Shown: piece after piece, positions 1 to 64,000 of the stretch
How positions within the stretch are numbered: the stretch's first letter is position 1
How the letters are laid out: each line of letters opens with the position of its first letter
Source of the DNA: Patescibacteria group bacterium
GTDB taxonomy: Bacteria > Patescibacteriota > Microgenomatia > UBA1406
NCBI GenBank assembly: GCA_041665145.1
Contig: JBAYJK010000002.1
Span: forward strand, 168,339 to 232,338
DNA length: 64,000 bases
Reading direction: 5' to 3'
Translations under genes and position numbers: made by a program
The notes under the pieces: generated by a model
What the model was told of the DNA's origin: nothing
The model's input: the letters and a program-made list of their open reading frames with translations, nothing else
Database searches by the model: none

Positions 1-57
1 ACTTTTAATCCTCTCCGCCTTTGGCGCGAGGGAAGCTTTCTTCACAGAACAGATTAG

Positions 58-91
58 ATTATACCTTAGGAAAATGTATAGCGCAAGTCAA
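58..91 (-). promoter_or_regulatory. sigma70-like promoter reading leftward out of the window
   Basis: On the minus strand, TTGACT (86..91) is followed by a 17-nt spacer and TAAGGT (63..68). An overlapping TATAAT lies at 58..63. The promoter sits just downstream of the 97..4122 stop. Confidence 0.4.
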
Positions 92-96
92 CATTT

Positions 97-3000
97 TTAT
101 GCATCTATCCCACTACCTATTGTTTCCTTCAATGTTGGAACTCTGACCGGAGTTGCCTGATGTCTATTGGCCATAAGCTCAACATTCATTTGTGCAACAA
201 TAAGTCGAAGCACCGGAACTATTCTTGTATCCCAATCAACCTGGCCCTCTGCTTTTTCTGTTATCCGATCGACACGGACATTTCTCAAGGTCCGTGCTGT
301 TACGAGCAATCTTTCAACATTGCGTCTATATGCACTAATTTCCTCTTGACGGGCACTCTCATGAGCTTTTACAGCAACAGCGCGCTCTTCAATAATAGTA
401 CCCAACAGCTTCTCAGCTTCTTCAACTTGGCGATTATATACCGCTCCCTCTAGTTTTTTTGCTCGACTTGTTATCTCAAGTAACCTAAGCGCTTCGTCAA
501 TAAACACACCAATTTGTGCCGCTTCAAGATTACTCATACGAGTCCGTACCTCTCCTCGAACGTGGGCTACATCCGCAATGTCGTGAGCCAGACCTGCTCG
601 CAATTCTTCATTAGCACTCATTGACTCAGCAAGCCCCATTCTGTTAATCATGTCTGCGATAACCGTCTCGAGACGCGCGGCATGAGCCTGTATTGGTGCA
701 AGAGCAGCGCCATCAGCGGGCGGGGCTAGATTCAACAGACGCAAATTCAAGAAGTCTGGAAAATTGGCCGAACCGTCGGTATGTGGAGCCGCCTTCTTCA
801 AATCAATAAGCTGATCAACACCGGGAAGCATCTGACGAACTGCGTCGATGAGCTCCTTAAGCGTTTCTATGGAGCCTTTTGCTGCATTACCCTGAGCATT
901 CTCTTCAAGAGTTTTAATACGAGTAACAAGTCCTTCATAGTCATAAGCAGCGCCACGAGTTGTAACTTCACTTTGCGCTTGCGCAAGTAATTCAGATAGT
1001 TCGTTTTTTTGGACCGATTCACCAATTGCGTTATCAATTTGACGAACACCGGCCATAAACCTGGTTTCAAGAGAGCTGTCTCCCCTTCCCATTAATGCTG
1101 TTATGCTTTCTTGTAATTCAGTTATAGCTGCATCAACTGCCCGTTGTTCATCCCGAACGTCTACATTTTCAGTTATTTCAACACGCATCTCTGGAGGAAC
1201 CATTTGCCAGGCGATGAGACTTACATTTTCCTGAACCTCGGCAGAAACCTTCGATACAAAGTCTTTTCGAGTATCAGCCACTTTAGTTGCGTCAGCAGGC
1301 GAAGCTTTTGCAGCTATTAAATGTCCAATTGCAAGTAACCTGAATAATGAGGTGCTTTCACGTTTGGCTTGTGCTGTTTTAATGACTTTCTCCGCATAAG
1401 CAGCAGTGAGTTCTGTGACTGCAGCAGGACTTATATTTAGATAATCGGTAACAATCGTATTTAACGACTGTTGCCCTCCCACTTGCGCAGTGCGGAAACC
1501 TTGGATTAACCGCACAACAACAGGAAGCGTTACTTCACATAGGTCAGCACGAGCGTCAAACACACCATCAACACACGCAGTCTTTAAAACCTGAGGTGCA
1601 ATGTTTATGAGTTTTGGTTCGTAGCCTGCCCACTCAACATATTTATGGAAAAATTCCTGAACCTCCGGAATTTTCCAGAACGTATGAAAATGCATTTCTA
1701 AAATCGCTTTGACCACACTGCGCATTTCGGGTGAGAATTTTCCTCGCGGACTATCCCAACCCGTTTCAGCAAGGTCGACGAACACCTCCAGTATTGCCTT
1801 AATAAATTCTCCACGCCAATGCTTCAAGTTCCCTTTTCTATATCCGTCTTTTTGCGTCAGCATAAATGCTGCAAAGTATAAAGATCCTGCAGAATCTGGA
1901 GTATTAAGAGATGCCAATTGATCCGGTCCGACCATCGTGTTAAACACCAGATCGCCTGTAGCATCACCCATAGCTTCCATAGTTGCCCTGGCCATTTGGT
2001 CTGCAAGTTCCACTTTTTCTCCTACCTTATCAAGGATATTATAATCAAGTGCTAACGGCACCAAACCTCCGGAAAACATCAGAACTTTCGGCATAATTTT
2101 GAGCGTAGCGGGAGCCGTAATAGGTCGCCCGTCAGGTAGTTCTTGAGCGTCTCCTCCAGCATGGCAGATTGAAGCCCACTTTACTACTTCACTTGCCGCT
2201 TCACTAAGATTTTTTAGGCGAGATAGGAATTGTGCTGAATTGGGAGTTCTCTTGTCGAGTTCTAGCATATCCGAGATTACTCCTCCGAACAATACACCGG
2301 CAACACCGGCATGCAGTTTGCCTCGAAGATTTTTCTGAGCGTATTTAATTGCTTCGCGTGCGGCATAAATTCTATTCCCACCTTTTTTTTCTCTGCGAAG
2401 AAGGGCTTTTTGAATATCGCCCTGAATTTTATTAATGGAAACCGCAAGTCTGATGACGCTTTCATAATCATATTTTGCAGCACTGAACAGCAATGAAATC
2501 CATGCGTACACACTCATTTCTCCGCTTCGTGCATCCCGCAAAACCCAGTCAAGATTAAACGCAGTCGCACGGTCAACATCACCTATTTTTTCTGCCATTT
2601 CTGTCGCAGTATACATTGGGGATACAGAAAACAAGGCTGTAACACCGACCAATTTTTGCATGACAGCCAATGCTCCTTCAGATCGGCGATCCCTGTTTGC
2701 CGTAGCAAGATACGTTCCTGCCCATACAAACAGTTTAGAATTTCTTGACAGTCGTTCCGCCGCGTACTTCCACATTTCATCTTCTTCAATTGCTGATTCT
2801 TTCGTATCTCCTGCTGGCGCAGAACGTTCGTTTTCACGAAGTGCCATGACAACCGGTTTGTCCGTGGCTAATAAATCTGCGAGCATGAAAATTGCCTGTG
2901 CCTGTTGTGTTTTTTTGGAGTCATCATCGGCAATAGCCGCTAATGTGTTAAGCACGACATCGATAGCCGGTTTCGCATATTCCCTTATTCTGACGTTACT

Positions 3001-4122
3001 TTTCCCATTGGCACCCATTGCTGCCTCAAGTTCAAGCTCATGTAACTTCGTCAGTCTCTCTGCCCTGTTACCAAAGCTTGCCCCAAGACTATTCTCTTCG
3101 ACAAATGCAAGTCGGGCAACGTACGTTTCAAAATGCTGTTTCCCAGAAACATATCGCCCATTATGGATTAATGCATTCTCTTGTACGCCGTTTGTACGAT
3201 TCGCCTGATCCATACGCGCATACCAATCCTCAAATCCTTTCGTTTTCAGCAAAATGGCAAACTGAGCAGGAATTTCCCTCCTGCCTTTTTGCCATACCAT
3301 ATTCCTGGCAATACGATCAGCTGTTCCGGCTGTCAGAATATTCTGAAATGAGTTGAAATAATTAGCATTTCTTTGCCAGTCTTCCTGTGCAAAACGCGCA
3401 GCACTTTGCATAAGCAAATTTTGTTCTGTTTCCAAAAATTGAACCAGTGATAATTCACGGGATGCCTGATAACCAAATCTGTCGTCGGCCATAACCGCTA
3501 AACGTGAAGCCAAAAAACTGTCAGATGCCTCTGGAGTATCCATTTCAGGCCAATACATCTGATCAACTACCGATTGCAAATACCGAGTTGCTTCAGGTTG
3601 AATATTGTGAACTGTACGAGGATCTGCACAAAACCCAAGAACCTTCCTGATATACGGCATGGCGTTATGCAGCACAACCGGGCTTCTATTCCTATGTTCA
3701 TTCAATCTTTGCAGAAACGTATCTTTACCCGAGCGGAGATATAATGCAGCGATTCCCGTATGCCCTTTGTCAAGCATAAAAAGAAAACCCTGTTCGAGAT
3801 TGCTTACTGCTTTTAAGCAATTATCTCCCTTAACAATTGATGTTGTGCTACTACTGATAATGAAATTAAACTGATTTGAAAACAAAAGCTGGAATATCCG
3901 TCGATTATAGGCCTCATCTTGAGTAACCAATACTTCAATATACTTACCGAGTATACCCGCAATACTTCCAACCTGTTGTGTTCGATCAATTGCCTGTAAA
4001 AAGCGTTCTAACTCAATTGCGCGGGTTAAATGATTTGGTTCGTTTCCTACGGTGGACGGAACCCCTTGGCGAGCTTCTACTACTTTTTTTGCTTGATTCC
4101 ATTTATCTTGTAATCCTGACAT
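97..4122 (-). CDS. large orphan protein (1341 aa); no family recognised
   Basis: Uninterrupted 4-kb ORF with its own promoter at 4149..4177. The C-terminal third is rich in E/A/R/L heptad-like sequence and looks like coiled coil. I could assign no catalytic motif. Confidence 0.7.
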   Translation of the reverse strand: MSGLQDKWNQAKKVVEARQGVPSTVGNEPNHLTRAIELERFLQAIDRTQQVGSIAGILGKYIEVLVTQDEAYNRRIFQLLFSNQFNFIISSSTTSIVKGDNCLKAVSNLEQGFLFMLDKGHTGIAALYLRSGKDTFLQRLNEHRNRSPVVLHNAMPYIRKVLGFCADPRTVHNIQPEATRYLQSVVDQMYWPEMDTPEASDSFLASRLAVMADDRFGYQASRELSLVQFLETEQNLLMQSAARFAQEDWQRNANYFNSFQNILTAGTADRIARNMVWQKGRREIPAQFAILLKTKGFEDWYARMDQANRTNGVQENALIHNGRYVSGKQHFETYVARLAFVEENSLGASFGNRAERLTKLHELELEAAMGANGKSNVRIREYAKPAIDVVLNTLAAIADDDSKKTQQAQAIFMLADLLATDKPVVMALRENERSAPAGDTKESAIEEDEMWKYAAERLSRNSKLFVWAGTYLATANRDRRSEGALAVMQKLVGVTALFSVSPMYTATEMAEKIGDVDRATAFNLDWVLRDARSGEMSVYAWISLLFSAAKYDYESVIRLAVSINKIQGDIQKALLRREKKGGNRIYAAREAIKYAQKNLRGKLHAGVAGVLFGGVISDMLELDKRTPNSAQFLSRLKNLSEAASEVVKWASICHAGGDAQELPDGRPITAPATLKIMPKVLMFSGGLVPLALDYNILDKVGEKVELADQMARATMEAMGDATGDLVFNTMVGPDQLASLNTPDSAGSLYFAAFMLTQKDGYRKGNLKHWRGEFIKAILEVFVDLAETGWDSPRGKFSPEMRSVVKAILEMHFHTFWKIPEVQEFFHKYVEWAGYEPKLINIAPQVLKTACVDGVFDARADLCEVTLPVVVRLIQGFRTAQVGGQQSLNTIVTDYLNISPAAVTELTAAYAEKVIKTAQAKRESTSLFRLLAIGHLIAAKASPADATKVADTRKDFVSKVSAEVQENVSLIAWQMVPPEMRVEITENVDVRDEQRAVDAAITELQESITALMGRGDSSLETRFMAGVRQIDNAIGESVQKNELSELLAQAQSEVTTRGAAYDYEGLVTRIKTLEENAQGNAAKGSIETLKELIDAVRQMLPGVDQLIDLKKAAPHTDGSANFPDFLNLRLLNLAPPADGAALAPIQAHAARLETVIADMINRMGLAESMSANEELRAGLAHDIADVAHVRGEVRTRMSNLEAAQIGVFIDEALRLLEITSRAKKLEGAVYNRQVEEAEKLLGTIIEERAVAVKAHESARQEEISAYRRNVERLLVTARTLRNVRVDRITEKAEGQVDWDTRIVPVLRLIVAQMNVELMANRHQATPVRVPTLKETIGSGIDA

Positions 4123-4148
4123 TTGTTTTGGTTACTAGTAATCCTTGT

Positions 4149-4177
4149 ATTATACTATACAAAATGCTATAAGTCAA
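4149..4177 (-). promoter_or_regulatory. sigma70-like promoter of 97..4122
   Basis: Minus strand: TTGACT (4172..4177), 17-nt spacer, TATAAT (4149..4154). Confidence 0.6.
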
Positions 4178-4186
4178 AATAATTAT

Positions 4187-6001
4187 TTATTTTCTCAGTT
4201 GATCAACTATAGAACTTTTTCCGCATGCATGTAATATAGTGCACACCCTATTGGCAACTTCATCAGGAACAGACATAAATCGTACTTTTGTCACGCCTCT
4301 ACCACTAGAATTATAGGCTTCCGTAACCAGATTCAGTATTTTCTTGTACGCATCTACTTGCTCCCACATACCCTCTCCTGTTTTGTACCTGTCAAACGCG
4401 CTTTGACTTCCGATAGTATTCACCAGCATAATCCATGACGAGAGTTCGGCCCAAACATCCTGTGAAATCTCTCTTTGACCATGTCCCGAGATTTCGTTCT
4501 CGTACTCTCGGAAGATACTGAGTATACCTGAAAGATATCCATTGAATATTTTGCCGAACATTGTTTTCCCATAAACGGATTTTTCGACCAATCCGCACAA
4601 AAGATTCAGGTTATTACGGTAGCCCTCTATATCCAAACCTCGGGGATTACCTTCAAGTTTTGCAATAATATCTTTGTGCGCATGATATTTTTCGGCAAAT
4701 TGCTGCTCGGCTTTAACAAGCGGTTTGTCAGCAAAATACAGAGCGGAAATATAGGGTCCGACTGCAGCTGGATCACTATACAATACGTTTAATGCCTGTT
4801 GAAGGTTTGCGTGTCGTCTTTTCTGCCCTTCTACTTTATTGTTTCCAAGATACTTTCCCAGCGCATTTGCCGCTTTGGTTAAACTTAAAGTAGCCAGTGT
4901 CGTTGCGAGTGCCAACACTGCCAGTTTAACTGGCGTCGGAATATCAGGGCTGTCTCCCTTAAAATCGACCTCGAAATAGTTGTTATTATAATCGTGAAAG
5001 GCCATTTTGCCCCCTGCATTGTAGATGTCACCACCAAGCCCGATAGGACCGGTGCATACAGCTTCAAATTCACCGTCTGAAAATTTAGTTACTTTTCCGC
5101 CTACTCCCACCCGTACACCCGGAATCACATCCCCATTGCAAGTTATATCTGTGAAACCCGGAATCAAATTTTTCTGAGGATCGGTCCACACACCCTTTAT
5201 AACCAACTTCTTTGCACTCACATCATACCGTGCCGAAAGTATCTGCACTCCCTTTTGTGGCTCATATTTATACTCAACTCCACCTCCGGTAACATTACCA
5301 GCAGCATCTGTTGAATTAAATGCTGCACTCTGTTGACCGACACCTTGCGGACGCACACATACTTCCGCAGTACCATCGGGACGAGTAACACCAAAGTATA
5401 TCTGTGACGAATCACGCACTTGTGAAATCCGCGCTCCCGGCTCACTTTTTATAACAAAACACGCCTTACCGTCACGTATTTCCACAGTACCAACAAGACT
5501 TAGGTCTGGTCTCGTCGTGTCCAACACAATATGTACAGGAATGCCTGTTAGAGGACAACTGCTTTCTTGGCAGAGTTTCGCAAGAATATCTACATCATGC
5601 ACTCCCTCATTTGGATTCAAACTGAGTCGTAATACATAGGTGTGTGTCCGTGTTTCTTTATCAACACTCACTTGCATAATATCTGCACGATCACTCGGAC
5701 TTTTGGGCTTCGCTACAAGCGATGGCATCATACCATCGGGTACGGCAAGAGAAAACTGAGCATTTCCCTGCGGTGTGTTATATGCTAACTGCCATTGGCC
5801 ACTGCTATTCATTGATCCCTGCTGAGGCAATAGATTAGGTAACAAGGTTTGAGTGGAATTCCCCCCGCACGCACTGAGCATAAGTGTCAAAATAACCACG
5901 GTTAATGCGGGGTTTTTTCGCAGAATAGCTAAAAGTATTGCGTCAGAGTTTATCCCTCTATCGGGCAATGTGCGTGGCGCACGGTCATGTATTCCTGGCA
6001 T
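4187..6001 (-). CDS. putative lipoprotein with Ig-like ectodomain, one internal TM helix and a roughly 220-aa cytoplasmic tail
   Basis: The N-terminus ...VVILTLMLSACGG contains a lipobox-like LSAC. A bacterial Ig-like segment carries TDAAGNVTGG. A hydrophobic helix VKLAVLALATTLATLSL is followed by a soluble C-terminal domain of unknown family. Confidence 0.65.
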   Translation of the reverse strand: MPGIHDRAPRTLPDRGINSDAILLAILRKNPALTVVILTLMLSACGGNSTQTLLPNLLPQQGSMNSSGQWQLAYNTPQGNAQFSLAVPDGMMPSLVAKPKSPSDRADIMQVSVDKETRTHTYVLRLSLNPNEGVHDVDILAKLCQESSCPLTGIPVHIVLDTTRPDLSLVGTVEIRDGKACFVIKSEPGARISQVRDSSQIYFGVTRPDGTAEVCVRPQGVGQQSAAFNSTDAAGNVTGGGVEYKYEPQKGVQILSARYDVSAKKLVIKGVWTDPQKNLIPGFTDITCNGDVIPGVRVGVGGKVTKFSDGEFEAVCTGPIGLGGDIYNAGGKMAFHDYNNNYFEVDFKGDSPDIPTPVKLAVLALATTLATLSLTKAANALGKYLGNNKVEGQKRRHANLQQALNVLYSDPAAVGPYISALYFADKPLVKAEQQFAEKYHAHKDIIAKLEGNPRGLDIEGYRNNLNLLCGLVEKSVYGKTMFGKIFNGYLSGILSIFREYENEISGHGQREISQDVWAELSSWIMLVNTIGSQSAFDRYKTGEGMWEQVDAYKKILNLVTEAYNSSGRGVTKVRFMSVPDEVANRVCTILHACGKSSIVDQLRK

Positions 6002-6009
6002 AATCCCGT

Positions 6010-6038
6010 ATTATATAATAAACTATAGGCAGTTTCAA
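6010..6038 (-). promoter_or_regulatory. sigma70-like promoter of 4187..6001
   Basis: Minus strand: TTGAAA (6033..6038), 17-nt spacer, TATAAT (6010..6015). Only 8 nt separate the -10 from the ATG at 6001. Confidence 0.6.
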
Positions 6039-6082
6039 GTACGAAGTGTTATTGTGAACTTAATCTTGCGAAATCTATATTA

Positions 6083-7210
6083 CTAAACTATGTCGTACAC
6101 CCCAGGACCACGATACAATTTAAATCCATCTAAAAATCTGTGCATCGGGTCGGGTCGAAAGTGCGGATGGTCTGTAGCGACAGCCTGCCTATCAGCATAA
6201 TACGCATAAAATTGTGCTGGTGTTGCAGGTTGTCCACCAATATCATGTAAAATTCCCGGGTTTGTTATATGAAATATTCTCTTTGTACCAAAATCAAAAA
6301 TATACTGGAGTGCTTGTAACGCGCATTCAAGATTCTGCTGAGTAATCATTTGTAATGGTATGGCCAAAAAATTCTTTAGCTTTGTAAGCTGTGTACGTTC
6401 TTCATCTGTCAGTCCTTCAACCAACCTATTACAGAGCGCTCCATAAGCTCTCACTAAGTGTTCTGCAGCTGCGCGAACGAATTGTTTTTCTTGAGATCCT
6501 TGAGTAAGTCTTTCGACCAAAGGCCCTACACCATCAATATAAGTAATATTAGCTGCCACTCTCGAGTCCTCGGGTAGCGTGCTTATCAGACTTCTATTCA
6601 TCATAGTACCAATTCGTCCCCAAAAAGTTCTTATTGAGTCTTGATCGCTAAATATTTGAGCAATGGAATTTTTATCTTCACCGTAGCCTTGAGTCTCAGT
6701 TAGCTGTGCTAAGATATCTAACCATGAGGCTACATCGATCCGTTTGTTTCTTTCACGAGTCTTCATACGAGTCAGTTCGTCTATAGCGTCTTGCACTTTT
6801 AAATGTATAGGAGTAAAGTGAATCGAACGAGTTTTTTCCGCAAACAAATGCGGTGATTGCGCTTTAAAAACAACCAACGCAGCTTGAAGATGTTTTAATG
6901 CTTCTTCGGTATTTGCTCTATTTATCTCGCCTCTAAGAATACAGACTATGGCCTGTCTTGCTCCCTCTCGTAATGGTAATTCTGCCTGGAGCCTTCTTTC
7001 AATTCTTTGCTTGGATACCAATTCTTCAGCTCTAAATTGACGATCTCGTTGCTTGAATGCTAGATCATCTGTTATGTGATTGTGCCCGACAAATTTTTGA
7101 AGTGCCGAAAGAGCAAACGCCGTGAGACCATACTCTCTGAAAAGTGCTGCCAATGGTTTTTCTCCAGGGGCTATCACTCCCCGTGCCTCTCTCATTAATG
7201 GTCCTAACAT
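6083..7210 (-). CDS. orphan protein (375 aa)
   Basis: Long ORF with its own promoter at 7250..7278. No signal peptide and no recognisable motif. Confidence 0.65.
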   Translation of the reverse strand: MLGPLMREARGVIAPGEKPLAALFREYGLTAFALSALQKFVGHNHITDDLAFKQRDRQFRAEELVSKQRIERRLQAELPLREGARQAIVCILRGEINRANTEEALKHLQAALVVFKAQSPHLFAEKTRSIHFTPIHLKVQDAIDELTRMKTRERNKRIDVASWLDILAQLTETQGYGEDKNSIAQIFSDQDSIRTFWGRIGTMMNRSLISTLPEDSRVAANITYIDGVGPLVERLTQGSQEKQFVRAAAEHLVRAYGALCNRLVEGLTDEERTQLTKLKNFLAIPLQMITQQNLECALQALQYIFDFGTKRIFHITNPGILHDIGGQPATPAQFYAYYADRQAVATDHPHFRPDPMHRFLDGFKLYRGPGVYDIV

Positions 7211-7249
7211 AAATGTTTCATTATTAAAGACTTATAATTTGGTGTAGTG

Positions 7250-7278
7250 ATTATATAATAATAGATACTATAAGTCAA
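7250..7278 (-). promoter_or_regulatory. sigma70-like promoter of 6083..7210
   Basis: Minus strand: TTGACT (7273..7278), 17-nt spacer, TATAAT (7250..7255). It contains the 14-mer ATACTATAAGTCAA (plus strand, 7265..7278). Confidence 0.6.
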
Positions 7279-7291
7279 ATAAAACTGGATA

Positions 7292-8269
7292 CTATTTAAA
7301 TATCATTTTAATACAACTGAGCAAATCAGAACCCGAACGCAGCTCACTTTCATCCGGTAAAGTAAAGCAACAACCAGGAACCCTTACTGGCGCATTGAGT
7401 TGCATATCCCGAAGCAATCTCCAGCCTGCTGATGAGGCAAGCTTTTCTTCCTGACTGATAACTACAGGAGCACCGTTATCGATTATTCCTCGAGCAGCCG
7501 ATGCTTCGGCCAGTTGAGCATCCTCAATGGCAAACTTCCCATCAAATAGTGCAGCATCTAAAGCACTTCTTCGTTTTCTACTATAGCATGGGGTCTGATG
7601 GTAGTGTATTTTAAAAACCCTTGGCTGTGCAGACTCGTTGTACGTAACGGATATTGGCAAATAGTCACATGCGTGGAGTATCATTTTATGGAAAAGTGTT
7701 TGAACCACGTGACAATAATAATCAACCTGGGTTTGCTGAATTGTTCCGCGTGTTCGTTCATACATTGCTGACACTAACTTATTTGAAACCGCAATAATCT
7801 CATTTATGATACGCATTAATAGTGGGTTTCCTGCATCAAAATCATCACGGAGATCACATCCGTCGCGCTTGGTAAAAACAGCATCATATTGCCGCCATAG
7901 CATTCCGTTAAAGGCTGCCAGAACTGTATCAGACAAAGCCTCTGTTATACTCATGCCGACACCCTGAATGTTAGCAAATGTGGTGTACGCGTCTCGTACG
8001 AAAAACACTAAGTCCCGCTGCATGTTTCCCAAAAGTTGCCTTAAAGTGGCTTCGGAAAACAGCGATCTGCCCTGTTCTTGCTGGGTTGCAATAGCAAAGT
8101 AATCAAGAAACTGCGCAACAGAATCAATCCTCCAAATCGCCTCAATTAATTTGCGGTATAACAATGCATCACGTTGTGGCAATGTCTCAGAAGGTGATCT
8201 TATCTCGCGGTATGGAACCAAAAAAGAACCCCTTGATTGAGATAGTGCGGTAGATTCAGTTTTTGCCAT
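7292..8269 (-). CDS. orphan protein (325 aa)
   Basis: Long ORF with its own promoter at 8286..8314. No recognisable motif. Confidence 0.65.
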   Translation of the reverse strand: MAKTESTALSQSRGSFLVPYREIRSPSETLPQRDALLYRKLIEAIWRIDSVAQFLDYFAIATQQEQGRSLFSEATLRQLLGNMQRDLVFFVRDAYTTFANIQGVGMSITEALSDTVLAAFNGMLWRQYDAVFTKRDGCDLRDDFDAGNPLLMRIINEIIAVSNKLVSAMYERTRGTIQQTQVDYYCHVVQTLFHKMILHACDYLPISVTYNESAQPRVFKIHYHQTPCYSRKRRSALDAALFDGKFAIEDAQLAEASAARGIIDNGAPVVISQEEKLASSAGWRLLRDMQLNAPVRVPGCCFTLPDESELRSGSDLLSCIKMIFK

Positions 8270-8285
8270 AATAATTTAGTCAGAA

Positions 8286-8314
8286 ATTGTACCATTAAAT
8301 ATACTATAAGTCAA
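8286..8314 (-). promoter_or_regulatory. sigma70-like promoter of 7292..8269
   Basis: Minus strand: TTGACT (8309..8314), 17-nt spacer, TACAAT (8286..8291). It contains the same 14-mer ATACTATAAGTCAA (8301..8314). Confidence 0.6.
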
Positions 8315-8324
8315 TTACTACTTA

Positions 8325-9323
8325 TTAATCAACCAGCATGTACCCGCTTTTTTTTACCGTTTGAATAATTTGAGGAAATACACCCATTGCTTCTACTTTT
8401 TCGCGAACGCGCTGCATAAGTTTTGCCATAGATTGCAAAGAAAATTTGTCATACGATTCTTCACCCCACAAAACATCAGCAAGTTCGTCGTAGGACACAA
8501 GTTTGTTTTTATTTCCGATAAAGTATTTCAAGGCTTTCAATTCTTCATTACGAAGAGCAACATCCGTTTCTTTTTGATGGACCAAAACACGGTCACCGAC
8601 AGTGCTGAACACTTCACCGGTAGCAATGCCGAGCTTCTCATAATATTGTCGTGAAGCCTCAGCAAGGTTACCTTGCTGTTTTTGCCGGATAGAGGCAAGC
8701 ATCGGCACTCTGTGTGGCACCAATGTGTGCAACCCGGACTCCGTGAGCATAAAGTCTTTGATTGCCATAAGTTCTTCCCAGGTATACTCCACCCCATGAT
8801 CGAGAATAAGGAGCCGCTCAAGGATAAGTGCGCCGATTAAATTTGACTCAAAATTATCATTCCGTACATATATAGTGATCTTACCCAGGTTGTCTTGTGC
8901 CCACGAACTGTATGATGTTCCCGTTGAACCGAAGTTGGTTACCCGGACTTCTATTTCTGTGATACCGATAAACCATTTCGGCGCCAAAACGTCCATAATT
9001 TTCCAAAACTTCTTTTCGTTTTTCTTCCAGGCAGCAAGCGTTTTACTCATATCAATTTCTTTTTCGGGAAGTAGGTCTGTAACGGCTTTCATAAACTGCT
9101 CGTCATGAATTACCTCTTTTCCCTCTTTTCGAACCCTGTCCCAAAAATGCGGTACCTTTGCATATTCAAAGGCGGGAAAGTAAATTACTTTACTATTATT
9201 CTCATTATTATAGGGCAGAACATAGAAGCCACGTTTTTCATAGAAACTTGAAACGATCATTGAGGCAATATGAATAATACGCTCGGCTTCAGTTCGCTTT
9301 GAACTCACCCATGTCATTTTCAT
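8325..9323 (-). CDS. DNA-binding protein with a C-terminal OmpR/PhoB-type winged helix and an unknown roughly 230-aa N-terminal domain; no receiver domain
   Basis: The C-terminus LKALKYFIGNKNKLVSYDELADVLWGEESYDKFSLQSMAKLMQRVREKVEAMG...IQTVKKSGYMLVD matches the Trans_reg_C pattern. The N-terminal domain is not a response-regulator receiver. Confidence 0.7.
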   Translation of the reverse strand: MKMTWVSSKRTEAERIIHIASMIVSSFYEKRGFYVLPYNNENNSKVIYFPAFEYAKVPHFWDRVRKEGKEVIHDEQFMKAVTDLLPEKEIDMSKTLAAWKKNEKKFWKIMDVLAPKWFIGITEIEVRVTNFGSTGTSYSSWAQDNLGKITIYVRNDNFESNLIGALILERLLILDHGVEYTWEELMAIKDFMLTESGLHTLVPHRVPMLASIRQKQQGNLAEASRQYYEKLGIATGEVFSTVGDRVLVHQKETDVALRNEELKALKYFIGNKNKLVSYDELADVLWGEESYDKFSLQSMAKLMQRVREKVEAMGVFPQIIQTVKKSGYMLVD

Positions 9324-9329
9324 GTCAAG

Positions 9330-9359
9330 ATTATATCATACTATGGGATAAAATGTCAA
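9330..9359 (-). promoter_or_regulatory. sigma70-like promoter of 8325..9323; leaderless geometry
   Basis: Minus strand: TTGACA (9354..9359), 18-nt spacer, TATAAT (9330..9335), then 6 nt (CTTGAC) and the ATG at 9323. Confidence 0.6.
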
Positions 9360-9425
9360 GTATACGCACAGGATATGTAAACTGAGAATTAACGAAGTCC
9401 TGAGCGTAGCCGAAGGATCTTTAAC

Positions 9426-9454
9426 AGGTTGGTGAATGTCTCAACACAGTGGGT
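9426..9454. repeat. left inverted repeat of the GC-rich cassette
   Basis: The reverse complement of 9426..9454 is ACCCACTGTGTTGAGACATTCACCAACCT. The right copy is ACCCACTGTGTCGAGACAGTTTCACTAACCT. That is 27 of 29 aligned positions plus a 2-nt indel. Confidence 0.7.
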
Positions 9455-9463
9455 TGGTTACCC

Positions 9464-9489
9464 GCTGTAAACAACAGCTGTAAACAACA
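9464..9489 (+). repeat. perfect tandem duplication of a 13-mer
   Basis: GCTGTAAACAACA occurs at 9464..9476 and again at 9477..9489. Confidence 0.9.
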
Positions 9490-9817
9490 ATTGAATATGA
9501 GTCCTTTCCCGAGGGCTCCACGTGTTCCGATTCGGGTTACCGGCGGATAATTACGTGCTTTTATGGGAAAAAGTTAGGGTGTCTTTAAGAAAACATCCAA
9601 AAACATCGATTCAAGCCTGTTTTTTTAAATCTGTGCTTTAGGTACAGAGGTCGCCTGCTCACCCTTTGAGTAGGAAATCGCCGATTTTGAGGCAGACAGC
9701 AGCGAGAGAGAAATCATTATTCTCATATTTTTAGAACCCAGAAGATTCATTACTCTCGCCTGGGATTTGCCTCGTTTCGCTCGCCGCAACGGCGAGCGTG
9801 ACTTACGGAGGATTACG

Positions 9818-11074
9818 ATGACAAGCCGAATGTTCCAAATCCTGACAGTTTTGGTAGCAATTTGCGTGTTTTTGACCTTCGTGCCGAGTGTTTCGGCACA
9901 GGGAAACGTTTTCACTTGTCCGTACGGCGGGCAAAGCGATGAGAAAGCTGTAGCTGAATACACGAACGTTCATGGAACGTTCGAAGCCGCCCAAACAGCT
10001 TGGCGCCGCGATCACTGCCAAACGCAGACATGGGCGTGTTACACAGCAAACGGCGAACGGAAGATCGAGACTGGGTTTGACACCCAGTTTGGTTTTCAGT
10101 TCAACAAAGCGCTGTGGCTTGAGCAAGCCGCTAAAAGCGGCTGTTTCGACGGTTTCACCTGCCCATATGATGGTCAGGTGAGTGGCATTGCCAAAGTGGA
10201 CGAGTACGTGTCCGTCCATGGTACGTTCCAAGCCGCTCAGCTTGGATGGCGCCGTGATTGGTGCCAAATTCAAACCTGGACCTGCTACCCCCAGGCCGGG
10301 GGGCAGGTCGATGAAACCACTTTTGAAGTGCAAGCCAGCTTTCAGTTTGACAAAAGGAGCTGGCTCGCAGTTGCTGCACAGAATGGCTGCTTTGAGCAGC
10401 CTCCTGCCCAGGCAACTGCCGCAGTTGACGGGGGGCTTCCTGCAGCAGCGGCAACCGCCACCCCGGCAGTAACAGCCACGCCAGCGCCAGCCGCAACCCA
10501 GACCCCTGTTCCCCACCGCCTGACGATCGACGAGGCCCGGAAAATGGATCTGAGGTCCGTCATCTGCTACCAAGATGGCGACCCGGACAAACGGGCGGGG
10601 GCAACCCCCGAGCTAGTCTTCGAAAAAGGGGGAGTTGAAGGCTGGTACCAGTACGTGGAGACCATGGGGTGCAAGAGAACGCCCCGGTCACAAACTACCG
10701 GCACAACAACTACTTCTTCGACCACAGTGGTTCTGGGGATCGCTGGGGGCGGAATCGGTTTAATCGTACTCGTGGTCATTGTCCTAGTAGTCTGGTGGAC
10801 ATGGCCACGGCGATACGAGCAGAAACAGCCGATCTCGATCCCAATCGCCGGGAAGTTAGTCAGTGGCACCGTAAAGGTGACCATTGACGCTACTCGTGGG
10901 ATTCTCGGAAGCGCCGGGAAAGCGTTCCTACCCTTCTTTGACGGGAAAGGGATCTCCCGCATGCCGGCAGGAGACGCCAAAGCTGGCGCGAGCGTCGTCG
11001 GTCAACTTTTGAAGCTCGTGATAATAGTACTACTCTTCCTGGCAGCACTCGCTGCCTTCGGAAGAATCGGATAG
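9818..11074 (+). CDS. secreted, membrane-anchored protein with two tandem 4-Cys repeats of about 85 aa
   Basis: ATG at 9818 is preceded by GGAGG (9807..9811) at 6-nt spacing. The signal peptide is MTSRMFQILTVLVAICVFLTFVPSVSAQG. The repeats FTCPYGGQ...WRRDHCQTQTWACY...SGCF and FTCPYDGQ...WRRDWCQIQTWTCY...NGCF are followed by an Ala/Thr/Pro linker. A TM segment VVLGIAGGGIGLIVLVVIVLVVWW and a second C-terminal hydrophobic helix complete the protein. Confidence 0.7.
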   Translation: MTSRMFQILTVLVAICVFLTFVPSVSAQGNVFTCPYGGQSDEKAVAEYTNVHGTFEAAQTAWRRDHCQTQTWACYTANGERKIETGFDTQFGFQFNKALWLEQAAKSGCFDGFTCPYDGQVSGIAKVDEYVSVHGTFQAAQLGWRRDWCQIQTWTCYPQAGGQVDETTFEVQASFQFDKRSWLAVAAQNGCFEQPPAQATAAVDGGLPAAAATATPAVTATPAPAATQTPVPHRLTIDEARKMDLRSVICYQDGDPDKRAGATPELVFEKGGVEGWYQYVETMGCKRTPRSQTTGTTTTSSTTVVLGIAGGGIGLIVLVVIVLVVWWTWPRRYEQKQPISIPIAGKLVSGTVKVTIDATRGILGSAGKAFLPFFDGKGISRMPAGDAKAGASVVGQLLKLVIIVLLFLAALAAFGRIG

Positions 11075-11203
11075 TTTTACCTGAGCGGCCAGATTGCATC
11101 GGCCGTTCACTCCTGGAGATTAAATTCACCGTACGAAATTGCTCGTACGAATTGTGTTTATCTTCAGAAGAAATAATGGCCGATGCATTTTGGAATAATA
11201 ATC

Positions 11204-11234
11204 ACCCACTGTGTCGAGACAGTTTCACTAACCT
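11204..11234. repeat. right inverted repeat of the GC-rich cassette
   Basis: See 9426..9454. Confidence 0.7.
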
Positions 11235-11240
11235 CGTTCG

Positions 11241-11281
11241 CCCCGCTACGTTCAAGAGCCAGAAGGCTGAACGTAGCGGGG
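11241..11281. other. strong hairpin with a 14-bp stem and no U-tract
   Basis: CCCCGCTACGTTCA (11241..11254) pairs with TGAACGTAGCGGGG (11268..11281). One arm resembles CTGAGCGTAGCCGAAGG at about 9400..9417, outside the left inverted repeat. Confidence 0.6.
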
Positions 11282-11350
11282 AGTTCAAACTAAGTTTTTA
11301 ATTACTGGTTTCTAGTTTCTATTGAAGGACTAGTTGCCAACTAGTAGTTT

Positions 11351-11740
11351 CTAAACAGAATTTCTGAGGGTTTGAAGAATTTTCGTGAAGATTTTTACAT
11401 ACTCAAAAAACTCATTACTTAGAGCCTCAATAGTAACTTTATGTCCGAGTTCAGAGTTTCCTAACAGACTTAACCAGTACTTTGCCTCTAAAGCCTCTTT
11501 CTTACAAATCCCGATTTTATTACGAAAATCGTTTCTTGAAACTGCCCCGTTTGCCTCATGATAATTGGCTCCTATACTTGTCCCCGAACGAAGAAGTTGG
11601 TCAATAATGTTTTGATTGTATCGCGTGATAGGAATTGCCTTTAAACTTCTTATGAGCGATGCCGAAAATACTGTTAATCTCTTCTCAAGTTCATATTGCT
11701 GCATCGAATTACTATACTTGAAGAGAGAATTCATTAACAA
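11351..11740 (-). CDS. four-helix-bundle protein (23S rRNA intervening-sequence protein family)
   Basis: IIDQLLRSGTSIGANYHEANGAVSRNDFRNKIGICKKEALEAKYWLSLL is the characteristic core of this family. The true start may be the internal Met at 11704. Confidence 0.75.
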   Translation of the reverse strand: MLMNSLFKYSNSMQQYELEKRLTVFSASLIRSLKAIPITRYNQNIIDQLLRSGTSIGANYHEANGAVSRNDFRNKIGICKKEALEAKYWLSLLGNSELGHKVTIEALSNEFFEYVKIFTKILQTLRNSV

Positions 11741-11855
11741 GTGCTTATAAGCAGCAAGTGGACTCTTTTATGGTCTCCCGTTTTGAAAATAGAAACTAAT
11801 CCCCAGAAACTCAATAGAAACTAAAAACTAGCAATTAGAGATTGTGGACGAATAT

Positions 11856-12164
11856 TCATGCGAGCGCTGCTTCGAGTGTCTTTTGATCCTGGGCCCCGAT
11901 GAATTGTTGGGTCATCTTCCCCTTTTTGAATACATATATGGTCGGAATGCTCATAACACCGTACTTCATAGATAAATCCTGAGCCAAATCCACATCTACT
12001 TCAACGACTTTCACATTTGGATTATCCGCCTCAAGTTTTTCTACAACCGGTCCGAGAACCTTACAAGGGACACACCATTTTGCGAAAAAATCAACCAAAA
12101 CCGGCTTTGTTTGCTCATCAAGCACTTCTTTCTTAAACTCGGCGTCGGTAGTTATATGCAACAT
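11856..12164 (-). CDS. trxA: thioredoxin
   Basis: 102 aa with active site WCVPC (a variant of WCGPC) and a thioredoxin-fold sequence pattern throughout. Confidence 0.9.
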   Translation of the reverse strand: MLHITTDAEFKKEVLDEQTKPVLVDFFAKWCVPCKVLGPVVEKLEADNPNVKVVEVDVDLAQDLSMKYGVMSIPTIYVFKKGKMTQQFIGAQDQKTLEAALA

Positions 12165-12173
12165 GGTCTGACT

Positions 12174-12202
12174 ACTTTATACGAAACCGAAATCCCTGTC
12201 AA
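12174..12202 (-). promoter_or_regulatory. sigma70-like promoter of trxA
   Basis: Minus strand: TTGACA (12197..12202), 17-nt spacer, TAAAGT (12174..12179), then 9 nt to the ATG. Confidence 0.55.
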
Positions 12203-12246
12203 CATTAAATATTTAAAAAAAGAGTCTGTCGTGATATAGTAAGCTT

Positions 12247-12855
12247 GTGAAACTAAATGCACTTCTTATTTTTGTCATCGTAACCGTTACGTTTGTCATA
12301 CTTTTTAATTCCTTGTTTAAAGAGCGTGTGGGTTTCCAACCGAAAGCAGCTCCCTCTACCTCTACAATCATGAGAGAGCGCGTGTTTCTTGACCCACAAC
12401 GTCCATCGGTTCTACTTACTCCCCCGGCTCCTGTTGTAGCAGAGCTTATTTCTTCGTACCCCGGAAAAGAGATCGGGTTTCTCACAGAAAAAGGAGACGT
12501 TTATATTTATAGCAGCGATTTTGTTTTTATTACCAGTTTGCCCCGTGTGGTGAACGCAACAGTCAGCGCATCGCTACAGACTGAAATCACCGCAAGCCCT
12601 TCTGCAACATACAAGTTGCTTGAGAATCCGGTAACATTTGTCGTCGCCGATACACCTGGGAACAATAGGCCGTCTGTTGTATACGCAAAGCTGCATGACA
12701 CAGATGTTCTGCACACAGCTCTTTTCGTACGGCAGGTACAGCAAGCTGTCTCGGGCACTCCCGCAGAATTTAATGAACTCGTCGGTATAACCGACATAGA
12801 TCCCCAAAACTCACAAGATCAAATTCGAATTAGTACGGAGCTTCTCGAAGAATGA
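12247..12855 (+). CDS. membrane-anchored hypothetical protein
   Basis: GTG start. The N-terminal TM is LLIFVIVTVTFVILFNSLF. The stop overlaps the next start (ATGA at 12852). Confidence 0.55.
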   Translation: MKLNALLIFVIVTVTFVILFNSLFKERVGFQPKAAPSTSTIMRERVFLDPQRPSVLLTPPAPVVAELISSYPGKEIGFLTEKGDVYIYSSDFVFITSLPRVVNATVSASLQTEITASPSATYKLLENPVTFVVADTPGNNRPSVVYAKLHDTDVLHTALFVRQVQQAVSGTPAEFNELVGITDIDPQNSQDQIRISTELLEE

Positions 12856-13502
12856 ATAACATCTTGCTCGTCAGTTCTACTAAAGATGCGGCAGACAAGT
12901 ACCTGACGGAATATAGGCGGCTTGAAAAAATTCCAGAATCATCTTTCACACATATTGAGCCTGAGAAAAATGGGTACACCGTGGAACAGATAGGACAGCT
13001 TATCGAGCTTGTTTCGCATCGGTTTAATCACGATGCTGTTTTTGTTTTATGGGAATTTGCTACTGCGAAAGAGGTTGTGCAGAACGCGTTTTTGAAAACA
13101 CTCGAAGAGCACGCTGAGCATATTGTTTTCATATTGGTCGTGCCGAGCATAACATCGGTCATGCCGACCATTTTATCACGTTCGCTTGTTGCCTATGCAC
13201 GCGGTGAACAACTTCTTCTTTCCCCTGAGGATACCGTAATTATCGAAAGTTTTATTGAAAAAGTACGGAAGAAAGGGACACTTGCGAGTACGCTTGTCAA
13301 CTATTCCCCGACAAAGAAACGGGAAGAAATACCTTCGTTTCTGAATAAGTTTATCACCTATGGATACGGCGCGCTTGGCAGAAAAGATTCCTCAACACCG
13401 TGGCTTGCTGATAAGCTGAAAAAAACCATGGAAGCTTTGCCGCTTATCACCAGAAACTTTATCGACAGTGAAGCGGTACTTGATAACATTTTTCTATCAT
13501 AG
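12852..13502 (+). CDS. holB: DNA polymerase III delta-prime-like subunit, reduced form
   Basis: NAFLKTLEEH...FILVVPS...MPTILSRS matches the LKTLEEP / ILSRC clamp-loader motifs. The protein is only 216 aa and has no Walker A. Confidence 0.6.
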   Translation: MNNILLVSSTKDAADKYLTEYRRLEKIPESSFTHIEPEKNGYTVEQIGQLIELVSHRFNHDAVFVLWEFATAKEVVQNAFLKTLEEHAEHIVFILVVPSITSVMPTILSRSLVAYARGEQLLLSPEDTVIIESFIEKVRKKGTLASTLVNYSPTKKREEIPSFLNKFITYGYGALGRKDSSTPWLADKLKKTMEALPLITRNFIDSEAVLDNIFLS

Positions 13503-13514
13503 TACACTGACACT

Positions 13515-14306
13515 ATGGCTGCCCTGCCCGCATTGAAAGAAAAACAAGTACGGATAATTACCATTGTCCTCGGATCCATTACTGCCTTGCTTGTCGGAGT
13601 TATTGGGTTCCAGCTTGTTGCCGGCGCCCTGGTACGAGCCGAAGACCTCTCACCAAAGAATCTGGCTATCACCGAAATTACGACAAGCAGTTCACGGGTT
13701 AAATGGGCGACAGACCGGGAAACGCAAAGTGTTATTGAATACGGCACGACTCCCACCCAATTAACGTTTTTCGCCCCTGAAGCAACCAGCTCAAAAGAAC
13801 ATAGTATTGAACTCAATCTGTTGAATGCCGGATCAACGTATTATTTTCAGCTTCGCACTGGAGACAAGAAATTCGATAACGGAGGTGTCCCCTGGACATT
13901 TACGACCGCTTCCCAAAATTCTGCACAGGGAGCAAACCCGGACACCAGTCCTGCTGAAAGCTCAAGTTCGGGTGCCATTCTGTCCCCGATGCCGACTAAC
14001 ACACCCAAACCTGCTGCCCTCCTCTCTCCCCTTCCAACACTTGCTACTACACCAACAAGTTCGCCGATTGCTGCCAAAGACACCAGCTGCACGCAAGCAA
14101 GTTATTTGAGTAATCTCGGCACAAAGAACGCCCAATATGACCAAGATAATAACGGAATTGTAAATTTACTTGACTGGTCTCTCTGTAACGTGAAGAAAAA
14201 CGGGCTTGCCCCGTCTTCCGCCCCAACATCAACACCAGCACCGAGTTTGACACCGACTCCTACGCCAACAATCACACCAGGTCCTTCACCAACTGGAACG
14301 ACATAG
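13515..14306 (+). CDS. membrane-anchored FN3-domain protein with a dockerin/EF-hand-like loop and a Pro/Thr-rich tail
   Basis: A TM helix is followed by an FN3-like SRVKWATDRETQSVIEYGTTP...STYYFQLRTGD segment. Further on are DQDNNGIVNLLDW and a PTPTPT tail. Confidence 0.6.
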   Translation: MAALPALKEKQVRIITIVLGSITALLVGVIGFQLVAGALVRAEDLSPKNLAITEITTSSSRVKWATDRETQSVIEYGTTPTQLTFFAPEATSSKEHSIELNLLNAGSTYYFQLRTGDKKFDNGGVPWTFTTASQNSAQGANPDTSPAESSSSGAILSPMPTNTPKPAALLSPLPTLATTPTSSPIAAKDTSCTQASYLSNLGTKNAQYDQDNNGIVNLLDWSLCNVKKNGLAPSSAPTSTPAPSLTPTPTPTITPGPSPTGTT

Positions 14307-14363
14307 ATTAAATTCGAAACTCGAATCTCGAAATTCGAAACAAATTCTAAACAAGAAAATATA

Positions 14364-14467
14364 AAATCTGCGAGTTACTTGTTTCTGCCGACTTGAAGAT
14401 TCTGCTAAAACACAATTAATCGTGAATCTTCACGGAGGGCCAAAGAAACAATGTAACGAGCAGATTT
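14364..14467. other. 104-nt nested imperfect hairpin between convergent genes
   Basis: AAATCTGC pairs with GCAGATTT, GTTAC with GTAAC, TTGTTTCT with AGAAACAA, and GAAGATTC with GAATCTTC. The four helices are nested. Confidence 0.5.
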
Positions 14468-14477
14468 AGGAAGTTAT

Positions 14478-14651
14478 TTAGTCAAGTTTTTTCTTTTCCT
14501 TGTGTGGAGTTACCTTGCGGCATTTCAAACAGTATTTTTGCATTTTGAATGCTTCCGTCGTGTTGGTCTTATTTTTTTCGGTCGTGTAATTTTGCCTGCT
14601 ACAGATAGTGCATTGCAAACCCACTTTTATTCTTTGTCCTTTTTTTGCCAT
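14478..14651 (-). CDS. rpmG: 50S ribosomal protein L33
   Basis: Hand translation gives [57 protein letters not shown] (57 aa). It has the CxxC...CxxC zinc ribbon typical of L33. It is too short for the ORF track. Confidence 0.85.
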
Positions 14652-14654
14652 GGT

Positions 14655-14921
14655 TTATGCGGTTTTAACCGGAGCTTTCTTAAATTTTTCCTGATTTAAT
14701 AGTGAAACGGGAACGGCACTGACTGCCCTACCCGCCCAAAAGTCACCTTTGATTTTCTTGTAGCACCTTGAACACATTGCTACCCGTTCAAGTGTGTTGG
14801 TATCAATCCTCACTGACAGGTTGTGCAAATTAGCCTTAAATAATCGTTTCGTTTTGATGTTCGAATGCGATATTTGATAGCCACGGGTATTCCCTTTTTT
14901 GCAGATAAAACATTGTGCCAT
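14655..14921 (-). CDS. rpmB: 50S ribosomal protein L28
   Basis: MAQCFICKKGNTRGYQISHSNIKTKRLFKANLH matches the L28 N-terminal signature. It lies immediately upstream of rpmG. Confidence 0.85.
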   Translation of the reverse strand: MAQCFICKKGNTRGYQISHSNIKTKRLFKANLHNLSVRIDTNTLERVAMCSRCYKKIKGDFWAGRAVSAVPVSLLNQEKFKKAPVKTA

Positions 14922-14927
14922 GGAGGT

Positions 14928-14956
14928 ATGATATCAAAAAAAACAAGTGAACGCAA
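14928..14956 (-). promoter_or_regulatory. promoter of rpmB-rpmG; leaderless geometry
   Basis: Minus strand: TTGCGT (14951..14956), 17-nt spacer, TATCAT (14928..14933), then 6 nt to the ATG at 14921. Confidence 0.5.
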
Positions 14957-15008
14957 CGCAAATCTCTACCAAATTTAAGATCCCACAGGTGCGATGGTAT
15001 AATACAAC

Positions 15009-16013
15009 ATGGTAAGCATACGTGAAGTCATGAAGCCTTCGGAGCTCTGCATGCATGAATATCAGCTCGAACTATTCCGCATACTGCAAAACGCCGAGTT
15101 GCCGACCCTTGAGCGAAACACCCGCCTAAATCTACTTGCAGCTAAAATAGGTACCGAGATTACTGGAAAAGATTTTAATACAGTCAGCAGAGTTATCGGA
15201 ACACGTGCACTTGCATATAGATTTCTACGCGACACGCTCCGGAAATGGGGTAATTGGAGTACAGATAATCCACTCTATGACTTTCTCAGAAAACAAGAGG
15301 CAGAACATTGCGTCGACCCCATTGCCCTATTTGCTATTGCCTGCATTGGCGCTGCTCCCTTACGGGTTCTTATTCCTGAACGTAGCCGGCAGGCATCCAG
15401 TTACACGCTTATGCGCATCGGTTCGGACTTAGCAAAAAGAATGCAGTTACTTGACCCTCCGAGTCTCACTGACAGGAACAACATTATTCATCACGCGCTG
15501 TATGACCCTTCCGGAAGTACCGTTGTCAAATTAAAGCAACAAATCGTCAGGGGCGAACAGAGTGAGATCTCATCACCGCACACGCGCGTACATGTCCGCC
15601 AATGGTTGCAAGAGAACGGATTTCCGGGAAGAACTATACTTCCCGCACGGGAGTTTGAAGATCACGACACAATATCTGATGCGCTTTGTAATGCTATAGA
15701 CTACGAACATGCACTCGCGGCACTTGACCGTGTAACTATTGGTAATCTGCAATACATTCGTCAACTTGATGGCACGGTATCCTTGTCTGACGTATTGCTG
15801 GCATGCGGAATGGATATACGCGGCCATTGGGATACTAAAGACATTGCCGAAAAAGTGCTGGCGGCATTTACATCGTTTTCAAGATCACTCCCGATGGTTG
15901 CATTGAGAAAACTTGAATCCCCGCTCCGGAACGGGAGAACTCTGACATACTACATCATCGCTGCCGGACAAATGAAAACTGCAGAGGAGCGGATTAAAAC
16001 CTTCATGCAATGA
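15009..16013 (+). CDS. orphan protein (334 aa)
   Basis: Long ORF. TGGTATAAT ends 5 nt before the ATG. The stop TGA (16011..16013) overlaps the 3' end of tRNA-Thr on the opposite strand. Confidence 0.6.
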   Translation: MVSIREVMKPSELCMHEYQLELFRILQNAELPTLERNTRLNLLAAKIGTEITGKDFNTVSRVIGTRALAYRFLRDTLRKWGNWSTDNPLYDFLRKQEAEHCVDPIALFAIACIGAAPLRVLIPERSRQASSYTLMRIGSDLAKRMQLLDPPSLTDRNNIIHHALYDPSGSTVVKLKQQIVRGEQSEISSPHTRVHVRQWLQENGFPGRTILPAREFEDHDTISDALCNAIDYEHALAALDRVTIGNLQYIRQLDGTVSLSDVLLACGMDIRGHWDTKDIAEKVLAAFTSFSRSLPMVALRKLESPLRNGRTLTYYIIAAGQMKTAEERIKTFMQ

Positions 16014-16084
16014 GCCTGGATTGGGATTTGAACCCAAGACCTTCCCCTTACCAAGGGGATGCTCTACCACTGAGCTATCCAGGC
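16013..16084 (-). tRNA. tRNA-Thr (anticodon GGT)
   Basis: Hand-folded cloverleaf: acceptor GCCTGGA/TCCAGGC, D stem GCTC/GAGC, anticodon stem TCCCC/GGGGA, loop TTGGTAA, T stem TTGGG/CCCAA with TTCAAAT. 72 nt, no encoded CCA. Confidence 0.9.
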
Positions 16085-16167
16085 ATTAATACTTTTACAG
16101 TATATCTTACGTTCAAGCGTGGAGCAAGCCGTTCAACTCTACGTCTGATATTTGTTATACTAGACCT

Positions 16168-16794
16168 ATGTTAAACCTGTTGAGTCAGAATCCTCTAATG
16201 TTTTTTATCGCGCTTATCGTCCTTGTCTGTTCTATCGGCGTTCATGAGTTCGCCCACGCACTTGTCGCTGACAAATTGGGCGACCCTACTCCCCGCGCAA
16301 AAGGACGCTTGACACTCAATCCGCTCGCACATGTGGACATGGTAGGAATGATGTTTATTCTATTCTGGGGCTTTGGATGGGGAAAACCGGTTCCATACGA
16401 CCCGTTTAATTTGAGGAAACCTTCCCGCGATGCAGCGCTCATTGCCCTTGCCGGGCCTGTTGCCAGATTGCTTTTTGCACTGCTCGGCGCGATTTTGCTG
16501 CGCATGATCCCGAACGCTTTTATACAAACAGTCGCTGCATATGTGATACTGTTGAATGTAACGCTCGGGATATTCAATTTAGTTCCCCTTTCTCCGCTCG
16601 ACGGTTTTCAAGTTGTTGCCGGTATTCTCCCTGCCGAAAAAAGAGCCGAATGGCTTTCTTTGTCACGGTATGGAATACTTGTGCTTCTCCTTTTTTTGCT
16701 CCCCATTGTCAACGGACAAAGTCCACTGTTTATTCTGATTCAGCCTGCAATAAACTTTCTTCTTGGCTTCATGATTCCCGGCGGTATCATGTAG
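16168..16794 (+). CDS. site-2 protease family (peptidase M50) membrane metalloprotease
   Basis: HEFAHALVADKLGD supplies the HExxH motif and NLVPLSPLDG the NxxPxxxLDG motif. Multiple TM helices are present. Confidence 0.8.
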   Translation: MLNLLSQNPLMFFIALIVLVCSIGVHEFAHALVADKLGDPTPRAKGRLTLNPLAHVDMVGMMFILFWGFGWGKPVPYDPFNLRKPSRDAALIALAGPVARLLFALLGAILLRMIPNAFIQTVAAYVILLNVTLGIFNLVPLSPLDGFQVVAGILPAEKRAEWLSLSRYGILVLLLFLLPIVNGQSPLFILIQPAINFLLGFMIPGGIM

Positions 16795-16826
16795 ATTCGG
16801 CCCATTAAATCTGTTATGATAAGCTC

Positions 16827-17204
16827 ATGGCTCGTTTATTGAATCTCCTTTTGATGCTGCTTGTCATCGTAGCGTTTTTCTTCGGTTTAAGACTCGGAAA
16901 ATGGGTTCAACTGGTTGATACTCCGGTGAAAGAAAAAGTGAAAGTGCAAAAAGAGGTTGTCATACCAACCGTAAATATAATCCGGTACGTCGTACAACCG
17001 TGTAAGTTCGAGTTTACTGCGCCCGACACAATACATGTTGCCATTTCGTCAACAAGCGCATCATTATCACAAAAAGCAGACGTATTAGACATCACCTGCA
17101 GCAAAACCAAACAGATGATTATTGCCACCGGTTCTTCAACACTTCTTGATCAGGTCAAACAGGGTTTCGATACGACATTCAGTATTCAATCGTCAAAGAA
17201 TTGA
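16827..17204 (+). CDS. membrane-anchored hypothetical protein
   Basis: N-terminal TM LLNLLLMLLVIVAFFFGL. TGTTATGAT ends 6 nt before the ATG. Confidence 0.5.
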   Translation: MARLLNLLLMLLVIVAFFFGLRLGKWVQLVDTPVKEKVKVQKEVVIPTVNIIRYVVQPCKFEFTAPDTIHVAISSTSASLSQKADVLDITCSKTKQMIIATGSSTLLDQVKQGFDTTFSIQSSKN

Positions 17205-17676
17205 TTTGCTCTATAGTTAATCCCAAGCTGAGTAGCCATGTTGCAACCTTGCGTTGAAGCTCCGATCCTGAAAAATCTGATGAACGTACGGTAAAGGTGA
17301 TTTTACCATCAGCAGCCATGTCGTAGTTCATTTCGAAATCCGAACCGATGTACGGCAACTTATTGGCAACATAGATATCAGGATTCTCTACCCGGTGTTT
17401 TTCTTCTATTTGACTAATTAACTCAACCGGACGCGTATCCGGTGACGGGCCGGGGGTAACTTGGGGTGAGGTGGTTATGGTAGGAATCGGTGTTGCCGTA
17501 GGAACTTTAGGAACAATATTGGAAGGAAATAGCGGAATGGTAGTGGGAGGAATTGTCGGCGCGGGTGGATTTTTTACTGTGGATTTATTCTGAATCAGCG
17601 TGAAACCGAAAAACAAAAGAATTACAACAAACAAAAAACCTACTCCACCGGCAAATATAAGCTTTTTGTTATCCAT
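17179..17676 (-). CDS. membrane-anchored hypothetical protein with a Pro/Thr-rich linker
   Basis: I chose the start at MDNKKLIFAGGVGFLFVVILLFFGF (ATG 17676). This avoids overlap with the upstream gene, whose stop is at 17703. Confidence 0.5.
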   Translation of the reverse strand: MDNKKLIFAGGVGFLFVVILLFFGFTLIQNKSTVKNPPAPTIPPTTIPLFPSNIVPKVPTATPIPTITTSPQVTPGPSPDTRPVELISQIEEKHRVENPDIYVANKLPYIGSDFEMNYDMAADGKITFTVRSSDFSGSELQRKVATWLLSLGLTIEQINSLTIEY

Positions 17677-17702
17677 GATTACTACAGTATTGTAACGTAT
17701 AT

Positions 17703-19748
17703 TTAAAAGGTTCGTTGTAATACGCAATCAACATTCGCCAATGTGTCCAGATGATAGCCGATTGAACCGGACGTCGCCCAGTTTGCCTCAAAAATTTTGA
17801 TTTTTCCATCGGACGCAATTGTGCCGATTTCTGCAATATGTCCGAAAGCTCCCGTCGTATAGATTGCTATATTACCGACCTGAACCATTTGTACGGAAAG
17901 TTGATCCTTCATCAATCTCCGATAGCCATTTGGGACGCTTCCGCTACAATAAGCCTTAGCATTTCGGCCATCAAGACCGCCACCTGTTCCCTGTTCCACT
18001 GCCATGACATACCCGACACACTGAAGATACGTATGACTCTGTGCCGATTGATATAGTATGTTGTAGACCGGAGTCGCCAATTGTCCCTGCAGACAGCTTG
18101 CAATAAGATTTGCTGTCAGACCGACTGTCCGCACTCCATTGAACGGTGTGGCGCCATTACACAGGGTACCGGCCGATGTCAAAAGATACTGAGCGTATTC
18201 TGCTACTTGTGTCGGAGCAGGACCAAGTGTAATGTTTAGTGTTGGATATGGGTATGCCCCAGTCGGATTTGGTGAATAGTTGACGTTTGTGTTACTGGTA
18301 TACTGACTTGACGAACCCCTCGGCAGCAACGCTTCAAAAATCCGTTCGTGACTCCGCACAGCAGCGTCTTGTTCTGCGCTCGTACCCCCGAGTCCAGTTT
18401 GATTATTTTTGGCTACCGTTGCCGGAAAGTACGTATTCGCATACCCTTTCGGTGAAGAAGATACGTTAAACAAATTGCTGAAAAATGCACCAACCGATTC
18501 AAATACATTTGACGGCGGTTTGGGAGAATCTACATTCACCCTTTGCGGTTTGGATGAAGTGTCTGCACTCACCTCGACTTGTTTTTCTACAAATAAACAA
18601 CTCAATCCCAAAAAACCGCAATCTTCGGACCGGGATGCATTTACTTCGTCCCGTTTTTTTCCTGGGATTGATCCGTTTGTCCGATTTCGTAAATGTGCCT
18701 GAATGGAATCCGGTAAACCGGTTGGTGTCGCAACAAGGCGCTGCGTCGGCACCGGAGAAAGACCGGAGACCGGACCGGTACCGCCTCCCACCGCTCCTTC
18801 AGCAATAATAACTACTTGTTCTGCAAACGACTTGTCCATCCAACTGCCTTCATCCGGTTCGGGAGTTTGCGGCGAGTATGAGAGCATGGAAAACATAATC
18901 ACATTACTCTGTGTCCATTGGCTTTGCACAATATCGCTGTGTAAATAGGTGCTGAACATATCCACATACTGCTGTGTATACGGGTACTTCACCATACTGC
19001 CGCCACCGACATCCGGTGACGTGCAATCAACACAGACAACGCCTGTTTCATCAATAATCACCGGTTTACCTGAAAGACCGAGTTGAGCAAGAAACGCCGT
19101 CACATTACCCTGCTTTAGCTGACTTGCACTGGTATCCATGCCTCCGCTATTCATTTGGCCATATGCGTGGTATGAAACGACATCAAACTGGTTGAAGTAG
19201 TAGAATCCGCCAAGCTCTTCATAACAGGTCGTCCCGTGATCGGCAATCTGAAACGGGTCAAATGACGGGGTTGATAGCTTTACTTTTCCGCTCCAGGAAG
19301 GGTCTTTAAAGTTATTCAGCAACCCGTCCAGATATGCTTTCACATCCGTACTCGAACAATTTATTCCTTCAAACGGATTGTCCGGCTCATTCATGGGAAC
19401 AAAATATACCGGGTTAGTTATTTTAGATAAATGAGGCAAAAAAGCATTGACCCATTCCTGAGCATAACGTGCTTTCAATTCCGGAGCACCTGGTGCCGAA
19501 TGAGATGCGCGGATAACCAGATTGAGGTTGTGTGAATTTGCCTGATTGATAGCGTCTAATACTTGATCAGGTGAAATCATGCGGACAATCCAACCGCCGG
19601 GGCCTACCAGATTTGCCGCCCGCTCTGTGTCCCCAATCCCCGCAACGTTAATACCGAATTTAACGGCATAAACTGGCTGGGTTGATAGTAGATAGTAGAT
19701 AGTAGATAGTAAAAAGGCAAAGACAAAAACACCTAGTTTATGATGCAT
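17703..19748 (-). CDS. secreted two-domain hydrolase: N-terminal clan GH-A-like TIM-barrel glycosidase and C-terminal CHAP amidase/peptidase
   Basis: A signal peptide is present. The NEPDNP and IIDETG motifs are spaced as in clan GH-A. The C-terminus YLQCVGYV...GNIAIYTTGAFGHIAEIG...IFEANW supplies the CHAP Cys/His pattern. Confidence 0.65.
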   Translation of the reverse strand: MHHKLGVFVFAFLLSTIYYLLSTQPVYAVKFGINVAGIGDTERAANLVGPGGWIVRMISPDQVLDAINQANSHNLNLVIRASHSAPGAPELKARYAQEWVNAFLPHLSKITNPVYFVPMNEPDNPFEGINCSSTDVKAYLDGLLNNFKDPSWSGKVKLSTPSFDPFQIADHGTTCYEELGGFYYFNQFDVVSYHAYGQMNSGGMDTSASQLKQGNVTAFLAQLGLSGKPVIIDETGVVCVDCTSPDVGGGSMVKYPYTQQYVDMFSTYLHSDIVQSQWTQSNVIMFSMLSYSPQTPEPDEGSWMDKSFAEQVVIIAEGAVGGGTGPVSGLSPVPTQRLVATPTGLPDSIQAHLRNRTNGSIPGKKRDEVNASRSEDCGFLGLSCLFVEKQVEVSADTSSKPQRVNVDSPKPPSNVFESVGAFFSNLFNVSSSPKGYANTYFPATVAKNNQTGLGGTSAEQDAAVRSHERIFEALLPRGSSSQYTSNTNVNYSPNPTGAYPYPTLNITLGPAPTQVAEYAQYLLTSAGTLCNGATPFNGVRTVGLTANLIASCLQGQLATPVYNILYQSAQSHTYLQCVGYVMAVEQGTGGGLDGRNAKAYCSGSVPNGYRRLMKDQLSVQMVQVGNIAIYTTGAFGHIAEIGTIASDGKIKIFEANWATSGSIGYHLDTLANVDCVLQRTF
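19684..19711 (+). repeat. perfect heptamer tandem array (GATAGTA)x4 inside the signal-peptide codons of 17703..19748
   Basis: Read directly from the sequence. On the minus strand it encodes LLSTIYYLLST. Confidence 0.9.
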
Positions 19749-19919
19749 GAAAACAGTATAGCGGAAATTAAGTTGTAAGTCGAAAGTTGTAAGGTGAAAT
19801 AAAGTTGAAAGCTTAAAGCAGTAAGTTGAAATAAAACTAGAAGCTGTAATTTAAGAGCGAAATAACTACAACTTAAATAGCTACGGCTTGATTACAACTT
19901 GCACCTTGCAACTTTTGAC
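19749..19919. repeat. low-complexity imperfect palindrome built from AAGTTG/CAACTT words
   Basis: The left half carries aagttgtaag, aagttgtaagg and aagttgaaa. The right half carries caacttaaa, tacaacttgcaccttgcaactttt. Confidence 0.6.
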
Positions 19920-20615
19920 TTAATTAAGGTTGGGTATCTGGGGTGTGGCCGGAGGAACAGCCGGGGCGACCTGTTGAGTCGGAGCCTGTGTAACAGCCGG
20001 TTCTTGAGCCGGGGGAACAGGTGCGGTTTTCGGTGCCTCACCGGAAACTTTTTTCATTTCTTCCTCAAAATCAGTTTGGGTAAATCCTTTTACGACAATC
20101 TTTTTGCCGTCCGTACCCTCGAGCACAGTCACGGGAACACCTGCAAAATTATCGCTGAGAGAAAGCATTTCCTTAAGACTCGCTTCATCTGTCTCTACAT
20201 TCTTTTCTACGAACGCAACACCCCTACTTGCCAGAAAATCTTTCTCAGCTTTACAATACGGACAATCTGTAATTACGTAAACAGTCGCTTTGATTGAGCT
20301 TGGAGTTTTCGTTTCTACCGGTGCTGAAGGCATTGATGCCGGAGCAGCTACAGGAGCAACTGGTGCAACAGCAGGAGCAGCTACTTCCTGAGCTAAATTT
20401 TGTAAGTCTTGAGTTATTTTTTGTAGATCGTCCATCGTCGGGGCTACAGGAGCAACTGGTGCAACAGCAGGATCGACAGCTGCTGGCGCTGGAGCTTGTT
20501 GAAGCGCCGGATCAACCGGAACCAGATTATCATTTGGCATAGGCGCCGGCGTTGTCGGGGGCATAGTCGCTTGTTGATTCGTTTGGTTCAATGCAGTGTC
20601 ATCCATGTAATTCAT
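19920..20615 (-). CDS. glutaredoxin-like protein flanked by Pro/Ala-rich low-complexity regions
   Basis: VYVITDCPYCKAEKDFLASRGVAFVEKNV...VPVTVL carries a CPYC active site in a Grx/NrdH-type fold. Promoter geometry suggests the true start may be ATG 20606. Confidence 0.7.
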   Translation of the reverse strand: MNYMDDTALNQTNQQATMPPTTPAPMPNDNLVPVDPALQQAPAPAAVDPAVAPVAPVAPTMDDLQKITQDLQNLAQEVAAPAVAPVAPVAAPASMPSAPVETKTPSSIKATVYVITDCPYCKAEKDFLASRGVAFVEKNVETDEASLKEMLSLSDNFAGVPVTVLEGTDGKKIVVKGFTQTDFEEEMKKVSGEAPKTAPVPPAQEPAVTQAPTQQVAPAVPPATPQIPNLN

Positions 20616-20669
20616 TATTCATAAATAAATCTTTTTTGTCAAGAAGCGTTTTTGTTTATAATGAGTCAT

Positions 20670-21248
20670 ATGCGTAAAATCCTCGCTGTAGCACTGCTTT
20701 CAATGCTTGGTATTTTTGTACTTGTCCGCTCAGGCTCCTTACAAAAGTTTTTGGCACAAAAGAAACAGGTGCCAACAGTAAAAGGCATTCAGGCGGCAAC
20801 AAAAAAAGTAGTTGTGAAACAATCAACGAATCTGGTTGATCAAGCAAAAGTGACTGTCCAAAAAACCGCAACATCTGTTGTGTCGACAATCAACAACTTA
20901 CTCGATCAACAAACGCAACAGATCATCAGTACTGTTTTCAGCGAAACCACTACTACTCCACCAGTGGTATCTAGCTCATCAACAATACCAACGGATCCCA
21001 AATCGCTGGTGGTTGTCGATTTTTTAACCGGCAAAAATAAAACTTTCCATTTTATCCGCAAACAAACATATTTTTTTGATATGCACAACGTACCGGAGAA
21101 CTTCTGTCTATTCATTAATACGAGCAAGTACCCCATTGAGCCGAAGAAATACCTGACCGTGACCTTTCCTGGACAGGGAAATTATCAAATGCATTTCGAC
21201 TACTGCAGCGATGATTTAAAAAAATTCGGGGATATTATAGTAGAATAA
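20670..21248 (+). CDS. signal-anchored hypothetical protein
   Basis: I chose the start at MRKILAVALLSMLGIFVLV because TATAAT (20657..20662) lies 7 nt upstream. Confidence 0.5.
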   Translation: MRKILAVALLSMLGIFVLVRSGSLQKFLAQKKQVPTVKGIQAATKKVVVKQSTNLVDQAKVTVQKTATSVVSTINNLLDQQTQQIISTVFSETTTTPPVVSSSSTIPTDPKSLVVVDFLTGKNKTFHFIRKQTYFFDMHNVPENFCLFINTSKYPIEPKKYLTVTFPGQGNYQMHFDYCSDDLKKFGDIIVE

Positions 21249-21278
21249 GACAATATAACAATTTAGCAATCTAGCAAA

Positions 21279-22391
21279 ATGGATATACAAGAACGTATTA
21301 AACTTATTCAGGAAGTCGGAGAAGAAATTATCCAAGTGGGCGAATTACAACCTCTTCTTGAGTCCGGCGAAGAGATTGTCGCTTACGACGGCTTCGAACC
21401 TTCAGGTCAAATTCATATCGCGCAAGGACTTCTGCGGGCAATTAACGTAAACAAAATGATCAAGGCAGGAGTTAAATTCAAGATGTGGGTAGCCGACTGG
21501 CACGCAATGGCCAACAATAAAATGGGCGGAGACCTGGAAAGAATTAAGACAGTCGGAAAGTACTTTATTGAGGTATGGCGGGCCTCCGGCATGGATTTGT
21601 CAAAAGTAGAATTTTTGTGGGCATCGGATATGGCCAAGGACCCCGAATATTGGAAACTTGTGGTGCAGGTCGGGAAAACAAACTCCCTTAAACGATTCAT
21701 TCGAACCGCAGAGATGATGGGCCGGGAAGAATCGATGGACAATTTAACGGGTGCGAACATCATTTATTCCTGCATGCAGGTTGCCGACATTTTTAAATTG
21801 GGTGCAAGAATTACTCAACTTGGCATGGATCAACGGAAGCTCAATATGCTTGCACGCGAAGTCGGACCGCAGCTGGGATTTTGGAAACCGATTGTCGTGA
21901 GTCACCATATGTTGATGAGCTTACAAAAAGCGCAGTCAGTAACCGGTGGTCAGGAGCCTGCTAAAGACAAGATCACCCAAACAATTGAACGGAAAATGTC
22001 AAAGTCGAAACCCGATTCAGCAATCTTTATGACTGATACTACCGATGACATTAAACGCAAGATAAATAAGGCCTATTGTCTCGAAGGTGACATCGCAGAG
22101 AATCCTGTACTAGAATATTGTAAGTACATTATATTTGAGTCCTTCGACAAACTCGGAATAAATTCTTTTGTTGTGGAACGGCCGGAAAAGTTCGGTGGCA
22201 CTCTAAAATTTACTTCTTACGGTGAGCTTGAAAAAACATTTGCTGACAAACTACTCCACCCTGCAGATTTAAAACAAGCTGTTGCCGGCTATTTGGATCA
22301 GTTACTTGAGCCTGTGCGTAAACACTTTGAAGAAAATACTGAAGCAAAAGCACTTTTGGAAAAAGTAAAGTCGTATCAAGTCACGAGATAG
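21279..22391 (+). CDS. tyrS: tyrosyl-tRNA synthetase, archaeal/eukaryotic type
   Basis: From memory it aligns along its whole length with Methanocaldococcus TyrRS: YDGFEPSGQIHIAQG, QVADI, GMDQRK, KMSKSKP, KKAYC, PEKFGG. Confidence 0.85.
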   Translation: MDIQERIKLIQEVGEEIIQVGELQPLLESGEEIVAYDGFEPSGQIHIAQGLLRAINVNKMIKAGVKFKMWVADWHAMANNKMGGDLERIKTVGKYFIEVWRASGMDLSKVEFLWASDMAKDPEYWKLVVQVGKTNSLKRFIRTAEMMGREESMDNLTGANIIYSCMQVADIFKLGARITQLGMDQRKLNMLAREVGPQLGFWKPIVVSHHMLMSLQKAQSVTGGQEPAKDKITQTIERKMSKSKPDSAIFMTDTTDDIKRKINKAYCLEGDIAENPVLEYCKYIIFESFDKLGINSFVVERPEKFGGTLKFTSYGELEKTFADKLLHPADLKQAVAGYLDQLLEPVRKHFEENTEAKALLEKVKSYQVTR

Positions 22392-22401
22392 TAGTTGCGT
22401 T

Positions 22402-22471
22402 GTCATCCCCGCGTAGGCGGGGATCCAGAAATAAGAAGAGTGCCTAGATTCCCGACTAGATCGGGAATGAC
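22402..22471. repeat. 70-bp multi-hairpin palindromic element, copy 1
   Basis: GTCAT...ATGAC termini enclose hairpins CCCCGC-GTAG-GCGGGG and TTCCCGA-CTAG-TCGGGAA. It is homologous to 52214..52282. Confidence 0.8.
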
Positions 22472-22478
22472 ATCACAC

Positions 22479-23579
22479 ATGAATATTCGATTAAATAAAC
22501 TTTCGCAATTTCTGAAAGAACGCGGAGTTTCTAACTTGCTCGTCTCTTCCCCATCCAATATCTTCTATTTAACAGGATTTCGTGGTCTTGCCCCGTGGGA
22601 ACGAGAAGTTTTCTTGCTATACCAAAATAAGATCTTCACCCTGATCACAGACAATCGCTACGAAGCGCAAGTGCACAATATTAAAGATGTACATATTTCG
22701 ATTACTGAGTCAGGACAAAATTATTATCAAAAAATAATCAGCATTATTACTATCAACCGTCAACTATCAACCAATAACCAACTATCCTTCGAGTACCGCG
22801 ACCTAAAATACCTGGAGTTTGAGTATTTTGGCAGATTGCTTCCTGGCATTGTCCTTGAGCCCCAAGATGGAATTGTGGAAGAGTTGAGAGTGGTTAAAGA
22901 TTCTGACGAAGTAAATACACTATCGGAAGCATGTCGCATTACTGACCAAGTATTTGATGCAATTTCTCGTGATGATTTGGTGGGCAAAACAGAGGCGGAA
23001 GTCTCTTTTTTGATTGAAACTCTCAGCCATAAGTTTGGTGGCGAAGGAAATTCTTTCATTCCCATTGTTGCAACAGGTGCAAATTCTTCCCTTTCCCACC
23101 ATCGGCCAGATAGCACAAAGATAACAGAGGGGCCGTTGTTTGTTGATTTTGGTGTTAAGTACAAGGGATATACGTCAGACATCACCAGGACGTATTTTGT
23201 TCGTAGGGGCGAGGTTCCCTCGCCCACTGAATACAACGAATTTAATGAGACATACGTGAAAATTCTAGAGGCACAACAGACGGCAATCGATAAAATTAAA
23301 CCTGGTATGTTGGGTAAAGAAGCCTACCAGTTAGCCTATGACGTTCTGAGTAGACATGATTTAGCCCGATACTTCCACCACTCCCTCGGACACGGCGTTG
23401 GTATAGATATCCACGAAAACCCCCGTCTTTCGAAAACTTCTAGCATGACATTGCAAGAAAATATGGTCTTTACTGTCGAACCGGGTGTTTACATACCGGG
23501 AAAATTCGGAATTCAAATCGAGGACACAGTTTTGCTTACTCAAAGTGGTTGCAAAGTACTTACCAAAGCTTCCAAATAA
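22479..23579 (+). CDS. Xaa-Pro aminopeptidase/dipeptidase (peptidase M24B)
   Basis: HSLGHGVGIDIHENP and VFTVEPGVYIPGKFGIQIEDTVLLT are present. I set the start at ATG 22479 because the ORF-track extension runs through the repeat element. Confidence 0.85.
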   Translation: MNIRLNKLSQFLKERGVSNLLVSSPSNIFYLTGFRGLAPWEREVFLLYQNKIFTLITDNRYEAQVHNIKDVHISITESGQNYYQKIISIITINRQLSTNNQLSFEYRDLKYLEFEYFGRLLPGIVLEPQDGIVEELRVVKDSDEVNTLSEACRITDQVFDAISRDDLVGKTEAEVSFLIETLSHKFGGEGNSFIPIVATGANSSLSHHRPDSTKITEGPLFVDFGVKYKGYTSDITRTYFVRRGEVPSPTEYNEFNETYVKILEAQQTAIDKIKPGMLGKEAYQLAYDVLSRHDLARYFHHSLGHGVGIDIHENPRLSKTSSMTLQENMVFTVEPGVYIPGKFGIQIEDTVLLTQSGCKVLTKASK

Positions 23580-24845
23580 TTAATTCACGAACGGGGGGAT
23601 TTTCGCCAACATAATGGCTGTTTTCAGACTCTCTTCTTCTGCCCTGAAGTCCTGAACAAGTGTCGTATGTTTTTTAAACGCGGGATTATTCTGCCAAAAA
23701 GAGATCTCAAGTGTCTTTGCACGCAGGGATAGCGGGTCTATACTTTCTGCCAAGGTCTGCACGGAATTAACGAATGTGCGGAAGTTTTCAGTTTTTATAG
23801 CTGTTTTAATATCATCCATATTTTGCATAAGAAGCGTAATTATTTTTTTGTTGTCTGCATGCAAATCATCTATCCCCTGGGGTAAACCACTGTCCTCCAA
23901 TGCAAGTAACCTGTTCTGCAGCTTCTGCAGTGTATTACGAAGCTCGTCCACCTTCCCAAGCGACAATTCCGGCTGTTTCGTTTCCACCAACGTTTGCATA
24001 AGCACAAGCCACGAGGCCAATAACGGATTAAGCTCTATATTCACTGCGGTTGCTTCATGGTAGAAATGAGCGGTTTTATACATTTCTTTTAAATACAAAT
24101 CGGTTTCATTTCCCGTCGCGGTAAGTTTCTGCAGCGCCTCAGTAAGAGCACTGGACGCAGCCTCAGGCTTCTTTGTTATTTGATATGAACGCATTTCGTT
24201 CAGTTTGGATGTTGCGGTTTGAGTAGTCTGCATGGCGGTGTTAGTGTGAGTTTCGGCAAGCCGCAATACGGCAATTTCATCAGCAATTGTCTGAATCCCC
24301 AAGACCTTTCCTCTATTCCCGAATTCACTCATTCCCTTGAGACTATTCGAAAATTCCCCAAATTTCTTATACACGTTAAAGTGACTGAAATAGGTATTTT
24401 TTTCTACAGACTCACCGGCAACCTCGCCTTCAGTCGACAAAGTTTTCTGGAATTTTTTCAGTTGTGTCAAAAATGGAGTGACATTCAGATGCAGCAGTTT
24501 GTTCGATTCATCACTTGTTTTCTTTTGCCCGGTAATCATGGTATAAAGCGTATCGAAATCCGAAACCACCTTTCCGATTGAGGTTCGCATTTCGGGCAGA
24601 TATGTGACAAGTTTTTTGGAGTATTCCACTTCGATTTTGCGGGGCATGACAACAAAGTAATACCCTGCTCCAACAAACCCGGACAGTAAAACTGTTATCC
24701 CTAAAATGACGGGAATAATTATTCCAAGAGGTGATTTTTTAGTCGCTTCCGGCACAACTGCGGGAGTAGCCATTTCAATAACCGGACTGATTACAATGGG
24801 CTGCTCTCCTACGGGGGGCATTGCTGTTAGTGTAGCGTCGGTCAT
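23580..24845 (-). CDS. membrane-anchored hypothetical protein (421 aa)
   Basis: A single TM (LGIIIPVILGITVLLSGFVGAGYYFVV) is followed by a helical extracytoplasmic domain. Confidence 0.55.
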   Translation of the reverse strand: MTDATLTAMPPVGEQPIVISPVIEMATPAVVPEATKKSPLGIIIPVILGITVLLSGFVGAGYYFVVMPRKIEVEYSKKLVTYLPEMRTSIGKVVSDFDTLYTMITGQKKTSDESNKLLHLNVTPFLTQLKKFQKTLSTEGEVAGESVEKNTYFSHFNVYKKFGEFSNSLKGMSEFGNRGKVLGIQTIADEIAVLRLAETHTNTAMQTTQTATSKLNEMRSYQITKKPEAASSALTEALQKLTATGNETDLYLKEMYKTAHFYHEATAVNIELNPLLASWLVLMQTLVETKQPELSLGKVDELRNTLQKLQNRLLALEDSGLPQGIDDLHADNKKIITLLMQNMDDIKTAIKTENFRTFVNSVQTLAESIDPLSLRAKTLEISFWQNNPAFKKHTTLVQDFRAEEESLKTAIMLAKIPPFVN

Positions 24846-24903
24846 AATGTATCTCTTGGATTTTAAGTATATTGTCTTTTATCTCTGCCGTCAATATCAA
24901 GCA

Positions 24904-25704
24904 CTAATCTATACTGAAAAGCCTGTGCGCATTCAGAGTTGTTGCACTTTCTACTATTTCAATGGGATGATTTTGAATTCGTGCAACAGCATCTCTCACG
25001 ATCGTTATATTTTTCGGTTCATTTTCTAAGATGATCTGTTTTAATTCCAAGGGAATGAGGAAGGGAGAGTCTGTTTCGAGGACAAGAAGTTCGAGTGGAA
25101 CTGACGAAATGAATCGTTGTTTCTTCTTCGACCAGCTGATGTCTCCGTCGATGCCAATATATATATGATGCTGCACTGCAAATTCCAACAGCCGTTCATC
25201 TGCCGGGCAACAGTGAAAAACTGTGTGATATTCAAGTTCCTTTGACCATACCTCTTGGAGTACCCCTATAACATCTTCTACTGCCTCACGATCATGTATT
25301 ACCAAAGCTTTTTTATGCTTAATAGCAAGTAGTGCTTGAGCTTTAAATAACTCTATTTGTTGTTGCTTAGTCACTCCTTGTGCGACTTCGTCTTCATCGT
25401 CGTTCCTCGCAACTATATAATAATCAAGTCCAACTTCTCCCACTCCAACAACCTTAGGTTGACTAAGCATTTCTTCGATATTCGATATTCGAACTTCGAT
25501 ATTTGGCGAGAGATCTTCCGGATGAATACCAACCGTCGCAAAAACACCCGGAAACTTGTGTGCCAGGTCCACTGCGGCGGTTGACGAGGCAAGATTGGTA
25601 CCTTGTGTAATCAACACTGACACACCAGACTCACTCGCCCGATGCACAACCTCTTCGACAGGCGCCTGCATCATGTTCAGGTGGCAATGAGTGTCGATTA
25701 ACAT
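24904..25704 (-). CDS. tatD: TatD-family metal-dependent hydrolase
   Basis: Starts MLIDTHCHLN and shows the TatD pattern throughout. Confidence 0.85.
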   Translation of the reverse strand: MLIDTHCHLNMMQAPVEEVVHRASESGVSVLITQGTNLASSTAAVDLAHKFPGVFATVGIHPEDLSPNIEVRISNIEEMLSQPKVVGVGEVGLDYYIVARNDDEDEVAQGVTKQQQIELFKAQALLAIKHKKALVIHDREAVEDVIGVLQEVWSKELEYHTVFHCCPADERLLEFAVQHHIYIGIDGDISWSKKKQRFISSVPLELLVLETDSPFLIPLELKQIILENEPKNITIVRDAVARIQNHPIEIVESATTLNAHRLFSID

Positions 25705-25737
25705 ATGTCTAAAAGTATAAAGTATAAAGTAAAAGGT

Positions 25738-27366
25738 TTAAGGTTTAAGACTCAACAAGTATTGGTACATTCTTTGAAGATTCTCATTGTAGGGAAATTT
25801 TGGAAGCGCTTCACTTTCCAAAAACTTTTTGGCCTCCGCATTTTTCTTTTCAGTTATGAGAATACCAGCATAGTTTTCGTATGCAAGGTAATAATCGCCA
25901 TACTTTATTGAAAGGAGGTAATATTTTTTGGCGTTTTTAAAATCTTTAGCTCGTTGATATGTTGCGCCCAGATTACTGAGATTAATAGTCCATGAAGGCG
26001 CAAGCTCAACAGAACGAGTAAAATATTCCTTCGCTTCAGCATACTTCCCTACCCGAAACAACGCGACTCCATAGTTGTTAGTTAAATCAAACGAGTCTTT
26101 CGACACCCGGATGTCTTTGCCAAATAACGCTAACTCATTGCGCCAATCAACTGATCGCACCACTGTTCTTCCTGCCAGCAATATAACAATGCAGCAGTAT
26201 AGTACAATCACAATTGGTTTTCTGAATAATTTAAAATAATCTCCCATGAGACCCATGAGACTTATGAGTCCCATAAGTCCTATATAAAACCACCGTTCGG
26301 CAACAGTAAAATCAAACGGAAAAAGCTGCATATACATGCCGAGAGCTAAAACAAACCAAACGGAGAAAAAGAAAAATGTTTTGCCAATTTTAATCGATCC
26401 GATCAGTAAAACTAGGAATACTATTCCAGAAACAAAAAGTGGAACAATAAATGTCCCGAACGTGAATTCTTTAATAACCCAGTGCTGTGCAATAGCAAGT
26501 TGCACTGGCCACACAGTTATATATAAATAATGCACAAATAGTGCCGGAATATGCAAGGTACGTTGAATGAACGAAAGTTGCACTATGGGAGCAAACTCAA
26601 ATTTTTGAAAGTGCACGTTCGCCAAGCCAAACCGCAGAAAGACGTATGCACAGACGGCTATGACGATATAAACTGCATACATTGTGTTTCGATTGTCCTG
26701 CTGCTCTTTCTCCTCCATTTTTTCTTTATGAGGGGTTGAACCCTTCATAAAAAGTGTAAGATAGACAATTTCGATAAAGAGAAACACAACCGCGTTCTCT
26801 TTAGCGAGGAATGCAATAAACAGTGTAATAACCACCCACGCCACACTCTTGCGGGTAACCAGTAGCCATAACGATAACAATCCAAATAGTGCAACTAACA
26901 CGTCTTGCACAGCAGAAACATAAACAACAGCTTCGACATTTATTGGGTGAACTAGAAATAACAAAGCACTCGCAATTCCAACTCGATTGTTGGTTAACGA
27001 TGTTACAACCTTATATAGAAGCCACACTGAGAGAATATGCATGATAACTTGAACAAAATGAAACACGAAACCGGACGGGCCAAAAACAGTATGAAGGACG
27101 GCAAAATAAATCATCATCACCGGCCGGTAATACACCCCGCCCAACTTAGCTGCCCCGCCGGTTGAGAATGTACTATTCGAAAGCAATTGACCGATATTAC
27201 TGAGCGAATGAACGAGCGTATTGTTTAGTAACTGTTCCTCATCATCCCACACGAATCCATTGAATAATGACATGCCATAGACTAAAAGACCTATGAGGGC
27301 AAAAGTCACTAACGGGTACTTTGTGACAAAATTCTTTACCGATTGCCACAGCTCAGAGAGTTTCAT
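25738..27366 (-). CDS. GT-C type glycosyltransferase-like polytopic membrane protein with C-terminal TPR repeats (TMTC/PMT-like)
   Basis: About 10 TM helices, a first-loop FVWDDEEQL motif (DD/DE), and C-terminal TPR-like AEAKEYFTRSVELAP...AKKYYLLSIKYG. Confidence 0.6.
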   Translation of the reverse strand: MKLSELWQSVKNFVTKYPLVTFALIGLLVYGMSLFNGFVWDDEEQLLNNTLVHSLSNIGQLLSNSTFSTGGAAKLGGVYYRPVMMIYFAVLHTVFGPSGFVFHFVQVIMHILSVWLLYKVVTSLTNNRVGIASALLFLVHPINVEAVVYVSAVQDVLVALFGLLSLWLLVTRKSVAWVVITLFIAFLAKENAVVFLFIEIVYLTLFMKGSTPHKEKMEEKEQQDNRNTMYAVYIVIAVCAYVFLRFGLANVHFQKFEFAPIVQLSFIQRTLHIPALFVHYLYITVWPVQLAIAQHWVIKEFTFGTFIVPLFVSGIVFLVLLIGSIKIGKTFFFFSVWFVLALGMYMQLFPFDFTVAERWFYIGLMGLISLMGLMGDYFKLFRKPIVIVLYCCIVILLAGRTVVRSVDWRNELALFGKDIRVSKDSFDLTNNYGVALFRVGKYAEAKEYFTRSVELAPSWTINLSNLGATYQRAKDFKNAKKYYLLSIKYGDYYLAYENYAGILITEKKNAEAKKFLESEALPKFPYNENLQRMYQYLLSLKP

Positions 27367-27667
27367 CCTGTTTTAATTTTGTACTTTTCGATTTGGTTTC
27401 TTCAGCCTTCTTCTTCCGCAGTTCCTTCAGTTTCCACATAAACAATGCACCCATATTTTTTGCTTTACTGTCTGCAACAAAACCATACGCTTTCTCTAAA
27501 AGATATCGAGGGACAGTTTTTGCAAGCTTAATATATAAAGATTTATGCTTATCATCATTCAGCTTCTCTGCAAGAAATAAGCCGTACGATTGGTATTCGC
27601 GGCTGACATATTTGCCGGATGTGGGATCAAAGAGAGTTATAATCTCGCCTATCTTTTGAAAAACCAT
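27353..27667 (-). CDS. hypothetical protein (104 aa)
   Basis: I set the start at ATG 27667 because TATAAT (27674..27679) lies 6 nt upstream. The gene overlaps the downstream gene by 14 nt. Confidence 0.5.
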   Translation of the reverse strand: MVFQKIGEIITLFDPTSGKYVSREYQSYGLFLAEKLNDDKHKSLYIKLAKTVPRYLLEKAYGFVADSKAKNMGALFMWKLKELRKKKAEETKSKSTKLKQDETL

Positions 27668-27687
27668 TGATACATTATAGTTTAAAA

Positions 27688-27806
27688 ATTCAAATCCACA
27701 AATGACAAATATCAAATCAAATCCAAATCTATTAAGTTCAAATAAAGTTATTTGATATTTGAATTTTGAGTTTGATTTGTAGATTTGTCATTTGTCATTT
27801 GTCATT
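27688..27806. repeat. CAAAT/ATTTG-word palindromic element (family B, full copy)
   Basis: The left arm caaatccacaaatgacaaatatcaaatcaaatccaaatc mirrors the right arm gatttgtagatttgtcatttgtcatttg. Confidence 0.7.
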
Positions 27807-27822
27807 ACGATATAATTCCCTC

Positions 27823-28773
27823 ATGGAATATGCATACATCTCTTCCGGTTCATTCGGTGCTCAAGTTCTGCAGCACCTTGATCCAAAACCATCGCTCGTA
27901 ATTACGGGAATAGACAAACTCGGCGGCCGGGGTATGAAAGAATTGATTCAGACTCCCGTCAAAAAACTATGCACAGAGCTACATATACCTTACAAAGAAG
28001 TTGCAGATAAGATTGAACTTGCCAAAATTGTGAGAAGCGACGACGAGCGACAGCGAGAAGGAGCGACGAAACAATTGGCTAAGAGGCTCCTGTTGTTATG
28101 TGATTTCGGAGTAATAGTACCTTCAGAACTTTTGCATTTAAATGAATATGGCATTTGGAATATCCACCCCTCTCTCCTACCCAAACATCGTGGAACTACA
28201 CCTATACAGACTGCACTCTTGAATGGAGAAAAAGTCACGGGCGTGACAATTATGCAGATCGATGAAAAAATCGATCATGGCCCAATTATTGCACAAGAGC
28301 GGACAGAAATTGACATCAACGATACAAACGTAACGCTGCAAGCAAAGCTGGCAGAAGTTGGAGCGACATTAGTTAATAGTAAATGGTTGAGAGTTAATGG
28401 TAGTTCAGAGACGTTGAGACCTTTAGACATTCAGACTCTTAGACCACAAGATCATTCTCAAGCAACATTCACTAAAAAATTGACTAAAGAAGACGGTTTT
28501 GTCCCCCTGAATGAGCTTGCCCCATACCTTGAGCCTATACTCAAGAAATATAATTTAATGCATTTATTACCAACTGGATCCGAGATTCGCGATGCGCGAT
28601 ACGCAGATGTTTTGCATAATAAGATCCGTGCTTTCACTCCCTGGCCAGGTGTATGGACGAAACTAGCCGATGAATCGGTTTTGAAAATTGTTTCGAGCAC
28701 CTTTGAAGAAAGTGAAAAGATATTTGTCATAACGGAAGTCGAAAGAAACGGAAAGAAATATGGATGTAAGTAG
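27823..28773 (+). CDS. fmt: methionyl-tRNA formyltransferase
   Basis: IWNIHPSLLPKHRGTTPIQTALLNGEKVTGVTIMQIDEKIDHGPIIAQ is present. TATAAT (27811..27816) lies 6 nt before the ATG. Confidence 0.85.
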   Translation: MEYAYISSGSFGAQVLQHLDPKPSLVITGIDKLGGRGMKELIQTPVKKLCTELHIPYKEVADKIELAKIVRSDDERQREGATKQLAKRLLLLCDFGVIVPSELLHLNEYGIWNIHPSLLPKHRGTTPIQTALLNGEKVTGVTIMQIDEKIDHGPIIAQERTEIDINDTNVTLQAKLAEVGATLVNSKWLRVNGSSETLRPLDIQTLRPQDHSQATFTKKLTKEDGFVPLNELAPYLEPILKKYNLMHLLPTGSEIRDARYADVLHNKIRAFTPWPGVWTKLADESVLKIVSSTFEESEKIFVITEVERNGKKYGCK

Positions 28774-28823
28774 AATTCGCAAAATATTATCTTTAGAAAA
28801 GCGAAATGGTATAATTCTTAATT

Positions 28824-30017
28824 ATGCACATTGTACAAATTTGCCAGCGTTTTTTTTACGGCCGTGGACAAGAAGTGCATGTATATAATCTTTCCAACGA
28901 GCTTGCTAAACAAGGTCACAAAATAACCATATTCACTTCTGAAGTTGATGTGTCAACGGTTTTTAGAAATTCACTCAAATTGCACCCGAATATCGAAATT
29001 AAAACAAGTAAAGCCGTAACTATAAAATACCCTTCAAATCAGCTTTTGTTTCCAAACCTGGGAGATGAGTTAATGCAAATGGGTGATATAGACATTATCC
29101 ATGCTCATGGAGCAATGTGTTATTCCTCATTAGTAGGTCTTACTATTGCAAAAACAAAAAAGATACCTTTTGTTTTTACGCCCCACTTTCATCCATGGAG
29201 ATTTTTTGAACAACGACCATACCGCTATACACGAGAAGCCTACGAAACCGCCTTTACTGTTCCAATTATGCGCGAGGCAACAGCAGTGATTGCTGTATCT
29301 CCGTTTGAAAAACATTACCTCACAACTCGACGCAAACTTCCTAAGGAAAAAATACATGTAATCGCGAATGGTATTAATACATTATATTACCCATCTATAG
29401 TTTCAAGACGTGCAGTCCGAACGAAAAATAATATTCCCGAAAACAAGAAATATATTATTGGTTTTGGAGCAAAGACAGACGCACGTAAAGGAATCGATAG
29501 GATATTGAGGGTGTTCGATGTAGTTAATAGGAAAATGCCTGAGACACATCTGATTATAGCGGGCTGGATTTATAAAAAAAACGCCGACCACATTGCGAAA
29601 CTCATGGATACGCTTGCCTGTAGGAAGAATGTAACAACATTAGGTTACGTTTCTGAGGATGATAAAGTGGCTCTTATTAAAATGAGCGATGTCTTGATTT
29701 CCCCGACAAGTTATGAAGCTTTCGGAATCGTACTTGGTGAAGCAATGACCTTGAAGGTACCTGTGGTTGTAACAAGGATTGGGGGGACCCCTTTTATTGT
29801 TAAACACCGTAAAACTGGTTTTACCGTCGGTCAGTATAATAGTATCAATAAGTTTGCTAAATACACTTTAGAATTATTAAGGAATGATAAACTACGCGAG
29901 CGTATGGGAGGTGAAGGAAAAAGAATAGTGCGAACATATTTTACGTGGGAGAAAATCGCAAAACAGATAAATAAATTGTACAAAACAGTAAATACTGAAA
30001 ATAAAGCTATAAAATGA
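28824..30017 (+). CDS. glycosyltransferase family 4 (GT-B)
   Basis: The C-terminal motif is YEAFGIVLGEAMTLKVPVVVTRIGGTPFIV. Confidence 0.8.
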   Translation: MHIVQICQRFFYGRGQEVHVYNLSNELAKQGHKITIFTSEVDVSTVFRNSLKLHPNIEIKTSKAVTIKYPSNQLLFPNLGDELMQMGDIDIIHAHGAMCYSSLVGLTIAKTKKIPFVFTPHFHPWRFFEQRPYRYTREAYETAFTVPIMREATAVIAVSPFEKHYLTTRRKLPKEKIHVIANGINTLYYPSIVSRRAVRTKNNIPENKKYIIGFGAKTDARKGIDRILRVFDVVNRKMPETHLIIAGWIYKKNADHIAKLMDTLACRKNVTTLGYVSEDDKVALIKMSDVLISPTSYEAFGIVLGEAMTLKVPVVVTRIGGTPFIVKHRKTGFTVGQYNSINKFAKYTLELLRNDKLRERMGGEGKRIVRTYFTWEKIAKQINKLYKTVNTENKAIK

Positions 30018-31165
30018 AAAAAGTAATCGTTCAAGGCAGACCATTTGCACTTGAGCCTTGTGGGATTAAAAATTTTTCGACTCATTTTATTGCTACTCTC
30101 GCTGAACAGCTCCCCCAGTTACTTTTTGAAATAATAGTTCCCGGAAAAATCGACAAGATATATGGGGAGAATCAACCCAAAAATATACTGTTTACGGAGC
30201 TGCCACAAACGGAAACAAAACCAGATTACCTGTCCGCTTTGTTATGGGAGAATACACAAACCTCCGAATATGTGGCAAAGCAAAGTAAAGACGACTTGCT
30301 GTTTTATTTATCACCGTATAACTGTTTACCCTTCCCGAAACTTGGGATACCCGAATTTGTCGTGTTACATGACGTTGATCTGTGGATAGACCGTGGTGTT
30401 GAATGGCCAATAGAAAGAAGGTTTGGGTATGCTTTAAAAAAACAAAGTATATACAATGCAGATCACATATTCACAGTCTCTAGTTTTTCCAAAACAGAAA
30501 TAACCTCTTTTTTTAAGCTCCCTGAAAAAAAAGTAATTGCAATTTATGAAGATATAAATGATTTCTATGACAAACCTTCAGATAGTGTGAGTAAGACGCT
30601 ATTGAAATTTCAACTTGAAGCAAAGAACTATTTTCTTTACGTTGGTGCGTTTGAACCAAGAAAAAATGTCGAATTGCTGTTTAGGGCATATCACGAGTAT
30701 ATGAACAAGAACACACCAGCACAGAAGAAAAAACTTGTGATTGTCGGATCACACAATGAGAGAACGAAAGCTCTATCCGAGAATACTAGCTTAGTGTCAG
30801 AAGCGACATTTATAAGCGCTCAGTCTCTTGCTGATATTAAAGATCTGTATTTGGGTGCTTTTGCATTCATTTATCCCAGTAAATATGAAGGGTTTGGATT
30901 GCAAATCCTCGAGGCACAGGCAACAAGAACTGCACTTATAGCATCTAACATACCAACTTTTAAAGAAATTGCTGGGAAAGGCGCACTGTTCTTTGACCCT
31001 ACAGAGCCTTCCGGTCTATTAAACACGATGACGGAGTTAGAAAATAATAGTGAGTTGAGAGAAAATATTATTAAAGAAGGACTCCTAAATAGAAACAAAT
31101 ATAGTTGGAGGAAAACTTCTGAGATTTTTATTAAATCAATCAAAGATTATGTTAGTCTTGCCTAA
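30014..31165 (+). CDS. glycosyltransferase family 4 (GT-B)
   Basis: YEGFGLQILEAQATRTALIASNIPTFKEI is present. The start overlaps the previous stop. Confidence 0.8.
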   Translation: MKKVIVQGRPFALEPCGIKNFSTHFIATLAEQLPQLLFEIIVPGKIDKIYGENQPKNILFTELPQTETKPDYLSALLWENTQTSEYVAKQSKDDLLFYLSPYNCLPFPKLGIPEFVVLHDVDLWIDRGVEWPIERRFGYALKKQSIYNADHIFTVSSFSKTEITSFFKLPEKKVIAIYEDINDFYDKPSDSVSKTLLKFQLEAKNYFLYVGAFEPRKNVELLFRAYHEYMNKNTPAQKKKLVIVGSHNERTKALSENTSLVSEATFISAQSLADIKDLYLGAFAFIYPSKYEGFGLQILEAQATRTALIASNIPTFKEIAGKGALFFDPTEPSGLLNTMTELENNSELRENIIKEGLLNRNKYSWRKTSEIFIKSIKDYVSLA

Positions 31166-31168
31166 CTT

Positions 31169-32335
31169 ATGAAAATAGCCATCGTTTCTTCTAATGAACA
31201 GCTAACCCCTCCCCCCGATAATGTGATAGTTGCTTCAATGAATGTCTCAACATTCCAAACCGTAGGACTCTCTGCATTGGGACATGAAGTGTATGCGGTC
31301 GTTGGGAAAGGCTCCACTATCAAGACTCACCGCGTTGAGTCTTTTTCTAAACCAGTTTTTGAAACTATAGATAAGGAGGTCTGGCAATCGACAGGCAATA
31401 GTAGGTTGATGTATCAAATAATTGTCCCTTTCGAAATCGATCTTCATTTGACACTGCTGGACTTTTTGAAAACACACCAAGTCGATCTCGTTCACTTCCA
31501 CACAATTAAGCCATACATAGGGCTGCCCTTTGCCATGCGTGTCAATGTCCCTTGCTTTTTTACATTACACAGTCCAGGGACAGCAATTGAAGTTGATACA
31601 ATGAAAGCTTTTAACAGCAAAAACATCCATTACATTTCGATTAGTAAAAATCAGCAAAAATCATATGGCGGACTACAGTTTGCAGGTACAGTCCATAACG
31701 GACTTGATCTTAAAGCTTCAACCTTTAATGTAAAAGGTGGCAATAACCTTGTAATAGGTGCACGAATACTTCCAGAGAAAGGTATATATGAAGGAATCTT
31801 GGCCGCCGGGAAAACTGGAAAAAACCTTGACATTGCTGGTGAAGTCAGATCTAGCAGCAATCAATACTACATACAAAAAATAGAGCCTCTACTTAAACAG
31901 TATAAAAATATACAGTTTCTGCAATTTATGAATCATAATCTTATGAATTCTTTTTTTGGCACCGGAAAAGCTTCTCTCGTACCAATCCAGTGGGAAGAAC
32001 CATTTGGTCTTGTAATGATTGAGTCTATGGCAACAGGAACGCCGGTAATCGCTTTCGCAAGAGGGTCTGTTCCTGAGGTTATAAAAGACGGTGAGACAGG
32101 TTTTATTGTAAATTCTTCTGATGATGACATCCGAGGAAACTGGGTTATTAAAAAAACAGGTATTGATGGGCTCTGCGAGGCAATTGAAAAAGTATATACA
32201 ATGTCTGAGGATAGGTACCAAGACATGAGAAGAGCTTGCAGAAATCATGTGGAACAAAATTTCACAGTTGAAAAAATGGCAAAAGGGTATGAAAAAATAT
32301 ACCAAGAAGTACTCTCAGAATCCTTAACTATTTAG
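31169..32335 (+). CDS. glycosyltransferase family 4 (GT-B)
   Basis: WEEPFGLVMIESMATGTPVIAFARGSVPEVIKDGETGFIV is present. Confidence 0.8.
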   Translation: MKIAIVSSNEQLTPPPDNVIVASMNVSTFQTVGLSALGHEVYAVVGKGSTIKTHRVESFSKPVFETIDKEVWQSTGNSRLMYQIIVPFEIDLHLTLLDFLKTHQVDLVHFHTIKPYIGLPFAMRVNVPCFFTLHSPGTAIEVDTMKAFNSKNIHYISISKNQQKSYGGLQFAGTVHNGLDLKASTFNVKGGNNLVIGARILPEKGIYEGILAAGKTGKNLDIAGEVRSSSNQYYIQKIEPLLKQYKNIQFLQFMNHNLMNSFFGTGKASLVPIQWEEPFGLVMIESMATGTPVIAFARGSVPEVIKDGETGFIVNSSDDDIRGNWVIKKTGIDGLCEAIEKVYTMSEDRYQDMRRACRNHVEQNFTVEKMAKGYEKIYQEVLSESLTI

Positions 32336-33166
32336 CACTATTTCACATATCTTCCTAAACCTCTCTTTCACTACTGTATTGAAAAATTCATTCTGTTTTT
32401 CTTTGGGTAAGAAACTGAAATCTTGCCATAACGATCTCCCTGCCAAGAATCCGCTACAACCGTGAGCGGCAGCCACTTCCAACCCTTGCACAAAGTGGTC
32501 AAAATCGTCCCCTTTTGTTAAGAGTATCCAGGGAATCTTTCCGAGCATCTTGGTAATTTTGGTACAGCTTGGTGCGTCGCCCGGATATTCTATTTTATAT
32601 ACGTCTGCGTCTATTCCTGCTTTCAGGAGCATATCTACCATCTCAACAACAATATCCGGTTTCAAATTTGCATCACCGGCCAGCGGATATGTAAGTGGCT
32701 CGATAAAAAACGGAAGATTGTATTTCCTGCAATCGGTAAGTACTTTCTTCGCCAATTCTATCTGTCTCACAGCTGTTTTTGCGTGCGGGTGAAAAAACAA
32801 AAGCATTTTAATTCCCGCAGCTCCCTGATCTTTCAGCTCTTTGACGGTATACAAAAGCTCCGTCACCCGTTCCCCGCTCTGATCTTCGTATCCTGTTTTT
32901 TCGATTGCCAAAAGATAAGGTTTTCCCGCCCCCATCCAATGCTCGACATGCTGGCGGTATGCCGGAAGTCCTGTTTCAACATCAACCAAGAGTGCCGAAA
33001 AATCTTTATAGAGCGCGTCCACGATCTGCTTTTTAACAGAAATAGCCTGCTGTGTAGTGACCGATTCAGGGTTTGTTGGATCAACCAATTTCTTGAAGCT
33101 TCCCCTGTGGTCCAGTGCCAACATAAGAATTTTATTCTTAAACATGAACTGAGTTAAGTTACTCAT
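32324..33166 (-). CDS. class I aldolase, LacD/DeoC-like (tagatose/fructose-bisphosphate aldolase family)
   Basis: The N-terminal MLALDHRGSF motif is typical of the LacD/DUF2090 group. The size fits a TIM barrel. Confidence 0.55.
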   Translation of the reverse strand: MSNLTQFMFKNKILMLALDHRGSFKKLVDPTNPESVTTQQAISVKKQIVDALYKDFSALLVDVETGLPAYRQHVEHWMGAGKPYLLAIEKTGYEDQSGERVTELLYTVKELKDQGAAGIKMLLFFHPHAKTAVRQIELAKKVLTDCRKYNLPFFIEPLTYPLAGDANLKPDIVVEMVDMLLKAGIDADVYKIEYPGDAPSCTKITKMLGKIPWILLTKGDDFDHFVQGLEVAAAHGCSGFLAGRSLWQDFSFLPKEKQNEFFNTVVKERFRKICEIVLNS

Positions 33167-33180
33167 ATCTTCAATATACC

Positions 33181-33306
33181 AAAGTTTTCAGTTTACAGTT
33201 CTCAGTTTTTAAAGAGTTCTTAAGAAACAGCTCTTAAACTGTATTTGTTTAGTACTTAAGAACTATTAGTTTCTTTAAGAACTGAAAAATGAGAACCGAG
33301 AACTCG
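33181..33306. repeat. family A palindromic intergenic element (GTTCTTAAG / CAGTTCTCA words), copy 1
   Basis: About 85% identical by eye to 43641..43756. Both share the 17-mer core TTTAGTACTTAAGAACT. Confidence 0.75.
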
Positions 33307-34206
33307 CTAGGGTAGCAAATATGCAGAAAATAGCCACCGTTGCATGGCGTATGTTGGAAAATGCTCGGAAAGGAGGTACAAAAGATCGGGAAATGTTGGG
33401 TACATTTTGGTTAATTCCAGCACAACGTTAATTGGAGATTCTATTTTGTATGGAAGCGTATCAATACTTCTGAGTACAACTCGCTCCAGTTCTACACGTA
33501 AAAATAGTAACTGCTGAGCTTTTAGAAGTTCTGAGAATTCGTTTCGGCAAAGCCTCAGATATTCTGGCAGTAAAGCAACCGATATCTGACTCCCTTCGCG
33601 CTTTATTAACCCCTGAGTTTTCACTGTCAGTCCTCGTCGCTCATCACTTCGCTCCTCATCCTTCCCCGAAAACTCAACTTGATCAGCGATACGTGATCCA
33701 TGATCCGTGATGATATCTATCCCATACACCAACTCCTCTTCCATTTTCTCACCTTCACTTTCTACCTTAGACTTTCTACTTTCTACTTTTGCTGCGAGTT
33801 TCCTCGCAGCAACAGCCCACCCCTTCACCGCCTCACGGAGGGATATAAAGATAAACGCCAAAGATGCGTTTACTGCATAAAGTGATTGGACATCTTTTTC
33901 AAAATAGTAAAATTCAGGAGTATTTTTATATCTTTGCAAGAAATCTACAACGTCCTTTCCCCTATCAAAATCTTCCTTAAAAATGTCGCGAACAAATTCA
34001 TTACGTGTTTGGATAACAGCATTAAAGCGACTGTCGGATAAATTAGCGATAATTCCCCCGCTGATGTACTCGAGATATTCGGGGAAACCGCCCAGAAATT
34101 GGAAAAATAACGGCGTGTGTGGTAAATGCAGCGCCTCTTTTATTGCGTCGTAGATTCTGCGAGTTTCTGGTGTGGCTTGATCTTCACGAACGGGGTTAAT
34201 GCGCAT
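33307..34206 (-). CDS. hypothetical protein (299 aa)
   Basis: Long ORF. It contains an in-frame low-complexity block, KVESRKSKVESEGEK, encoded by a 20-nt sequence shared with pth. The N-terminus loosely resembles DehI-like proteins, with low confidence. Confidence 0.55.
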   Translation of the reverse strand: MRINPVREDQATPETRRIYDAIKEALHLPHTPLFFQFLGGFPEYLEYISGGIIANLSDSRFNAVIQTRNEFVRDIFKEDFDRGKDVVDFLQRYKNTPEFYYFEKDVQSLYAVNASLAFIFISLREAVKGWAVAARKLAAKVESRKSKVESEGEKMEEELVYGIDIITDHGSRIADQVEFSGKDEERSDERRGLTVKTQGLIKREGSQISVALLPEYLRLCRNEFSELLKAQQLLFLRVELERVVLRSIDTLPYKIESPINVVLELTKMYPTFPDLLYLLSEHFPTYAMQRWLFSAYLLP

Positions 34207-34288
34207 ACAAACTACTTTACCACATATCGCACCTATTTGCTCGTAGCTTATAGTAGATTTTATGAATTAATATTGGTATAATTCCCAG

Positions 34289-35638
34289 ATGCATTCTAGA
34301 AGAGAAGTTCTTGGAATTGATGGATTAAAAGGAGCTATTCGCTCTATGATGTCAGCTAATGCTGCTACTGACGAGGACGTTAGGAGAGATCGCGCATTTG
34401 AACTGGTTGCAGAAGGTGGGCTTGGGGTTGTTATTGCTGCACTTGCGCTTACCGGAGCTCAAGATAAATATAGGGCAGTCGCAGTTACTGCAGAGCGGGC
34501 ACTACCCGATTCAAGAGTTTATACCGAAGGCCAAAGTCAGTCTGACACATTAAGAAAACTTACCACATCCCTTTCGCAACGTATAGCCAGAGTTTCTTCT
34601 GTTTGGGACAGATTCAGTAGAACTGAAATCGTATTGGAACTGCAAAAAACCGGCGAAGTTTGCACAGGCACCGGAAGCAACAGTAGTTGTACTGACACAT
34701 ATGGATGGGTACCTACTCCAAAAACTGTCTGGCATGAACCACCAGAACTTATAGCACTTGGCATTGACCGCCACAACCTTTACAATTGGCAAAGATTACT
34801 TACGAATGTAGGTAGCGGCATAGGAACTCTGAACGCTCAATCTCGTGGCTCATTTGACTTATCCCGCGGAGGTGCTGTTCTCGACTTTCGAGAGCAAGCG
34901 CTCGATATGGGTATCAGTAATATTTTAAGTGTTTTCCTCTATGGAGGTGCGGGTGCCGCGATGATTAAATACGAGGAATGGAGTCAACGGTTGCTGCGCG
35001 CCATCGGTCGAGATGATTTGTCTGGAATTGACCCCCGGTACGCTATAAAACGAAGGTCGGTGCTCAAATTAGGTGCGGTAGGTGCAGGAGCACTTCTTGT
35101 CAGACAAATACAAAAAGCATTGGGGGCGGGTAACCAAAATATACTCCAAGATGTCCAAGGTCATGCCGCACGTGTTCTGGCAGATATTCAAGCAAATCCC
35201 GAAAAATCGTTAGCTGAGTACATGACCATGCATGTTCATGAGCTTGCTGCACTGTTGGGAATGATCAATAGAATAGCCGAACAAGCAATAAATCTTCCCC
35301 GAGTCACCGAGGATTTTGATTACGGACAGTGGAAAAATGTAATAAGACCGGAAGTTGAAAACCTGTTTTACGACAGTCAGGCAGCTATTGCCCGTTTTAT
35401 AGAGTTTTTCAATTACGACCACAGGGTAAGATCCTATACAGTTCCAACTCAATTATTGCAACTTGCGGGAAGCACTGCCGGGACAAATAGAATCTTGAGT
35501 TATGCAAATACGAGGCGTGGAGAGCTTACCATTTCTCACCCTCTGCACGCCCTCTTGCTTGCCGGAGGATTTGCCGCGATTGCTGCTGCTGGGGAAAAAG
35601 TAATCTTTCCTGCAATTGACCATGCTGTTGGGCAATAA
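34289..35638 (+). CDS. hypothetical membrane protein (449 aa)
   Basis: Long ORF with several hydrophobic segments. TGGTATAAT ends 6 nt before the ATG. Confidence 0.55.
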   Translation: MHSRREVLGIDGLKGAIRSMMSANAATDEDVRRDRAFELVAEGGLGVVIAALALTGAQDKYRAVAVTAERALPDSRVYTEGQSQSDTLRKLTTSLSQRIARVSSVWDRFSRTEIVLELQKTGEVCTGTGSNSSCTDTYGWVPTPKTVWHEPPELIALGIDRHNLYNWQRLLTNVGSGIGTLNAQSRGSFDLSRGGAVLDFREQALDMGISNILSVFLYGGAGAAMIKYEEWSQRLLRAIGRDDLSGIDPRYAIKRRSVLKLGAVGAGALLVRQIQKALGAGNQNILQDVQGHAARVLADIQANPEKSLAEYMTMHVHELAALLGMINRIAEQAINLPRVTEDFDYGQWKNVIRPEVENLFYDSQAAIARFIEFFNYDHRVRSYTVPTQLLQLAGSTAGTNRILSYANTRRGELTISHPLHALLLAGGFAAIAAAGEKVIFPAIDHAVGQ

Positions 35639-35641
35639 TTG

Positions 35642-36502
35642 TCACTGTGGAATTTCTTCGAGAATATCCTTATTTCTCTTGTCCGGTCCTACTCCATCAA
35701 ACCCCGGAACCTCGAGAATAAGCGGAATATTCTTCAAAAGAGGTTGGTGAACAATATTTTTAAATCCTTCAATACCAATTTTCCCTTCCCCGATATTCTC
35801 ATGGCGGTCATGCTTGCTTCCCAGATCAGTTTTTGAGTCATTTACATGCAAACACACCAGATGTTCAATCCCTATTTTTTCATCAAATTCCTTAAGCCAC
35901 TTCCCAAAAATCTCTTTGTTACCCGTATCAACTCCTGTCGCAAATAGATGCTGAGTATCAATGCAAAACTTGACGCGAGATCCGAGATGCGGGACGCGTG
36001 ACGATATTTCGTTATGTAGGTATACGAGCTCACCGAGCGTTGCACCCACACGTCCTCCACCCCCGGCCGCATTTTCGATGATTAGCTTTTGGTTCGATGG
36101 TGTTTTCTCAAGAATTTTTAGAAAAGATGTCACTAATTGTTCTTTCACATCATCGAATGTTCTTTCTTTATAACTGCCGATATGGAACACTGTTCCTGTG
36201 GAATTTATTTTTTCACCAAACTGCATGTACCCGATTAACGACTCGATAGACGCGTGAACGAGTGACGGTTTTTCTGATGCAAGATTCAAAAGGTAAATCG
36301 CATGAAACACCAAAAACTGCATATTGTTTTCTTTGTACAGTTTATTGAATCTATCTATTTCTTCCGGGCTGACAGACGGTTTTGAATAAGATTGCGGAGC
36401 GCTAGCAAATATCTGAATACCGTTAAACTCACGTTCGACTGCCCGTTCTACAGCCTTACTTATTCCTCCTGCGATTGAAACATGTCCGCCGATTATTCTC
36501 AT
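35642..36502 (-). CDS. nfo: endonuclease IV (deoxyribonuclease IV)
   Basis: MRIIGGHVSIAGG, CIDTQHLFATG and LHVNDSK...GSKHDRHENIGEGKIG are present. Confidence 0.85.
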   Translation of the reverse strand: MRIIGGHVSIAGGISKAVERAVEREFNGIQIFASAPQSYSKPSVSPEEIDRFNKLYKENNMQFLVFHAIYLLNLASEKPSLVHASIESLIGYMQFGEKINSTGTVFHIGSYKERTFDDVKEQLVTSFLKILEKTPSNQKLIIENAAGGGGRVGATLGELVYLHNEISSRVPHLGSRVKFCIDTQHLFATGVDTGNKEIFGKWLKEFDEKIGIEHLVCLHVNDSKTDLGSKHDRHENIGEGKIGIEGFKNIVHQPLLKNIPLILEVPGFDGVGPDKRNKDILEEIPQ

Positions 36503-36530
36503 ATAATTTTCAGTTTTTAGTTTCTAGTTT

Positions 36531-37064
36531 TCAATCAATTTTCAATTCAGAGAAAGCTTTTTCGAACACCGTAGCTAATACTTTTCTTTCTTCCTCTGTA
36601 AAATTCTGTAACACATATGCTTCTCCTGGTATTCTGTTTTCCGAATTTCTGTTATCCACTCCTATGCGCACTCTCCAGAAATCTTTTGTTCCCAATAATT
36701 CCTCAACCGAATTAACTCCATTATGCACTTTTGGCCCTTTGCCAAGGTTGATTTTATATTCGCCGAGTTTCAAATCGAGATCGTCGTGGACCACCAGCAA
36801 ATCTCGAATATCGAAGTTCGAATATCGAATATATGAAGACACTGCCTTCCCCGATTCGTTCATAAACGTTTGAGGTTTAAGTAGAACTAATTTCTTTCCC
36901 TCGAATTCGATTTCAATAATCTCACTTTGAAACTTACCACTTTCCTTTTTACTTTCTACCTTAGACTTTCGACTTATGTAATCCAAAAACAGAAATCCCA
37001 CATTATGTCGCGTATTTGCGTATTTTTCTCCCGGGTTTCCAAGACCTGTTATTAGCTTTGTCAT
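36531..37064 (-). CDS. pth: peptidyl-tRNA hydrolase
   Basis: LITGLGNPGEKYANTRHNVGF and LLVVHDDLDL are present. The start overlaps the upstream stop (ATGA). Confidence 0.85.
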   Translation of the reverse strand: MTKLITGLGNPGEKYANTRHNVGFLFLDYISRKSKVESKKESGKFQSEIIEIEFEGKKLVLLKPQTFMNESGKAVSSYIRYSNFDIRDLLVVHDDLDLKLGEYKINLGKGPKVHNGVNSVEELLGTKDFWRVRIGVDNRNSENRIPGEAYVLQNFTEEERKVLATVFEKAFSELKID

Positions 37065-37918
37065 TTAAATTTTGAGCTTGATTTGTGTATTTGTAGATTT
37101 GAATTTTGAATTTCTGCCGAGAATACCTCATCCGGGTTCAGTCTGAACAGTCCTTCATTCAATCGTTTTTGATCGAGATAGTGCGCAATAAACCCGACTG
37201 ATCGGGAAAGAACAAAAAAGGCGTTAAAAAATTCGGCTTCAATTAATTGCTGAATTGCTAAATTGTCAAACTGCTCCTCGGAAGTTAATAAATCAAGAAG
37301 AATTGCAGCAATAGTTCCGTCCACATTTAATATCAAATTCGGCTTTTTTGCGGACGTAATCTTTTCAACTTGCTGCGCATATTTCAGATACTCACCGCCT
37401 ACCCCCTTAACTGATGCTTGCAGCATTTTTACTCGAGGGTCCGGCATGTCTATCCGATATTTTTTATGTCCGATACCCGGAATGTATCTTTTTTGATGCG
37501 CGAACTCCTCGATAAGAGCAGCAGGCTCTTTTTGATCAGAGACAGCTGTATAAAATACCTGTGCAGAAGCGTTAATTGCGCCACCAAACCGGGGTCCGAT
37601 AGTTAATAGCCCTGAGACCAGTGACGACACCAAATCTTTGCCCGCACGGGCGGAAATAATGGTATTAACCGCACCGGATTGGTAGGGACCATGATCGACA
37701 AGTAGTTTAAGAACTAAATCGATGAAATTCTCAGTTTTTAAAGATTTGAGCTCTCGCCCTAACCATAAAGATCCGACAATCGCCGCAAAGGATTGCTTCT
37801 CTGCGACCTCCGTCAGTTTTTTTCCTAAAATAACCACTTCCTCGTCAACCTCCCCAGAAATAGTTGAGGTGAAAAGAGTGTGTTTTCGCTCTTTCAGATC
37901 ATTTATTTTTTTATCCAT
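37061..37918 (-). CDS. citrate-synthase-like domain protein (citryl-CoA lyase / ATP-citrate lyase C-terminal module)
   Basis: LVDHGPYQSGAVNTIISARAGKDLVSSLVSGLLTIGPRFGGA and IPGIGHKKYRIDMPDPRV resemble the ACLY C-terminal / Ccl pattern. Confidence 0.65.
   Translation of the reverse strand: MDKKINDLKERKHTLFTSTISGEVDEEVVILGKKLTEVAEKQSFAAIVGSLWLGRELKSLKTENFIDLVLKLLVDHGPYQSGAVNTIISARAGKDLVSSLVSGLLTIGPRFGGAINASAQVFYTAVSDQKEPAALIEEFAHQKRYIPGIGHKKYRIDMPDPRVKMLQASVKGVGGEYLKYAQQVEKITSAKKPNLILNVDGTIAAILLDLLTSEEQFDNLAIQQLIEAEFFNAFFVLSRSVGFIAHYLDQKRLNEGLFRLNPDEVFSAEIQNSNLQIHKSSSKFK
37064..37113. repeat. family B element (half copy) overlapping a gene junction
   Basis: aaattttgagcttgatttgtgtatttgtagatttgaattttgaatttctg encodes the C-terminal tail EIQNSNLQIHKSSSKFK of 37061..37918. 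Confidence 0.65.
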
Positions 37919-37954
37919 AAAAGTATTTTACCTCATATTCCATATTCTTATATT

Positions 37955-38938
37955 CTATATTCTCAACTCTCTCAGCACTTTCCCTAATTCCCCAAAACTT
38001 TCTGTCACGATAACTCCCGCTTTTTTCAAGGCCTCCCGTTTTTGACGCGCCTTTTCACCAACTGTTTCGGCTTTTGCCTTTGCATGTCCGAATTGAGGGC
38101 TCTCGGAAAACAAATCTGCAACAGTTCCTGCAATATGAGCGATCACCTTTTTCGGATTTCGTGCTTCGTGCTTCGAGTTTTTGTTCAGAATGTCTATCAA
38201 CTCATATTCATCCGTGCCTCCAAGCTCACCATAATAAACAATGGTTTTGGTCTTTGGGTCTTCAAGAGCCAAAGCAAACGCGTTTTTGGGTGTTAGCAAG
38301 GGAAACCTATCTCCGCCAAATGAGAGCGAAAACGACAAATGGTGGCCACTCTGCAACACAACCGAAATGAGCTCATTTGTCATACCTCCTGATGCAGACA
38401 TGACCGCGACATCTCCTTGTTCTAATATTCCAGATGTAACAATCTGCTCGGGCGTAATACCACCGATCGGACCAAGTTTTAAAATTCCGGGAAGAACCAA
38501 GCCCACACTTGCGGGACCGATTAACAGCCTTCCATTTTTTACAACGGTATTATAGAGCTCCAAACTATGCAATTCAGGAACTCCTTCGGCAAAAAAGACT
38601 CCGCCAGTAAGATTCGTAAAAAGCCTATTCATAACGATCCCGGTAGATAATGCTCGGCGGCCGGAAGAGAGATTAATAAACCAATCAATTAAGTGTGCGT
38701 TCTCAACTCGTTCGAATGTATGATACTGTGAAATAAGTACTTCTTTTTTACCCCAGAAGTACTTTAGATGCGCATCGGAATTTCCGATTATTCCGAATAT
38801 GCTCGGTTTGCTTTTCCCCGCCAAATAGTCGAAGTCCAATATTGATTGGACTATTTGCGGATGATTCCCCACCACAAGAATATTATTCCGCCCATTTCTT
38901 ATTGCTTCTATCTTTGAGATTTGAATTTGATTTGTCAT
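37955..38938 (-). CDS. succinyl-CoA-synthetase-alpha-like / ATP-citrate lyase CoA-ligase module
   Basis: CoA-binding and ligase_CoA pattern: MSASGGMTNELISV and the phosphohistidine-loop-like SPQFGHAKAKAE. Confidence 0.65.
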   Translation of the reverse strand: MTNQIQISKIEAIRNGRNNILVVGNHPQIVQSILDFDYLAGKSKPSIFGIIGNSDAHLKYFWGKKEVLISQYHTFERVENAHLIDWFINLSSGRRALSTGIVMNRLFTNLTGGVFFAEGVPELHSLELYNTVVKNGRLLIGPASVGLVLPGILKLGPIGGITPEQIVTSGILEQGDVAVMSASGGMTNELISVVLQSGHHLSFSLSFGGDRFPLLTPKNAFALALEDPKTKTIVYYGELGGTDEYELIDILNKNSKHEARNPKKVIAHIAGTVADLFSESPQFGHAKAKAETVGEKARQKREALKKAGVIVTESFGELGKVLRELRI

Positions 38939-38963
38939 TTGTTATTTGAGTTTTGAATTTCTG
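38914..38963. repeat. family B element overlapping a gene junction
   Basis: tttgagatttgaatttgatttgtcatttgttatttgagttttgaatttctgac encodes MTNQIQISKIE of one gene and SEIQNSNNK* of the next. Confidence 0.65.
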
Positions 38964-40161
38964 ACAATGCCTTTTTAACTATCTCTGTAAGCACCATTTC
39001 CGGTCCGGCAACGTGTCCGAGTATTTCGTTATCGGATAAGAATTTATGCATCAGGGCTAGCCCTTTGTCTTGGTTTGGACCACCTCGCCGCACGTATACC
39101 TGGATATGCTGCTTTTGCAAAAGGGCGATTTCTTCTTTTAGTGCTTGGATAATTCCTTTGAAAGTCTTTGTAACGTCCGTGAAATTTGCTACACCTCCGG
39201 CTATAACAAGAACTTTCTTCTCTGCTTTTGAATCGAGCATAGTTTTGATAATGGTCTTTGTATACAAATACGTATCTTCCGTTGAAGGACTTCCACTATA
39301 TTCACCATAGTTTCCCAACTCTTTTCCATACCCAAGATCTGCAACCTCGTCGGCAAGAACCAAACTTGCCCCACCGCCCGACAGCAGCATCCAGATGCTT
39401 CCGTTCGGATTAATAACCTTGAGTTTAAGGGAAGCCGGGGTTGTTGCATCAAGCTGACGGACCTGTTTCTCCGCAGGGTGTTCTGACAGCTCATCTACAG
39501 CGCTTGACGATCCGTAAGGGCGAGACCCTGCATCGTCTGCGAGAACGGCACAATCTAGGAGCTGGAAGTTGGTCGTTTGAAGTTTGGAGACTGTAGCCTG
39601 CAATTCGACGAGCGGATTGATTTCGAGAAATGAGAAATGATATTTGTCCATTATCTGACAGAGCTTTATTACAAAATCGTTTCGCCTCTCCTCGTCAGTT
39701 TTCCTCGTCGTTTCTCCCGATTTTGTTTGTTTGTTTCGAGATTCGAGATTCGAGATTCGAGATTCGTTTATGCTCTCCCAATTGTCTTCCACCTCAATTC
39801 CTCCCTTCTCCGAATACAAAACCCGCATCCCTTCACGCACACGTTCTATCGACAAATAATGTTCTTCTTCCGGTTTGTGAGTAACTAATTCCTCGATAAG
39901 AAATTGGGTATACCCCTGTTTTGATTTGTCTTGTATAAACTGAACACATTCATCCGGAGTAGCGTTAATTTTAACCAAACCTTGTTTTCCCCTTTTCTTA
40001 ATTCCCTGATCTACCTTCACTACCAGTTTCTTTCCCTCAAATAAAGAGATTATTTCTTGCGTTGTTATCGATATTGTTGCCGGTAAACCCAGCCAGGTGA
40101 GACGCAATTCTTTGGAGAGTATGTTTTTTGCCGAAAATTCGCTTATTTTAATCCGTGCCAT
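38935..40161 (-). CDS. ATP-grasp / citrate-binding subunit (ATP-citrate lyase beta-like or citryl-CoA synthetase large subunit-like)
   Basis: The N-terminus MARIKISEFSAKNIL resembles ACLY/SucC. LGNYGEYSGSPSTEDTYLYTKTIIKTM matches ACLY [23 protein letters not shown]. Confidence 0.65.
   Translation of the reverse strand: MARIKISEFSAKNILSKELRLTWLGLPATISITTQEIISLFEGKKLVVKVDQGIKKRGKQGLVKINATPDECVQFIQDKSKQGYTQFLIEELVTHKPEEEHYLSIERVREGMRVLYSEKGGIEVEDNWESINESRISNLESRNKQTKSGETTRKTDEERRNDFVIKLCQIMDKYHFSFLEINPLVELQATVSKLQTTNFQLLDCAVLADDAGSRPYGSSSAVDELSEHPAEKQVRQLDATTPASLKLKVINPNGSIWMLLSGGGASLVLADEVADLGYGKELGNYGEYSGSPSTEDTYLYTKTIIKTMLDSKAEKKVLVIAGGVANFTDVTKTFKGIIQALKEEIALLQKQHIQVYVRRGGPNQDKGLALMHKFLSDNEILGHVAGPEMVLTEIVKKALSEIQNSNNK
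39737..39764 (+). repeat. perfect heptamer tandem array (CGAGATT)x4 inside the CDS 38935..40161
   Basis: Read directly from the sequence. On the minus strand it encodes ESRISNLESR within an apparent insert. Confidence 0.9.
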
Positions 40162-40171
40162 TGTGATAATC

Positions 40172-40206
40172 AGTAGCTAGTAGTTAGTAGATAGTAGATA
40201 GTATAT
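40172..40206 (+). repeat. degenerate heptamer array (AGTAGNT)x5 in the leader of the ACL-like operon
   Basis: The units are agtagct agtagtt agtagat agtagat agtatat. The heptamer is the same as in 19684..19711. An extended -10, TGGTATTAT, lies at 40205..40213 on the minus strand. Confidence 0.8.
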
Positions 40207-40222
40207 AATACCATAAGAAATT

Positions 40223-40293
40223 AGGGGCGTCGTTCAACGGCAGGACTGCGGTCTCCAAAACCGCCAATGGGAGTTCGATTCTCTCCGCCCCTG
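40223..40293 (+). tRNA. tRNA-Trp (anticodon CCA)
   Basis: Hand-folded: acceptor AGGGGCG/CGCCCCT, D stem GTTC/GGAC, anticodon stem GCGGT/ACCGC, loop CTCCAAA, T stem GGGAG/CTCTC with TTCGATT. 71 nt. Confidence 0.85.
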
Positions 40294-40378
40294 CATTAAA
40301 AACTGTTTGCGAAGTATGAGCATTACAGTTTTTTATGCCCTTCCGAAGCTTTAGCGAAGGAGGGCTCGATTTTGCATC

Positions 40379-41674
40379 ATGACAAACACAAAACATATTT
40401 ACGCCTTTATTCTCGGTCTCAATCATTCTTTGAGTAAAGTCGAGATCTTGAATGTACTGGTAAAACAACAGATAGATTTTAAGCTCGTGGAATGCTCGCA
40501 AGAAGTGCTGATAATCGAGTCTGCCACAGATCTCAAAACACTCAACATCGAGCTGTTCGGAGGCGTCGTGAAGTTTGTAGAGATAATAAAGACTGCTCCA
40601 CTGGAAACGTTTTTTGCAGACGACTCTGATTTCTTTTCCTCAGTCGATATTGCCGATTTTATTCCCGATAAAGCAGAAAAAATTACGTTCGGTGTGAGTG
40701 TGTACAGTGCCGGGTGTAAATTCAAAGACCTTAATTATGCCTGGTATATTGCTCCCAAGTTTGCGGAATGGGTACAGTATGCTTCCGATTTACTCGACAC
40801 GAAAGCAAACTTTCTCCCGTTAAAAGAACGCCGCCTGTCAACTGCCGCAGTTGACAAAGGGAGATTGCTGAAACGTGGTTTTGAAATGTGTTTATGCGTC
40901 GGCAGTGAGAAAATGTATATCGGAAAAACTCTCGCCATTCAAGATTACGCAAGTTACGGTTTCCGTGATTACGGTAGACCGGAACGTGACGCTCATGCAG
41001 GTATGATTCCTCCGAAAATTGCCAAAATCATGATTAATCTTGCAAACCAAAACAAGCTCGCAACCATGTATGACCCGTTCTGCGGAAGCGGAACAATGCT
41101 GGAGGAAATGATGCTTTTGGGGTTCAGAAAACTGAAAGGATCAGATATGAGTGACAAGGCAGTAGCCGATTCCAAGGCAAATTTGAAATGGCTATTCGAA
41201 CATTATGGCGATATCAAACGGGAAACATATCAGTTCGATTTGTTTCAAGCAGACGTCACCCTATCTTCGCAGAAACTGGATCTTGAAAGCATCGATGCAA
41301 TTGTCACCGAGCCTTATCTTGGGTCTGTTAACGCCCGGTATTTCAACAAAGTTCAGGCTGCCAAGGAAATGGACATGCTTGAAAGATTGTATCTTGAGAC
41401 ATTTGGCCAATTCAGAAACATTCTTCATCAAAACGGTGTTGTGGTAATTATTTTCCCAGTCCTCAAGGTACGTCAGGAGTTTTTCTATTTGCAGATTCTT
41501 GACGATTTAAAAATTGAAGGATGGGTTCAACAAAGCTACGTCCCTCAGCAGTTTAACAATGAAAAAGATCTTGCAAAACTCAATTTAACACTGACAGATC
41601 GAAATTCAATTGTATACTTCCGCCCCGATCAAACTGTTTCGAGAGAAATAATGGTATTCAAGAAAACTAAATGA
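40379..41674 (+). CDS. class I SAM-dependent methyltransferase (UPF0020/Trm11-like RNA methylase)
   Basis: Motif I is MYDPFCGSGTMLEE. A motif IV-like IVTEPYLG stands in for the DPPY type. Confidence 0.65.
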   Translation: MTNTKHIYAFILGLNHSLSKVEILNVLVKQQIDFKLVECSQEVLIIESATDLKTLNIELFGGVVKFVEIIKTAPLETFFADDSDFFSSVDIADFIPDKAEKITFGVSVYSAGCKFKDLNYAWYIAPKFAEWVQYASDLLDTKANFLPLKERRLSTAAVDKGRLLKRGFEMCLCVGSEKMYIGKTLAIQDYASYGFRDYGRPERDAHAGMIPPKIAKIMINLANQNKLATMYDPFCGSGTMLEEMMLLGFRKLKGSDMSDKAVADSKANLKWLFEHYGDIKRETYQFDLFQADVTLSSQKLDLESIDAIVTEPYLGSVNARYFNKVQAAKEMDMLERLYLETFGQFRNILHQNGVVVIIFPVLKVRQEFFYLQILDDLKIEGWVQQSYVPQQFNNEKDLAKLNLTLTDRNSIVYFRPDQTVSREIMVFKKTK

Positions 41675-41695
41675 GAACTTTGCTATAGTACCTTT

Positions 41696-42271
41696 ATGAC
41701 GGGGCGCACACATGACCTTACTGCATTCACTTTTCTTATCACCGCCGCCTACGTCACTATTCCGCACATAACGCTTGCTACAACCGTCACAGCGCTTGCA
41801 GCAGCGATGCTGGGAGGCATTGCACCCGACCTAGATCAACCGACGGCACGACTATGGAACAGATTGCCGGCGGGTTCAATTATCGGCCGCATTATTCACC
41901 CGCTTTTGGGAAGCCACCGACTAATCTCACATTCACTTTTTGGAATGTCTCTCATCGGACTGGGACTTTTGTTTTTACTACCACAACTTGGTACGGTTCT
42001 TTTGGTTGATATGAATGTTGTATGGTGGGCGTTCATGCTGGGATATTTATCGCATCTTGTTGTCGACACCATTACTAAAGAAGGCGTTCCGTGGCTATTC
42101 CCCATCCCTATCCGATTAGGAATTCCACCGTTCAAATTCTTACGATTAACAACAGGTGGCATGATCGAAAAAGGAATTATCTTCCCCGGATTACTTATTT
42201 TTGACGGATATTTAGTCTACCAGCATTACCACCGATTTGTTGTTTTGTTTACACAGCACGTGCTCAAATAA
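41696..42271 (+). CDS. membrane-bound metal-dependent hydrolase (YdjM/DUF457 family)
   Basis: MTGRTHDLTAF..., SHSLFG and SHLVVDTITKEGVPWLFP are present, with multiple TM helices. Confidence 0.6.
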   Translation: MTGRTHDLTAFTFLITAAYVTIPHITLATTVTALAAAMLGGIAPDLDQPTARLWNRLPAGSIIGRIIHPLLGSHRLISHSLFGMSLIGLGLLFLLPQLGTVLLVDMNVVWWAFMLGYLSHLVVDTITKEGVPWLFPIPIRLGIPPFKFLRLTTGGMIEKGIIFPGLLIFDGYLVYQHYHRFVVLFTQHVLK

Positions 42272-42330
42272 AGTTTTCAGTTCATAGTTCTCAGTTTTTA
42301 AAGAGTTTTCGGTTCTTAAGTATTAAATAC
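42271..42330. repeat. family A element, half copy
   Basis: aagttttcagttcatagttctcagtttttaaagagttttcggttcttaagtattaaatac matches the left arm of 33181..33306. Confidence 0.65.
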
Positions 42331-42335
42331 TCCGT

Positions 42336-42788
42336 CTAATTCAGTTTCACTTCTACTCTTTTATCTACACTCGCCTCCGGGTCTAATACATAAAACTTTT
42401 CGGGAGTTATTTTGTATAGCCGGTAATACCCCACTTTTCTAAGAGTTGCCAAGTTCATGGGAATAAACGATGTGCGGTAGTATCGCAACGCATCAACAAT
42501 TTCAATCCCTTTCAATTGTTTCGCAATTCCATAACCCTGCACCCCATTCCCTGTTCCTTCTTTCTGATGCGAATCAAAAATAGCGAACGCGACTTTGCCG
42601 TTTTTGGCAATATTTTGAGAGTGAACACTATTAGTAAGTGAAATATAATAAAAGTTAAATTTATTGTCCTTACAGTAAAACAGAGGAGATGCCCACGGCA
42701 TTTCAGTCGCTGTTGCGAGAGTCAGATAGATATTATTGCGAATAATATCCCTCGCCATTTGCTGTAGTTTTGTTTCCTTGTTGTTCAT
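42336..42788 (-). CDS. pyridoxamine 5'-phosphate oxidase-like FMN-binding split-barrel protein
   Basis: IRNNIYLTLATATEMPWASPLFYCKD...VAFAIFDS fits the pattern. I prefer the ATG at 42788 over the TTG at 42803. Confidence 0.6.
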   Translation of the reverse strand: MNNKETKLQQMARDIIRNNIYLTLATATEMPWASPLFYCKDNKFNFYYISLTNSVHSQNIAKNGKVAFAIFDSHQKEGTGNGVQGYGIAKQLKGIEIVDALRYYRTSFIPMNLATLRKVGYYRLYKITPEKFYVLDPEASVDKRVEVKLN

Positions 42789-42837
42789 GTTATAAACAAT
42801 CAACTAATGATTGTTGCGGGAATACTATCATGACGTC

Positions 42838-42866
42838 TTGACTTGTGTAAAATTGTTGTGCATAAT
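42838..42866 (+). promoter_or_regulatory. promoter of the TrmB-like regulator; leaderless geometry
   Basis: TTGACT (42838..42843), 17-nt spacer, CATAAT (42861..42866), then 7 nt to the ATG at 42874. Confidence 0.55.
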
Positions 42867-42873
42867 GTGCACA

Positions 42874-43641
42874 ATGTACTTAGAATCTGAGGCGCAAACA
42901 TATTTACAAAAACTCGGTTTGACTCAGGAAGAGGCAGATCTGTACTTGTCTTTGGTGAGAAACGGTCCGTCTAACCTACTGAAAGCTTCCCGTTACTCGG
43001 GAGTTGAAAGAACAAAACTGTATCGAATGATCGGCTCGTTGAAAGACAGAGGAATCATTGAAGAAGTTCTTGCCCACAAGAAACATGTTTTAAAAGCAGC
43101 CTCGGCTGACCGTTTGCTATCGATCATTCAATCACAGCAGTCTGAACTGACCACTGCACAATCTGTCTTCCCCAACTTTAAACACTACCTGCAATCCATC
43201 CAGGCGCCCACACAAGGTACTGAAGTCTTATATTATGAAGGGATTGATGGTATACGTCAGATTTTATGGAACACTCTGCAGGCACGGCCGATGTTGCGGT
43301 GTTATGTCGATACGGTTTTTAACCGAATAGTCGGTCAAAAATTTCTTGAAAGTTGGGGTGAGGAAGTTGTTGCTTTGAATATGGAAATTCGCCAATTTAA
43401 TAGTCCGAATTTTTTGAAAAGCCACAAAGGGGTGCAACCGGTGAATTTAGGTAAGAAATTTAGCATGAAAGATGCCCCAAAAGAAGTTGCCGTAACACAC
43501 GGAATGGATATATACAATGACACAGTTGCGATTTACTATTGGGAAAATAACGAGATTCTGGGAGTTGAGATAAAAAACCCAGCAATTGCCCGAATGCAAG
43601 AATCTATCTTTGACTTCTTTTGGAACAAGATAAAGAGTTAG
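42874..43641 (+). CDS. TrmB-family transcriptional regulator
   Basis: The N-terminal winged HTH is YLQKLGLTQEEADLYLSLVRNGPSNLLKASRYSGVERTKLYRMIGSLKDRGIIEE. Confidence 0.7.
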   Translation: MYLESEAQTYLQKLGLTQEEADLYLSLVRNGPSNLLKASRYSGVERTKLYRMIGSLKDRGIIEEVLAHKKHVLKAASADRLLSIIQSQQSELTTAQSVFPNFKHYLQSIQAPTQGTEVLYYEGIDGIRQILWNTLQARPMLRCYVDTVFNRIVGQKFLESWGEEVVALNMEIRQFNSPNFLKSHKGVQPVNLGKKFSMKDAPKEVAVTHGMDIYNDTVAIYYWENNEILGVEIKNPAIARMQESIFDFFWNKIKS

Positions 43642-43756
43642 TTCTTAGTTCACAGTTCTCAAAGAGTTCTTAAGAGACAGTTCTTAAACAGCATCTGTTT
43701 AGTACTTAAGAACTAGTAGTTTCTTTAAGAACTGAGAAATGAGAATTAAGAACTGC
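43641..43756. repeat. family A palindromic intergenic element, copy 3
   Basis: See 33181..33306. Confidence 0.75.
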
Positions 43757-43775
43757 TATTGTGTATACTGATCTT

Positions 43776-44639
43776 ATGGCTAAGTATATTCCCGATATTC
43801 GTAATCATAGATGGGTAATTCTCGCTACGGGTCGCGTCTCACGCCCTCACGATAAAAACAAACAGCACAGGCTGGTTAAAAAAGACGGAATACACATTTC
43901 TCCCGACTGCCCGTTTTGTCCGGGGAATGAAAAACAGACACCTGCTGAAGTAGATATTTTCAAGAAAAACAGCGATTGGACCATGCGGACGTTTTCAAAT
44001 AAATTCCCTATCACTGATATTCACGAGGTTATTGTGCACACCCCCGATCATCTGAAGGAAATTCCGGAAATGACTGATAAAGAAATGCAGGAACTCATGA
44101 TTATGTACCAACGCAGGCTTGTAGAACTCGCGAAAGAGGGTGTTCCAATAGTTTTTCGCAATAAAGGAGTCGACGCGGGCACCAGCCTCCTCCACCCCCA
44201 TTCTCAGATTATTGTTATTCCCTCGCAAGTAAATCTTGAGACACTTTCTCTTGAACCAATCAAAAATAAGGTCAGTGAAGACGAGCATTTTGTCGCATAT
44301 TGCCCGGACTTTTCGCAATACCCATATGAAGTCTGGATAGCCCACAAGTCATGCGAAAACATTGAGGCCGGTTCGCATGAAAACGATAAAATTGTTTATT
44401 CAAATTTTACTGCAGAAGAATTACTGTCTCTCGGCATTTTACTGAAGAAAACAATTCGTGCATTGAGCAAAATACTCGACGGGTTCGCGTACAACTATTA
44501 CATCGGTCCAAAACCTCCATTTTATTTACGAATTATTCCGCGCATCTATATTCGGGGTGGATTTGAGATCGGAACAGGGCTTTCAACAAACATCGTCGAT
44601 CCGTTGGTAGCAAGTGAAGAGATCAGAAAACATCTCTAA
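43776..44639 (+). CDS. galT: galactose-1-phosphate uridylyltransferase family (HIT-like nucleotidyltransferase/phosphorylase)
   Basis: A CPFCPGNE zinc knuckle and an HPHSQII (HxHxQ) active site are present. The start is set at ATG 43776 because TATACT lies 6 nt upstream. Confidence 0.7.
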   Translation: MAKYIPDIRNHRWVILATGRVSRPHDKNKQHRLVKKDGIHISPDCPFCPGNEKQTPAEVDIFKKNSDWTMRTFSNKFPITDIHEVIVHTPDHLKEIPEMTDKEMQELMIMYQRRLVELAKEGVPIVFRNKGVDAGTSLLHPHSQIIVIPSQVNLETLSLEPIKNKVSEDEHFVAYCPDFSQYPYEVWIAHKSCENIEAGSHENDKIVYSNFTAEELLSLGILLKKTIRALSKILDGFAYNYYIGPKPPFYLRIIPRIYIRGGFEIGTGLSTNIVDPLVASEEIRKHL

Positions 44640-46067
44640 CTACTCGCACGTTTCAATATCCAGCTTTTCTTCTGCTATCTTTTCTTTCCATTCTTCAAGC
44701 GTAATACTACACTTCGGACATCGGTTACCAACCGGCCCGTAGGTTACACGATGGCAACTCGGACATTCAAACACCAATTCATTTCCAAACATGGCCCGAA
44801 GATAATCCGCCGGCATGTAACCGTACGCACTTTGTGCACCTCCGATTGACATTCCGCAAAACGAAAACGCTACTGAGCGTGCGCCTCCACTCAGAAATCC
44901 GTCGATTGCCGGGTTATCATATATGCTTAAATGATTACGGATGTAGCTTTTCAGGTGTGCGATATCTTTTACGCTTGGTTCATCTGTCAATACTGCAACT
45001 TGTGTATATGTATTGATAAGGGCTATTTTTTTCAGTACCGCAGCAACGTTATTAGTGAAACGATCACGACCAAGGTATAAGAGGTACCGGTCACGCTCAG
45101 ACAAAACCGCGCTTTCCTTCGGGTACTTTCGTAAATACAAATTAATCATTTTCAGGACAGCTGGGCGGGGTTCTCCTTTATCTAATGACAAAGCCATTTC
45201 AACATCAAACTGTACCAACGAATCAATAAGCGGCTGCGCTTCCGAAAGAACTACCTGCGATTTTCGGGCTACGTCTTGTGCTCCGTTTTCATATAACACC
45301 GGACTCAGCAGGCGCAGAATATCCAACCATCCACCGGTACGTACTTTTGACACCATTATCGTCTGCTCAAGCGCGTAGGAAGGACTTTTGAGATGAGCAA
45401 ACACTCCTTCCAGACCGAGAAGATTACCAATCTCCTTAATTTTTTCAAGAGTACTCCCTGTATAAAAGAACTCTATCGTCTGTTTAATTCCCGTTTGAGG
45501 GTTCAGATCATGAATCCGTACTTTACCCGCTCTTTTTTCCGGGAAATACCCCAACTCATGCGCAGTATGAGGATTCATTTCTTCGGGAAATGGAGACACG
45601 ACAATCATATAGTGGGAGTTTAGCTCCCCTGATACTGCGTACTCATTTAGTTTAACCTGTTCGTCAAGTTCCCTTTCCCGCCTCCAAATTTCCACATCAA
45701 ATGAGTTATCACCTTCCTTTAGACTTCCTGCTTTGTACTTTATACTTTCCTTACTAGCCATTCTTCGAGCTTCATCTACTCCCCTTTGAAACATCGGAAC
45801 AAGCGGTTGATTAAATGCGGAAAATTGTCCGTCGATAAATACTTGCCGAGTTACGGAAACCGACTCTTTCGAAACAGCCTCCAAGAGTGCCGTCTGTTCA
45901 TTGCACCGTGCGTATTCTAAAGCTGCCTGACGACGGCGAGGATCGTACAGCTGGCTTCGTATATCATGAATTTCTGCGAGCAACGGGTTTCGTTTAGATA
46001 AAGAAACATTATTGGTGCGCTCCACGTGGAGACGCAATGGTCCATGAAGAACCTCTGGCATAATCAT
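44640..46067 (-). CDS. orphan protein (475 aa) with a C-terminal zinc ribbon
   Basis: Long ORF. The C-terminus is CPSCHRVTYGPVGNRCPKCS. The start may be the third codon (ATG 46061). Confidence 0.55.
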   Translation of the reverse strand: MIMPEVLHGPLRLHVERTNNVSLSKRNPLLAEIHDIRSQLYDPRRRQAALEYARCNEQTALLEAVSKESVSVTRQVFIDGQFSAFNQPLVPMFQRGVDEARRMASKESIKYKAGSLKEGDNSFDVEIWRRERELDEQVKLNEYAVSGELNSHYMIVVSPFPEEMNPHTAHELGYFPEKRAGKVRIHDLNPQTGIKQTIEFFYTGSTLEKIKEIGNLLGLEGVFAHLKSPSYALEQTIMVSKVRTGGWLDILRLLSPVLYENGAQDVARKSQVVLSEAQPLIDSLVQFDVEMALSLDKGEPRPAVLKMINLYLRKYPKESAVLSERDRYLLYLGRDRFTNNVAAVLKKIALINTYTQVAVLTDEPSVKDIAHLKSYIRNHLSIYDNPAIDGFLSGGARSVAFSFCGMSIGGAQSAYGYMPADYLRAMFGNELVFECPSCHRVTYGPVGNRCPKCSITLEEWKEKIAEEKLDIETCE

Positions 46068-46129
46068 ATATTCCTGCTCGGGACTAATAATGAGTGACCG
46101 GGTGTTCTGACTTTACAGCTGCGGCACAG

Positions 46130-46227
46130 TCATGAACCACGAAGGGTTCATGATCCTGTACTCTACGTAGTACAGGATCTTGGATTTTCACCAAGTTCCC
46201 CGAAAAACATACCCCCCATGGGTATGT
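46130..46227. other. four consecutive stem-loops between divergent genes
   Basis: TCATGAACC/GGTTCATGA lies at 46130..46153. GATCCTGTACT/AGTACAGGATC lies at 46152..46179. CTTGG/CCAAG lies at 46179..46195. ACATACCC/GGGTATGT lies at 46207..46227. Confidence 0.55.
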
Positions 46228-46361
46228 GGCCTTCCCGTCCTATCAATCTAAACTATGACAGTGGCCTGTTTCACTCTCGTACGGGGTATTATAACTACTT
46301 TCAAAAAAAATGCAACGATATTTATAACCCCTCTGTTGCTTTTTTTTTGAAAATATATAGA

Positions 46362-47078
46362 ATGTCCCCTATGAACTGTCCGAGTTGCAAACATGAATTA
46401 ACACCGTCTCAGCTTGGTAGCACAGTCTATTGGGCATGTAATGCGTGTCACCTTCTCTGGTTTGATAATAAGGAGAATGATTTTTTGTCTCTCGATGAGA
46501 CGGAAATGCTTGAAAAAAAAATCGGAAAAGGCATATTTCAGTCAAAAACAATCAGTTGCCCCCGGGATGATTTGCCGCTATACAAAGATTCATATTACTA
46601 TCGGTGCTCTTCGTGTGGCGGTGTGTTTACCGAATGCTCCGGACTCGTCAAGGAAAAAACCTCGCGAGCCAAGCATTATATAGCCTCGCGACCACTTACC
46701 CTCAACCAAATCCGATCCGTGGTCGTGCTCGGAGCCATCCTGACATTTTTCGGCGCTAATTATGTTATTCTGAACACACTTAACCGCAAGACAACCATTC
46801 AGAGTCAGGCAGCCGAGCTTGTTACGAACATCCACATTAGAAATGTAAACAACAGCCAGCTCGCGTTGTTTTTTACAACAGACCGGCCATATGTATCCGT
46901 CGTGCACTTCAGGACAAAAACCAGGCAATGGAGTGTTTATATAAACAAAGAACCTCACATGGATCACTTCCTCGTATTTGATAAGCCGGATGAGCAAACA
47001 ACTGCACAGGTTACACTAAATGATGCAAACGGAACGCAGGTAAGCACCAAGGATTTGAATATTAATGAGATACGGTAG
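46362..47078 (+). CDS. zinc-ribbon (TFIIB-type zf) protein with one TM helix and an extracytoplasmic C-terminal domain
   Basis: MSPMNCPSCKHEL...YWACNACHLLWFD and a second pair, CPRDD...CSSCGG, are present. The TM is VVVLGAILTFFGANYVIL. The start choice is uncertain. Confidence 0.5.
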   Translation: MSPMNCPSCKHELTPSQLGSTVYWACNACHLLWFDNKENDFLSLDETEMLEKKIGKGIFQSKTISCPRDDLPLYKDSYYYRCSSCGGVFTECSGLVKEKTSRAKHYIASRPLTLNQIRSVVVLGAILTFFGANYVILNTLNRKTTIQSQAAELVTNIHIRNVNNSQLALFFTTDRPYVSVVHFRTKTRQWSVYINKEPHMDHFLVFDKPDEQTTAQVTLNDANGTQVSTKDLNINEIR

Positions 47079-47079
47079 A

Positions 47080-47757
47080 TTACCTTCTTAAGAGCTTCAA
47101 AACGGTCCAAGTACTGAGAGAGATCAGCACGTCAACCACTACTCCGTACCACAAACCATACCGCAAATAAGCAACATGACGCACGGCGAAGTCCTCTATA
47201 TCTTGTATTACCTTAGCGAAAGCAGGAATATAGATTATTGTGCTTATCCAAACTAAGAGAGCAATAATTATGGAAATTGCAAGAAACCCGAAGACAGCTC
47301 CTTCCAGGTCTTTTCTGGAAGAAAACATAGTGTGTGTCACCTGAATAAGAAGGTAAATATATGCAAACAGTGCCCACATGCTGTATGCAAAATAGGTAAG
47401 CACAATATATGACGCGATCCACATCAGCAGTATTCCGGTTAAAATGGGCGCGAGCCCGATTATTGTTCGGCGTATCACATCAGTCTGTTCGACCCGTATC
47501 CCGCCGAGTTTAACCGAATTATCGTCGATTATTTCAGGAACAAGATGAAGATCATCGGTTTTCACCAGCATAAATTCAGCAAACAAAAAATGACCCATTT
47601 CATGTATAAATGTTCCCGGTAGAAAAATTAGTGCCAACAGCCATACGACTGCTGAAGTACTCCGAGTAAACACAAACAGCAAGCGGGTAATCAGACGCAC
47701 ATTGAGGAGTCCTAGGAAATATATTATTACAACAGGCAGAATTAAAAAGACAACCAT
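47080..47757 (-). CDS. polytopic membrane protein with an HExxH motif (putative zincin, DUF3267-like)
   Basis: HEMGHFLFAEF follows a TM helix. The start is set at MVVFLILPVV (47757) to limit overlap with tagA. Confidence 0.5.
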   Translation of the reverse strand: MVVFLILPVVIIYFLGLLNVRLITRLLFVFTRSTSAVVWLLALIFLPGTFIHEMGHFLFAEFMLVKTDDLHLVPEIIDDNSVKLGGIRVEQTDVIRRTIIGLAPILTGILLMWIASYIVLTYFAYSMWALFAYIYLLIQVTHTMFSSRKDLEGAVFGFLAISIIIALLVWISTIIYIPAFAKVIQDIEDFAVRHVAYLRYGLWYGVVVDVLISLSTWTVLKLLRR

Positions 47758-48497
47758 TTGTTTATTCTTTCTTTTATGACAAGTGTCAAAAAAACAATCA
47801 ACCTTGTTTGGCGCACAATTCTCCATGGTTCTCTGAGCAGCCGATAGAGCCACTCCAAACCGGTATTCTGGATTATGTTTGGAGCCCGGGTTATTCTGTT
47901 CCCCAGGAAGTCAAATGCCCCTCCCACACCCATCACCATTGCCCCGCCAAATTCGTGCTTGTGCTTATCGATCCACAGCTCTTGCTGAGGCGATCCAAAA
48001 GACACAAATACCAAATGGGGCCTTGTAGTCGACACTATACGAAAAATTGCCTTTTCTTCACTTCCGGTTGGCTTGGCTATATTGGAAATACCCTGAATTC
48101 CCGCTATATTCAAGCTCGGAAAGCGACTGTTGTAGCACTTAGATACATACTCTGCCAAATTTGCCTTACCTCCAATAAGGAGAACTCGCAAGCTATATTC
48201 CGCACTTGCCTCTAGAAGTGTTTTCATGAGGTCTACACCTGTGAGGCGGGATATATGCTTCCCGGTGAGTATTCGCACTGCTGCGACAACCCCCATACCA
48301 TCGGGTATGTGACTTTGGGTTGTCACAACAACATTTCTAAAAGAATCATCCTTACGAGCTATTACTAAATTTTCAGGGTTAACTGAAATTATATGAAGAA
48401 AATCGCCATTTTCCCGTTTACCCTTTTTTATTTGCTCTAAGATATCTTCTTTTGTCAAGAGCGTGAGGGGTATTGAAAGTATGTTTGTCTTAAGCAT
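47742..48497 (-). CDS. tagA: WecB/TagA/CpsF-family glycosyltransferase (GT26)
   Basis: PDGMGVV, FGSPQQELW, GVGGAFDFLGNRITRAP and GLEWLYRLLREPWR are present. Confidence 0.85.
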   Translation of the reverse strand: MLKTNILSIPLTLLTKEDILEQIKKGKRENGDFLHIISVNPENLVIARKDDSFRNVVVTTQSHIPDGMGVVAAVRILTGKHISRLTGVDLMKTLLEASAEYSLRVLLIGGKANLAEYVSKCYNSRFPSLNIAGIQGISNIAKPTGSEEKAIFRIVSTTRPHLVFVSFGSPQQELWIDKHKHEFGGAMVMGVGGAFDFLGNRITRAPNIIQNTGLEWLYRLLREPWRIVRQTRLIVFLTLVIKERINKWLSF

Positions 48498-48749
48498 GTT
48501 TTTGCAAAACTATAAGGGTCTTCCTATTAAACGTTGGCTTCGTATTATATACAAAATTTGTACAACTACATTGTACCAAATATATATAAGTTTTGGACTT
48601 TCTTGATTGCATGAAATCGTTTTTTATTGAAATAATATCATATTCTAGATTCATGTTATAAGTATATCTATAAGATAGATTTATCAAACTTTATTCACTC
48701 GCCTTCTTTATTGAAAACTGTAAACTGTAAACTGAAAACTAATTATAGG

Positions 48750-49757
48750 TTATACCTTCCCTGCAGCCTTACGATACAACTCGAAATTTTCCGCTATCAG
48801 ACCCAAACCCCGGATGACACAAAGCAATGGGTCTTCCGCCAAGTAACACGGAATATTCAGTTCGTCGGAAAGAAATTTATCCAGGTTATGCAGCAATGAT
48901 GTACCTCCCGACAATAAAGCTCCTTTTTCCACGATGTCTGCAGAAAGTTCAGGAGGTATGTTTTCCAATACTTTTTTTGCCGTATACATAATGCTTCTGA
49001 GTGGTTTTTGAATACTTTCACACAGTTCCCGCTCGGTGAGATCGATACTGCGTGGCAGACCTGTTCGCAAATCCCTTCCTTTTACCGGAAAGACGACATC
49101 CTCCTTAGCTTCTTTCAGATAGGCGTTTCCGTGCGTTATCTTCATTTCTTCAGCCGTACGCTCGCCGATAATGAGTGAGTGCTTCTTTTTGAGGTAGTTA
49201 ATCATAGCTTCTTCAATCTTATTTCCTGCAACACGCTCACTTTCATAAGAAACCAGTTCGCCGAGCGAGATAACTGCGGCTTCAGTTGTACCTCCTCCAA
49301 TATTGATAATCATATTACCCGATGCCTCGGCTATGGATATCTTAGCTCCAATTGCCGCCGCGATAGGCTCTTCAATAAGATAGGTGTTCTGAGCCCCGGC
49401 TGCATAACAGGCGTTTGCAACAGCCCGTTTTTCAACCTGTGTCGAACCTCCAGGAATCGAGATTACTATATCCGGCTTGAACAGAAAGTTACCTAACGCC
49501 TTGCTCAAAAAATACCGTATCATGGCACGGGTAACAACATACTCCGCAATAACGCCATCTTTCATCGGACGAGACGCCACAATGGTTCCGGGGGTACGAC
49601 CGAGCATTTCTTTCGCTTCCTCTCCTACGGCAACCACCCGCTTATCTAGAAGTGAGTACGCAACAACTGTCGGCTCGGAAACAACGACTCCCTTATGCTC
49701 AACATACACCAATGTATTTGCGGTCCCCAAATCAATTCCAACCCGTTTATTGAACAT
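48750..49757 (-). CDS. mreB: rod-shape-determining actin homologue MreB
   Basis: VGIDLGTANTLVYV and the MreB pattern throughout. The start is ATG 49757, with TATACT 6 nt upstream. Confidence 0.9.
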   Translation of the reverse strand: MFNKRVGIDLGTANTLVYVEHKGVVVSEPTVVAYSLLDKRVVAVGEEAKEMLGRTPGTIVASRPMKDGVIAEYVVTRAMIRYFLSKALGNFLFKPDIVISIPGGSTQVEKRAVANACYAAGAQNTYLIEEPIAAAIGAKISIAEASGNMIINIGGGTTEAAVISLGELVSYESERVAGNKIEEAMINYLKKKHSLIIGERTAEEMKITHGNAYLKEAKEDVVFPVKGRDLRTGLPRSIDLTERELCESIQKPLRSIMYTAKKVLENIPPELSADIVEKGALLSGGTSLLHNLDKFLSDELNIPCYLAEDPLLCVIRGLGLIAENFELYRKAAGKV

Positions 49758-49847
49758 ATAGGTAGTATAGTACAAACGAAAAAAAACAAAAAGTACAGGG
49801 CACAGAACTATTACTTAATAGTATTAAAATATATCAATATAGATCAT

Positions 49848-49980
49848 AAAGTTCTCAGTTCTTATTTTTCAGTTCTCAAAGAGTTCTCGGTTCTTAAGTA
49901 CTAAACAAACACATCTTCGTTTGAGAACTGCCACTTAAAAACTCTTTAAAAACTAAGAACTGTTACTTAAGAACTAGTAG
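49848..49980. repeat. family A palindromic intergenic element, copy 4 (inverted orientation)
   Basis: It contains ggttcttaagtactaaac, the reverse complement of the family core. Confidence 0.7.
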
Positions 49981-49999
49981 TAAGTGTTATAATATGACC

Positions 50000-51307
50000 A
50001 TGATTGTATTAAAGCGAACTGCGATGGGTATTCTCGTTTGGGCCATCATTGGAGTCATCACACTTCTTATTATCATGTTTGCCCGAGGATATCGATTTAA
50101 CCTGGATAGTAAATCTGTAAAAAGCCGCGGTATCCTTGTCGCCAACTCCCTTCCGAACAGCTCGCAAATTTACATTAATGATAAGTTTTCAAGTCTCACT
50201 CCCGACAACATATATCTTGCTCCCGGAGAATACAGCGTCCGACTGCAAAAAGAAGGCTATATTCCGTGGGAAAAGCACTATTCTATCAATGCCGAGGTTG
50301 TTTCTCGAACAGACGCCCTCTTGTTCTCAACAAATCCATCATTGAGCCCATTAACCCGGCAGGGTGTTATTAATCCCCTCCTGTCTCCCAGCAGGGAAAG
50401 CATCGTATATTTGTCGCTCCCCGACGAAAGCGATGTGCAAAGTCAGGAAAATGGAGGTATTTTTATGGCAAAAATAAGCTCAAAGACGCTTAGTTTTTTC
50501 AGACAACGTTCGATTCTTGTCCCTTATAGCAAGCTTCCTTTTGGTTTTGTTCCTGAAAAAACCAAATTCATTTTCTCCCCGGATGAAAAGAACATCCTTG
50601 TTTTTCTGTATGACGACACAGACGCACTTACCGCCGCATTGCTTATTTCGACAGGAAACCCGGGAGCAGGTTTTCTTGATGCGACAATCTCTTATGAGTC
50701 TCTGATTGAAAATTGGGAAACTCAACAAACCGAGATACAGCAACAGATTTTTGATACGCTTGGTAAGAAAGTACGCATGATTTTCGAGAATAACACCTAT
50801 CTGATAGACATCTCCCCAGCAAAGAACAAATTGCTCTACTTTGCTATGAAGCCCGCTATTCTTCCATATACCATAAACCCACCACTTATCGGTTCGGTTC
50901 CGACAGCCCAATCACGGACGCTCAAGTCAGGCGAATATTATGTGTATGACATAAAAGAAGATAAAAATTATGTAATTGATATATACTCCTCGCCGGAACG
51001 ACTCAAAACACTAAGCACGCTTGAGAAAGTTTTGGAAAATAAGGAAGTCTCGGTTGCAAATTGGCTCGATAGATATCTTGCCTTCAGTAACATATTCTGG
51101 TACAGCGATTCACGTCACGTTGTATACATGAACGGGGAAAGCATAAATATTGTTGAGTACGACAGCCAAAACAACACACTTATATACTCAGGTCCTTTTG
51201 AAACGACATTCAGCGCAGTTTCGTCGGATGGCGATCTTATTGTGTTAACCAACATTAACCCCAAGAAAAACAAGCTTCCCAACCTCTATACTGTCAGCAT
51301 CAAATAG
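50000..51307 (+). CDS. membrane-anchored PEGA-domain protein
   Basis: A TM helix is followed by a PEGA-like GILVANSLPNSSQIYINDKFSSLTPDNIYLAPGEYSVRLQKEGYIPWEK segment. The second ATG is preferred because TATAAT 49988..49993 abuts the first. Confidence 0.6.
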   Translation: MIVLKRTAMGILVWAIIGVITLLIIMFARGYRFNLDSKSVKSRGILVANSLPNSSQIYINDKFSSLTPDNIYLAPGEYSVRLQKEGYIPWEKHYSINAEVVSRTDALLFSTNPSLSPLTRQGVINPLLSPSRESIVYLSLPDESDVQSQENGGIFMAKISSKTLSFFRQRSILVPYSKLPFGFVPEKTKFIFSPDEKNILVFLYDDTDALTAALLISTGNPGAGFLDATISYESLIENWETQQTEIQQQIFDTLGKKVRMIFENNTYLIDISPAKNKLLYFAMKPAILPYTINPPLIGSVPTAQSRTLKSGEYYVYDIKEDKNYVIDIYSSPERLKTLSTLEKVLENKEVSVANWLDRYLAFSNIFWYSDSRHVVYMNGESINIVEYDSQNNTLIYSGPFETTFSAVSSDGDLIVLTNINPKKNKLPNLYTVSIK

Positions 51308-51349
51308 TCTGTCGTCACGGTGCCGACAAATTGCTACAATTAATACCAT

Positions 51350-52066
51350 ATGACTGTCGATCGGGATTTCTGGCGTATTCTTGGGTTTAGAACACTTGGT
51401 AATTTTTTTATCTTAACCAGCTTTCTGATGCTCGGAAAAACTTTTGGGCCGGTCATTTTTCAGGAAGCAGTCTACTCCATCCGGCAAGTTCGCGGCGTAA
51501 AAACAGTAGTGGCCACAACTTCCAAACTACCCGCTTCACAGCGAGGCGAGCCAGCTACAAACCCTGCTCCCAACGCTTTTCTTGCATTGATAGATAGGTT
51601 CAGTAGCGCGGAAGAAATACTTGCCCCTCCAGATCCCAACAACTCAATAATTATTCCTAAAATTGCTGCTGTCAGTAAGATCGTAGCGAATGTTGATAGC
51701 GCCAATTATGATGAATACATCGGATCGCTGAAACAAGGCGTCGCTCACGCGAGAGGAACGGCATTCCCCGGAGACGGTGGACACATTTACCTATTTGCAC
51801 ACTCCACAGACAGCATATTTAACGTCGGAGTGTATAATGCTGTTTTTTACTTGCTCTATAAGTTAGATGTAAATGATGAAATCGATTTGTTCTACCAAGG
51901 CAGAAAGTATGTTTATAAAGTTGTCGATAAGAAAACTGTTGATCCAACCGACGTACATTACATGACCCGGCAGTCGAATAAAGATTTCCTCACGTTGCAA
52001 ACATGTTGGCCACCGGGAACAACATTACAGCGATTACTTGTCTTTGCAGTTCCCGTGGTAGAATAG
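51350..52066 (+). CDS. sortase-family transpeptidase
   Basis: An N-terminal TM is present. The catalytic His context is GHIYLFAHS, followed by LTLQTCWP (TLxTC) and a downstream Arg (QRLLVFA). Confidence 0.7.
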   Translation: MTVDRDFWRILGFRTLGNFFILTSFLMLGKTFGPVIFQEAVYSIRQVRGVKTVVATTSKLPASQRGEPATNPAPNAFLALIDRFSSAEEILAPPDPNNSIIIPKIAAVSKIVANVDSANYDEYIGSLKQGVAHARGTAFPGDGGHIYLFAHSTDSIFNVGVYNAVFYLLYKLDVNDEIDLFYQGRKYVYKVVDKKTVDPTDVHYMTRQSNKDFLTLQTCWPPGTTLQRLLVFAVPVVE

Positions 52067-52074
52067 CATGTATT

Positions 52075-52146
52075 GCTTCCGTAGTTCAACGGATAGAACG
52101 AGGGTTTCCTAAACCCTAAATCCCAGTTCAATTCTGGGCGGGAGCA
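52075..52146 (+). tRNA. tRNA-Arg (anticodon CCT)
   Basis: Hand-folded: acceptor GCTTCCG/CGGGAGC, D stem GTTC/GAAC, anticodon stem AGGGT/ACCCT, loop TTCCTAA, T stem CCCAG/CTGGG with TTCAATT. 72 nt. Confidence 0.85.
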
Positions 52147-52155
52147 CATTTCGGG

Positions 52156-52210
52156 AAAATTCAAAATTCAAATATACAAATCCACAAACCAAGCTCAAAT
52201 AACAAATATT
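52156..52210. repeat. family B element, inverted orientation
   Basis: Its reverse complement, tatttgagcttggtttgtggatttgtatatttgaattttgaatttt, matches 37064..37113. Confidence 0.65.
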
Positions 52211-52213
52211 GAT

Positions 52214-52282
52214 GTCATCCCCGTGCAAACGGGGATCCAGGAATAAGAACAAACCTGGATTCCCTGTTAAGCCGGGAATGAC
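52214..52282. repeat. 70-bp multi-hairpin palindromic element, copy 2
   Basis: GTCATCCCCGTGCAAACGGGGATCCAGG...CCTGGATTCCCTGTTAAGCCGGGAATGAC. Relative to copy 1, hairpin 1 carries compensatory changes (CCCCGT/ACGGGG versus CCCCGC/GCGGGG). Confidence 0.8.
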
Positions 52283-52290
52283 ACCACAGA

Positions 52291-52851
52291 TTACAGACTC
52301 TCTTCGACAAAATCGGATATATTGAAGTCGTTCCAACTCTTTTCCGGCACCCACAGGTTACTGAAATGACGGAACTCATTCCATCCAACTGCCAATACTT
52401 GCACGTCAACCTCTTTTGTTGCTAGTTGTTGCGCCAGCTTGCCCGGTTCGGCGTCAAATTGAGTATGACCATATATAAGGACTTTCTGTCCCCTGGTTAC
52501 TTTATATTGCTCGGATAGAATTGCTCCCCGGATATGGCCTTTTGCATACGACTGCTTATCGCGAGTATCAATAATTACATATGCCAAACGGTTCTTGACA
52601 TGAGCAACCAATTGATAAGGATCTAATTTTACCTGCGATGCAACCACCCCAATTTGGCGGTTTTTCAATAATGGACTAGCTGTCTTATAGGTGAGAAAAG
52701 CAGAAATTGATGCTACCGTTACGAAAGCTACAACGCCAACCATTCTAAAACTCTTCAACAAATTTTTCCGTTTAACGACGGGTTCAACAACCAACAAACC
52801 CGTTTCAGTTTTTTTGGTGTCCGATTTTATCTTGCTTTTTTTTGTTGCCAT
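52291..52851 (-). CDS. membrane-anchored rhodanese-homology-domain protein, apparently lacking the catalytic Cys
   Basis: YVIIDTRDKQSYAKGHIRGAI is followed by VLIYGHTQ where the active-site CRxGxR loop would be. TATAAT lies 6 nt before the ATG. Confidence 0.6.
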   Translation of the reverse strand: MATKKSKIKSDTKKTETGLLVVEPVVKRKNLLKSFRMVGVVAFVTVASISAFLTYKTASPLLKNRQIGVVASQVKLDPYQLVAHVKNRLAYVIIDTRDKQSYAKGHIRGAILSEQYKVTRGQKVLIYGHTQFDAEPGKLAQQLATKEVDVQVLAVGWNEFRHFSNLWVPEKSWNDFNISDFVEESL

Positions 52852-52868
52852 TTTTTCATTATACGATA

Positions 52869-54971
52869 TTATTCGTATCGCAATGCGTTCAGCGCGGATA
52901 TTTTCTTAGCGCGCCGAGCAGGATACAAACCGGTAACTACTCCGACTACAAATGAGGAAATAAGAATAAAAATAGTCAAGAACGGCGGGACATATGTCAG
53001 CTGCAAAAAACCCGTTCCGCGTGTAATTGCAACCAATGATATTAAAATAGATAACGACTGGCCAACCACATATCCAAGGATAAGACCTCCAATTCCTCCT
53101 GAAAAACCCATAATCATAGCTTCGGCTAAAAAGAGATCCTGCACTTCACTCGAAACCATACCCATTGTTTTCATGCCGCCGATTTCACGAGTCCGCTCAA
53201 GAAGCGAAACAGTAAGTGTGTTAAACATACCAAGCGATGCAACGGCAAGAGCAACGAGTCCAAGCATACCGAGAATAAGTCTTAGATTCGCGAACAACGA
53301 TTCAATTTGTTTTACCGTGTCTACCGTGCTCGAGGTACGAAAACCCAGTGTTTCAATCTGTTTCCGCACAGAGGAAATATCGTCCTTATTCTCAACAGCA
53401 ATTTTGAGCTGTGAATAGTTATGAACACCGATACGTTGGATATCCGCAAACGGAATGTAAAAGAATGAGTTTTCTGCATCTTCTTGAACACCGACAATTC
53501 TATAGCTAACTTCCTCCGTGATCGCTTTCCCTCTCACCTCAGGCATTAACGCTTGAGAAATGATGAACACCGACTTAAAGGTTGTTCCGACAGCTCTGGA
53601 AAGCGGAATATCAAGAAGACTTAAGAAACCCGAAGAAACAATTGCTTCTCCACTCGGATCACTCGAAAAACGCAACGCTTTATTCACAACTGTTTTTGCC
53701 GATTCTGTAGCCTGCAACTGGACGAACTCCAAACCTCCTGAACTGGAGGCAGTACCGACTGTTTCATATGTATCAATACTGGCTGAAGCGGAAGCATCAG
53801 ACATTAACTCCCCACTGCCCGTAGCCTCACCCAGCACGGTCCCCTCACGGAATAACATTTCAGAGGTTATCTGGACCGACTTCCTGGTCAGACATCCTTC
53901 TTGCCATTTTTGTCTCCCGTTTGATTCCAAAATCGGGACCATTTTTCCATCAGCCATTTTGTCAAAGACCGGGACAAGAGCTCGCACCCATAACCCGAGT
54001 GAAAGTTGCTCTTTTGCATCATACGCGACACGGCCGTACGGATAAAACGGAGAATATTCGTTTCCCCAGACAAGCTTACCACCATACCCGCCCTCGATTC
54101 GAACGGTATACCCAATCAGAGAGTCGTTGACGGAACAGTCGGACCATACAACAGCAGGAGTGTCCGGGAGAATGTTGAAGTATGTTGTTGCTTTACTCAG
54201 GGCCGCACTGTAGGAACCGCTCTGGATTTCCGTGCTTTCTCCCGCAACCGTACCGAACAGTGCATCATCTGCAAGTGAATTAAATGCAAATGTCTTACCT
54301 TTTATTAATTTACTCGTTGTATCGAGATATTCCTGGGGTGCTGCATATACAAGAACATCGGTAGTTGCTCTGTTATAGCTTATTCTTCCCACAAGCGAGG
54401 TAATCGGAGTTGCTTTGGTTACTTTTGCCAGTTTATTGATTTTCCGCAGTATCTGGCTGTCGAGATGCAATGCTGTGTTTCCCCCTGTTGATACATCTAT
54501 GTATTTAAGCTCGTCTAACGTCGCTACCTTGCTGATGATAAGCCGCTCAACCCCATACCCAAGTGACAAAAGCAGCACAATAATTCCGACACCTACGGAC
54601 ATACCAAATATGGTAATGAGAGAGCGGGTCTTTTTGGCTAACAGATTCTTCAGAGCCAGGTTAATAAGGTATAAACGATTTATTTCAGTTGAGCGGGACC
54701 CGCTTATTTTAAGCACAATTGCATCGACAAATTTAAAACGGGAGGCTATATGGTGACCAACTCTAGCCAAAAGCTTTCCCAACAGCGGTATTTTCGTGAA
54801 TTGATGCAATAGTTTGTCTATCATGAAAAAACACAAGAGAAAAAAGAAGACACAGAAGAGATATAAGCCTCGGATGTGCCGTGGGACATTGCGCACGAAA
54901 CTCACAGCTTGTTTTGCCCACCACATCGGGTTTGCAAACGTTTTGGCTGTATGTATCAGTAAGTTTTTCAT
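52869..54971 (-). CDS. ABC transporter permease, FtsX/MacB type, with a large extracytoplasmic domain
   Basis: TM helices flank a loop of about 400 aa. The C-terminal FtsX module is REIGGMKTMGMVSSEVQDLFLAEAMIMG plus three TM helices. Confidence 0.8.
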   Translation of the reverse strand: MKNLLIHTAKTFANPMWWAKQAVSFVRNVPRHIRGLYLFCVFFFLLCFFMIDKLLHQFTKIPLLGKLLARVGHHIASRFKFVDAIVLKISGSRSTEINRLYLINLALKNLLAKKTRSLITIFGMSVGVGIIVLLLSLGYGVERLIISKVATLDELKYIDVSTGGNTALHLDSQILRKINKLAKVTKATPITSLVGRISYNRATTDVLVYAAPQEYLDTTSKLIKGKTFAFNSLADDALFGTVAGESTEIQSGSYSAALSKATTYFNILPDTPAVVWSDCSVNDSLIGYTVRIEGGYGGKLVWGNEYSPFYPYGRVAYDAKEQLSLGLWVRALVPVFDKMADGKMVPILESNGRQKWQEGCLTRKSVQITSEMLFREGTVLGEATGSGELMSDASASASIDTYETVGTASSSGGLEFVQLQATESAKTVVNKALRFSSDPSGEAIVSSGFLSLLDIPLSRAVGTTFKSVFIISQALMPEVRGKAITEEVSYRIVGVQEDAENSFFYIPFADIQRIGVHNYSQLKIAVENKDDISSVRKQIETLGFRTSSTVDTVKQIESLFANLRLILGMLGLVALAVASLGMFNTLTVSLLERTREIGGMKTMGMVSSEVQDLFLAEAMIMGFSGGIGGLILGYVVGQSLSILISLVAITRGTGFLQLTYVPPFLTIFILISSFVVGVVTGLYPARRAKKISALNALRYE

Positions 54972-54974
54972 ATT

Positions 54975-55790
54975 CTATAAATCAAGCTTCTTAAGAAATT
55001 CTTTGTCACGCACATTCGTCCCTTCGGTCGACCCACCAATTTCTTTTTTACCTATGTGTTGCTGTTTTAATAGTTTCCCCTTTGGTTTGTATTCCTCGAC
55101 AATCTCACCATCTATAATATGAAATATCTTTGTCGCATACTTCAGATATTCCAAGTCATGAGTAACCATAATGATCGTTTTTTGTTCTTCAATCAATCCA
55201 AGAAATCTCTCCAACAGTTCCTGCCCTGAATTAGTATCAAGATTACCCGTCGGTTCATCTGCAACAATAAGCATAGGATCCAGAATTAATGCCCGAGAGA
55301 GACTGATTTTTTGCTGCTGGCCGGAAGACAGTTCGGTCGGTTGATACCCGGCCCAACGTTCCATATCAACTTTTGCAAGGACTTGGTGAATTTTCTCATT
55401 TATTTTTTCTTCGTCCATGTTCAATAAGTTGAGCGGGAAAGCAATATTGTCACGCACATTATATGAGCCGATCCACAAAGGTTGTTGGTAGATCATCCCG
55501 ACCTTATGCCGTCGATATTGCGCACGTTCGTCCTCAGACATCGTATAGAAGCTCTTTCCTTCAACCAATACTTCGCCTGATGTTGGATTTTCCAACCCCA
55601 AAAGACAATGCAAAAGTGTGGACTTACCGCACCCTGACGGTCCGAATATGATTACGAACTCACCTTCATCAACTGTCAGATTAATCCCTTTCAAAACTTC
55701 CACCTGACCCTCACCCACTTTAAATGATTTTCGCAAATCTTTTGCCGCCAACACGGTTTTTTTCGAGTCTGTCATATTATTTTCCAACAT
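54975..55790 (-). CDS. ABC transporter ATP-binding protein (MacB/LolD-like)
   Basis: Walker A is GPSGCGKST, the signature is LSSGQQQKISLSRAL, Walker B is LIVADEPTGNLD, and the H-loop is VTHD. Confidence 0.9.
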   Translation of the reverse strand: MLENNMTDSKKTVLAAKDLRKSFKVGEGQVEVLKGINLTVDEGEFVIIFGPSGCGKSTLLHCLLGLENPTSGEVLVEGKSFYTMSEDERAQYRRHKVGMIYQQPLWIGSYNVRDNIAFPLNLLNMDEEKINEKIHQVLAKVDMERWAGYQPTELSSGQQQKISLSRALILDPMLIVADEPTGNLDTNSGQELLERFLGLIEEQKTIIMVTHDLEYLKYATKIFHIIDGEIVEEYKPKGKLLKQQHIGKKEIGGSTEGTNVRDKEFLKKLDL

Positions 55791-58700
55791 TCTTTAAAAA
55801 CCCGAATGTTTTGGCGAGGTTTTCAACTACTAATGTCAATGCGTCTTGAGTGGACTTTGGTGTAACAATAACCGAGTCCGCAGATTGCGCGATATTTGCG
55901 GCCTTGTCCTTGGAAATCGCACGTAGATGATAAATGCGCGCCGGTGACAACCCGGTAACCGTAACAATGTGATTGGTTGTCTTATTCGTATCCTCCTGCG
56001 TTGTCTGACCATATGAGGTACCTGTACCCTGAGCATATTCGACTTGAGTCGTAGCAGGCTCATCCGTATCCCAACTGGCTATTATTTGAGCCTTGGCATC
56101 ACTACCAATTCCGGTAATTGTGCTTTCGACATTGAGATTCAAAATCTCCGGTGGTCTAAAATCAACAGCCGTTTTTGCTTTAAGCGGAGCGGAAACTGCC
56201 TCGTTGCCAGCGCTGTCTTTACCTTTGATAAGAACAATGTAATCCGTGTCATCCAACAGATCTTTAATGATCATTTCATGATTAAGTTTCAAAGCCAGCG
56301 TAATTTGATCTTTGGCAGCAGACGGGTTATTCGCCGGATAATAGGTAACGATTGAGGAGACTGGAGCGTTAGACGTCCACACCACTCTGAATGTAGCCAT
56401 GGCCATACCGGCAACCTGCTGCAGTTTTGTCGCGGTAATTTTCGGAACCGGCAGCGTTTCAAATGTATAGTCGTCACCCGCAAATGTGTTTCCTTCCTCA
56501 TCTTTACCTACCAGTCGTAAATGATAGGGAGTACCTTCGGCAAGGTTGGTCAAACTCACTGTATATTCTGATTCTCCTGTTGCTGTTGCAATTGATTGTG
56601 AACTTCCGTAATTGATTGTCGGACCGTATTCGATGGTAGCTTGTGTAGAGTTTTTAACCGTAAATGTAACAAATGCCGAATATAAACTGACATCGGTTAT
56701 TTTTACCGCAGAAACGAACGGAGCCGGGTTGGTGGTAAACGAAAGCTCCTCGGTTTTTCCTGTATTTCCATCTTCATCGGTCCATACTGCCTGATAGTAA
56801 TAGGTTGTTCCCGGGTCAAGACTGTTGAGTGCTATGCTATGCAGCGTTACCGGATCGGACGAGCCTGCTTCGTTATCATATGTACCGGAGGTCTTGCCAT
56901 ATTTCACGAAAGAATTACTCTTTCTGCTTGTCGACCACTCGATGATTGCCGACTTTGTTTTGACCGTTGCAGATTGACTTGCCACGAGATCCGGAGCAAC
57001 TCGCCACTTGCCGTCCGGATACATCTTCACCGTACTCGAGGGAGCTGAACACTGATTTGTTACATTACAGGCTTTTACACAGAAATAGTTGTCTGTCTGA
57101 GTAAGTTTGTCATTAACAAATGAAGTATCGGTTAAGTACGACGCGACTTTGCTAAACGAGCTCATGTCGGTCGTACAATTCGCGCTGGTTTCTGTTGAAC
57201 GATACGCTTCGTAATAGGCAACACCGGCAGAGCCGCTTGCAACCGGTGCATCCCATGTTATCGCCAATCTCCATTTGCTCGTTTCTTTAACTGAAACATC
57301 CGCTATATCAACATCCGTCGGTATGCCCGGGGCGGATGTGTCTGCATAGAAATCTACGGACTCATGGGTGTTGTACGTCATATTCCCCACCTCATCTTTC
57401 GAAACAATATATATTGTGTTCTTACCTACTTGAGAGGCATAGAAATCAGACGGTAAATATGATTGTGATCCCGCGAGTGTCACATTCCCTGCAGTCGGGA
57501 GTGCATTGATTGAGTAATAGTATTTCAATCCCGCCTGAGTCCCACCGAAATACGCAGGTGGTTGCCATGTAAATGCAAATTCACCCGTTGTGCTGTGTTC
57601 AGGACTAACCTGTAAGCTTTGTACGGGACCGGGAGCAGTTTCAAGAAGTTGATAGGTTACGGTTTTATAGCTCACCGCATAATTACCTGCAACATCTTTG
57701 GTCCGCAAATAAAACGTATTGTTCCCTTCCTGGTACGCGGAAATACTGCTGACTGACAAATCATATGTACACAACTCAGATGAACCGATAGCTCCGGTTT
57801 TATAGCAATACTCGAGGTCCGGGGCAGCCTCGCTCCAGCTAAAATTATACGAATTAACATTAGTGGGACCCGGTGGGTCAACAATAAGCGTGGTCGGATT
57901 GTCCGGTTTTTGATCGTTAAATTTATAGGTAAATGCAGCATATTCTCCGCTACTGATATTTCCCGCATTGTCTTTTGTTTTAATTCGTAAATAATACGTC
58001 TGACCTGCTGTTAAATTGGTTGGCGTAAGGTGAGTCGTCGTCTGGTACGTTCCCTCGGTGATGATATCTGCGCTTGGAGAGGCATCAAAATATACGTAAT
58101 AACCAGCAATCCCCGCGCCGTTTGCACCGTCAGTTGCTCCTCCAATTACCTCGTCATCAGGCCATTCGAAATACGGAGCAGTGTGGTTATACCAATTTCC
58201 AGACGTGAGAGCAGCGCTTTTTGTGGCCGTAGTATAAGCCAAGACTGAAGTCGGGTTTATTGGCTCATCGACGTCCTGATAATATGAAATTGTATAATCA
58301 TTAATTGTCGGTGAATACACTCCATCGCCAGAGGTCAGATCGAATTTCACCTGGAGATACCGTTTTGTTGCCGACCCAATCTTATAAGTCCTGTTAGTCC
58401 CGACGATCTTCTCACTGGTCGCAAGCTGCCACTCGTCCCAGGTAGCATTATCAGACGAGGTTCGTGTGGATACGGCGATAGCAGAGTTGGTTGCAGAAAC
58501 ATAATTTAGATTAAGATTTGCAAACCGATAAACGGCCGTGAGATCAATTGATCCCGAGATGTAACTTCCCGACTCCTGAAAAGAAGTAGTGTCTGATTGC
58601 ATGACGTAGGTATATAATCCGTTCGTATATGTGTTTGTCCCTCCTCCAGCGATTACCAACATTTTTTCGGTGCCAAACGCAGCTCCCGACCCTCCAGTGT

Positions 58701-61700
58701 AGATCTGCGCAGGGGCGTTAGCAATTGCAGTCCACGAGTTTCCGGAAATTGAGTACGAATAACACCCAACCTGATTACCCCCTCGGCACGCATACAACAG
58801 ATCATTACCACCGTCAACCAAGAAACCGTCATTATACACAAGTGCACCGGTTGGTAAATCAGCAACTGCGGGATCGCTCCAGACCGGCGTTCCGGAAAGA
58901 GGTCCGTAGCGGTAAAAAGCTACGGTATTCTGACCGCGAAGCGCATACAAGTAATCATTCTTAATTACCAGGTCAGATCCATACTGGAGTGTCCCCGGCG
59001 GGTTAGCAAGAGCCGCGCTCCATTTCGCACCAGCCGTTCCTTGTGTATTAAACCGATAGAACCTTTGTGTCGTTTGTCCCTGTGTCCAATAGATATATTG
59101 CGCACCATCATAGACCATGCTCGTACCATAGTCAGGATCAAATGGTGGCGGATCCAACGTTTCTTCACTCCATACGTCCGTTGCAATATCATATATAAAC
59201 AGCTTGCGATAATAAGAGCTGGTAGTAGCATAAATCTTGTTGTGCGTCGATTCGTAGACCAGTTTTCCACCGTTATAAAAACCGGCGGGAGCGTCTGCAA
59301 GTTTCGTAATTTCTCCGGTCAGTGGATTGTAACGTGAAAATAGATTGTCAAAATTTCCGCGGACAAGATAAAAGTTATTCCCGTCTCCCCGAATAATGTC
59401 CGCACCATACGAAAATGTCCTCACATCATTGCCCCTGAACCACCCATTAAACAGACCGACGTTCGGAATCATCCACGATTGTTTGGCAATATTATATTTA
59501 TAGAATTGTTGACCTCCACCACCTCTGATAACATACAAGACACCGTTGACATTGCGAAGCGTTGATCCTGCGGCAATCGCAAGCGGAGCATCAGGTAACG
59601 TACTCCATGTTTGGGAGGCGATATCATACTTAAAGAAGAGTGTTGTATTCCATCCTGCCAAAAAGTATATTGCATTGGTTGTCTCATCAAATTCGATGTT
59701 TGCACCTCCTGCCGCAAGCGCCGGAAGATTTGGTAGTTGTGTCCAGGAATTATTGGAGACATCATAAGTTGCAAATCCTGAACGAGCACTTCCCTGCATT
59801 ACGTATATGATATTGTTTGTCCTGTCCATCGCCAAGTCTCCTCCATCCTGTACTACATTATTCACCTGTCTTTCAGGGGCACCAAAATCAATATTTGCAA
59901 GCGTCTCCCAGTTGTCGGTATCCGTATCGTATCGCATAAATGTGTCGTCACTGTTCCCTTTGAGGGCATATATATAGTGACCACCGTCATACACCAATGA
60001 CCCACCATAACTTATTGGTTGTGGCGCATCTGCGGGAGAATCGCTCCACGTATTTTCTGAAATATTGTAACTCCAAAAGCTCGTTGTATTTTGCCCACGG
60101 GTTCCGTACAAATATCCTGCAGGACCCTCTATAACATCGTCTCCATAGTAGGCAGTTGCAGGAAGGGCCCCTTTGGTAGTCCACACATCAGTGGTTAGAT
60201 CATACTCATAAAAGGTGGTACTTCCATAACCTCGATTTAAATACATTTTGTTCGTTGAGGAGACATACGCAAGGTCGGAACCATAGTAAATACCAGCCGG
60301 CGGCATCGTCAATCTCTCTTGTTGCCAGAAACCCGCCTTTGGAGAGAGCGTGATTTTGCCACTTTGTGTTGAGATGTTTGTTGCAACACCATCCAAAAAG
60401 TCTTCAGTAGATGTTTTGGTAACAGTCTGAGGAGGCGAAACACCAATGTAAGTATATACGAACCCGGTTACAGCAGCCGAAACATTATTACTTGTATCCT
60501 TTGTCTTCAACCGCAGGTAATATGTTTCTCCCTTGATCATCGGCTGCGTCACTAAATAGTTAAGTTCTGTTTGTAGCGCGCCCAGCGTTTGAGGATCAGC
60601 GGCACTGTTTGTTCCAAAATAGACATAGTACCCGGCAACTGACATCTGACTGTCGGAGCCTACTGTCCAACTTATATACGGTGAGGTATGTTTGTAACTC
60701 TGTCCTGAAGTAATTGCAACTCCGCCGGCGGCTTGAGAAAGGCCGGAAAATGTTGCCGGATTACTTGGGGCAATTTCATCACCGGTATAATTAATCTGTA
60801 AAGATTGTATGCTGGGAGTTTGCGAACGTCCTGTTGATGCAGCGAGTGTCGCCCGTACCTGAATGTAACGCGCCGGATTTGAGGCAATTGCTGTTCCACT
60901 CACTGTTTGCCAACCGCTCCATGTTACTTGATCGCTACTCGTTCGGGTTTCGAAAATAATCGACGAATCATCGGGAGTAGTTGTCCAAGCAATAAGCGAA
61001 GCAAAGCTTTGTACGTAGTTTAAATCGAGCACATTACTCGTCCAAGAACCGGACGCAACATAGTTATAGGCTGATGGTGTGTACTGATGAAGCCCGAGGA
61101 GATTTTGTCCACTTATCGAGTATATCGCCCCGTTTGAACTATTTATTGTCAGTGACCCCCCATTGTATGGTCCGTTACTATAATAATAGGTCGATTGTAG
61201 ATCGGGAAGCCTGCGCCAAGAATTTGTTGCAATTATATATTCCCAAAAATCCGGTTTATAGTAACCAGCTTGAAAGAATATCTTCCCGCCATAATAGCGC
61301 ATATCCGTTCCCCAGTGAGGTGTAAACGGGAGACTATTGACCACTGTCCATGTGTTAGTACCAACAACATATTTCAAGAGCGAAGAGGTCCCATACCCGC
61401 TGGAATAATAAATATCCGTTCCATCGGACGTTAGGCGTGAACCGTACGCAGCTTCCGCATTATCGGGAAGGTCTGCAACCGCAGGATCACTCCATGTATC
61501 AGTGGATATTTGATATCTCCAGAAAATACGTGTCACAGCGCCTCGCGTACCGTAAATAAAGTCACCGCTTCCCGGATACACAAGAGTTGCACCATAATTC
61601 ACGGCAACTGGAGTTAATGCAGCTAGTGTTGTCCAAGTACCACCTGTAGTACTGTATTTATAAAAATCGCGTCCACCACTCCCCCGATAATAGTAAATAT

Positions 61701-62946
61701 CGCTTCCAACCAATACGCCTTTCGTATCATCGTTGAAATTAACCGGTGCGCTAGTGAGTGTGGTCCATATCCCGGTTGCAACTTCATATCGGTAATAGAG
61801 CGCTGAATTATTGCCTCTGGCATAGTAAATAAACCCATTATAGTAAGTTATGTCCGCACCGGATCCAGGCGTGTTTGGAAGGTCAGTCGGTCCCAAAAAC
61901 ACATTAGTGGTGGGATTATACTTCCAAAAATCATACTGCCCATTACCTCTGAAGACATAAACATAATCGTCAGCTGCATTATAAACCGCCCCGACATAAC
62001 GAGTCGCTTGCGGTGTATTTGTCAAGGTGGTCCATGTATTTGAACTGATGTTGTACTTATAGAATGTTTGAGTTGCCTGGCCTCGGGTAACAAATATCTC
62101 ATCACCGCGCAGAGCTGCTGTTTTATCCTCAGTATTGCTCGCAGGCATAACTGCCAAAGGGGTTGTATTGTTCGTCGTGGTCGTATGCCACGAGTTTGCA
62201 GAGACATTGTAACGATACATTGTAGTTGTACCACCGCCTCGCAGGGCATAAAAATTACCGTCGTAATAATTCAGGATTGCTCCGTTATACATAGCAAGAG
62301 CCGGATTCGAAACTCCCGACCATGTATTTGTTGCGACGGTGTATTTCCAAAAGTCGGTAGTCGAGGTTCCCCGAAGACAAAATATGTTTGTTCCATCTGT
62401 TGAGCATGAAGCACCACCATAAACTAAGTCCAGCATGTTTGACAAAGCTTCCCAGGTGTTCGTCTGAATAGAATACCGATAAAATTCTTTTTGATACCCT
62501 CCGAACTCGGCATAAATATAGTTTCCCAGCACAACAAGTTGCGCACCCGGATAACTGAACTTTGGAGCAGGGGCAAGCGTCTTCCATTTGTTTTCGGAGG
62601 GAATATACCGTACGAAGTGGTTATCGGCGTTATGAAGAATGTATACATACTCTCCATCCGACGCGATCGCAGCCTGGTCACCAAGAGTAAGATTCGGGGT
62701 TTTGAATGCCCGAGGACCCCACGCTCCATCCGGCTGTAAACTCAATGTTCCTTCTTTACTGGCAGTGTTAGTTCCATTTTGCAGCCCAAGTTCGAAATCA
62801 CTTCGGGATGTAACTGTCCGCGAAGCAGCTTGTACTTTCGGTGGCATAAGCGTAGTATGGAAAAAATACCACACTGTTAGCCCCCCAAAAATCAACAACG
62901 CTCCCGTGATATGGTTAACAACTTTGTGCATATAATTACTATACAT
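55777..62946 (-). CDS. giant N-terminally anchored surface protein (2389 aa): two supermodules of about 800 aa (12 Kelch-like blades + beta-sandwich + FN3-like) followed by an FN3-like array
   Basis: N-terminal TM ITGALLIFGGLTVWYFF. There are 24 occurrences of the blade motif [FLMC][YWF]x[YF]xxxxxx[WF] at a period of about 44-48 aa. The C-terminal domains carry KD(x)AGN and (I/V)EYG motifs. The gene overlaps the ABC ATPase start by 14 nt. Confidence 0.8.
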   Translation of the reverse strand: MYSNYMHKVVNHITGALLIFGGLTVWYFFHTTLMPPKVQAASRTVTSRSDFELGLQNGTNTASKEGTLSLQPDGAWGPRAFKTPNLTLGDQAAIASDGEYVYILHNADNHFVRYIPSENKWKTLAPAPKFSYPGAQLVVLGNYIYAEFGGYQKEFYRYSIQTNTWEALSNMLDLVYGGASCSTDGTNIFCLRGTSTTDFWKYTVATNTWSGVSNPALAMYNGAILNYYDGNFYALRGGGTTTMYRYNVSANSWHTTTTNNTTPLAVMPASNTEDKTAALRGDEIFVTRGQATQTFYKYNISSNTWTTLTNTPQATRYVGAVYNAADDYVYVFRGNGQYDFWKYNPTTNVFLGPTDLPNTPGSGADITYYNGFIYYARGNNSALYYRYEVATGIWTTLTSAPVNFNDDTKGVLVGSDIYYYRGSGGRDFYKYSTTGGTWTTLAALTPVAVNYGATLVYPGSGDFIYGTRGAVTRIFWRYQISTDTWSDPAVADLPDNAEAAYGSRLTSDGTDIYYSSGYGTSSLLKYVVGTNTWTVVNSLPFTPHWGTDMRYYGGKIFFQAGYYKPDFWEYIIATNSWRRLPDLQSTYYYSNGPYNGGSLTINSSNGAIYSISGQNLLGLHQYTPSAYNYVASGSWTSNVLDLNYVQSFASLIAWTTTPDDSSIIFETRTSSDQVTWSGWQTVSGTAIASNPARYIQVRATLAASTGRSQTPSIQSLQINYTGDEIAPSNPATFSGLSQAAGGVAITSGQSYKHTSPYISWTVGSDSQMSVAGYYVYFGTNSAADPQTLGALQTELNYLVTQPMIKGETYYLRLKTKDTSNNVSAAVTGFVYTYIGVSPPQTVTKTSTEDFLDGVATNISTQSGKITLSPKAGFWQQERLTMPPAGIYYGSDLAYVSSTNKMYLNRGYGSTTFYEYDLTTDVWTTKGALPATAYYGDDVIEGPAGYLYGTRGQNTTSFWSYNISENTWSDSPADAPQPISYGGSLVYDGGHYIYALKGNSDDTFMRYDTDTDNWETLANIDFGAPERQVNNVVQDGGDLAMDRTNNIIYVMQGSARSGFATYDVSNNSWTQLPNLPALAAGGANIEFDETTNAIYFLAGWNTTLFFKYDIASQTWSTLPDAPLAIAAGSTLRNVNGVLYVIRGGGGQQFYKYNIAKQSWMIPNVGLFNGWFRGNDVRTFSYGADIIRGDGNNFYLVRGNFDNLFSRYNPLTGEITKLADAPAGFYNGGKLVYESTHNKIYATTSSYYRKLFIYDIATDVWSEETLDPPPFDPDYGTSMVYDGAQYIYWTQGQTTQRFYRFNTQGTAGAKWSAALANPPGTLQYGSDLVIKNDYLYALRGQNTVAFYRYGPLSGTPVWSDPAVADLPTGALVYNDGFLVDGGNDLLYACRGGNQVGCYSYSISGNSWTAIANAPAQIYTGGSGAAFGTEKMLVIAGGGTNTYTNGLYTYVMQSDTTSFQESGSYISGSIDLTAVYRFANLNLNYVSATNSAIAVSTRTSSDNATWDEWQLATSEKIVGTNRTYKIGSATKRYLQVKFDLTSGDGVYSPTINDYTISYYQDVDEPINPTSVLAYTTATKSAALTSGNWYNHTAPYFEWPDDEVIGGATDGANGAGIAGYYVYFDASPSADIITEGTYQTTTHLTPTNLTAGQTYYLRIKTKDNAGNISSGEYAAFTYKFNDQKPDNPTTLIVDPPGPTNVNSYNFSWSEAAPDLEYCYKTGAIGSSELCTYDLSVSSISAYQEGNNTFYLRTKDVAGNYAVSYKTVTYQLLETAPGPVQSLQVSPEHSTTGEFAFTWQPPAYFGGTQAGLKYYYSINALPTAGNVTLAGSQSYLPSDFYASQVGKNTIYIVSKDEVGNMTYNTHESVDFYADTSAPGIPTDVDIADVSVKETSKWRLAITWDAPVASGSAGVAYYEAYRSTETSANCTTDMSSFSKVASYLTDTSFVNDKLTQTDNYFCVKACNVTNQCSAPSSTVKMYPDGKWRVAPDLVASQSATVKTKSAIIEWSTSRKSNSFVKYGKTSGTYDNEAGSSDPVTLHSIALNSLDPGTTYYYQAVWTDEDGNTGKTEELSFTTNPAPFVSAVKITDVSLYSAFVTFTVKNSTQATIEYGPTINYGSSQSIATATGESEYTVSLTNLAEGTPYHLRLVGKDEEGNTFAGDDYTFETLPVPKITATKLQQVAGMAMATFRVVWTSNAPVSSIVTYYPANNPSAAKDQITLALKLNHEMIIKDLLDDTDYIVLIKGKDSAGNEAVSAPLKAKTAVDFRPPEILNLNVESTITGIGSDAKAQIIASWDTDEPATTQVEYAQGTGTSYGQTTQEDTNKTTNHIVTVTGLSPARIYHLRAISKDKAANIAQSADSVIVTPKSTQDALTLVVENLAKTFGFLKNVGK

Positions 62947-62962
62947 ATTTTGTGTGTATTTG

Positions 62963-63268
62963 CTAGTACGTACGCACCAGTTCTACGACAATTTGTAACA
63001 AGTCCTGTCTTGAGATTAATTTCTCATTAAGTCTCCACCGCAATCCTCTACCGCCTTCGGCTTTGCCCCAGGGCAAAACAAGATGTTCGCCGTTAATAAT
63101 TTGGCGTGACAAAGATGAGAAAACGCCGCCGAGTGCTTTACCTTCCACTTTGATTGTTTTACCAGAGGTAATTGAGGCAACAATACCCTCCTCGCTTGAT
63201 GCGAGTGTTTTAAGCGCTTTCAGTTGATTGGGGCTCAACCGATATAGTTTTTGCTCGATTAAATTCAT
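62963..63268 (-). CDS. hypothetical protein (101 aa), first gene of the giant-protein operon
   Basis: The ORF lies 16 nt upstream of the giant gene. A consensus promoter is at 63280..63308. Confidence 0.5.
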   Translation of the reverse strand: MNLIEQKLYRLSPNQLKALKTLASSEEGIVASITSGKTIKVEGKALGGVFSSLSRQIINGEHLVLPWGKAEGGRGLRWRLNEKLISRQDLLQIVVELVRTY

Positions 63269-63279
63269 ACTCAGAATCC

Positions 63280-63308
63280 AGTATAGACATGCACTCTATC
63301 CATGTCAA
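63280..63308 (-). promoter_or_regulatory. sigma70-like promoter of the 101-aa / giant protein / ABC operon
   Basis: Minus strand: TTGACA (63303..63308), 17-nt spacer, TATACT (63280..63285). Confidence 0.6.
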
Positions 63309-63463
63309 GTACATTATGTATGTCTTCTATATGATCTTAGTTTTCTACACAATCTATATGTTCTATATATTCCATTTATTCTATATAATCTATTCATTGA
63401 ACAAAATGTATTACATGCACTCTTGTTTGAATCTACTTGAAGCCCCATGCATTAAATTACCCA

Positions 63464-63495
63464 TAAAAAATGGGGCGAACCTTTCGGTTCGCCCC
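63464..63495 (-). terminator. Rho-independent terminator of ndk
   Basis: The 10-bp stem GGGGCGAACC/GGTTCGCCCC has a 4-nt loop. On the minus strand it is followed by ATTTTTT. Confidence 0.75.
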
Positions 63496-63520
63496 TACTA
63501 CTAACCATCAATTTCAGACC

Positions 63521-64000
63521 TTATTTCATTGCTTTTTCTTCTACCCTCTCGTACGAGTGAATCTCGTTTTTCGAGAACCACAACGGAATTTCATATGTTG
63601 CCTCCTCAACATTTCCTGAGGCATGCATGAGATTCTTTATCGGGCGGCGATTTGTGTTGGCTAAATATGATGAATCATAGGAAAAATCACCTCGTATAGT
63701 ACCGGGAGCCGCGTTCAAACAAAGAGTCGGACCACAGAGCTTTCTGACAATTTCTATAACATGAGGGCCCTCCCAGACCATCGCAAACACAGGACCGCTC
63801 ATCATATAATCAACCAACCATTGGCGGATCTGCATTCCTATTTCCAAAGCATCTTCGGTGCCCATATCTTTCTTGAGGTCAATTCCCAGCTTCTGATAGT
63901 TTTCTATTGTCTTATTGCCAAGACCCACAATAAACTCCGTTCTACTTGCCGGATAATGTTTATCAAGCATTGCCTTATCTGCCTGCATCACTTTTGCAGC
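63521..64000 (-). CDS. ndk: nucleoside diphosphate kinase, 5'-truncated by the window edge
   Basis: GPVFAMVWEGPHVIEIVRKLCGPT, APGTIRGDFS and NLMHASGNVEEATYEIPLWF are present. The frame stays open to position 64000. Confidence 0.8.
   Translation of the reverse strand, partial: AAKVMQADKAMLDKHYPASRTEFIVGLGNKTIENYQKLGIDLKKDMGTEDALEIGMQIRQWLVDYMMSGPVFAMVWEGPHVIEIVRKLCGPTLCLNAAPGTIRGDFSYDSSYLANTNRRPIKNLMHASGNVEEATYEIPLWFSKNEIHSYERVEEKAMK

Follow-up and report, generated by a model that had tools for sequence, protein, structure and literature searches.

What is a compositionally deviant gene without recognizable homologues doing between the two arms of an inverted repeat, in a reduced genome whose genes are mostly leaderless? 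The initial annotation of the 64,000-nucleotide stretch analyzed here (the window) had viewed this locus as a horizontally acquired, non-autonomous cargo element bounded by terminal inverted repeats (TIRs), and had named a long-range RNA stem as an alternative. The comparative evidence leads us to infer that this alternative is the best explanation. Specifically, we tentatively favor, as plausible though short of probable, a lineage-specific, vertically inherited surface-protein locus in which the repeats pair both ends of the mRNA.

The inverted repeat itself is as imperfect and as convincing as originally described. Its left arm (AGGTTGGTGAATGTCTCAACACAGTGGGT, 9426 to 9454 of the + strand) and its right arm (ACCCACTGTGTCGAGACAGTTTCACTAACCT, 11204 to 11234 of the + strand), which begins 130 nt past the stop codon of the enclosed gene, match at 27 of 29 aligned positions, with two mismatches and a 2-nt indel. 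The local alignment of the reverse-complemented 5' region with the 3' region scores 42, as against 18.7±2.2 for shuffled sequences, none of which exceeded 30 (n = 2000). An 18-nt core (9437 to 9454 and 11204 to 11221) is matched at 17 of 18 positions and has no copy in the 64-kb window besides the two arms (0.07 expected). The similarity ends abruptly at the limits of the arms; the weaker outward extension that had been proposed between CTGAGCGTAGCCGAAGG on the left and the hairpin at 11241 to 11281 on the right is weak, being at chance level and having its left copy in a lineage-specific insertion. Allowing up to two mismatches, this 13-mer has seven matches against 2.1 expected, a number reached by 2 of 100 shuffles, and two of the other near-exact matches fall within coding sequence. 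A promoter within the arms was also considered and rejected, as inspection by eye revealed no acceptable -35/-10 pair on either strand.

The enclosed ORF (9818 to 11074, + strand, 418 aa) has a GC of 0.57 and a GC3 of 0.60, making it the sole compositional outlier among about 55 ORFs, the others of which do not exceed 0.50 in GC or 0.51 in GC3. The G+C profile rises to 0.50-0.68 over approximately 9775 to 11124 from a background of about 0.43. The excess that had suggested a GC-rich cassette is genuine, yet limited to the CDS, and does not fill the interval between the repeats: G+C is 0.455 in the leader (9455 to 9817) and 0.41 in the segment 11075 to 11203, the genome level being 0.43. The gene is also distinguished by its translation signals, as had been noticed earlier. 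It is preceded by an SD sequence, GGAGG, at 9807 to 9811, 6 nt ahead of the ATG at 9818, whereas in nearly all other genes a -10 box immediately precedes the start codon and an SD sequence is lacking. From its sequence, the product is predicted to be a secreted, membrane-anchored Cys-repeat surface protein: an N-terminal signal peptide (…VPSVSA|QG) is followed by two four-Cys repeats of about 82 aa, a Pro/Ala/Thr linker, and another Cys domain, after which come a TM helix, a tail, and, at the C terminus, a hydrophobic helix. A single-sequence AlphaFold model of this protein attains a pLDDT of only 46. No homologues were recovered in a word-indexed search of 5.8 billion proteins, and a full HMMER search of 1.84 billion representatives returned a single match, a fragment of the protein itself; likewise, no matches were found in Pfam, NCBIfam, PHROGs, and PADLOC, among PDB sequences, in tblastn searches of phages and plasmids, or in viral loci. 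The absence of the gene from protein databases stems from its fragmentation in both the NCBI and the JGI annotations.

The provenance of the locus becomes apparent from its relatives. An artifact of assembly is rejected at the outset: the JGI/NCBI, ENA (MEGAHIT), and Logan assemblies, all derived from one population, are 100% identical over 9324 to 11855, and the left junction is independently confirmed by two relatives. These relatives were located using as an anchor the divergently transcribed winged-helix (Trans_reg_C) protein (8325 to 9323, - strand, 332 aa, with no match to a receiver domain), which is 74% identical in L006 and 72% identical in L007. Its leaderless promoter, a perfect TTGACA-N18-TATAAT (9330 to 9359, - strand, 6 nt to the ATG at 9323), lies about 70 nt from the left arm, which is indeed upstream of it as first reported, and is 100% conserved in both relatives. 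At the same place, both relatives show this identical promoter, a leader of about 400 nt containing the left arm, and a GC-rich gene that has an SD sequence and encodes a secreted membrane protein. G+C in that divergent gene is 0.50-0.67, as against 0.36-0.48 around it, and its GC3 is 0.75 in L006 and 0.52 in L007, compared with 0.55 and 0.43 in their respective winged-helix genes. The encoded proteins share a common architecture, with a near-identical signal peptide in L006, yet are just 24-31% identical. The presence of gene, leader, and left arm at the same site in two relatives indicates that the locus is ancestral, and the high G+C common to the orthologous coding sequences marks it as a maintained property of the gene rather than a sign of recent insertion. 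It might result from amino-acid or codon bias, or from biased conversion linked to recombination, at a locus for a variable surface antigen. Judged by these comparisons, the surface-protein gene is old and vertically inherited; it evolves fast and carries a long leader that has been conserved. The comparison covers the left side of the locus, with the contigs of both relatives ending within the gene, ahead of the position of the right arm; a scan of genome contigs with the winged-helix protein, meant to reach that arm in relatives, matched nothing. More distant winged-helix homologues (40-42% identity) differ in synteny and neighbors and say nothing about the locus, and a 202-aa neighboring protein has no homologue besides itself.

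The left arm is invariant at 24 of 29 columns across the three lineages, and lies at the heart of the block that is best conserved in the leader (9415 to 9468, 45 of 54 columns); the rest of the leader is conserved at 120 of 328 columns (37%). The variants in the arm comprise a C at TGTGTCGAGAC and a 4-nt spacer in L007, and ACCGC in L006. The leader as a whole is structured and about 400-470 nt long, unlike that of almost every other gene in this genome of the leaderless type. Five local hairpins are kept in all three lineages, namely H1 (ACAGTGGG-N7-CCCGCTGT, 9446 to 9468), H2 (9499 to 9518), H3 (9519 to 9557), H4 (9654 to 9674), and H5 (9778 to 9798), all on the + strand. In H1, the position that is a U-G wobble in the other two lineages is a C-G pair in L006; by a reading of the sequences by hand, rather than from a tool alignment, L006 also has a compensatory stem end, GGT/ACC. 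For these helices, which were predicted on the + strand and compared in three sequences, 110 of 114 cells pair in the + sense and 102 of 114 in the - sense, with 10 G-U cells on the + strand against 2 A-C cells. The consensus fold of the leader is likewise more stable in the + sense (-59.7 kcal/mol) than in the - sense (-42.5 kcal/mol), and its folding relative to its own shuffles gives z = -2.9. Together, the folding models make it likely that the leader is a + strand RNA. The arms themselves are silent in this regard: their two mismatches amount to one G-U per strand and the duplex energies on the two strands are practically equal (-44.1 and -43.7 kcal/mol), so that they carry no strand signal. 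The small ORFs of the leader lack conservation across all three lineages, and a leader peptide was accordingly discarded as an explanation. At the gathering score, Rfam detects only three tRNAs in the window, with just sub-threshold chance matches in 9300 to 11400, and no rRNA is present in the window. Promoter prediction yields no good match on the + strand ahead of the left arm; the top candidate, ATGTCA-N17-TATCAT (9311 to 9339, + strand, 9 of 12 positions), is weaker than the winged-helix promoter, faces it, and could start the leader transcript.

These observations frame the proposed mRNA-closing stem. With the left arm lying in the structured RNA of the 5' leader and the right arm being an inverted copy in the 3' UTR, the arms of a full-length transcript would form a duplex of 27 bp, interrupted by a single internal mismatch and a bulge of 2 nt, thereby displacing the conserved hairpin H1 and closing the whole mRNA into a loop. 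The inner end of the left arm is also part of H1, which thus competes with the long-range stem. The predicted energy of the arm duplex is -44 kcal/mol, and when 9346 to 11300 is folded in its entirety the MFE structure joins the two arms, at a pair probability of about 1.0. Moreover, the complementarity between upstream and downstream regions of this gene is the best among about 55 genes. The stem may in turn set the processing, stability, or translation of the mRNA. The presence of both arms on one transcript, the formation of the stem in vivo, and its role are each conjectural steps in this proposal, the first of which is linked to the architecture of the 3' region. Here, a long imperfect hairpin (11089 to 11193, + strand) encloses a terminator-like hairpin (11130 to 11149), and folding of 11060 to 11300 yields z = -8.2; judging from these modeled structures, transcription might stop ahead of the right arm. 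Beyond that arm, a perfect 14-bp GC-rich hairpin (11241 to 11281) lies between two convergent genes and is likely a bidirectional transcript end; no canonical T run directly follows it. The immediately neighboring gene (11351 to 11740) belongs to the IVS protein family (PF05635/TIGR02436) and has a 27-nt inverted repeat of its own.

By analogy, the length and geometry of the putative stem are those of a typical RNase III substrate and of a typical interaction between 5' and 3' UTRs. Pairing of 5' and 3' regions within one mRNA is also seen in the fold-back inhibition of the hok mRNA and in hbs of Bacillus subtilis. For the icaR mRNA of Staphylococcus aureus, a duplex between the 5' and 3' UTRs that is cleaved by RNase III is documented (PMC3868564). 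The present locus is like these cases in the complementarity of 5' leader and 3' UTR that would close the mRNA and in a duplex long enough for RNase III; however, it shows no sequence relation to them, and at 27 bp the duplex proposed here is far longer and close to perfect. With 365 nt separating its 5' arm from the SD sequence downstream, it cannot mask that sequence as in icaR. A closer geometric parallel is offered by the Coxiella IVS, in which terminal inverted repeats pair into a 28-bp stem with one mismatch and a bulge that is cut by RNase III (PMC4990558). As proposed for the present locus, the stem of about 28 bp surrounds a segment containing an ORF, and the adjoining IVS-family gene provides a further likeness to the RNase III stems that bracket rRNAs and 23S IVSs. 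Beyond this, the systems differ: the segment enclosed here lies outside rRNA and spans 1.75 kb rather than the approximately 0.4 kb of an IVS, and its ORF codes for the 418-aa secreted protein, which has no match to PF05635 and is not a four-helix bundle of the S23p type.

Among the alternatives, it is conceivable though unlikely that the right arm is a functionless leftover from a small event in which the leader block was duplicated in inverse orientation or rearranged, with the left arm alone functioning as part of the leader RNA or of the promoter-upstream region. Conservation is demonstrated for the left arm only, the similarity stops sharply at the arm ends, and the leader of this lineage has undergone other recent small rearrangements: the 36-nt insertion holding CTGAGCGTAGCCGAAGG (about 9379 to 9414, + strand), which L006 and L007 lack, and a tandem duplication of 13 nt (GCTGTAAACAACA twice, 9464 to 9489, + strand) that is a single copy in the relatives. 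On the other hand, an identity of 27 of 29 positions in otherwise unrelated sequence demands either a very recent event or selection, and the exact inverted orientation just outside the 3' structures of the gene would have to be a coincidence.

An invertible gene switch is rather less credible. In this scenario, a recombinase encoded elsewhere would flip 9455 to 11203 between the arms, so that a fixed promoter in 9311 to 9359 would lose its connection to leader and gene and the surface protein would be turned on and off (phase variation). The locus resembles known invertons (PMC11892184, PMC7672463), which are commonly tied to cell-surface genes (PMC11892184), in its inverted repeats in the 20-30-nt range, its variable surface gene, and its adjoining fixed promoter region. 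The repeats of 29 nt flank a complete surface-protein gene, and the strongly conserved left arm separates the leader from the sole strong promoter region. Evolution of the gene is rapid, and in both relatives the contig breaks within it, as population heterogeneity would lead one to expect. However, no recombinase or invertase domain was detected in the genes of 1 to 22 kb of the window (about 10 kb on each side) or in 10 further ORFs, the orientation is the same in the three assemblies, all of one population, and the arms differ by the 2-nt indel and two mismatches. Promoter invertons are typically well under 1 kb. The segment here, at 1.75 kb, exceeds this and consists of a whole gene with its leader rather than a promoter. 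The G-U pattern of the leader, too, suggests constraint at the RNA level.

Similarly improbable is the proposition that each arm is a copy of one DNA site recognized by a protein, be it the winged-helix regulator or another, acting in looping, insulation, or repression. It accords with the left arm being conserved as a block and lying next to a palindrome, some 70-100 bp upstream of the winged-helix promoter, with a duplex energy devoid of strand preference, and with the presence in all four arm copies of two conserved half-blocks (…GAGAC and CACYAACCT) around a spacer of 3-5 nt. Yet this spacer varies across the copies, which is unfavorable for a rigid two-part site, and a match of 29 nt is longer than a typical operator. 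Furthermore, winged-helix domains of the OmpR type usually bind direct repeats, and a better candidate box is available in the TGACAT repeats at the winged-helix start, which are spaced 11 bp apart and are kept in 40%-identical homologues lacking the arm.

The weakest reading is that first advanced, of a MITE- or IS-derived, horizontally acquired TIR cargo inserted upstream of the winged-helix promoter, and it can be set aside as very improbable: terminal inverted repeats without an enclosed transposase, as in MITEs and other non-autonomous TIR transposons, together with a deviant cargo gene, atypical translation signals, and the lack of database homologues are outweighed by orthologous sites that are occupied in the two closest relatives found, with no empty site, by a left arm embedded in a longer conserved leader and promoter-upstream block, by G+C shifts at the CDS borders instead of the repeats, and by the absence of relatives among phages, plasmids, or viruses. 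A target-site duplication is missing from the outer flanks (GATCTTTAAC and CGTTCGCCCC), as is any direct repeat from the wider bounds initially drawn. The search for additional copies returned none beyond the pair in the window, the fetched loci, and public genome, metagenome, and viral collections; exact-pattern scans gave two metagenomic, three genomic, and no viral hits, which lack flanking similarity and are at chance level, our own estimate for the genome collection being about 11 exact hits by chance. An initial refuting condition had called for relatives with the gene but not the repeats, and for no repeats elsewhere; the relatives do carry the gene, and no further repeats turned up at the sites searched, but the left arm is kept in the relatives, whose contigs end ahead of the right arm. 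The observation that no transposase, integrase, or recombinase accompanies the gene stands, with Pfam, NCBIfam, PHROGs, and PADLOC yielding nothing for the ORF and none on record in its flanks. A genomic islet fails on the same compositional border and on the GC-richness of the orthologues. A diversity-generating system (DGR), considered because of an Avd-like four-helix-bundle neighbor, was also rejected: there is no reverse-transcriptase candidate, the sole YxDD motif match being a 231-aa Pro-rich ORF, and no pair of template and variable repeats.

Returning to the mRNA-closing stem, it could, in competition with a conserved local hairpin, act as a post-transcriptional switch or as an RNase III gate. 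In broader terms, the locus may represent a hypervariable surface gene placed under RNA-level control, through its leader and the closing stem, in a mostly leaderless reduced genome, or else under a whole-gene inversion switch, though we regard this reading as less likely than not. No RNA or protein family in the libraries searched covers either the leader or the protein. The case also illustrates that a repeat-bounded, compositionally odd orphan gene is insufficient for calling a mobile element, a call that was reversed here by the orthologous loci. If the stem forms, the conserved leader would amount to a cis-regulatory RNA not described before, and the locus would provide a clean natural example of the closure of a whole mRNA by near-perfect pairing of its 5' and 3' UTRs, deployed for the control of a fast-evolving surface protein in an uncultured, mostly leaderless bacterium.

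The inverted repeat reported in the initial annotation is present as described, its two arms (left, 9426-9454; right, 11204-11234) enclosing a GC-rich gene for a 418-aa secreted membrane protein (9818-11074, + strand). An inverted-repeat search returns an 18-nt core (9437-9454 / 11204-11221) matching at 17 of 18 positions, and a gapped alignment of the arms, AGGTTGGTGAATGTCTCAACACAGTGGGT against ACCCACTGTGTCGAGACAGTTTCACTAACCT, holds two mismatches and a 2-nt indel. Local alignment of the reverse-complemented 5' region with the 3' region scores 42, against 18.7±2.2 (maximum 30) in 2,000 shuffles, and the 64 kb contain the core at these two sites only (0.07 expected). When upstream/downstream complementarity is ranked across the ~55 ORFs of the window, the GC-rich gene comes first (42) and its right-hand neighbor second (39). 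The weaker similarity proposed outward of the arms is not borne out. Its 13-mer, CTGARCGTAGCSG, has 7 matches at ≤2 mismatches (2.1 expected), a count reached in 2 of 100 shuffles; two near-exact matches fall within coding sequence, and the left copy is part of a 36-nt insertion (~9379-9414) absent from both close relatives. An assembly chimera, which the same annotation had wished to see excluded, is ruled out. Over 9324-11855, three contigs show 100% identity: one from JGI/NCBI (293 kb; GCA_041660585.1), an ENA contig built with MEGAHIT (480 kb), and one from Logan (15 kb). The left junction also recurs in two different organisms (contigs L006 and L007). The three contigs represent one population (99.99-100% identity across 14-20 kb); thus, the assemblies are independent but the strains are not. 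The source is an uncultured bacterium, tentatively placed in Patescibacteria by gene content, and its sample 3300037810 figures in a published work on landfill metagenomes.

The enclosed ORF is a genuine gene, with a Shine-Dalgarno sequence (GGAGG, 9807-9811) 6 nt ahead of its ATG and a long leader, whereas most window genes carry a TATAAT-like box 5-8 nt ahead of the start codon and no Shine-Dalgarno sequence, as had been correctly noted. The genome appears predominantly leaderless, judging from the -10-like hexamers directly before nearly all start codons; the few Shine-Dalgarno-led genes seen, such as this one and a small peptide gene in the distant locus L008, either are preceded by long leaders or serve special roles. 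The product combines a Sec-type signal peptide (…VPSVSA, followed by QG), two ~82-aa repeats with four conserved cysteines apiece (a repeat also visible in the DNA), a Pro/Ala/Thr linker, another Cys domain, a TM helix, and a hydrophobic C-terminal helix. It matches no protein family, and searches of protein collections yielded no homologue. NCBI PGAP and JGI calls replace the ORF by pieces of 69-176 aa on the two strands (L001, L024), probably because its composition deviates from the genome model, and the protein is thereby missing from most protein databases; in the ENA and Logan calls it is 414 aa long.

Orthologous loci were found through the divergent winged-helix gene (8325-9323, - strand; Trans_reg_C), whose closest homologues, P0002 and P0003, show 74% and 72% identity; homologues at 40-42% lie in other gene contexts and are uninformative for locus comparison. 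L006 and L007, which carry these two, share the layout of the window: an identical leaderless winged-helix promoter, an intergenic region of ~400 nt aligning at ~70% identity, and a divergent, Shine-Dalgarno-led, GC-rich gene (G+C 0.50-0.67 versus 0.36-0.48 in the surroundings). The L006 product has nearly the same signal peptide (MISRMFQVL…VPSVSAQ), and that of L007 has the Cys domain, second Cys domain, and TM architecture in common at just 24-31% identity, which indicates that the GC-rich gene evolves far faster than its neighbor.

The winged-helix promoter and start (9311-9359, TATAATCTTGACATnAAnATGACAT), of which 50 nt are 100% identical across the three close lineages, are conserved even at 40-42% protein identity (L008 ~5165-5200; L020 ~3475-3510). 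Their TGACAT repeats, spaced 11 bp apart, likely form an autoregulatory box for the OmpR-type domain, as judged from sequence. A small ORF antisense to this region (MSFSCQDYIILWDKMSS…; 9299-9385, + strand; L007 1911-1991, - strand) is conserved between lineages, most likely as a by-product of promoter conservation. In the distant relatives L008-L013 (e.g., L008 3575-5120), the winged-helix homologue is divergent from a gene for a 52-aa Cys-rich peptide, whose downstream neighbors encode a radical-SAM enzyme and an acetyltransferase, an arrangement resembling a RiPP-type cluster.

On its other side, the locus adjoins a four-helix-bundle/23S rRNA IVS-protein gene (11351-11740, - strand; PF05635, TIGR02436) bracketed by its own 27-nt inverted repeat (11299-11325 / 11811-11837, 24/27). 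The region 11297-11837 resembles an IVS-type element that lies apart from rRNA, but because its arms consist of AACTNNN heptads also arrayed in other intergenic regions, they may represent a dispersed motif present twice. That family has 60-115-nt copies, some in inverted pairs and often just 5' of -10 boxes (33183-33207, 36512-36529, 42272-42296, 43640-43657, 48716-48740, 49846-49943). TAGATAG-type heptad arrays (GTAGATAGTAGATAGTA…) occupy 19681-19725, 28372-28402, and 40173-40217, all intergenic by the ORF list, one just 5' of tRNA-Trp.

The left arm is found in both relatives (ACCGCTGTGTTGAGACATTCACCAACCT and ACCCACTGTGTCGAGACTATACACCAACCT) and is the best-conserved block of the leader: 24 of 29 columns are invariant, and 45/54 across 9415-9468, as against 120/328 for the remaining leader. 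The arm comparison covers the left arm alone, as both contigs stop inside the GC-rich gene. Five local hairpins were predicted in the leader on the + strand: H1 (9446-9468), H2 (9499-9518), H3 (9519-9557), and H4 (9654-9674), all conserved, and H5 (9778-9798), absent from L007. Across three lineages their helices contain 10 G-U cells on the + strand and 2 A-C cells; 110 of 114 cells pair in the + sense versus 102 in the - sense, with the caveat that the helices come from + strand predictions. RNAalifold gives a consensus energy of -59.7 kcal/mol in the + sense versus -42.5 in the - sense. The G-U pattern and this difference point to a structured RNA of the same sense as the GC-rich gene, namely a long 5' leader that takes in the left arm; the leader matches no Rfam family.

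Folded as one transcript, 9346-11300 has the arms paired in the MFE structure with probability ~1.0, in a predicted duplex of 27 bp interrupted by a single mismatch and a 2-nt bulge. Such pairing would displace H1, which shares 9446-9454 with the left arm. The geometry resembles that of the Coxiella IVS, whose 28-bp terminal stem is an RNase III substrate (PMC4990558), and that of the icaR 5'-3' UTR duplex (PMC3868564). The locus differs from the IVS class in location and ORF family; its nearest functional parallels are intramolecular 5'-3' UTR duplexes and RNase III processing stems. By this pairing and analogy, we favor a duplex that would close the mRNA and govern its processing or stability. 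Confidence is no more than moderate, since two hairpins, one terminator-like and one long and very stable, precede the right arm, the arms carry no strand signal, and the left arm alone is seen in relatives. The long hairpin (11089-11193; 105 nt, imperfect) directly follows the stop codon, encloses the terminator-like one (11130-11149), is unique in the window, and matches nothing in Rfam; z is -8.2 for 11060-11300.

In structure, the closest known cases are invertons and MITEs. Inversion of the whole gene between the arms, acting as a switch, fits the layout of promoter region, arm, leader plus gene, and arm, as well as the surface-protein theme, but no recombinase was found among the genes at 1-22 kb or in 10 further ORFs of the window, and the three assemblies show a single orientation. 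The repeat may instead have arisen when the conserved leader block was duplicated in inverted orientation, without acquiring a function; the leader of the window lineage has undergone other small rearrangements. A duplicated protein-binding site is possible, but the TGACAT repeats, retained in distant arm-less homologues, make a more convincing winged-helix box.

The initial proposal was a horizontally acquired, TIR-bounded cargo element; the evidence speaks against such an element as a recent arrival. The sites are occupied in both relatives, no target-site duplication flanks the arms, and exact-pattern scans of metagenome, genome, and viral collections for further copies gave chance-level matches lacking flanking similarity; with no such duplication, no further copies, and no empty site in relatives, the locus falls outside the MITE/TIR-transposon class. 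As had been observed, it has no mobility gene; phage or plasmid relatives were not found. The G+C excess behind the proposed cassette is real but confined to the coding sequence (0.566; GC1/2/3 = 0.59/0.50/0.60). The leader (9455-9817, 0.455), the 3' segment (11075-11203, 0.41), and the remaining window (0.43) show that the compositional border is that of the gene, not of the repeats, which include ~360 nt of ordinary composition at left and ~130 nt at right. No other window ORF exceeds 0.50 G+C or 0.51 GC3. The relatives' GC-rich genes have GC3 of 0.75 and 0.52 versus 0.55 and 0.43 in the adjacent winged-helix genes, and persistence of this excess in three lineages indicates a maintained composition rather than a one-off import. 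Amino-acid bias accounts for part of it (GC2 0.50 versus ~0.35); recombination-linked biased conversion could plausibly contribute as well, the locus being one for a variable surface protein.

Follow-up and report, generated by a model that had tools for sequence, protein, structure and literature searches.

In the 64,000-nucleotide stretch of a Patescibacteria genome analysed here (the window), repeats rich in the words CAAAT and ATTTG, referred to as family B, sit on gene junctions, and in an ACL-like operon they encode the ends of proteins. Did such a repeat insert at existing gene boundaries or create them, perhaps by splitting a formerly fused gene, and to what kind of element does it belong?

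Family B is present in the window as exactly five arms at four places, one hairpin and three single arms. The full hairpin (27688..27806) contains no open reading frame and has a CAAAT-rich left arm and an ATTTG-rich right arm; the solo arms are arm A (37064..37113, minus strand), arm B (38914..38963, minus strand) and the non-coding arm C (52156..52210, plus strand). All four loci are as an earlier note on this DNA had described them, and alignment A5 of the five arms (mean column identity 72%), used as a profile, agrees, recovering each arm with E-values from 5e-13 to 4e-9, with no further window match below E=6.9. The arms are AT-rich, about 50-60 nt long and built from heptamers, GACAAAT, TTCAAAT and similar. 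Arms A and C form the inverted pair I3: over 43 nt, 37071-37113 matches the complement of 52157-52199 at 93%. The core pattern AAATTCAAAAYTCAAATN{2,3}CAAAT matches three times in the window and never in 100 shuffles, while a 17-mer with at most three mismatches gives 10 matches against 1.3 expected. No additional copy is found in the ~10 kb of the genome beyond the window. Arm C is located between a tRNA-Arg, immediately 5', and an NTS/SRM-like double hairpin, immediately 3'. The latter was identified through the GTCATTCCCG motif, which was traced in the literature (PMC11893778); such repeats lie at 52213-52291 and 22401-22480 (D18/D19) and carry a variant form of the NTS/SRM core.

The operon is read from the minus strand. 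It starts with an AclB-like gene (38935..40161), assigned from Pfam and homologues, with ATP-grasp and citrate-binding domains and internal heptamer arrays at 39723-39776 and 39558-39603. Pfam assigns the next three genes. A CoA-ligase gene (37955..38938), whose start codon lies inside arm B, corresponds to the N-terminal half of fused AclA, and a citrate-synthase-like gene of the citryl-CoA lyase type (37061..37918) to the C-terminal half; its product matches residues 350-606 of 6hxi_B, a fused chain of 631 aa. The last gene is pth (36531..37064), with internal heptamer arrays at 36795-36838 and 36927-36978. The junction between the AclA halves (37919..37954, minus strand) holds a GAATATA heptamer array, a different repeat family from family B, followed by GAGG and by TAAAAT 7 nt before the ATG. 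This spacer is ~90% identical to its L001 counterpart, whereas the flanking proteins reach only 68-69% identity.

Two family B copies had been claimed to lie on ATGA stop/start overlaps, and this is confirmed at 38935-38938 and 37061-37064. At the first of these junctions arm B encodes the AclB-like ending EIQNSNNK*, the overlap itself, whose ATGA falls within a GACAAAT unit, and the CoA-ligase beginning MTNQIQ; codon 7 of the CoA-ligase gene (ATC) aligns with the start ATG of its relatives. At the second, the citrate-synthase-like protein takes its tail EIQNSNLQIHKSSSKFK* and its TGA from arm A, which adjoins the pth ATG. The second codon of pth, ACA, lies at the end of arm A, giving MTKL here and MKL in relatives. 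The translations agree with the peptides read earlier, ...SEIQNSNNK*, MTNQIQISKIE... and ...AEIQNSNLQIHKSSSKFK*, with the correction that only ~38921-38963 of 38914-38963 looks element-derived. The shared peptide EIQNSN does come from shared DNA, as GAAATTCAAAA(Y)TCAAAT is read in the same frame in both genes.

Alignment with homologues shows that the repeat-encoded tails are lineage-specific: the terminal peptides are missing in relatives that have no family B element, so the outcome named in the note as refuting its reading did not occur. The citrate-synthase-like protein has about 12 extra C-terminal residues compared with two relatives (L001 and L004), all past residue 265, where its alignment to solved ACLY/ACL structures ends. 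At the N-terminus the CoA-ligase protein is longer by 6 residues, and the AclB-like tail after LTEIV is 13 aa long, compared with a median of 8 in 72 homologues. The peptide IQNSN occurs in one other homologue only (P0116); there it is a chance match inside the conserved core, and it was rejected as a shared tail.

The boundaries, in contrast, are older than the tails. The three ACL genes followed by pth are found in the same order in L001 (62% identity) and in L003 and L004 from Roizmanbacteria, all without family B, and at these junctions such relatives have their own ATGA overlaps or short (13-nt) spacers. Thus the arms landed on pre-existing boundaries and re-made the stop and start codons. 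The proposal that the repeat had inserted at gene boundaries or created them is therefore supported in its first half, as the tails are absent from relatives, and fails in its second, as the boundaries exist in L001, L003 and L004. Insertion of the arms into the junctions is a deduction from relatives at about 62% identity, too distant for judging target-site duplications; no such duplication or empty-site polymorphism is seen at the window copies. The aclB junction is a general landing site for repeats. One relative (L125) has there a captured NTS/SRM-like double hairpin that gives the tail VSFPTSIVGNLGIPGFPPARE*, another (L126) an ATTGC...GCAATGAC hairpin and a third (L127) AATTTTC heptamers.

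Family B is one of many repeat families here that are built from degenerate 7-nt units. The window contains 33 lag-7 arrays against 2-4 in shuffles (~3 expected), while the other lags from 3 to 12 give 1-9, and tandem-repeat (TRF) output also shows period-7 rows. Although about 93% of the window is ORF, 19 of the 33 arrays touch intergenic DNA or gene ends, and further arrays lie on junctions in 9 kb past the window. A second family, A (unit AGTTCTC), has a hairpin without an ORF at 33179..33305 (z = -4.4), laid out like that of family B, and sister copies at 43631-43758 and 49849-49975 (repeat D2, 115 nt, 86% identical; inverted pairs I1 and I7). Some arrays within pth replace a segment of the same length in E. 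coli Pth without adding residues, so that in-place conversion fits better than simple insertion. No heptamer arrays were found in L002 and L004.

The window also contains a complete element resembling the intervening sequences (IVS) of 23S rRNA (11293..11845, minus strand), in which an S23p/four-helix-bundle gene (11351-11704; PF05635, TIGR02436 with E 1e-20) lies within inverted heptamer arms. These arms, of the AGTTTCT type (11299-11325 and 11811-11837, pair I12), are 27 nt long, 89% complementary and paired in both the MFE and the centroid fold. Inverted heptamer arrays enclose S23p genes in nearly every case. This is true for all 7 S23p-like ORFs in hand, and among 69 loci picked by S23p similarity alone, using a three-sequence alignment (A7) as query, arrays are present upstream in 56, downstream in 60 and on both sides in 51. 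At lags 5, 6, 8 and 9 the both-side counts are 0, 5, 8 and 5, and distal controls yield 3/44 and 2/44. Inverse complementarity of the flanks (z > 3) is seen in 60 of the 69 loci. These loci are AT-rich and come from a CPR-subfamily query; outside that subfamily, generality depends on 4 loci and Coxiella. In the Coxiella 23S rRNA IVS, three tandem GACAGAT units precede the S23p ORF, and RNase III cuts the stem (PMC4990558). Apart from this Coxiella note, the association is undescribed in the literature on heptamer repeats, STRR, CPR repeats and S23p/TIGR02436, and a rule placing S23p genes within inverted heptamer arrays was not found in the searchable literature.

Family B is connected to these genes by profile matches directly beside S23p ORFs at five loci (L184, L204, L157, L173 and L117). 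The match at L184 has an E-value of 5e-7, and at L204 both arms are present in the correct orientations (3e-6 and 1e-4). Within ~74 kb of the present genome, family B arms were not seen around any S23p gene. Most likely, family B consists of hairpins without an ORF and solo arms of IVS-like elements. With moderate confidence we suggest that it is not confined to this operon but is one sequence family of a widespread IVS-like class, whose family B copies in the window are a hairpin without an ORF and three solo arms, two of them on pre-existing junctions of the ACL-like operon.

Members of this class would have a stem of two inverted degenerate 7-nt arrays around either an Avd-like four-helix-bundle gene or a short loop, and they presumably move, with the solo arms deriving from full elements. 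After an arm had landed on a junction, the upstream reading frame would run into it and end at its TGA, because the CAAAT strand has few stop codons and the GACAAAT unit contains ATGA. At the junction after the AclB-like gene, the downstream gene would then start at the ATG inside the arm, since the ancestral ATG position is now ATC. The outcome would be short lineage-specific terminal peptides, probably without function, and a preserved 4-nt stop/start overlap. The arms may be selfish or neutral passengers that are tolerated at permissive sites, i.e. junctions, termini and variable loops, and within reading frames because of the few stop codons on the sense strand. Once inserted, they would evolve in concert by slippage or conversion.

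The earlier claim of a palindrome between divergent genes at 27688..27806 is borne out, as 27691-27801 folds into a single long hairpin (-35.7 kcal/mol, z = -6.1) with a loop of ~10 nt and no S23p ORF between the arms. The probable starts of the flanking genes are ATG 27667 (minus) and ATG 27823 (plus), and reading off the sequence places TATAAT boxes at 27674-27679 (reverse complement) and 27811-27816, each 6 nt from its ATG; both genes probably have leaderless starts.

By analogy with rRNA IVSs, such full stems may be RNase III substrates. In one alternative the full hairpins serve at the RNA level, as processing or stability sites of this RNase III type by which polycistronic transcripts are cut or protected at gene junctions, with the solo arms of the ACL operon as decayed remnants. 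Long stems with strongly negative z-scores and the presence of elements at junctions of all kinds speak for it. However, no stem can form from the three copies in the operon and after the tRNA, each a lone arm that lacks a nearby partner. The opposite strand of 27691-27801 folds about equally well (z = -4.9), as expected of a DNA palindrome. In scans of the DNA around the hairpin and around the operon, promoter-like and terminator-like sites are no more frequent than in shuffles. Rfam, run over the whole window at gathering thresholds, finds three tRNAs only and no rRNA, and at seven other loci at E<=1 it returns only spurious miRNA-like hairpin matches. We therefore consider an RNA-level role unlikely.

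Rather improbable, too, is that the arms are selected translation modules, in which an A-rich unstructured leader together with the ATGA overlap ensures re-initiation on the internal genes. A Shine-Dalgarno-like motif precedes only 7.5% of the window genes, the ATGA of the first junction lies inside the element, and the A-content of the two family B leaders (0.53 and 0.57) ranks with the highest, while their predicted folding is weak (-3.8 and -1.2 kcal/mol). Their folding is, however, within 1.4 sd of the window mean (-5.0, sd 2.7 kcal/mol) and does not discriminate. Relatives couple the same genes without the element, by overlaps or 13-nt spacers, or have other repeat families at the same junction, and family B also follows a tRNA and forms a hairpin between divergent promoters, two settings in which coupling plays no part.

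In a wider search, over 116 genome stretches, spread across many phyla, match the family B core, although some of the 116 pattern matches are chance occurrences in ordinary coding sequence, e.g. L051. Long hairpins are predicted by folding in 27 of 109 loci, and lag-7 arrays are about 3-fold more frequent in the cross-phylum loci than lag-6, -8 or -9 arrays. Occurrences within ORFs of other phyla include a helicase-like ORF (L079), and every genome has a variant of its own with a conserved loop, as in the Bacteroidales MAG CSMAG_1948 with its ~15 near-identical copies. Clustering the gene neighbours of the 116 matches gave only housekeeping families, with no transposase or nuclease and no recurring family. 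With four matches among 2.9 million viral contigs, phages do not stand out as a vector. The Pfam scan of 40 window genes revealed neither a transposase nor a reverse transcriptase or nuclease, the copies at the four window places have no evident direct repeats at their ends, and literal sequence searches of the literature found nothing describing the arm sequences.

Independent origin by local slippage of similar A-rich sequence, with no shared element, is largely refuted and very improbable. Arrays do evolve in concert at fixed positions: those of L001 occur only at positions homologous to window arrays, and at one and the same loop the unit is GACCCGC there and GAAGCAC in the window. That bacteria have an excess of heptameric repeats had also been noted earlier (PMC4692102). 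Against slippage, 40 of 43 bases agree between arms A and C, with the non-periodic CAAGCTCAAA among them, and other Microgenomates (L026, L111, L005 and L085) show the same order of unit variants. Profile E-values reach 5e-13, and conservation extends beyond the searched pattern, with AAAC just 5' of the core in 51 of 114 loci and AAAT phased at -11, -18, -25 and -32.

Finally, the suggestion that the element split a fused ACL gene, which the existence of fused AclA forms (631-aa and 617-aa chains) and of repeats on all three operon junctions had made conceivable, is refuted for family B, since the aclB/aclA boundary is general among prokaryotic two-subunit ACLs, as known from bacterial AclB/AclA enzymes, the same three-gene split occurs without family B, including the AclA split in L004, which has no heptamer arrays, and the AclA split point in the window is occupied by the GAATATA array and not by a family B copy.

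Small repeats thus remodel gene ends in a streamlined Patescibacteria genome while the operon stays unbroken: a single GACAAAT unit gives both a stop and a start codon, and disordered tails are added to enzymes of central metabolism. For annotation this is a warning, as extensions like EIQNSN..., and also the tails that relatives owe to hairpins, come from reading through a repeat and are not conserved protein features. More tentatively, and with some doubt, it can be speculated that inverted heptamer arms and the S23p gene form a single cross-phylum mobile or recombinogenic class, of which the 23S rRNA IVSs are the best-known insertions. If so, hairpins without an ORF and solo arms of this class would colonise junctions, promoters and reading frames, and the remaking of stop and start codons and of protein ends by them would be routine; the class would also explain much of the bacterial heptanucleotide excess, possibly including the STRRs and the Geobacter elements. 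Three topics that are usually treated separately are joined here, the heptanucleotide excess, palindromic intergenic repeats and S23p/Avd-like IVS genes, and if the link holds broadly it offers an explanation for the origin of heptamer repeats that can be tested, and a way to approach the function of a very common, functionally uncharacterised protein family.

Compared with known systems, MITEs and REP/REPINs are non-autonomous, multi-copy, palindromic and mostly intergenic, as here, but they have a unique terminal inverted repeat where family B has heptamer-array arms, and no cognate transposase or RAYT was identified among the window genes or beside the cross-phylum matches. REP/RAYT systems combine a 20-40 nt G+C-rich palindrome with a Y1 transposase, while family B arms are AT-rich and ~50-60 nt long, with no Y1 in the window. 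The Rickettsia palindromic elements (RPE) are reportedly dispersed palindromes that lie in reading frames and add a peptide without destroying the protein. They are ~100-150 bp long, contain no heptamers and are mostly internal in-frame insertions. A palindromic repeat in frame in protein genes is common to both, a likeness of architecture, whereas family B affects mainly termini and supplies stop and start codons.

Cyanobacterial STRRs are said to be short tandemly repeated repetitive heptamers; their unit families are CCCCAGT, TTGGTCA and CAACAGT. They are likewise dispersed tandem 7-nt units, but the cyanobacterial units are not matched by family B; TTGGTCA-like units are confined to right arms at some of the other loci. 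In Geobacter metallireducens, heptanucleotide elements occur both inside genes and in the DNA between them (PMC2700814). Both systems have several 7-nt families, as here, with other units and hosts, while the present arrays are degenerate and form inverted arms. The NTS/dRS3-type hairpin repeats (SRM), which are small, occur across phyla and cluster around genes, go with Ssn GIY-YIG nucleases (PMC11893778). Their core CGTCATTCCCGCG...GCGGGAATC (ATTCCC-N8-GGGAAT; PMC11893778) is absent from family B, which is far longer and AT-rich, and no GIY-YIG gene was seen among the 40 window genes in the Pfam scan.

The closest comparison is with the 23S rRNA IVSs of Leptospira and Coxiella (PF05635/TIGR02436), a long inverted-repeat stem around a small four-helix-bundle ORF, to which the window element at 11293-11845 is alike. 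These IVSs sit in 23S rRNA (helix 25 or 45) and are excised by RNase III, whereas family B sits in protein-gene junctions and after a tRNA, with two copies translated. Two inverted stem-forming arms are present in 27691-27801 but not in the solo arms, and family B lacks the S23p ORF, while its arms are homologous to S23p-flanking arms. The tandem GACAGAT unit that precedes the ORF of the Coxiella IVS in variable number (PMC4990558) is comparable to the family B unit GACAAAT.

Family B, a heptamer repeat of CAAAT/ATTTG words, has five arms in the window: two form a hairpin at 27688-27806, while arm A (37064-37113), arm B (38914-38963) and arm C (52156-52210) stand alone. All coordinates and peptides listed for these copies in an earlier note proved correct when the sequence was re-read. 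The alignment of the five arms (A5) has a mean column identity of 72%, and its profile matches only those five arms in the 64 kb (E 5e-13 to 4e-9). The core pattern occurs three times, compared with none in 100 shuffles. A single long hairpin is predicted from 27691-27801 (z = -6.1); it is flanked by divergent genes with likely ATGs at 27667 (minus) and 27823 (plus), each preceded by TATAAT at a distance of 6 nt. Many window genes have a TATAAT-like box 5-12 nt ahead of the ATG (e.g. 27811-27825, 34270-34291, 28805-28826, 49980-49996), which suggests that transcripts here are mostly leaderless. Only ~7.5% of the window genes have a Shine-Dalgarno-like motif.

Arms A and B lie in an operon on the minus strand, which contains an AclB-like gene with ATP-grasp and citrate-binding domains (38935-40161), a CoA-ligase gene (37955-38938, 327 aa), a citrate-synthase-like gene with a C-terminal citrate-synthase domain (37061-37918, 285 aa), pth (36531-37064) and an nfo-like AP endonuclease 2/xylose-isomerase-like TIM-barrel gene (35642-36502, PF01261). 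Alignment with solved structures places the 285-aa protein at residues 350-606 of fused 631-aa ACL alpha chains, therefore the 327-aa and 285-aa genes together correspond to a split AclA. The spacer between the two halves (37919-37954) is ~90% identical to positions 10132-10180 of L001, the closest relative having a long contig (62% identity), while the flanking proteins are 68-69% identical. It consists of GAATATA heptamers, GAGG and TAAAAT (window) or TAGAAT (L001) 7 nt before the ATG, and an internal promoter or a signal for translation may lie in it. Upstream, the gap between tRNA-Trp and the aclB start (40165-40216) is filled by a GTAGATA-type heptamer array, whose final unit, TGATTAT, is 4 nt before the ATG, at the expected position of a -10 box.

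The gene order AclB-like, CoA-ligase, citrate-synthase-like, pth is also found in L001 and in the Roizmanbacteria loci L003/L004, where nfo is next in the series as well, all without family B. The gene ends in the window differ from those of the relatives. The citrate-synthase-like protein has ~12 more C-terminal residues (alignment A4), all beyond residue 265, the last structurally aligned one; the CoA-ligase N-terminus is 6 residues longer (alignment A3), and the window codon at the relatives' ATG is ATC; the AclB-like tail past LTEIV is 13 aa long, whereas 72 homologues have a median of 8 (interquartile range 7-10). Homologues without the element lack the same terminal peptides, i.e., the additions are lineage-specific. 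Therefore, the arms landed on old boundaries: they do sit at gene boundaries, as had been noted, but did not create them. At the AclB-like/CoA-ligase junction both the stop TGA and the start ATG come from one GACAAAT unit, and the reading-frame ends were re-set by the TGA and ATG inside the arm. The peptide EIQNSN indeed derives from shared DNA, one 18-nt sequence read in equal frame in both proteins.

The aclB junction is a recurrent landing site: three other relatives have each captured a different repeat in the AclB tail. In L125 it is an NTS/SRM-like double hairpin (GTCATTCCCG...CGGGAATGACA) read as VSFPTSIVGNLGIPGFPPARE*, in L126 a hairpin ATTGC...GCAATGAC read as ...NGIASRRSQ*, and in L127 AATTTTC heptamers read as ...FTIFNFQAPNKY*. 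The family captured in L125 (1808-1875) is also present in the window as TGTCATCCCCG...CGGGGATCCAG ... CTGGATTCCC...GGGAATGACA at 22401-22480 and 52213-52291 (86% and 76% identity between these two copies). These double hairpins, which have compensatory stem changes, are similar to the NTS/dRS3 'Ssn-related motif' of GIY-YIG Ssn nucleases. The copy at 22401-22480 forms the first ~30 codons of an ORF called for an M24 aminopeptidase, in which Creatinase_N begins at residue 32.

Family B is one of many period-7 arrays that Tandem Repeats Finder detects in the window. A lag scan gives 33 period-7 segments, compared with 2-4 in shuffles and 1-9 at other lags within 3-12. Although the window is ~93% ORF, 19 of these segments contact intergenic DNA or the end of a gene; the other 14 are gene-internal, including arrays in pth (36795-36838, 36927-36978), the nfo-like gene (35969-36006), fmt (28572-28608), aclB (39558-39603, 39723-39776) and the CoA-ligase gene (38145-38186). 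Gene-internal arrays are read in frame (e.g. IRYSNFDIRD, NESRISNLESRN), and those in pth replace E. coli Pth segments at the same length, adding no residues. In L001 there are four arrays, each at a position homologous to a window array, one with the unit GACCCGC instead of GAAGCAC in the same protein loop, which points to old arrays probably evolving in concert within a sub-lineage. No heptamer arrays were found in L002 and L004.

The AGTTCTC, GTAGATA, TTCGAGA and AAAGTAG families have the same two forms as family B, full hairpins and single arms. Family A (AGTTCTC/AGTTTTC) forms ORF-less hairpins of ~125 nt at 33179-33305, 43631-43758 and 49849-49975 (86% identical over 115 nt), and several single arms, at 42269-42327, 48703-48748 and 36500-36537; most family A elements start right after stop codons. 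About 6.5 kb past the right end of the window, in L129 (3724-3790 and 3849-3885), a TAGTTGA-type hairpin has its two inverted arms on either side of a start codon; one is intergenic and the other encodes the N-terminal residues of the gene that follows, a further example of an arm encoding a protein terminus.

The gene at 11351-11704 (minus) encodes a PF05635/TIGR02436 four-helix-bundle protein (S23p), of the ORF type known from 23S rRNA intervening sequences (IVS). This family and the Avd protein of diversity-generating retroelements are relatives (PMC10053308). The gene lies within inverted heptamer arms (I12), paired in the predicted fold; the complete element (11293-11845) has AGTTTCT-type arms and is outside any rRNA gene. 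The array between pth and the nfo-like gene (36504-36526) and the right arm of this element are 87% complementary. An iterative HMM search found six additional S23p-like ORFs in the fetched loci, and inverted heptamer arrays bracket all seven, each with its own unit; the arms in L117 (Amesbacteria) are of the family B type. In an unbiased set of 80 metagenome loci chosen by S23p similarity alone, 69 had both flanks available; period-7 arrays were present upstream in 56, downstream in 60 and on both sides in 51, while lags 5, 6, 8 and 9 gave 0, 5, 8 and 5 both-side loci. Control sequence 500 nt farther out had arrays in 3/44 and 2/44. In 60/69 the two flanks are inverse complements of each other (z > 3); the arrays are ~45 nt long and ~22 nt from the ORF, A/C-rich upstream and T/G-rich downstream. 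Family B profile matches adjoin S23p ORFs in L184, L204, L157, L173 and L117, in L204 on both sides and in the expected orientations. Heptamer repeats and S23p genes show a broader link than expected; no statement of a general association was found in the literature.

A search of bacteria (one genome per species) with the exact family B core gave more than 116 matching stretches, with hosts in Microgenomates, Saccharibacteria, Parcubacteria, Desulfobacterales, Bacteroidales, Ignavibacteriales, Planctomycetota, Verrucomicrobiota and Nitrospirae, and few matches in viral contigs. AAAC is directly upstream in 51/114 matches and AAAT recurs with a 7-nt phase, thus the likeness exceeds the searched pattern. 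Of 109 loci, 27 are predicted to fold into a long hairpin whose partner arm is T/G-rich, loops and outer units are lineage-specific, and lag-7 arrays are about three times commoner than lag-6, -8 or -9. Some matches are chance occurrences in ordinary genes, e.g. L051. Around 20 are within ORFs, always in the stop-poor orientation, seven of these near ORF ends. In-frame copies of the core are found in other phyla too: L079 (Luteolibacter, ~494-517) has ENSKFKSQISNKKK between GSGKTTQ and TQPRRIAA of a helicase-like ORF, while L048 (MKNSKFKIQNSNFK...) and L116 (MNVKIQNSNGK...) gain N-terminal extensions. No recurrent gene adjoins the cross-phylum matches, and no Rfam family matches the family B repeats.

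We suggest that the family B copies are most likely ORF-less hairpins and solo arms of IVS-like, S23p-associated elements with heptamer arms. The elements would be mobile and probably processed by RNase III, solo arms would derive from full elements, and copies would persist at sites of little harm, the repeat-encoded tails being presumably neutral. On its sense strand an arm has two of three frames open, and ATGA is part of the GACAAAT unit; neighbouring genes therefore run on into the arm without losing their coupling. Alternatively, the arms could have a selected coupling or leader function; in the relatives without family B, the ACL-operon genes meet at ATGA overlaps or across a 13-nt spacer. 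Arms and hairpins might also be RNA processing sites. Independent slippage is largely excluded: the sequences 37071-37113 of arm A and 52157-52199 of arm C match at 40 of 43 positions, a non-periodic stretch included. Gene splitting by the element, proposed for a fused ACL gene, is likewise largely excluded and is rejected here, since L001 and L003/L004 have the same gene series without it. The earlier note described a real feature correctly, and its interpretation was partly right. We found no description of the form and context of family B in the literature; the general kind is known, both from IVS-like elements and from genes that have captured palindromic or heptamer repeats.

Follow-up and report, generated by a model that had tools for sequence, protein, structure and literature searches.

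A two-enzyme route of citrate cleavage, in which a citryl-CoA synthetase (CCS) is followed by a citryl-CoA lyase (CCL), is functional in Hydrogenobacter, and systems of the CCS/CCL type are known from Hydrogenobacter, Aquifex, and Leptospirillum. The Hydrogenobacter thermophilus proteins divide the labor among three polypeptides, namely an ATP-grasp subunit and a CoA-ligase subunit (CcsA and CcsB, 6hxq) and a lyase (Ccl, 6hxp). ATP-citrate lyase (ACL) is built as a single polypeptide of ~1100 amino acids in ACLY, the human and eukaryotic form, and as two subunits in AclA/AclB, for which the closest solved example to the locus described here is the M. concilii (Methanosaeta/Methanothrix) ACL-A/B (PDB 6hxi). 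Whether the citrate-synthase-homology (CSH)/CCL module of human ACLY is catalytic or allosteric is disputed, as is the question of which module, ASH or CSH, carries out the cleavage (PMC10115795). The same work describes the cleavage step as reversible and reports the formation of citryl-CoA out of acetyl-CoA plus oxaloacetate (OAA) by human ACLY mutants (PMC10115795).

ACL has also been described in CPR bacteria with reduced metabolism. It is known in Gracilibacteria (PMC6851277) and in Saccharimonadia, where aclAB is reported to be enriched (PMC12577380), and AclB is fused in both groups. For the two-subunit ACL of a Gracilibacterium, Sieber et al. (2019) proposed a role in converting scavenged citrate to acetyl-CoA and oxaloacetate (PMC6851277). 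Here, we describe a locus from a metagenome-assembled genome (MAG) of Patescibacteria (CPR), bacteria with tiny genomes, in which AclB is encoded by two genes.

Locus layout and family assignment

The window (the whole 64,000-nucleotide stretch that was analyzed) carries three consecutive minus-strand genes, located exactly where the first-pass annotation had placed them. Gene g1 (38935..40161; 408 aa) encodes an AclA-like subunit with ACL-type ATP-grasp and citrate-binding domains. Gene g2 (37955..38938; 327 aa) corresponds to the N-terminal half of AclB, with CoA-binding and CoA-ligase domains and the phosphohistidine loop QFGHAKA, and g3 (37061..37918; 285 aa) corresponds to the C-terminal half, which comprises the CCL/CSH module. 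Two ATGA overlaps noted earlier can be read directly from the sequence, one between the g1 stop and the g2 ATG (38938..38935) and one of 4 nt between the g3 stop and the ATG of pth (37064..37061). The motifs quoted in the first-pass annotation are likewise found in the translations: LGNYGEYSGSPSTEDTYLYTKTI in g1, GHAKA in g2, and both GPRFGGA and IPGIGHKKYR in g3.

The pth gene (36531..37064, minus strand) encodes a 177-aa peptidyl-tRNA hydrolase (TIGR00447, 183 bits, cut-off 100; Pfam match E = 1e-54) that is probably transcribed together with the ACL genes, though it is functionally outside ACL. On the same strand, nfo (35642..36502; endonuclease IV, 286 aa; TIGR00587, 213 bits) starts 28 nt downstream of pth, and no convincing terminator was found between genes in the pth/nfo stretch; nfo, also outside ACL, is the probable last gene of this transcript. 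The linkage to pth proposed earlier is real as an overlap and probable as a shared transcript, but it is common only to the nearest relative, L084. Only in the window and in L084 does pth directly follow the split genes, and among the loci whose called genes were inspected, three other split loci have groES-groEL downstream. The upstream limit of the cluster is a tRNA-Trp(CCA) gene (40223..40294, plus strand; ARAGORN and Rfam agree) divergent from g1, and the presence of this tRNA speaks for UGA having its usual meaning.

All three products score highest against ACL proteins. The g1 protein matches the Pfam domains Citrate_bind (PF16114; 211.8 bits, cut-off 26.8, E = 7e-63) and ACL ATP-grasp (PF24948; 122 bits, cut-off 83, E = 3e-35). 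Its best match among solved structures is Methanosaeta concilii AclA (225 bits; E = 2e-65), with human ACLY at 207 bits and Chlorobium AclAB at 134 bits, compared with 55 bits for Hydrogenobacter CcsA (6hxq_B) and 34 bits for SucC; the NCBIfam succinyl-CoA synthetase (SCS) model gives 62.4 bits, below its cut-off of 375.55. For g2, Pfam reports Ligase_CoA (E = 6e-14) and also Succ_CoA_lig, and the structure comparison yields 170 bits for ACLY (best E = 6e-49), 156 for M. concilii AclB, and 99 for Chlorobium AclAB versus 67.5 for CcsB (6hxq_A) and 67 for SucD; its NCBIfam SCS score of 99.1 bits lies below the cut-off of 336. The g2 protein is 100% identical to the NCBI entry WC775_05140 (Patescibacteria group bacterium), which is named "MAG: hypothetical protein." The g3 protein aligns with Citrate_synt (E = 2e-21) over profile positions 142 to 355 of 357 only. 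Among solved structures, it scores 206 bits against residues 350 to 606 of M. concilii AclB and 200 against the human CCL module (best E = 9e-60), with 133 for Chlorobium AclAB, 77 for Hydrogenobacter Ccl (6hxp_A), and at most 40 for citrate synthases (CS). NCBIfam models for CS (at most 57 bits, cut-offs at least 332) and for citryl-CoA lyase (at most 101.6 bits, cut-off 212) are not reached.

By these measures, an ordinary SucC/SucD enzyme is ruled out (SCS models, 62 to 99 bits against cut-offs of 336 to 375), as are a citrate synthase, given that the CS domain of g3 is not full length and the CS model scores are low, and membership by sequence in the CcsA/CcsB/Ccl family. ACL structures outscore CCS/CCL, SCS, and CS structures 3- to 4-fold for the three proteins. 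The earlier view that the genes encode an ACL-type enzyme rather than an ordinary SCS plus citrate synthase is therefore borne out by the NCBIfam cut-offs and structure scores, and when the subunits are placed against AclA/AclB, CcsA/CcsB, Ccl, and SCS, as the first-pass annotation had suggested, neighbor-joining (NJ) trees and structure scores put them in the ACL clade.

The residues checked for catalysis and citrate binding are retained. In g1, human K58, G309, N346, F347, T348, and R379 correspond to K49, G290, N326, F327, T328, and R359, and all are conserved, including the citrate ligands G309, N346, T348, and R379 (ACLY numbering). The one exception is ACLY S343: g1 has Gly at this position, and the solved M. 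concilii subunit has Ala. In g2, ACLY H760 maps to H285 (QFGHAKA) and E599 to E118 (FAEGVPE), and each of 79 relatives has both residues; in g3, H900, H975, D1026, and R1065 map to H76, H151, D200, and R239. The catalytic residues of g2 and g3 are invariant or nearly so in relatives of both kinds, 11 split and 68 fused. The phospho-His and lyase Asp/His flagged earlier for checking are present. ACLY R976 is replaced by Lys; every CPR relative checked except one has Lys or Arg at this position. The phosphohistidine loop is GHAKA and not the GHAGA of AclA/AclB, which is the norm in CPR. Over the aligned modules, identity to human ACLY, a member of the same ACL clade to which all catalytic residues map, is 40% (g1), 37% (g2), and 45% (g3).

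The 6hxi enzyme shares with this locus its domain set, domain order, and aclA-then-aclB gene order, with E-values of 1e-45 to 1e-65 for g1, g2, and g3, and the same citrate-binding loop, phosphohistidine loop, Glu599 equivalent, and CCL His/His/Asp. We consider it likely, with a probability of roughly 0.8, that the products of g1, g2, and g3 make up an ATP-citrate lyase (EC 2.3.3.8-type) of three subunits, in which g1 would be AclA and g2 and g3 would be the halves of AclB, parted by one ancestral fission in the interdomain linker.

A conserved split in the AclB linker

In AclB and ACLY, the CoA-ligase and lyase modules are on one polypeptide, whereas here they are on two. The g2 and g3 genes are separate ORFs in the same reading frame, divided by a 36-nt spacer (37919..37954, minus strand) between the g2 stop codon (TAG, 37955-37957) and the g3 ATG. 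Within the spacer lie another in-frame stop (TAA) and a Shine-Dalgarno-like GAGGT motif, the latter upstream of the g3 start codon; both the spacer and GAGGT are kept in L084, a relative that is 68% identical. An ENA assembly and a Logan assembly give the same gene lengths. Among the matches listed for g2, 120 of 120 homologs are 300 to 388 aa long (52-68% identical), and none of these 120 carries a Citrate_synt domain.

The break falls at the same homologous residue across the split loci, despite reading frames that differ between g2 and g3 in most of them and a spacing that ranges from -8 to +1000 nt. The two genes sit side by side in the same orientation in all split loci examined, and in some relatives a stretch of 310 to 1000 nt containing another ORF separates them. 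The fission point matches the interdomain linker of fused CPR AclB, and the ~20 to 25 aa of that linker are missing from the split proteins. Compared with ACLY, the enzyme is likewise three polypeptides without linker regions.

The closest sequences are fused aclA-aclB pairs of other Patescibacteria, and g3 is 51 to 59% identical to most of the fused CPR AclB modules in the CCL tree (three are lower, at 41-48%), compared with 29% identity to P0261, a Hydrogenobacter-type Ccl protein. In an NJ tree of g2 plus g3 (584 columns, 100 bootstraps), the 11 split loci group together in a single clade (97% bootstrap), which is nested in a 70-taxon CPR clade (100%). AclB is fused in the rest of that CPR clade and in every outgroup. 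An independent AclA tree recovers the same split clade (94%), and a tree of the CCL module alone supports both the CPR clade (96%) and the split clade (84%). Note that all of these trees are distance-based (NJ) only and that one backbone node of the AclB tree has 43% support. Because the split clade branches within the fused forms and the break position is shared, the three-gene form is probably the derived product of a single secondary fission of aclB within CPR, and on the sequence data it is not a primitive or separate design. The first-pass annotation had regarded a three-piece version as unexpected. The layout is formally the same as that of CcsA/CcsB/Ccl, and what is new is that the proteins belong to the ACL clade.

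Alternative explanations for the three-gene form

With g2 and g3 in frame and only 36 nt apart, the locus has the look of a nonsense mutation, and the split could be read as a sequencing error or as a decaying aclB pseudogene. We regard this as extremely improbable given the two stops, the preservation of the spacer and GAGGT in L084, the agreement between assemblies, more than 120 homolog clusters of split length, the differing frames in most split loci, and catalytic residues that are invariant across the split clade. Only slightly better is the prospect that the locus represents an ancestral CCS/CCL system whose parts were never fused, a stage before ACL fusion in which g1 and g2 form a citryl-CoA synthetase and g3 is a free lyase. 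The three polypeptides do have CcsA/CcsB/Ccl-like sizes, a preprint reports CPR homologs of CCS/CCL that carry SCS or CS annotations (10.1101/2022.10.25.513756), and Ccl proteins of the Hydrogenobacter type do occur in Patescibacteria (P0274 and P0258, which carry the NCBI name citryl-CoA lyase). However, the CcsA/CcsB/Ccl scores of 55, 67.5, and 77 bits fall far short of the 225, 170, and 206 bits obtained with ACL chains, the citryl-CoA lyase models stay below their cut-off, and g3 is much closer to fused CPR AclB modules than to a Ccl-type protein. This explanation is provisionally refuted by the AclB tree and the AclA tree, each of which places the split clade inside the fused forms, and the linker of the fused relatives coincides exactly with the end of one split gene and the start of the next. 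These features set the locus apart from Hydrogenobacter CCS/CCL, whose sequences are distant: g1 carries high-scoring ACL-type citrate-binding and ATP-grasp domains, and the NJ trees point to an origin by fission from a fused AclB.

An unlikely, though less remote, alternative accepts the fission and holds that it changed the mechanism. Under this scenario, g1 and g2 would suffice on their own for citryl-CoA synthetase activity, or even for the complete lyase reaction, and g3 would be an independent enzyme (a citryl-CoA lyase or citrate-synthase-like), with citryl-CoA released or the reaction run toward citrate with a gain of ATP. The covalent tether is indeed lost, g2 and g3 are well separated by another ORF in some relatives, the two-enzyme route of Hydrogenobacter works, and both the reversibility of cleavage and the debate over its site in ACLY are compatible with such a change (PMC10115795). 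Nevertheless, g2 and g3 are neighbors in the same orientation in every split locus examined, the residues of both modules are conserved as strongly as in fused enzymes, and split and fused sequences differ in the linker only.

Predicted reaction and role in Patescibacteria

By homology with ACLY and AclAB, we infer the activity of this three-subunit ACL, the assembly of its subunits, the direction of flux, and its physiological role. ATP bound in the ATP-grasp domain of g1 would phosphorylate His285 of g2, and the phosphate would then pass to citrate held by the citrate-binding loop of g1 (G290, N326, T328, and R359). Attack by CoA would give citryl-CoA, which would be split into acetyl-CoA and oxaloacetate, a step in which the g3 module (H76, H151, and D200) would take part. 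The g3 subunit probably forms an oligomeric core on which g1/g2 heterodimers would dock noncovalently. Action of g3 on released citryl-CoA, by analogy with Hydrogenobacter CCS/CCL, is less likely; the overall chemistry predicted from the genes would be the same.

Patescibacteria generally lack a TCA cycle. Among the ORFs scanned in the 64-kb window, there were no TCA, citrate-transport, or partner-enzyme genes. The likely role of the enzyme, judged from its genes, is to supply acetyl-CoA (and oxaloacetate) from imported citrate, in line with the proposal of Sieber et al. for the Gracilibacterium enzyme (PMC6851277).

The first-pass annotation considered a three-piece ACL-like enzyme unexpected in an organism that by lineage probably lacks a TCA cycle. 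ACL itself is not exceptional in this lineage. Most of the best 80 matching loci among GTDB species representatives are from Patescibacteria, and these 80 include 66 CPR-type loci with aclA and a fused aclB and eight with the split form. In our trees, Gracilibacteria genes are separate from the main CPR clade and lie nearer to archaeal and Aquificota sequences. Genes for MurB, GNAT acetyltransferases, and GlmS recur as neighbors of fused ACL genes in CPR, a weak hint of a demand for acetyl-CoA.

ACL itself in CPR and the three-polypeptide layout were both already known, and the new element is a lineage-specific split variant. We tentatively raise the possibility, which we hold to be less probable than not, that the split clade represents a natural reversal of the CCS + CCL-to-ACL fusion, in which ACL has returned to a separable synthetase (g1 and g2) and, as g3, a core that is either a lyase or allosteric, perhaps with citryl-CoA released or with g1 and g2 competent alone. 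The split clade and its fused sisters (50-60% identity) would constitute a matched pair that bears on whether the CSH module is catalytic or allosteric and on the benefit of fusion.

Family membership and catalytic residues of g1, g2, and g3

Three consecutive minus-strand ORFs were located exactly at the positions reported in the first-pass annotation, namely the aclA-like gene g1 (38935..40161, 408 aa), g2, which corresponds to the N-terminal half of aclB (37955..38938, 327 aa), and g3, which corresponds to its C-terminal half with the CCL/CSH module (37061..37918, 285 aa). These are followed by pth (36531..37064) and by the endonuclease IV gene nfo (35642..36502). The peptide motifs quoted in that annotation were found in the translations, and reading the sequence directly revealed both ATGA start/stop overlaps. 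It had not mentioned that g2 and g3 share a reading frame and are separated by 36 nt, a spacer that carries the stops TAG and then TAA, with the motif GAGGT upstream of the ATG of g3. By using Pfam, we identified in g1 an ACL-type ATP-grasp domain (122 bits, cut-off 83) and an ACL citrate-binding domain (211.8 bits), in g2 a CoA-ligase domain, and in g3 the C-terminal two-thirds of a citrate-synthase domain (profile positions 142–355 of 357).

The possibility that the subunits are ordinary succinyl-CoA synthetase (SCS) along with citrate synthase, against which the ACL assignment had been set, is not borne out by NCBIfam scores, which lie far below the cut-offs: 62 and 99 bits for the SCS models (cut-offs 376 and 336) and at most 57 bits for the citrate-synthase models (cut-offs at least 332). 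The citryl-CoA-lyase models likewise reached a maximum of 101.6 bits (cut-off 212). When g1, g2, and g3 were scored against all solved structures, the values were 225, 156, and 206 bits for Methanosaeta concilii AclA/AclB, 207, 170, and 200 bits for human ACLY, and 134, 99, and 133 bits for Chlorobium AclA/AclB. Those for Hydrogenobacter CcsA/CcsB/Ccl were 55, 67.5, and 77 bits; SCS gave 34 (g1) and 67 bits (g2), and citrate synthase gave 40 bits (g3). The window proteins share 37–50% sequence identity with the solved ACL structures. Judged by these structure and NCBIfam scores, g1, g2, and g3 are assigned to the true ACL clade and not to the CCS/CCL family of Hydrogenobacter.

Residues were mapped via PDB alignments and are given in human ACLY numbering. 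The g1 protein retains K58, G309, N346, F347, T348, and R379, and has Gly at S343, a position at which the solved M. concilii subunit has Ala. The phosphohistidine and the Asp and His residues of the CCL module, for which a check had been proposed, are conserved: g2 retains E599 (E118) and the phosphohistidine H760 (H285), and g3 retains H900 (H76), H975 (H151), D1026 (D200), and R1065 (R239), with Lys in place of R976. At the g2 and g3 positions, 11 split and 68 fused relatives show no variation except for H900N in two loci, one of them fused and the other the split locus L005, in which Asn replaces the DHGP histidine. The lysine of the GHAKA motif is the norm in Patescibacteria (CPR). Nothing in this residue pattern hints at decay or at an altered substrate.

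Distribution of ACL and the break in aclB

Patescibacteria are usually described as being without TCA-cycle enzymes, and the first-pass annotation had regarded a three-piece ACL in such a lineage as unexpected. We searched the species-representative genomes of GTDB for two conserved CCL peptides and confirmed at least 598 loci. The best 80 of these are nearly all from Patescibacteria (Microgenomates, Levyibacteriota, Roizmanbacteria, Woesebacteria, Saccharibacteria, Magasanikbacteria, Kaiserbacteria, Paceibacterota, and Gracilibacteria), with Aquificota and Bathyarchaeota ACLs at the foot of the list. ACL thus occurs commonly in CPR, and the window enzyme is no isolated oddity. This distribution was known in part, since a two-subunit ACL has been described in a Gracilibacterium, for which citrate scavenging was proposed (Sieber et al., PMC6851277), and aclAB is enriched in Saccharimonadia (2025 study, PMC12577380). 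Many ENA TPA records, including L004–L006, L009–L011, and L014, are named 'uncultured Gammaproteobacteria' or 'uncultured Pseudomonadales'; their ACL genes and neighborhoods group with Patescibacteria, and these names are possibly placeholders or wrong taxon labels.

ORFs were re-called in every locus, with code 25 applied to Gracilibacteria. Among the best 80 of the at least 598 loci, 66 CPR-type loci carry aclA and a fused aclB of ~600 aa, 5 outgroup loci are likewise fused, and 8 are split (L004–L007, L015, L024, L048, and L049). Further split loci are that of the window and L001, L003, L084, and L085, which were obtained by exact protein look-up in metagenome and NCBI assemblies. All 120 of the 120 close g2 homologues among the matches listed (52–68% identity) are 300–388 aa long and are without a Citrate_synt domain, and thus the split form is abundant in metagenomes. 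A literature search for a described split ACL in CPR found none.

An assembly error is ruled out because the locus was recovered with identical gene lengths on a 479,716-bp contig of an ENA assembly and in a Logan assembly, and because homologues of split length and out-of-frame split loci exist. The shared frame of g2 and g3 could also be read as a single gene interrupted by a recoded stop or translated with an alternative code, but the spacer holds two different stops, TGA is a stop in both ATGA overlaps, and g2 and g3 are out of frame in other split loci. The tRNA-Trp anticodon is CCA, which together with the TGA stops indicates that the window uses the standard genetic code. Sequencing error and pseudogenization are likewise ruled out, because the frames of g2 and g3 differ in most split loci and the two genes lie anywhere between overlapping by 8 nt and standing 1000 nt apart, yet the break falls at the same homologous point in all of them. 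The g2 protein ends just past the last helix of the CoA-ligase domain, g3 starts with a conserved M-x-D-L-x-N-R-x-H-S-L-F-T-S segment, and fused CPR AclB proteins carry a linker of 20–25 residues exactly at the split point. These features point to a single event.

Some loci show further peculiarities. In L005, a 309-aa ORF (4003–4932 of that locus) without a Pfam family lies between the g2-like and g3-like genes, its ATG overlapping the g2 stop, and in L004 the two genes are separated at that point by a 310-nt spacer. An Rfam search for an RNA element in the long g2–g3 spacers of L004 and L005 found none. The Gracilibacteria loci L064, L065, L073, and L081, the only ones that need code 25, look fragmented under code 11 and yield an intact aclA and a fused aclB when UGA is read as Gly.

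Direction of change in aclB

Three mutually consistent trees were built, all by neighbor joining and thus from distances. The AclB tree was computed from concatenated g2 and g3 (79 taxa, 584 columns, 100 bootstraps). It unites the 11 split loci in a single clade (97%) within a 70-taxon CPR clade (100%); fused lineages diverge earlier than the split clade (node supports 43% and 85%), and every outgroup is fused. The AclA tree, which is based on the independent gene g1, groups the split-aclB loci once more (94%), in a single clade that lies four nodes away from the root. A tree of the CCL module, which included the verified Hydrogenobacter-type Ccl P0261 (169 bits to 6hxp) and the Chlorobium AclB P0202, recovered the CPR clade at 96% and the split clade at 84%. 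Identity of window g3 is 28–32% to Ccl-type proteins, 37% to Chlorobium AclB, 44–47% to Aquificota, Bathyarchaeota, and eukaryote-like ACLs, and 52–68% to split relatives; with fused CPR AclB, it is 51–59% in 8 of the 11 compared and 41–48% in the other 3. The most parsimonious reading of these distance trees, which include one weak backbone node, would be that aclB was divided by a single secondary fission in a CPR sub-lineage. The layout of three genes accordingly represents a fission that is derived and shared across the clade, and no new kind of system.

In the trees, the Gracilibacteria ACLs (L064, L065, L073, and L081) branch away from the main CPR ACL clade, as would fit the archaeal-like origin that has been suggested for the Gracilibacterium enzyme (Sieber et al., PMC6851277). 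Two proteins of 243–244 aa, P0274 and P0258, named citryl-CoA lyase by NCBI, are Hydrogenobacter-type stand-alone lyases in Patescibacteria, including a Magasanikbacteria MAG. These genuine Ccl-type proteins belong to a different family from the window genes, and CPR therefore hold two citrate-cleavage families. Such proteins may be what was meant by the CCS/CCL homologues reported in CPR (2022 preprint, 10.1101/2022.10.25.513756). Another stand-alone CCL, P0140 (275 aa), adjoins the branch of the Gracilibacteria and could have arisen by an independent split or be a fragment. The AclB-like P0125 (1003 aa, from a 29-kb NCBI metagenome contig) combines a single CoA-ligase domain with two CCL/citrate-synthase-homology modules arranged in tandem after it (residues 353–601 and 751–989).

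Gene neighborhood, predicted mechanism, and meaning

A promoter and terminator scan of 35400..40500 gave fewer matches than shuffled sequence and nothing usable, and operon structure is therefore read from spacing: the overlaps and the gaps of 28–36 nt lead us to infer that g1, g2, g3, pth, and nfo are co-transcribed. The pth overlap is common only to the window and its closest relative, L084 (68% identity), which also has the upstream methyltransferase, TrmB, and PNPOx genes of the window. Inspection of the called genes of three other split loci, L001, L003, and L085, showed a Band_7 gene upstream and groES-groEL downstream. The linkage to pth thus reflects local synteny in a compact genome, is incidental, and implies no functional coupling. 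The first-pass observation holds, and its interpretation does so in part, in that the enzyme is by sequence a true ACL with all its catalytic equipment.

No TCA enzyme or citrate transporter was found by Pfam among the scanned window ORFs, a set to which the 2389-aa ORF at 55777..62946, next to an ABC-transporter/FtsX pair, does not belong. A minus-strand run of large ORFs (97..4122, 4187..6001, 6083..7210, and 7292..8269; 1341, 604, 375, and 325 aa) has no Pfam match at all. Clustering of neighbor genes over 80 loci revealed mostly housekeeping genes and no conserved metabolic partner, with no recurrent malate dehydrogenase, citrate transporter, PEPCK, Pta, or Ack beside ACL. Recurrent beside fused CPR ACL (L009–L042 and L046–L069) are MurB (15 loci), GlmS (5 loci), and two GNAT acetyltransferase families (9 and 7 loci), a weak hint that CPR ACL supplies acetyl-CoA for cell-envelope synthesis or acetylation. 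In loci of the Saccharibacteria type, aclB is followed by genes that by eye resemble those of type IV pili (PilB/PilC/PilM-like).

By homology, the enzyme would convert citrate, ATP, and CoA to acetyl-CoA, oxaloacetate, ADP, and Pi. Phospho-His285 would form on g2, citryl-phosphate and then citryl-CoA would arise at the g1/g2 site, and g3 would be needed for cleavage or product release. Because the genes are adjacent and co-oriented and retain the residues of fused enzymes, the three proteins most likely form a non-covalent (g1 g2 g3)n complex; the main functional rival is a CCS/CCL-like mode in which citryl-CoA is released. Whether the citrate-synthase-homology module of human ACLY is catalytic or allosteric is disputed (PMC10115795), and by analogy the same question would apply to g3, with D200 as the base in the catalytic case. 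The direction and role that we infer are the production of acetyl-CoA and oxaloacetate from imported citrate.

Automatic annotation under-calls ACL in Patescibacteria, which this finding serves to correct: an NCBI entry 100% identical to g2, from a Patescibacteria group bacterium MAG, is annotated 'hypothetical protein', and JGI labels relatives as citrate synthase or as the alpha subunit of SCS. In the textbook direction, CCS and CCL were fused to give ACL. This path is not one-way, since at least one sizeable clade undid the AclB fusion at the linker and kept the catalytic residues. An ACL split by nature, together with its closely related fused sisters, offers a convenient experimental pair for the question of the citrate-synthase-homology module, and is useful for studies of ACL mechanism and evolution. 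For CPR physiology, the presence in a CPR bacterium of what by sequence appears to be a true ACL, with its full catalytic equipment, suggests that acetyl-CoA may be derived from imported citrate.
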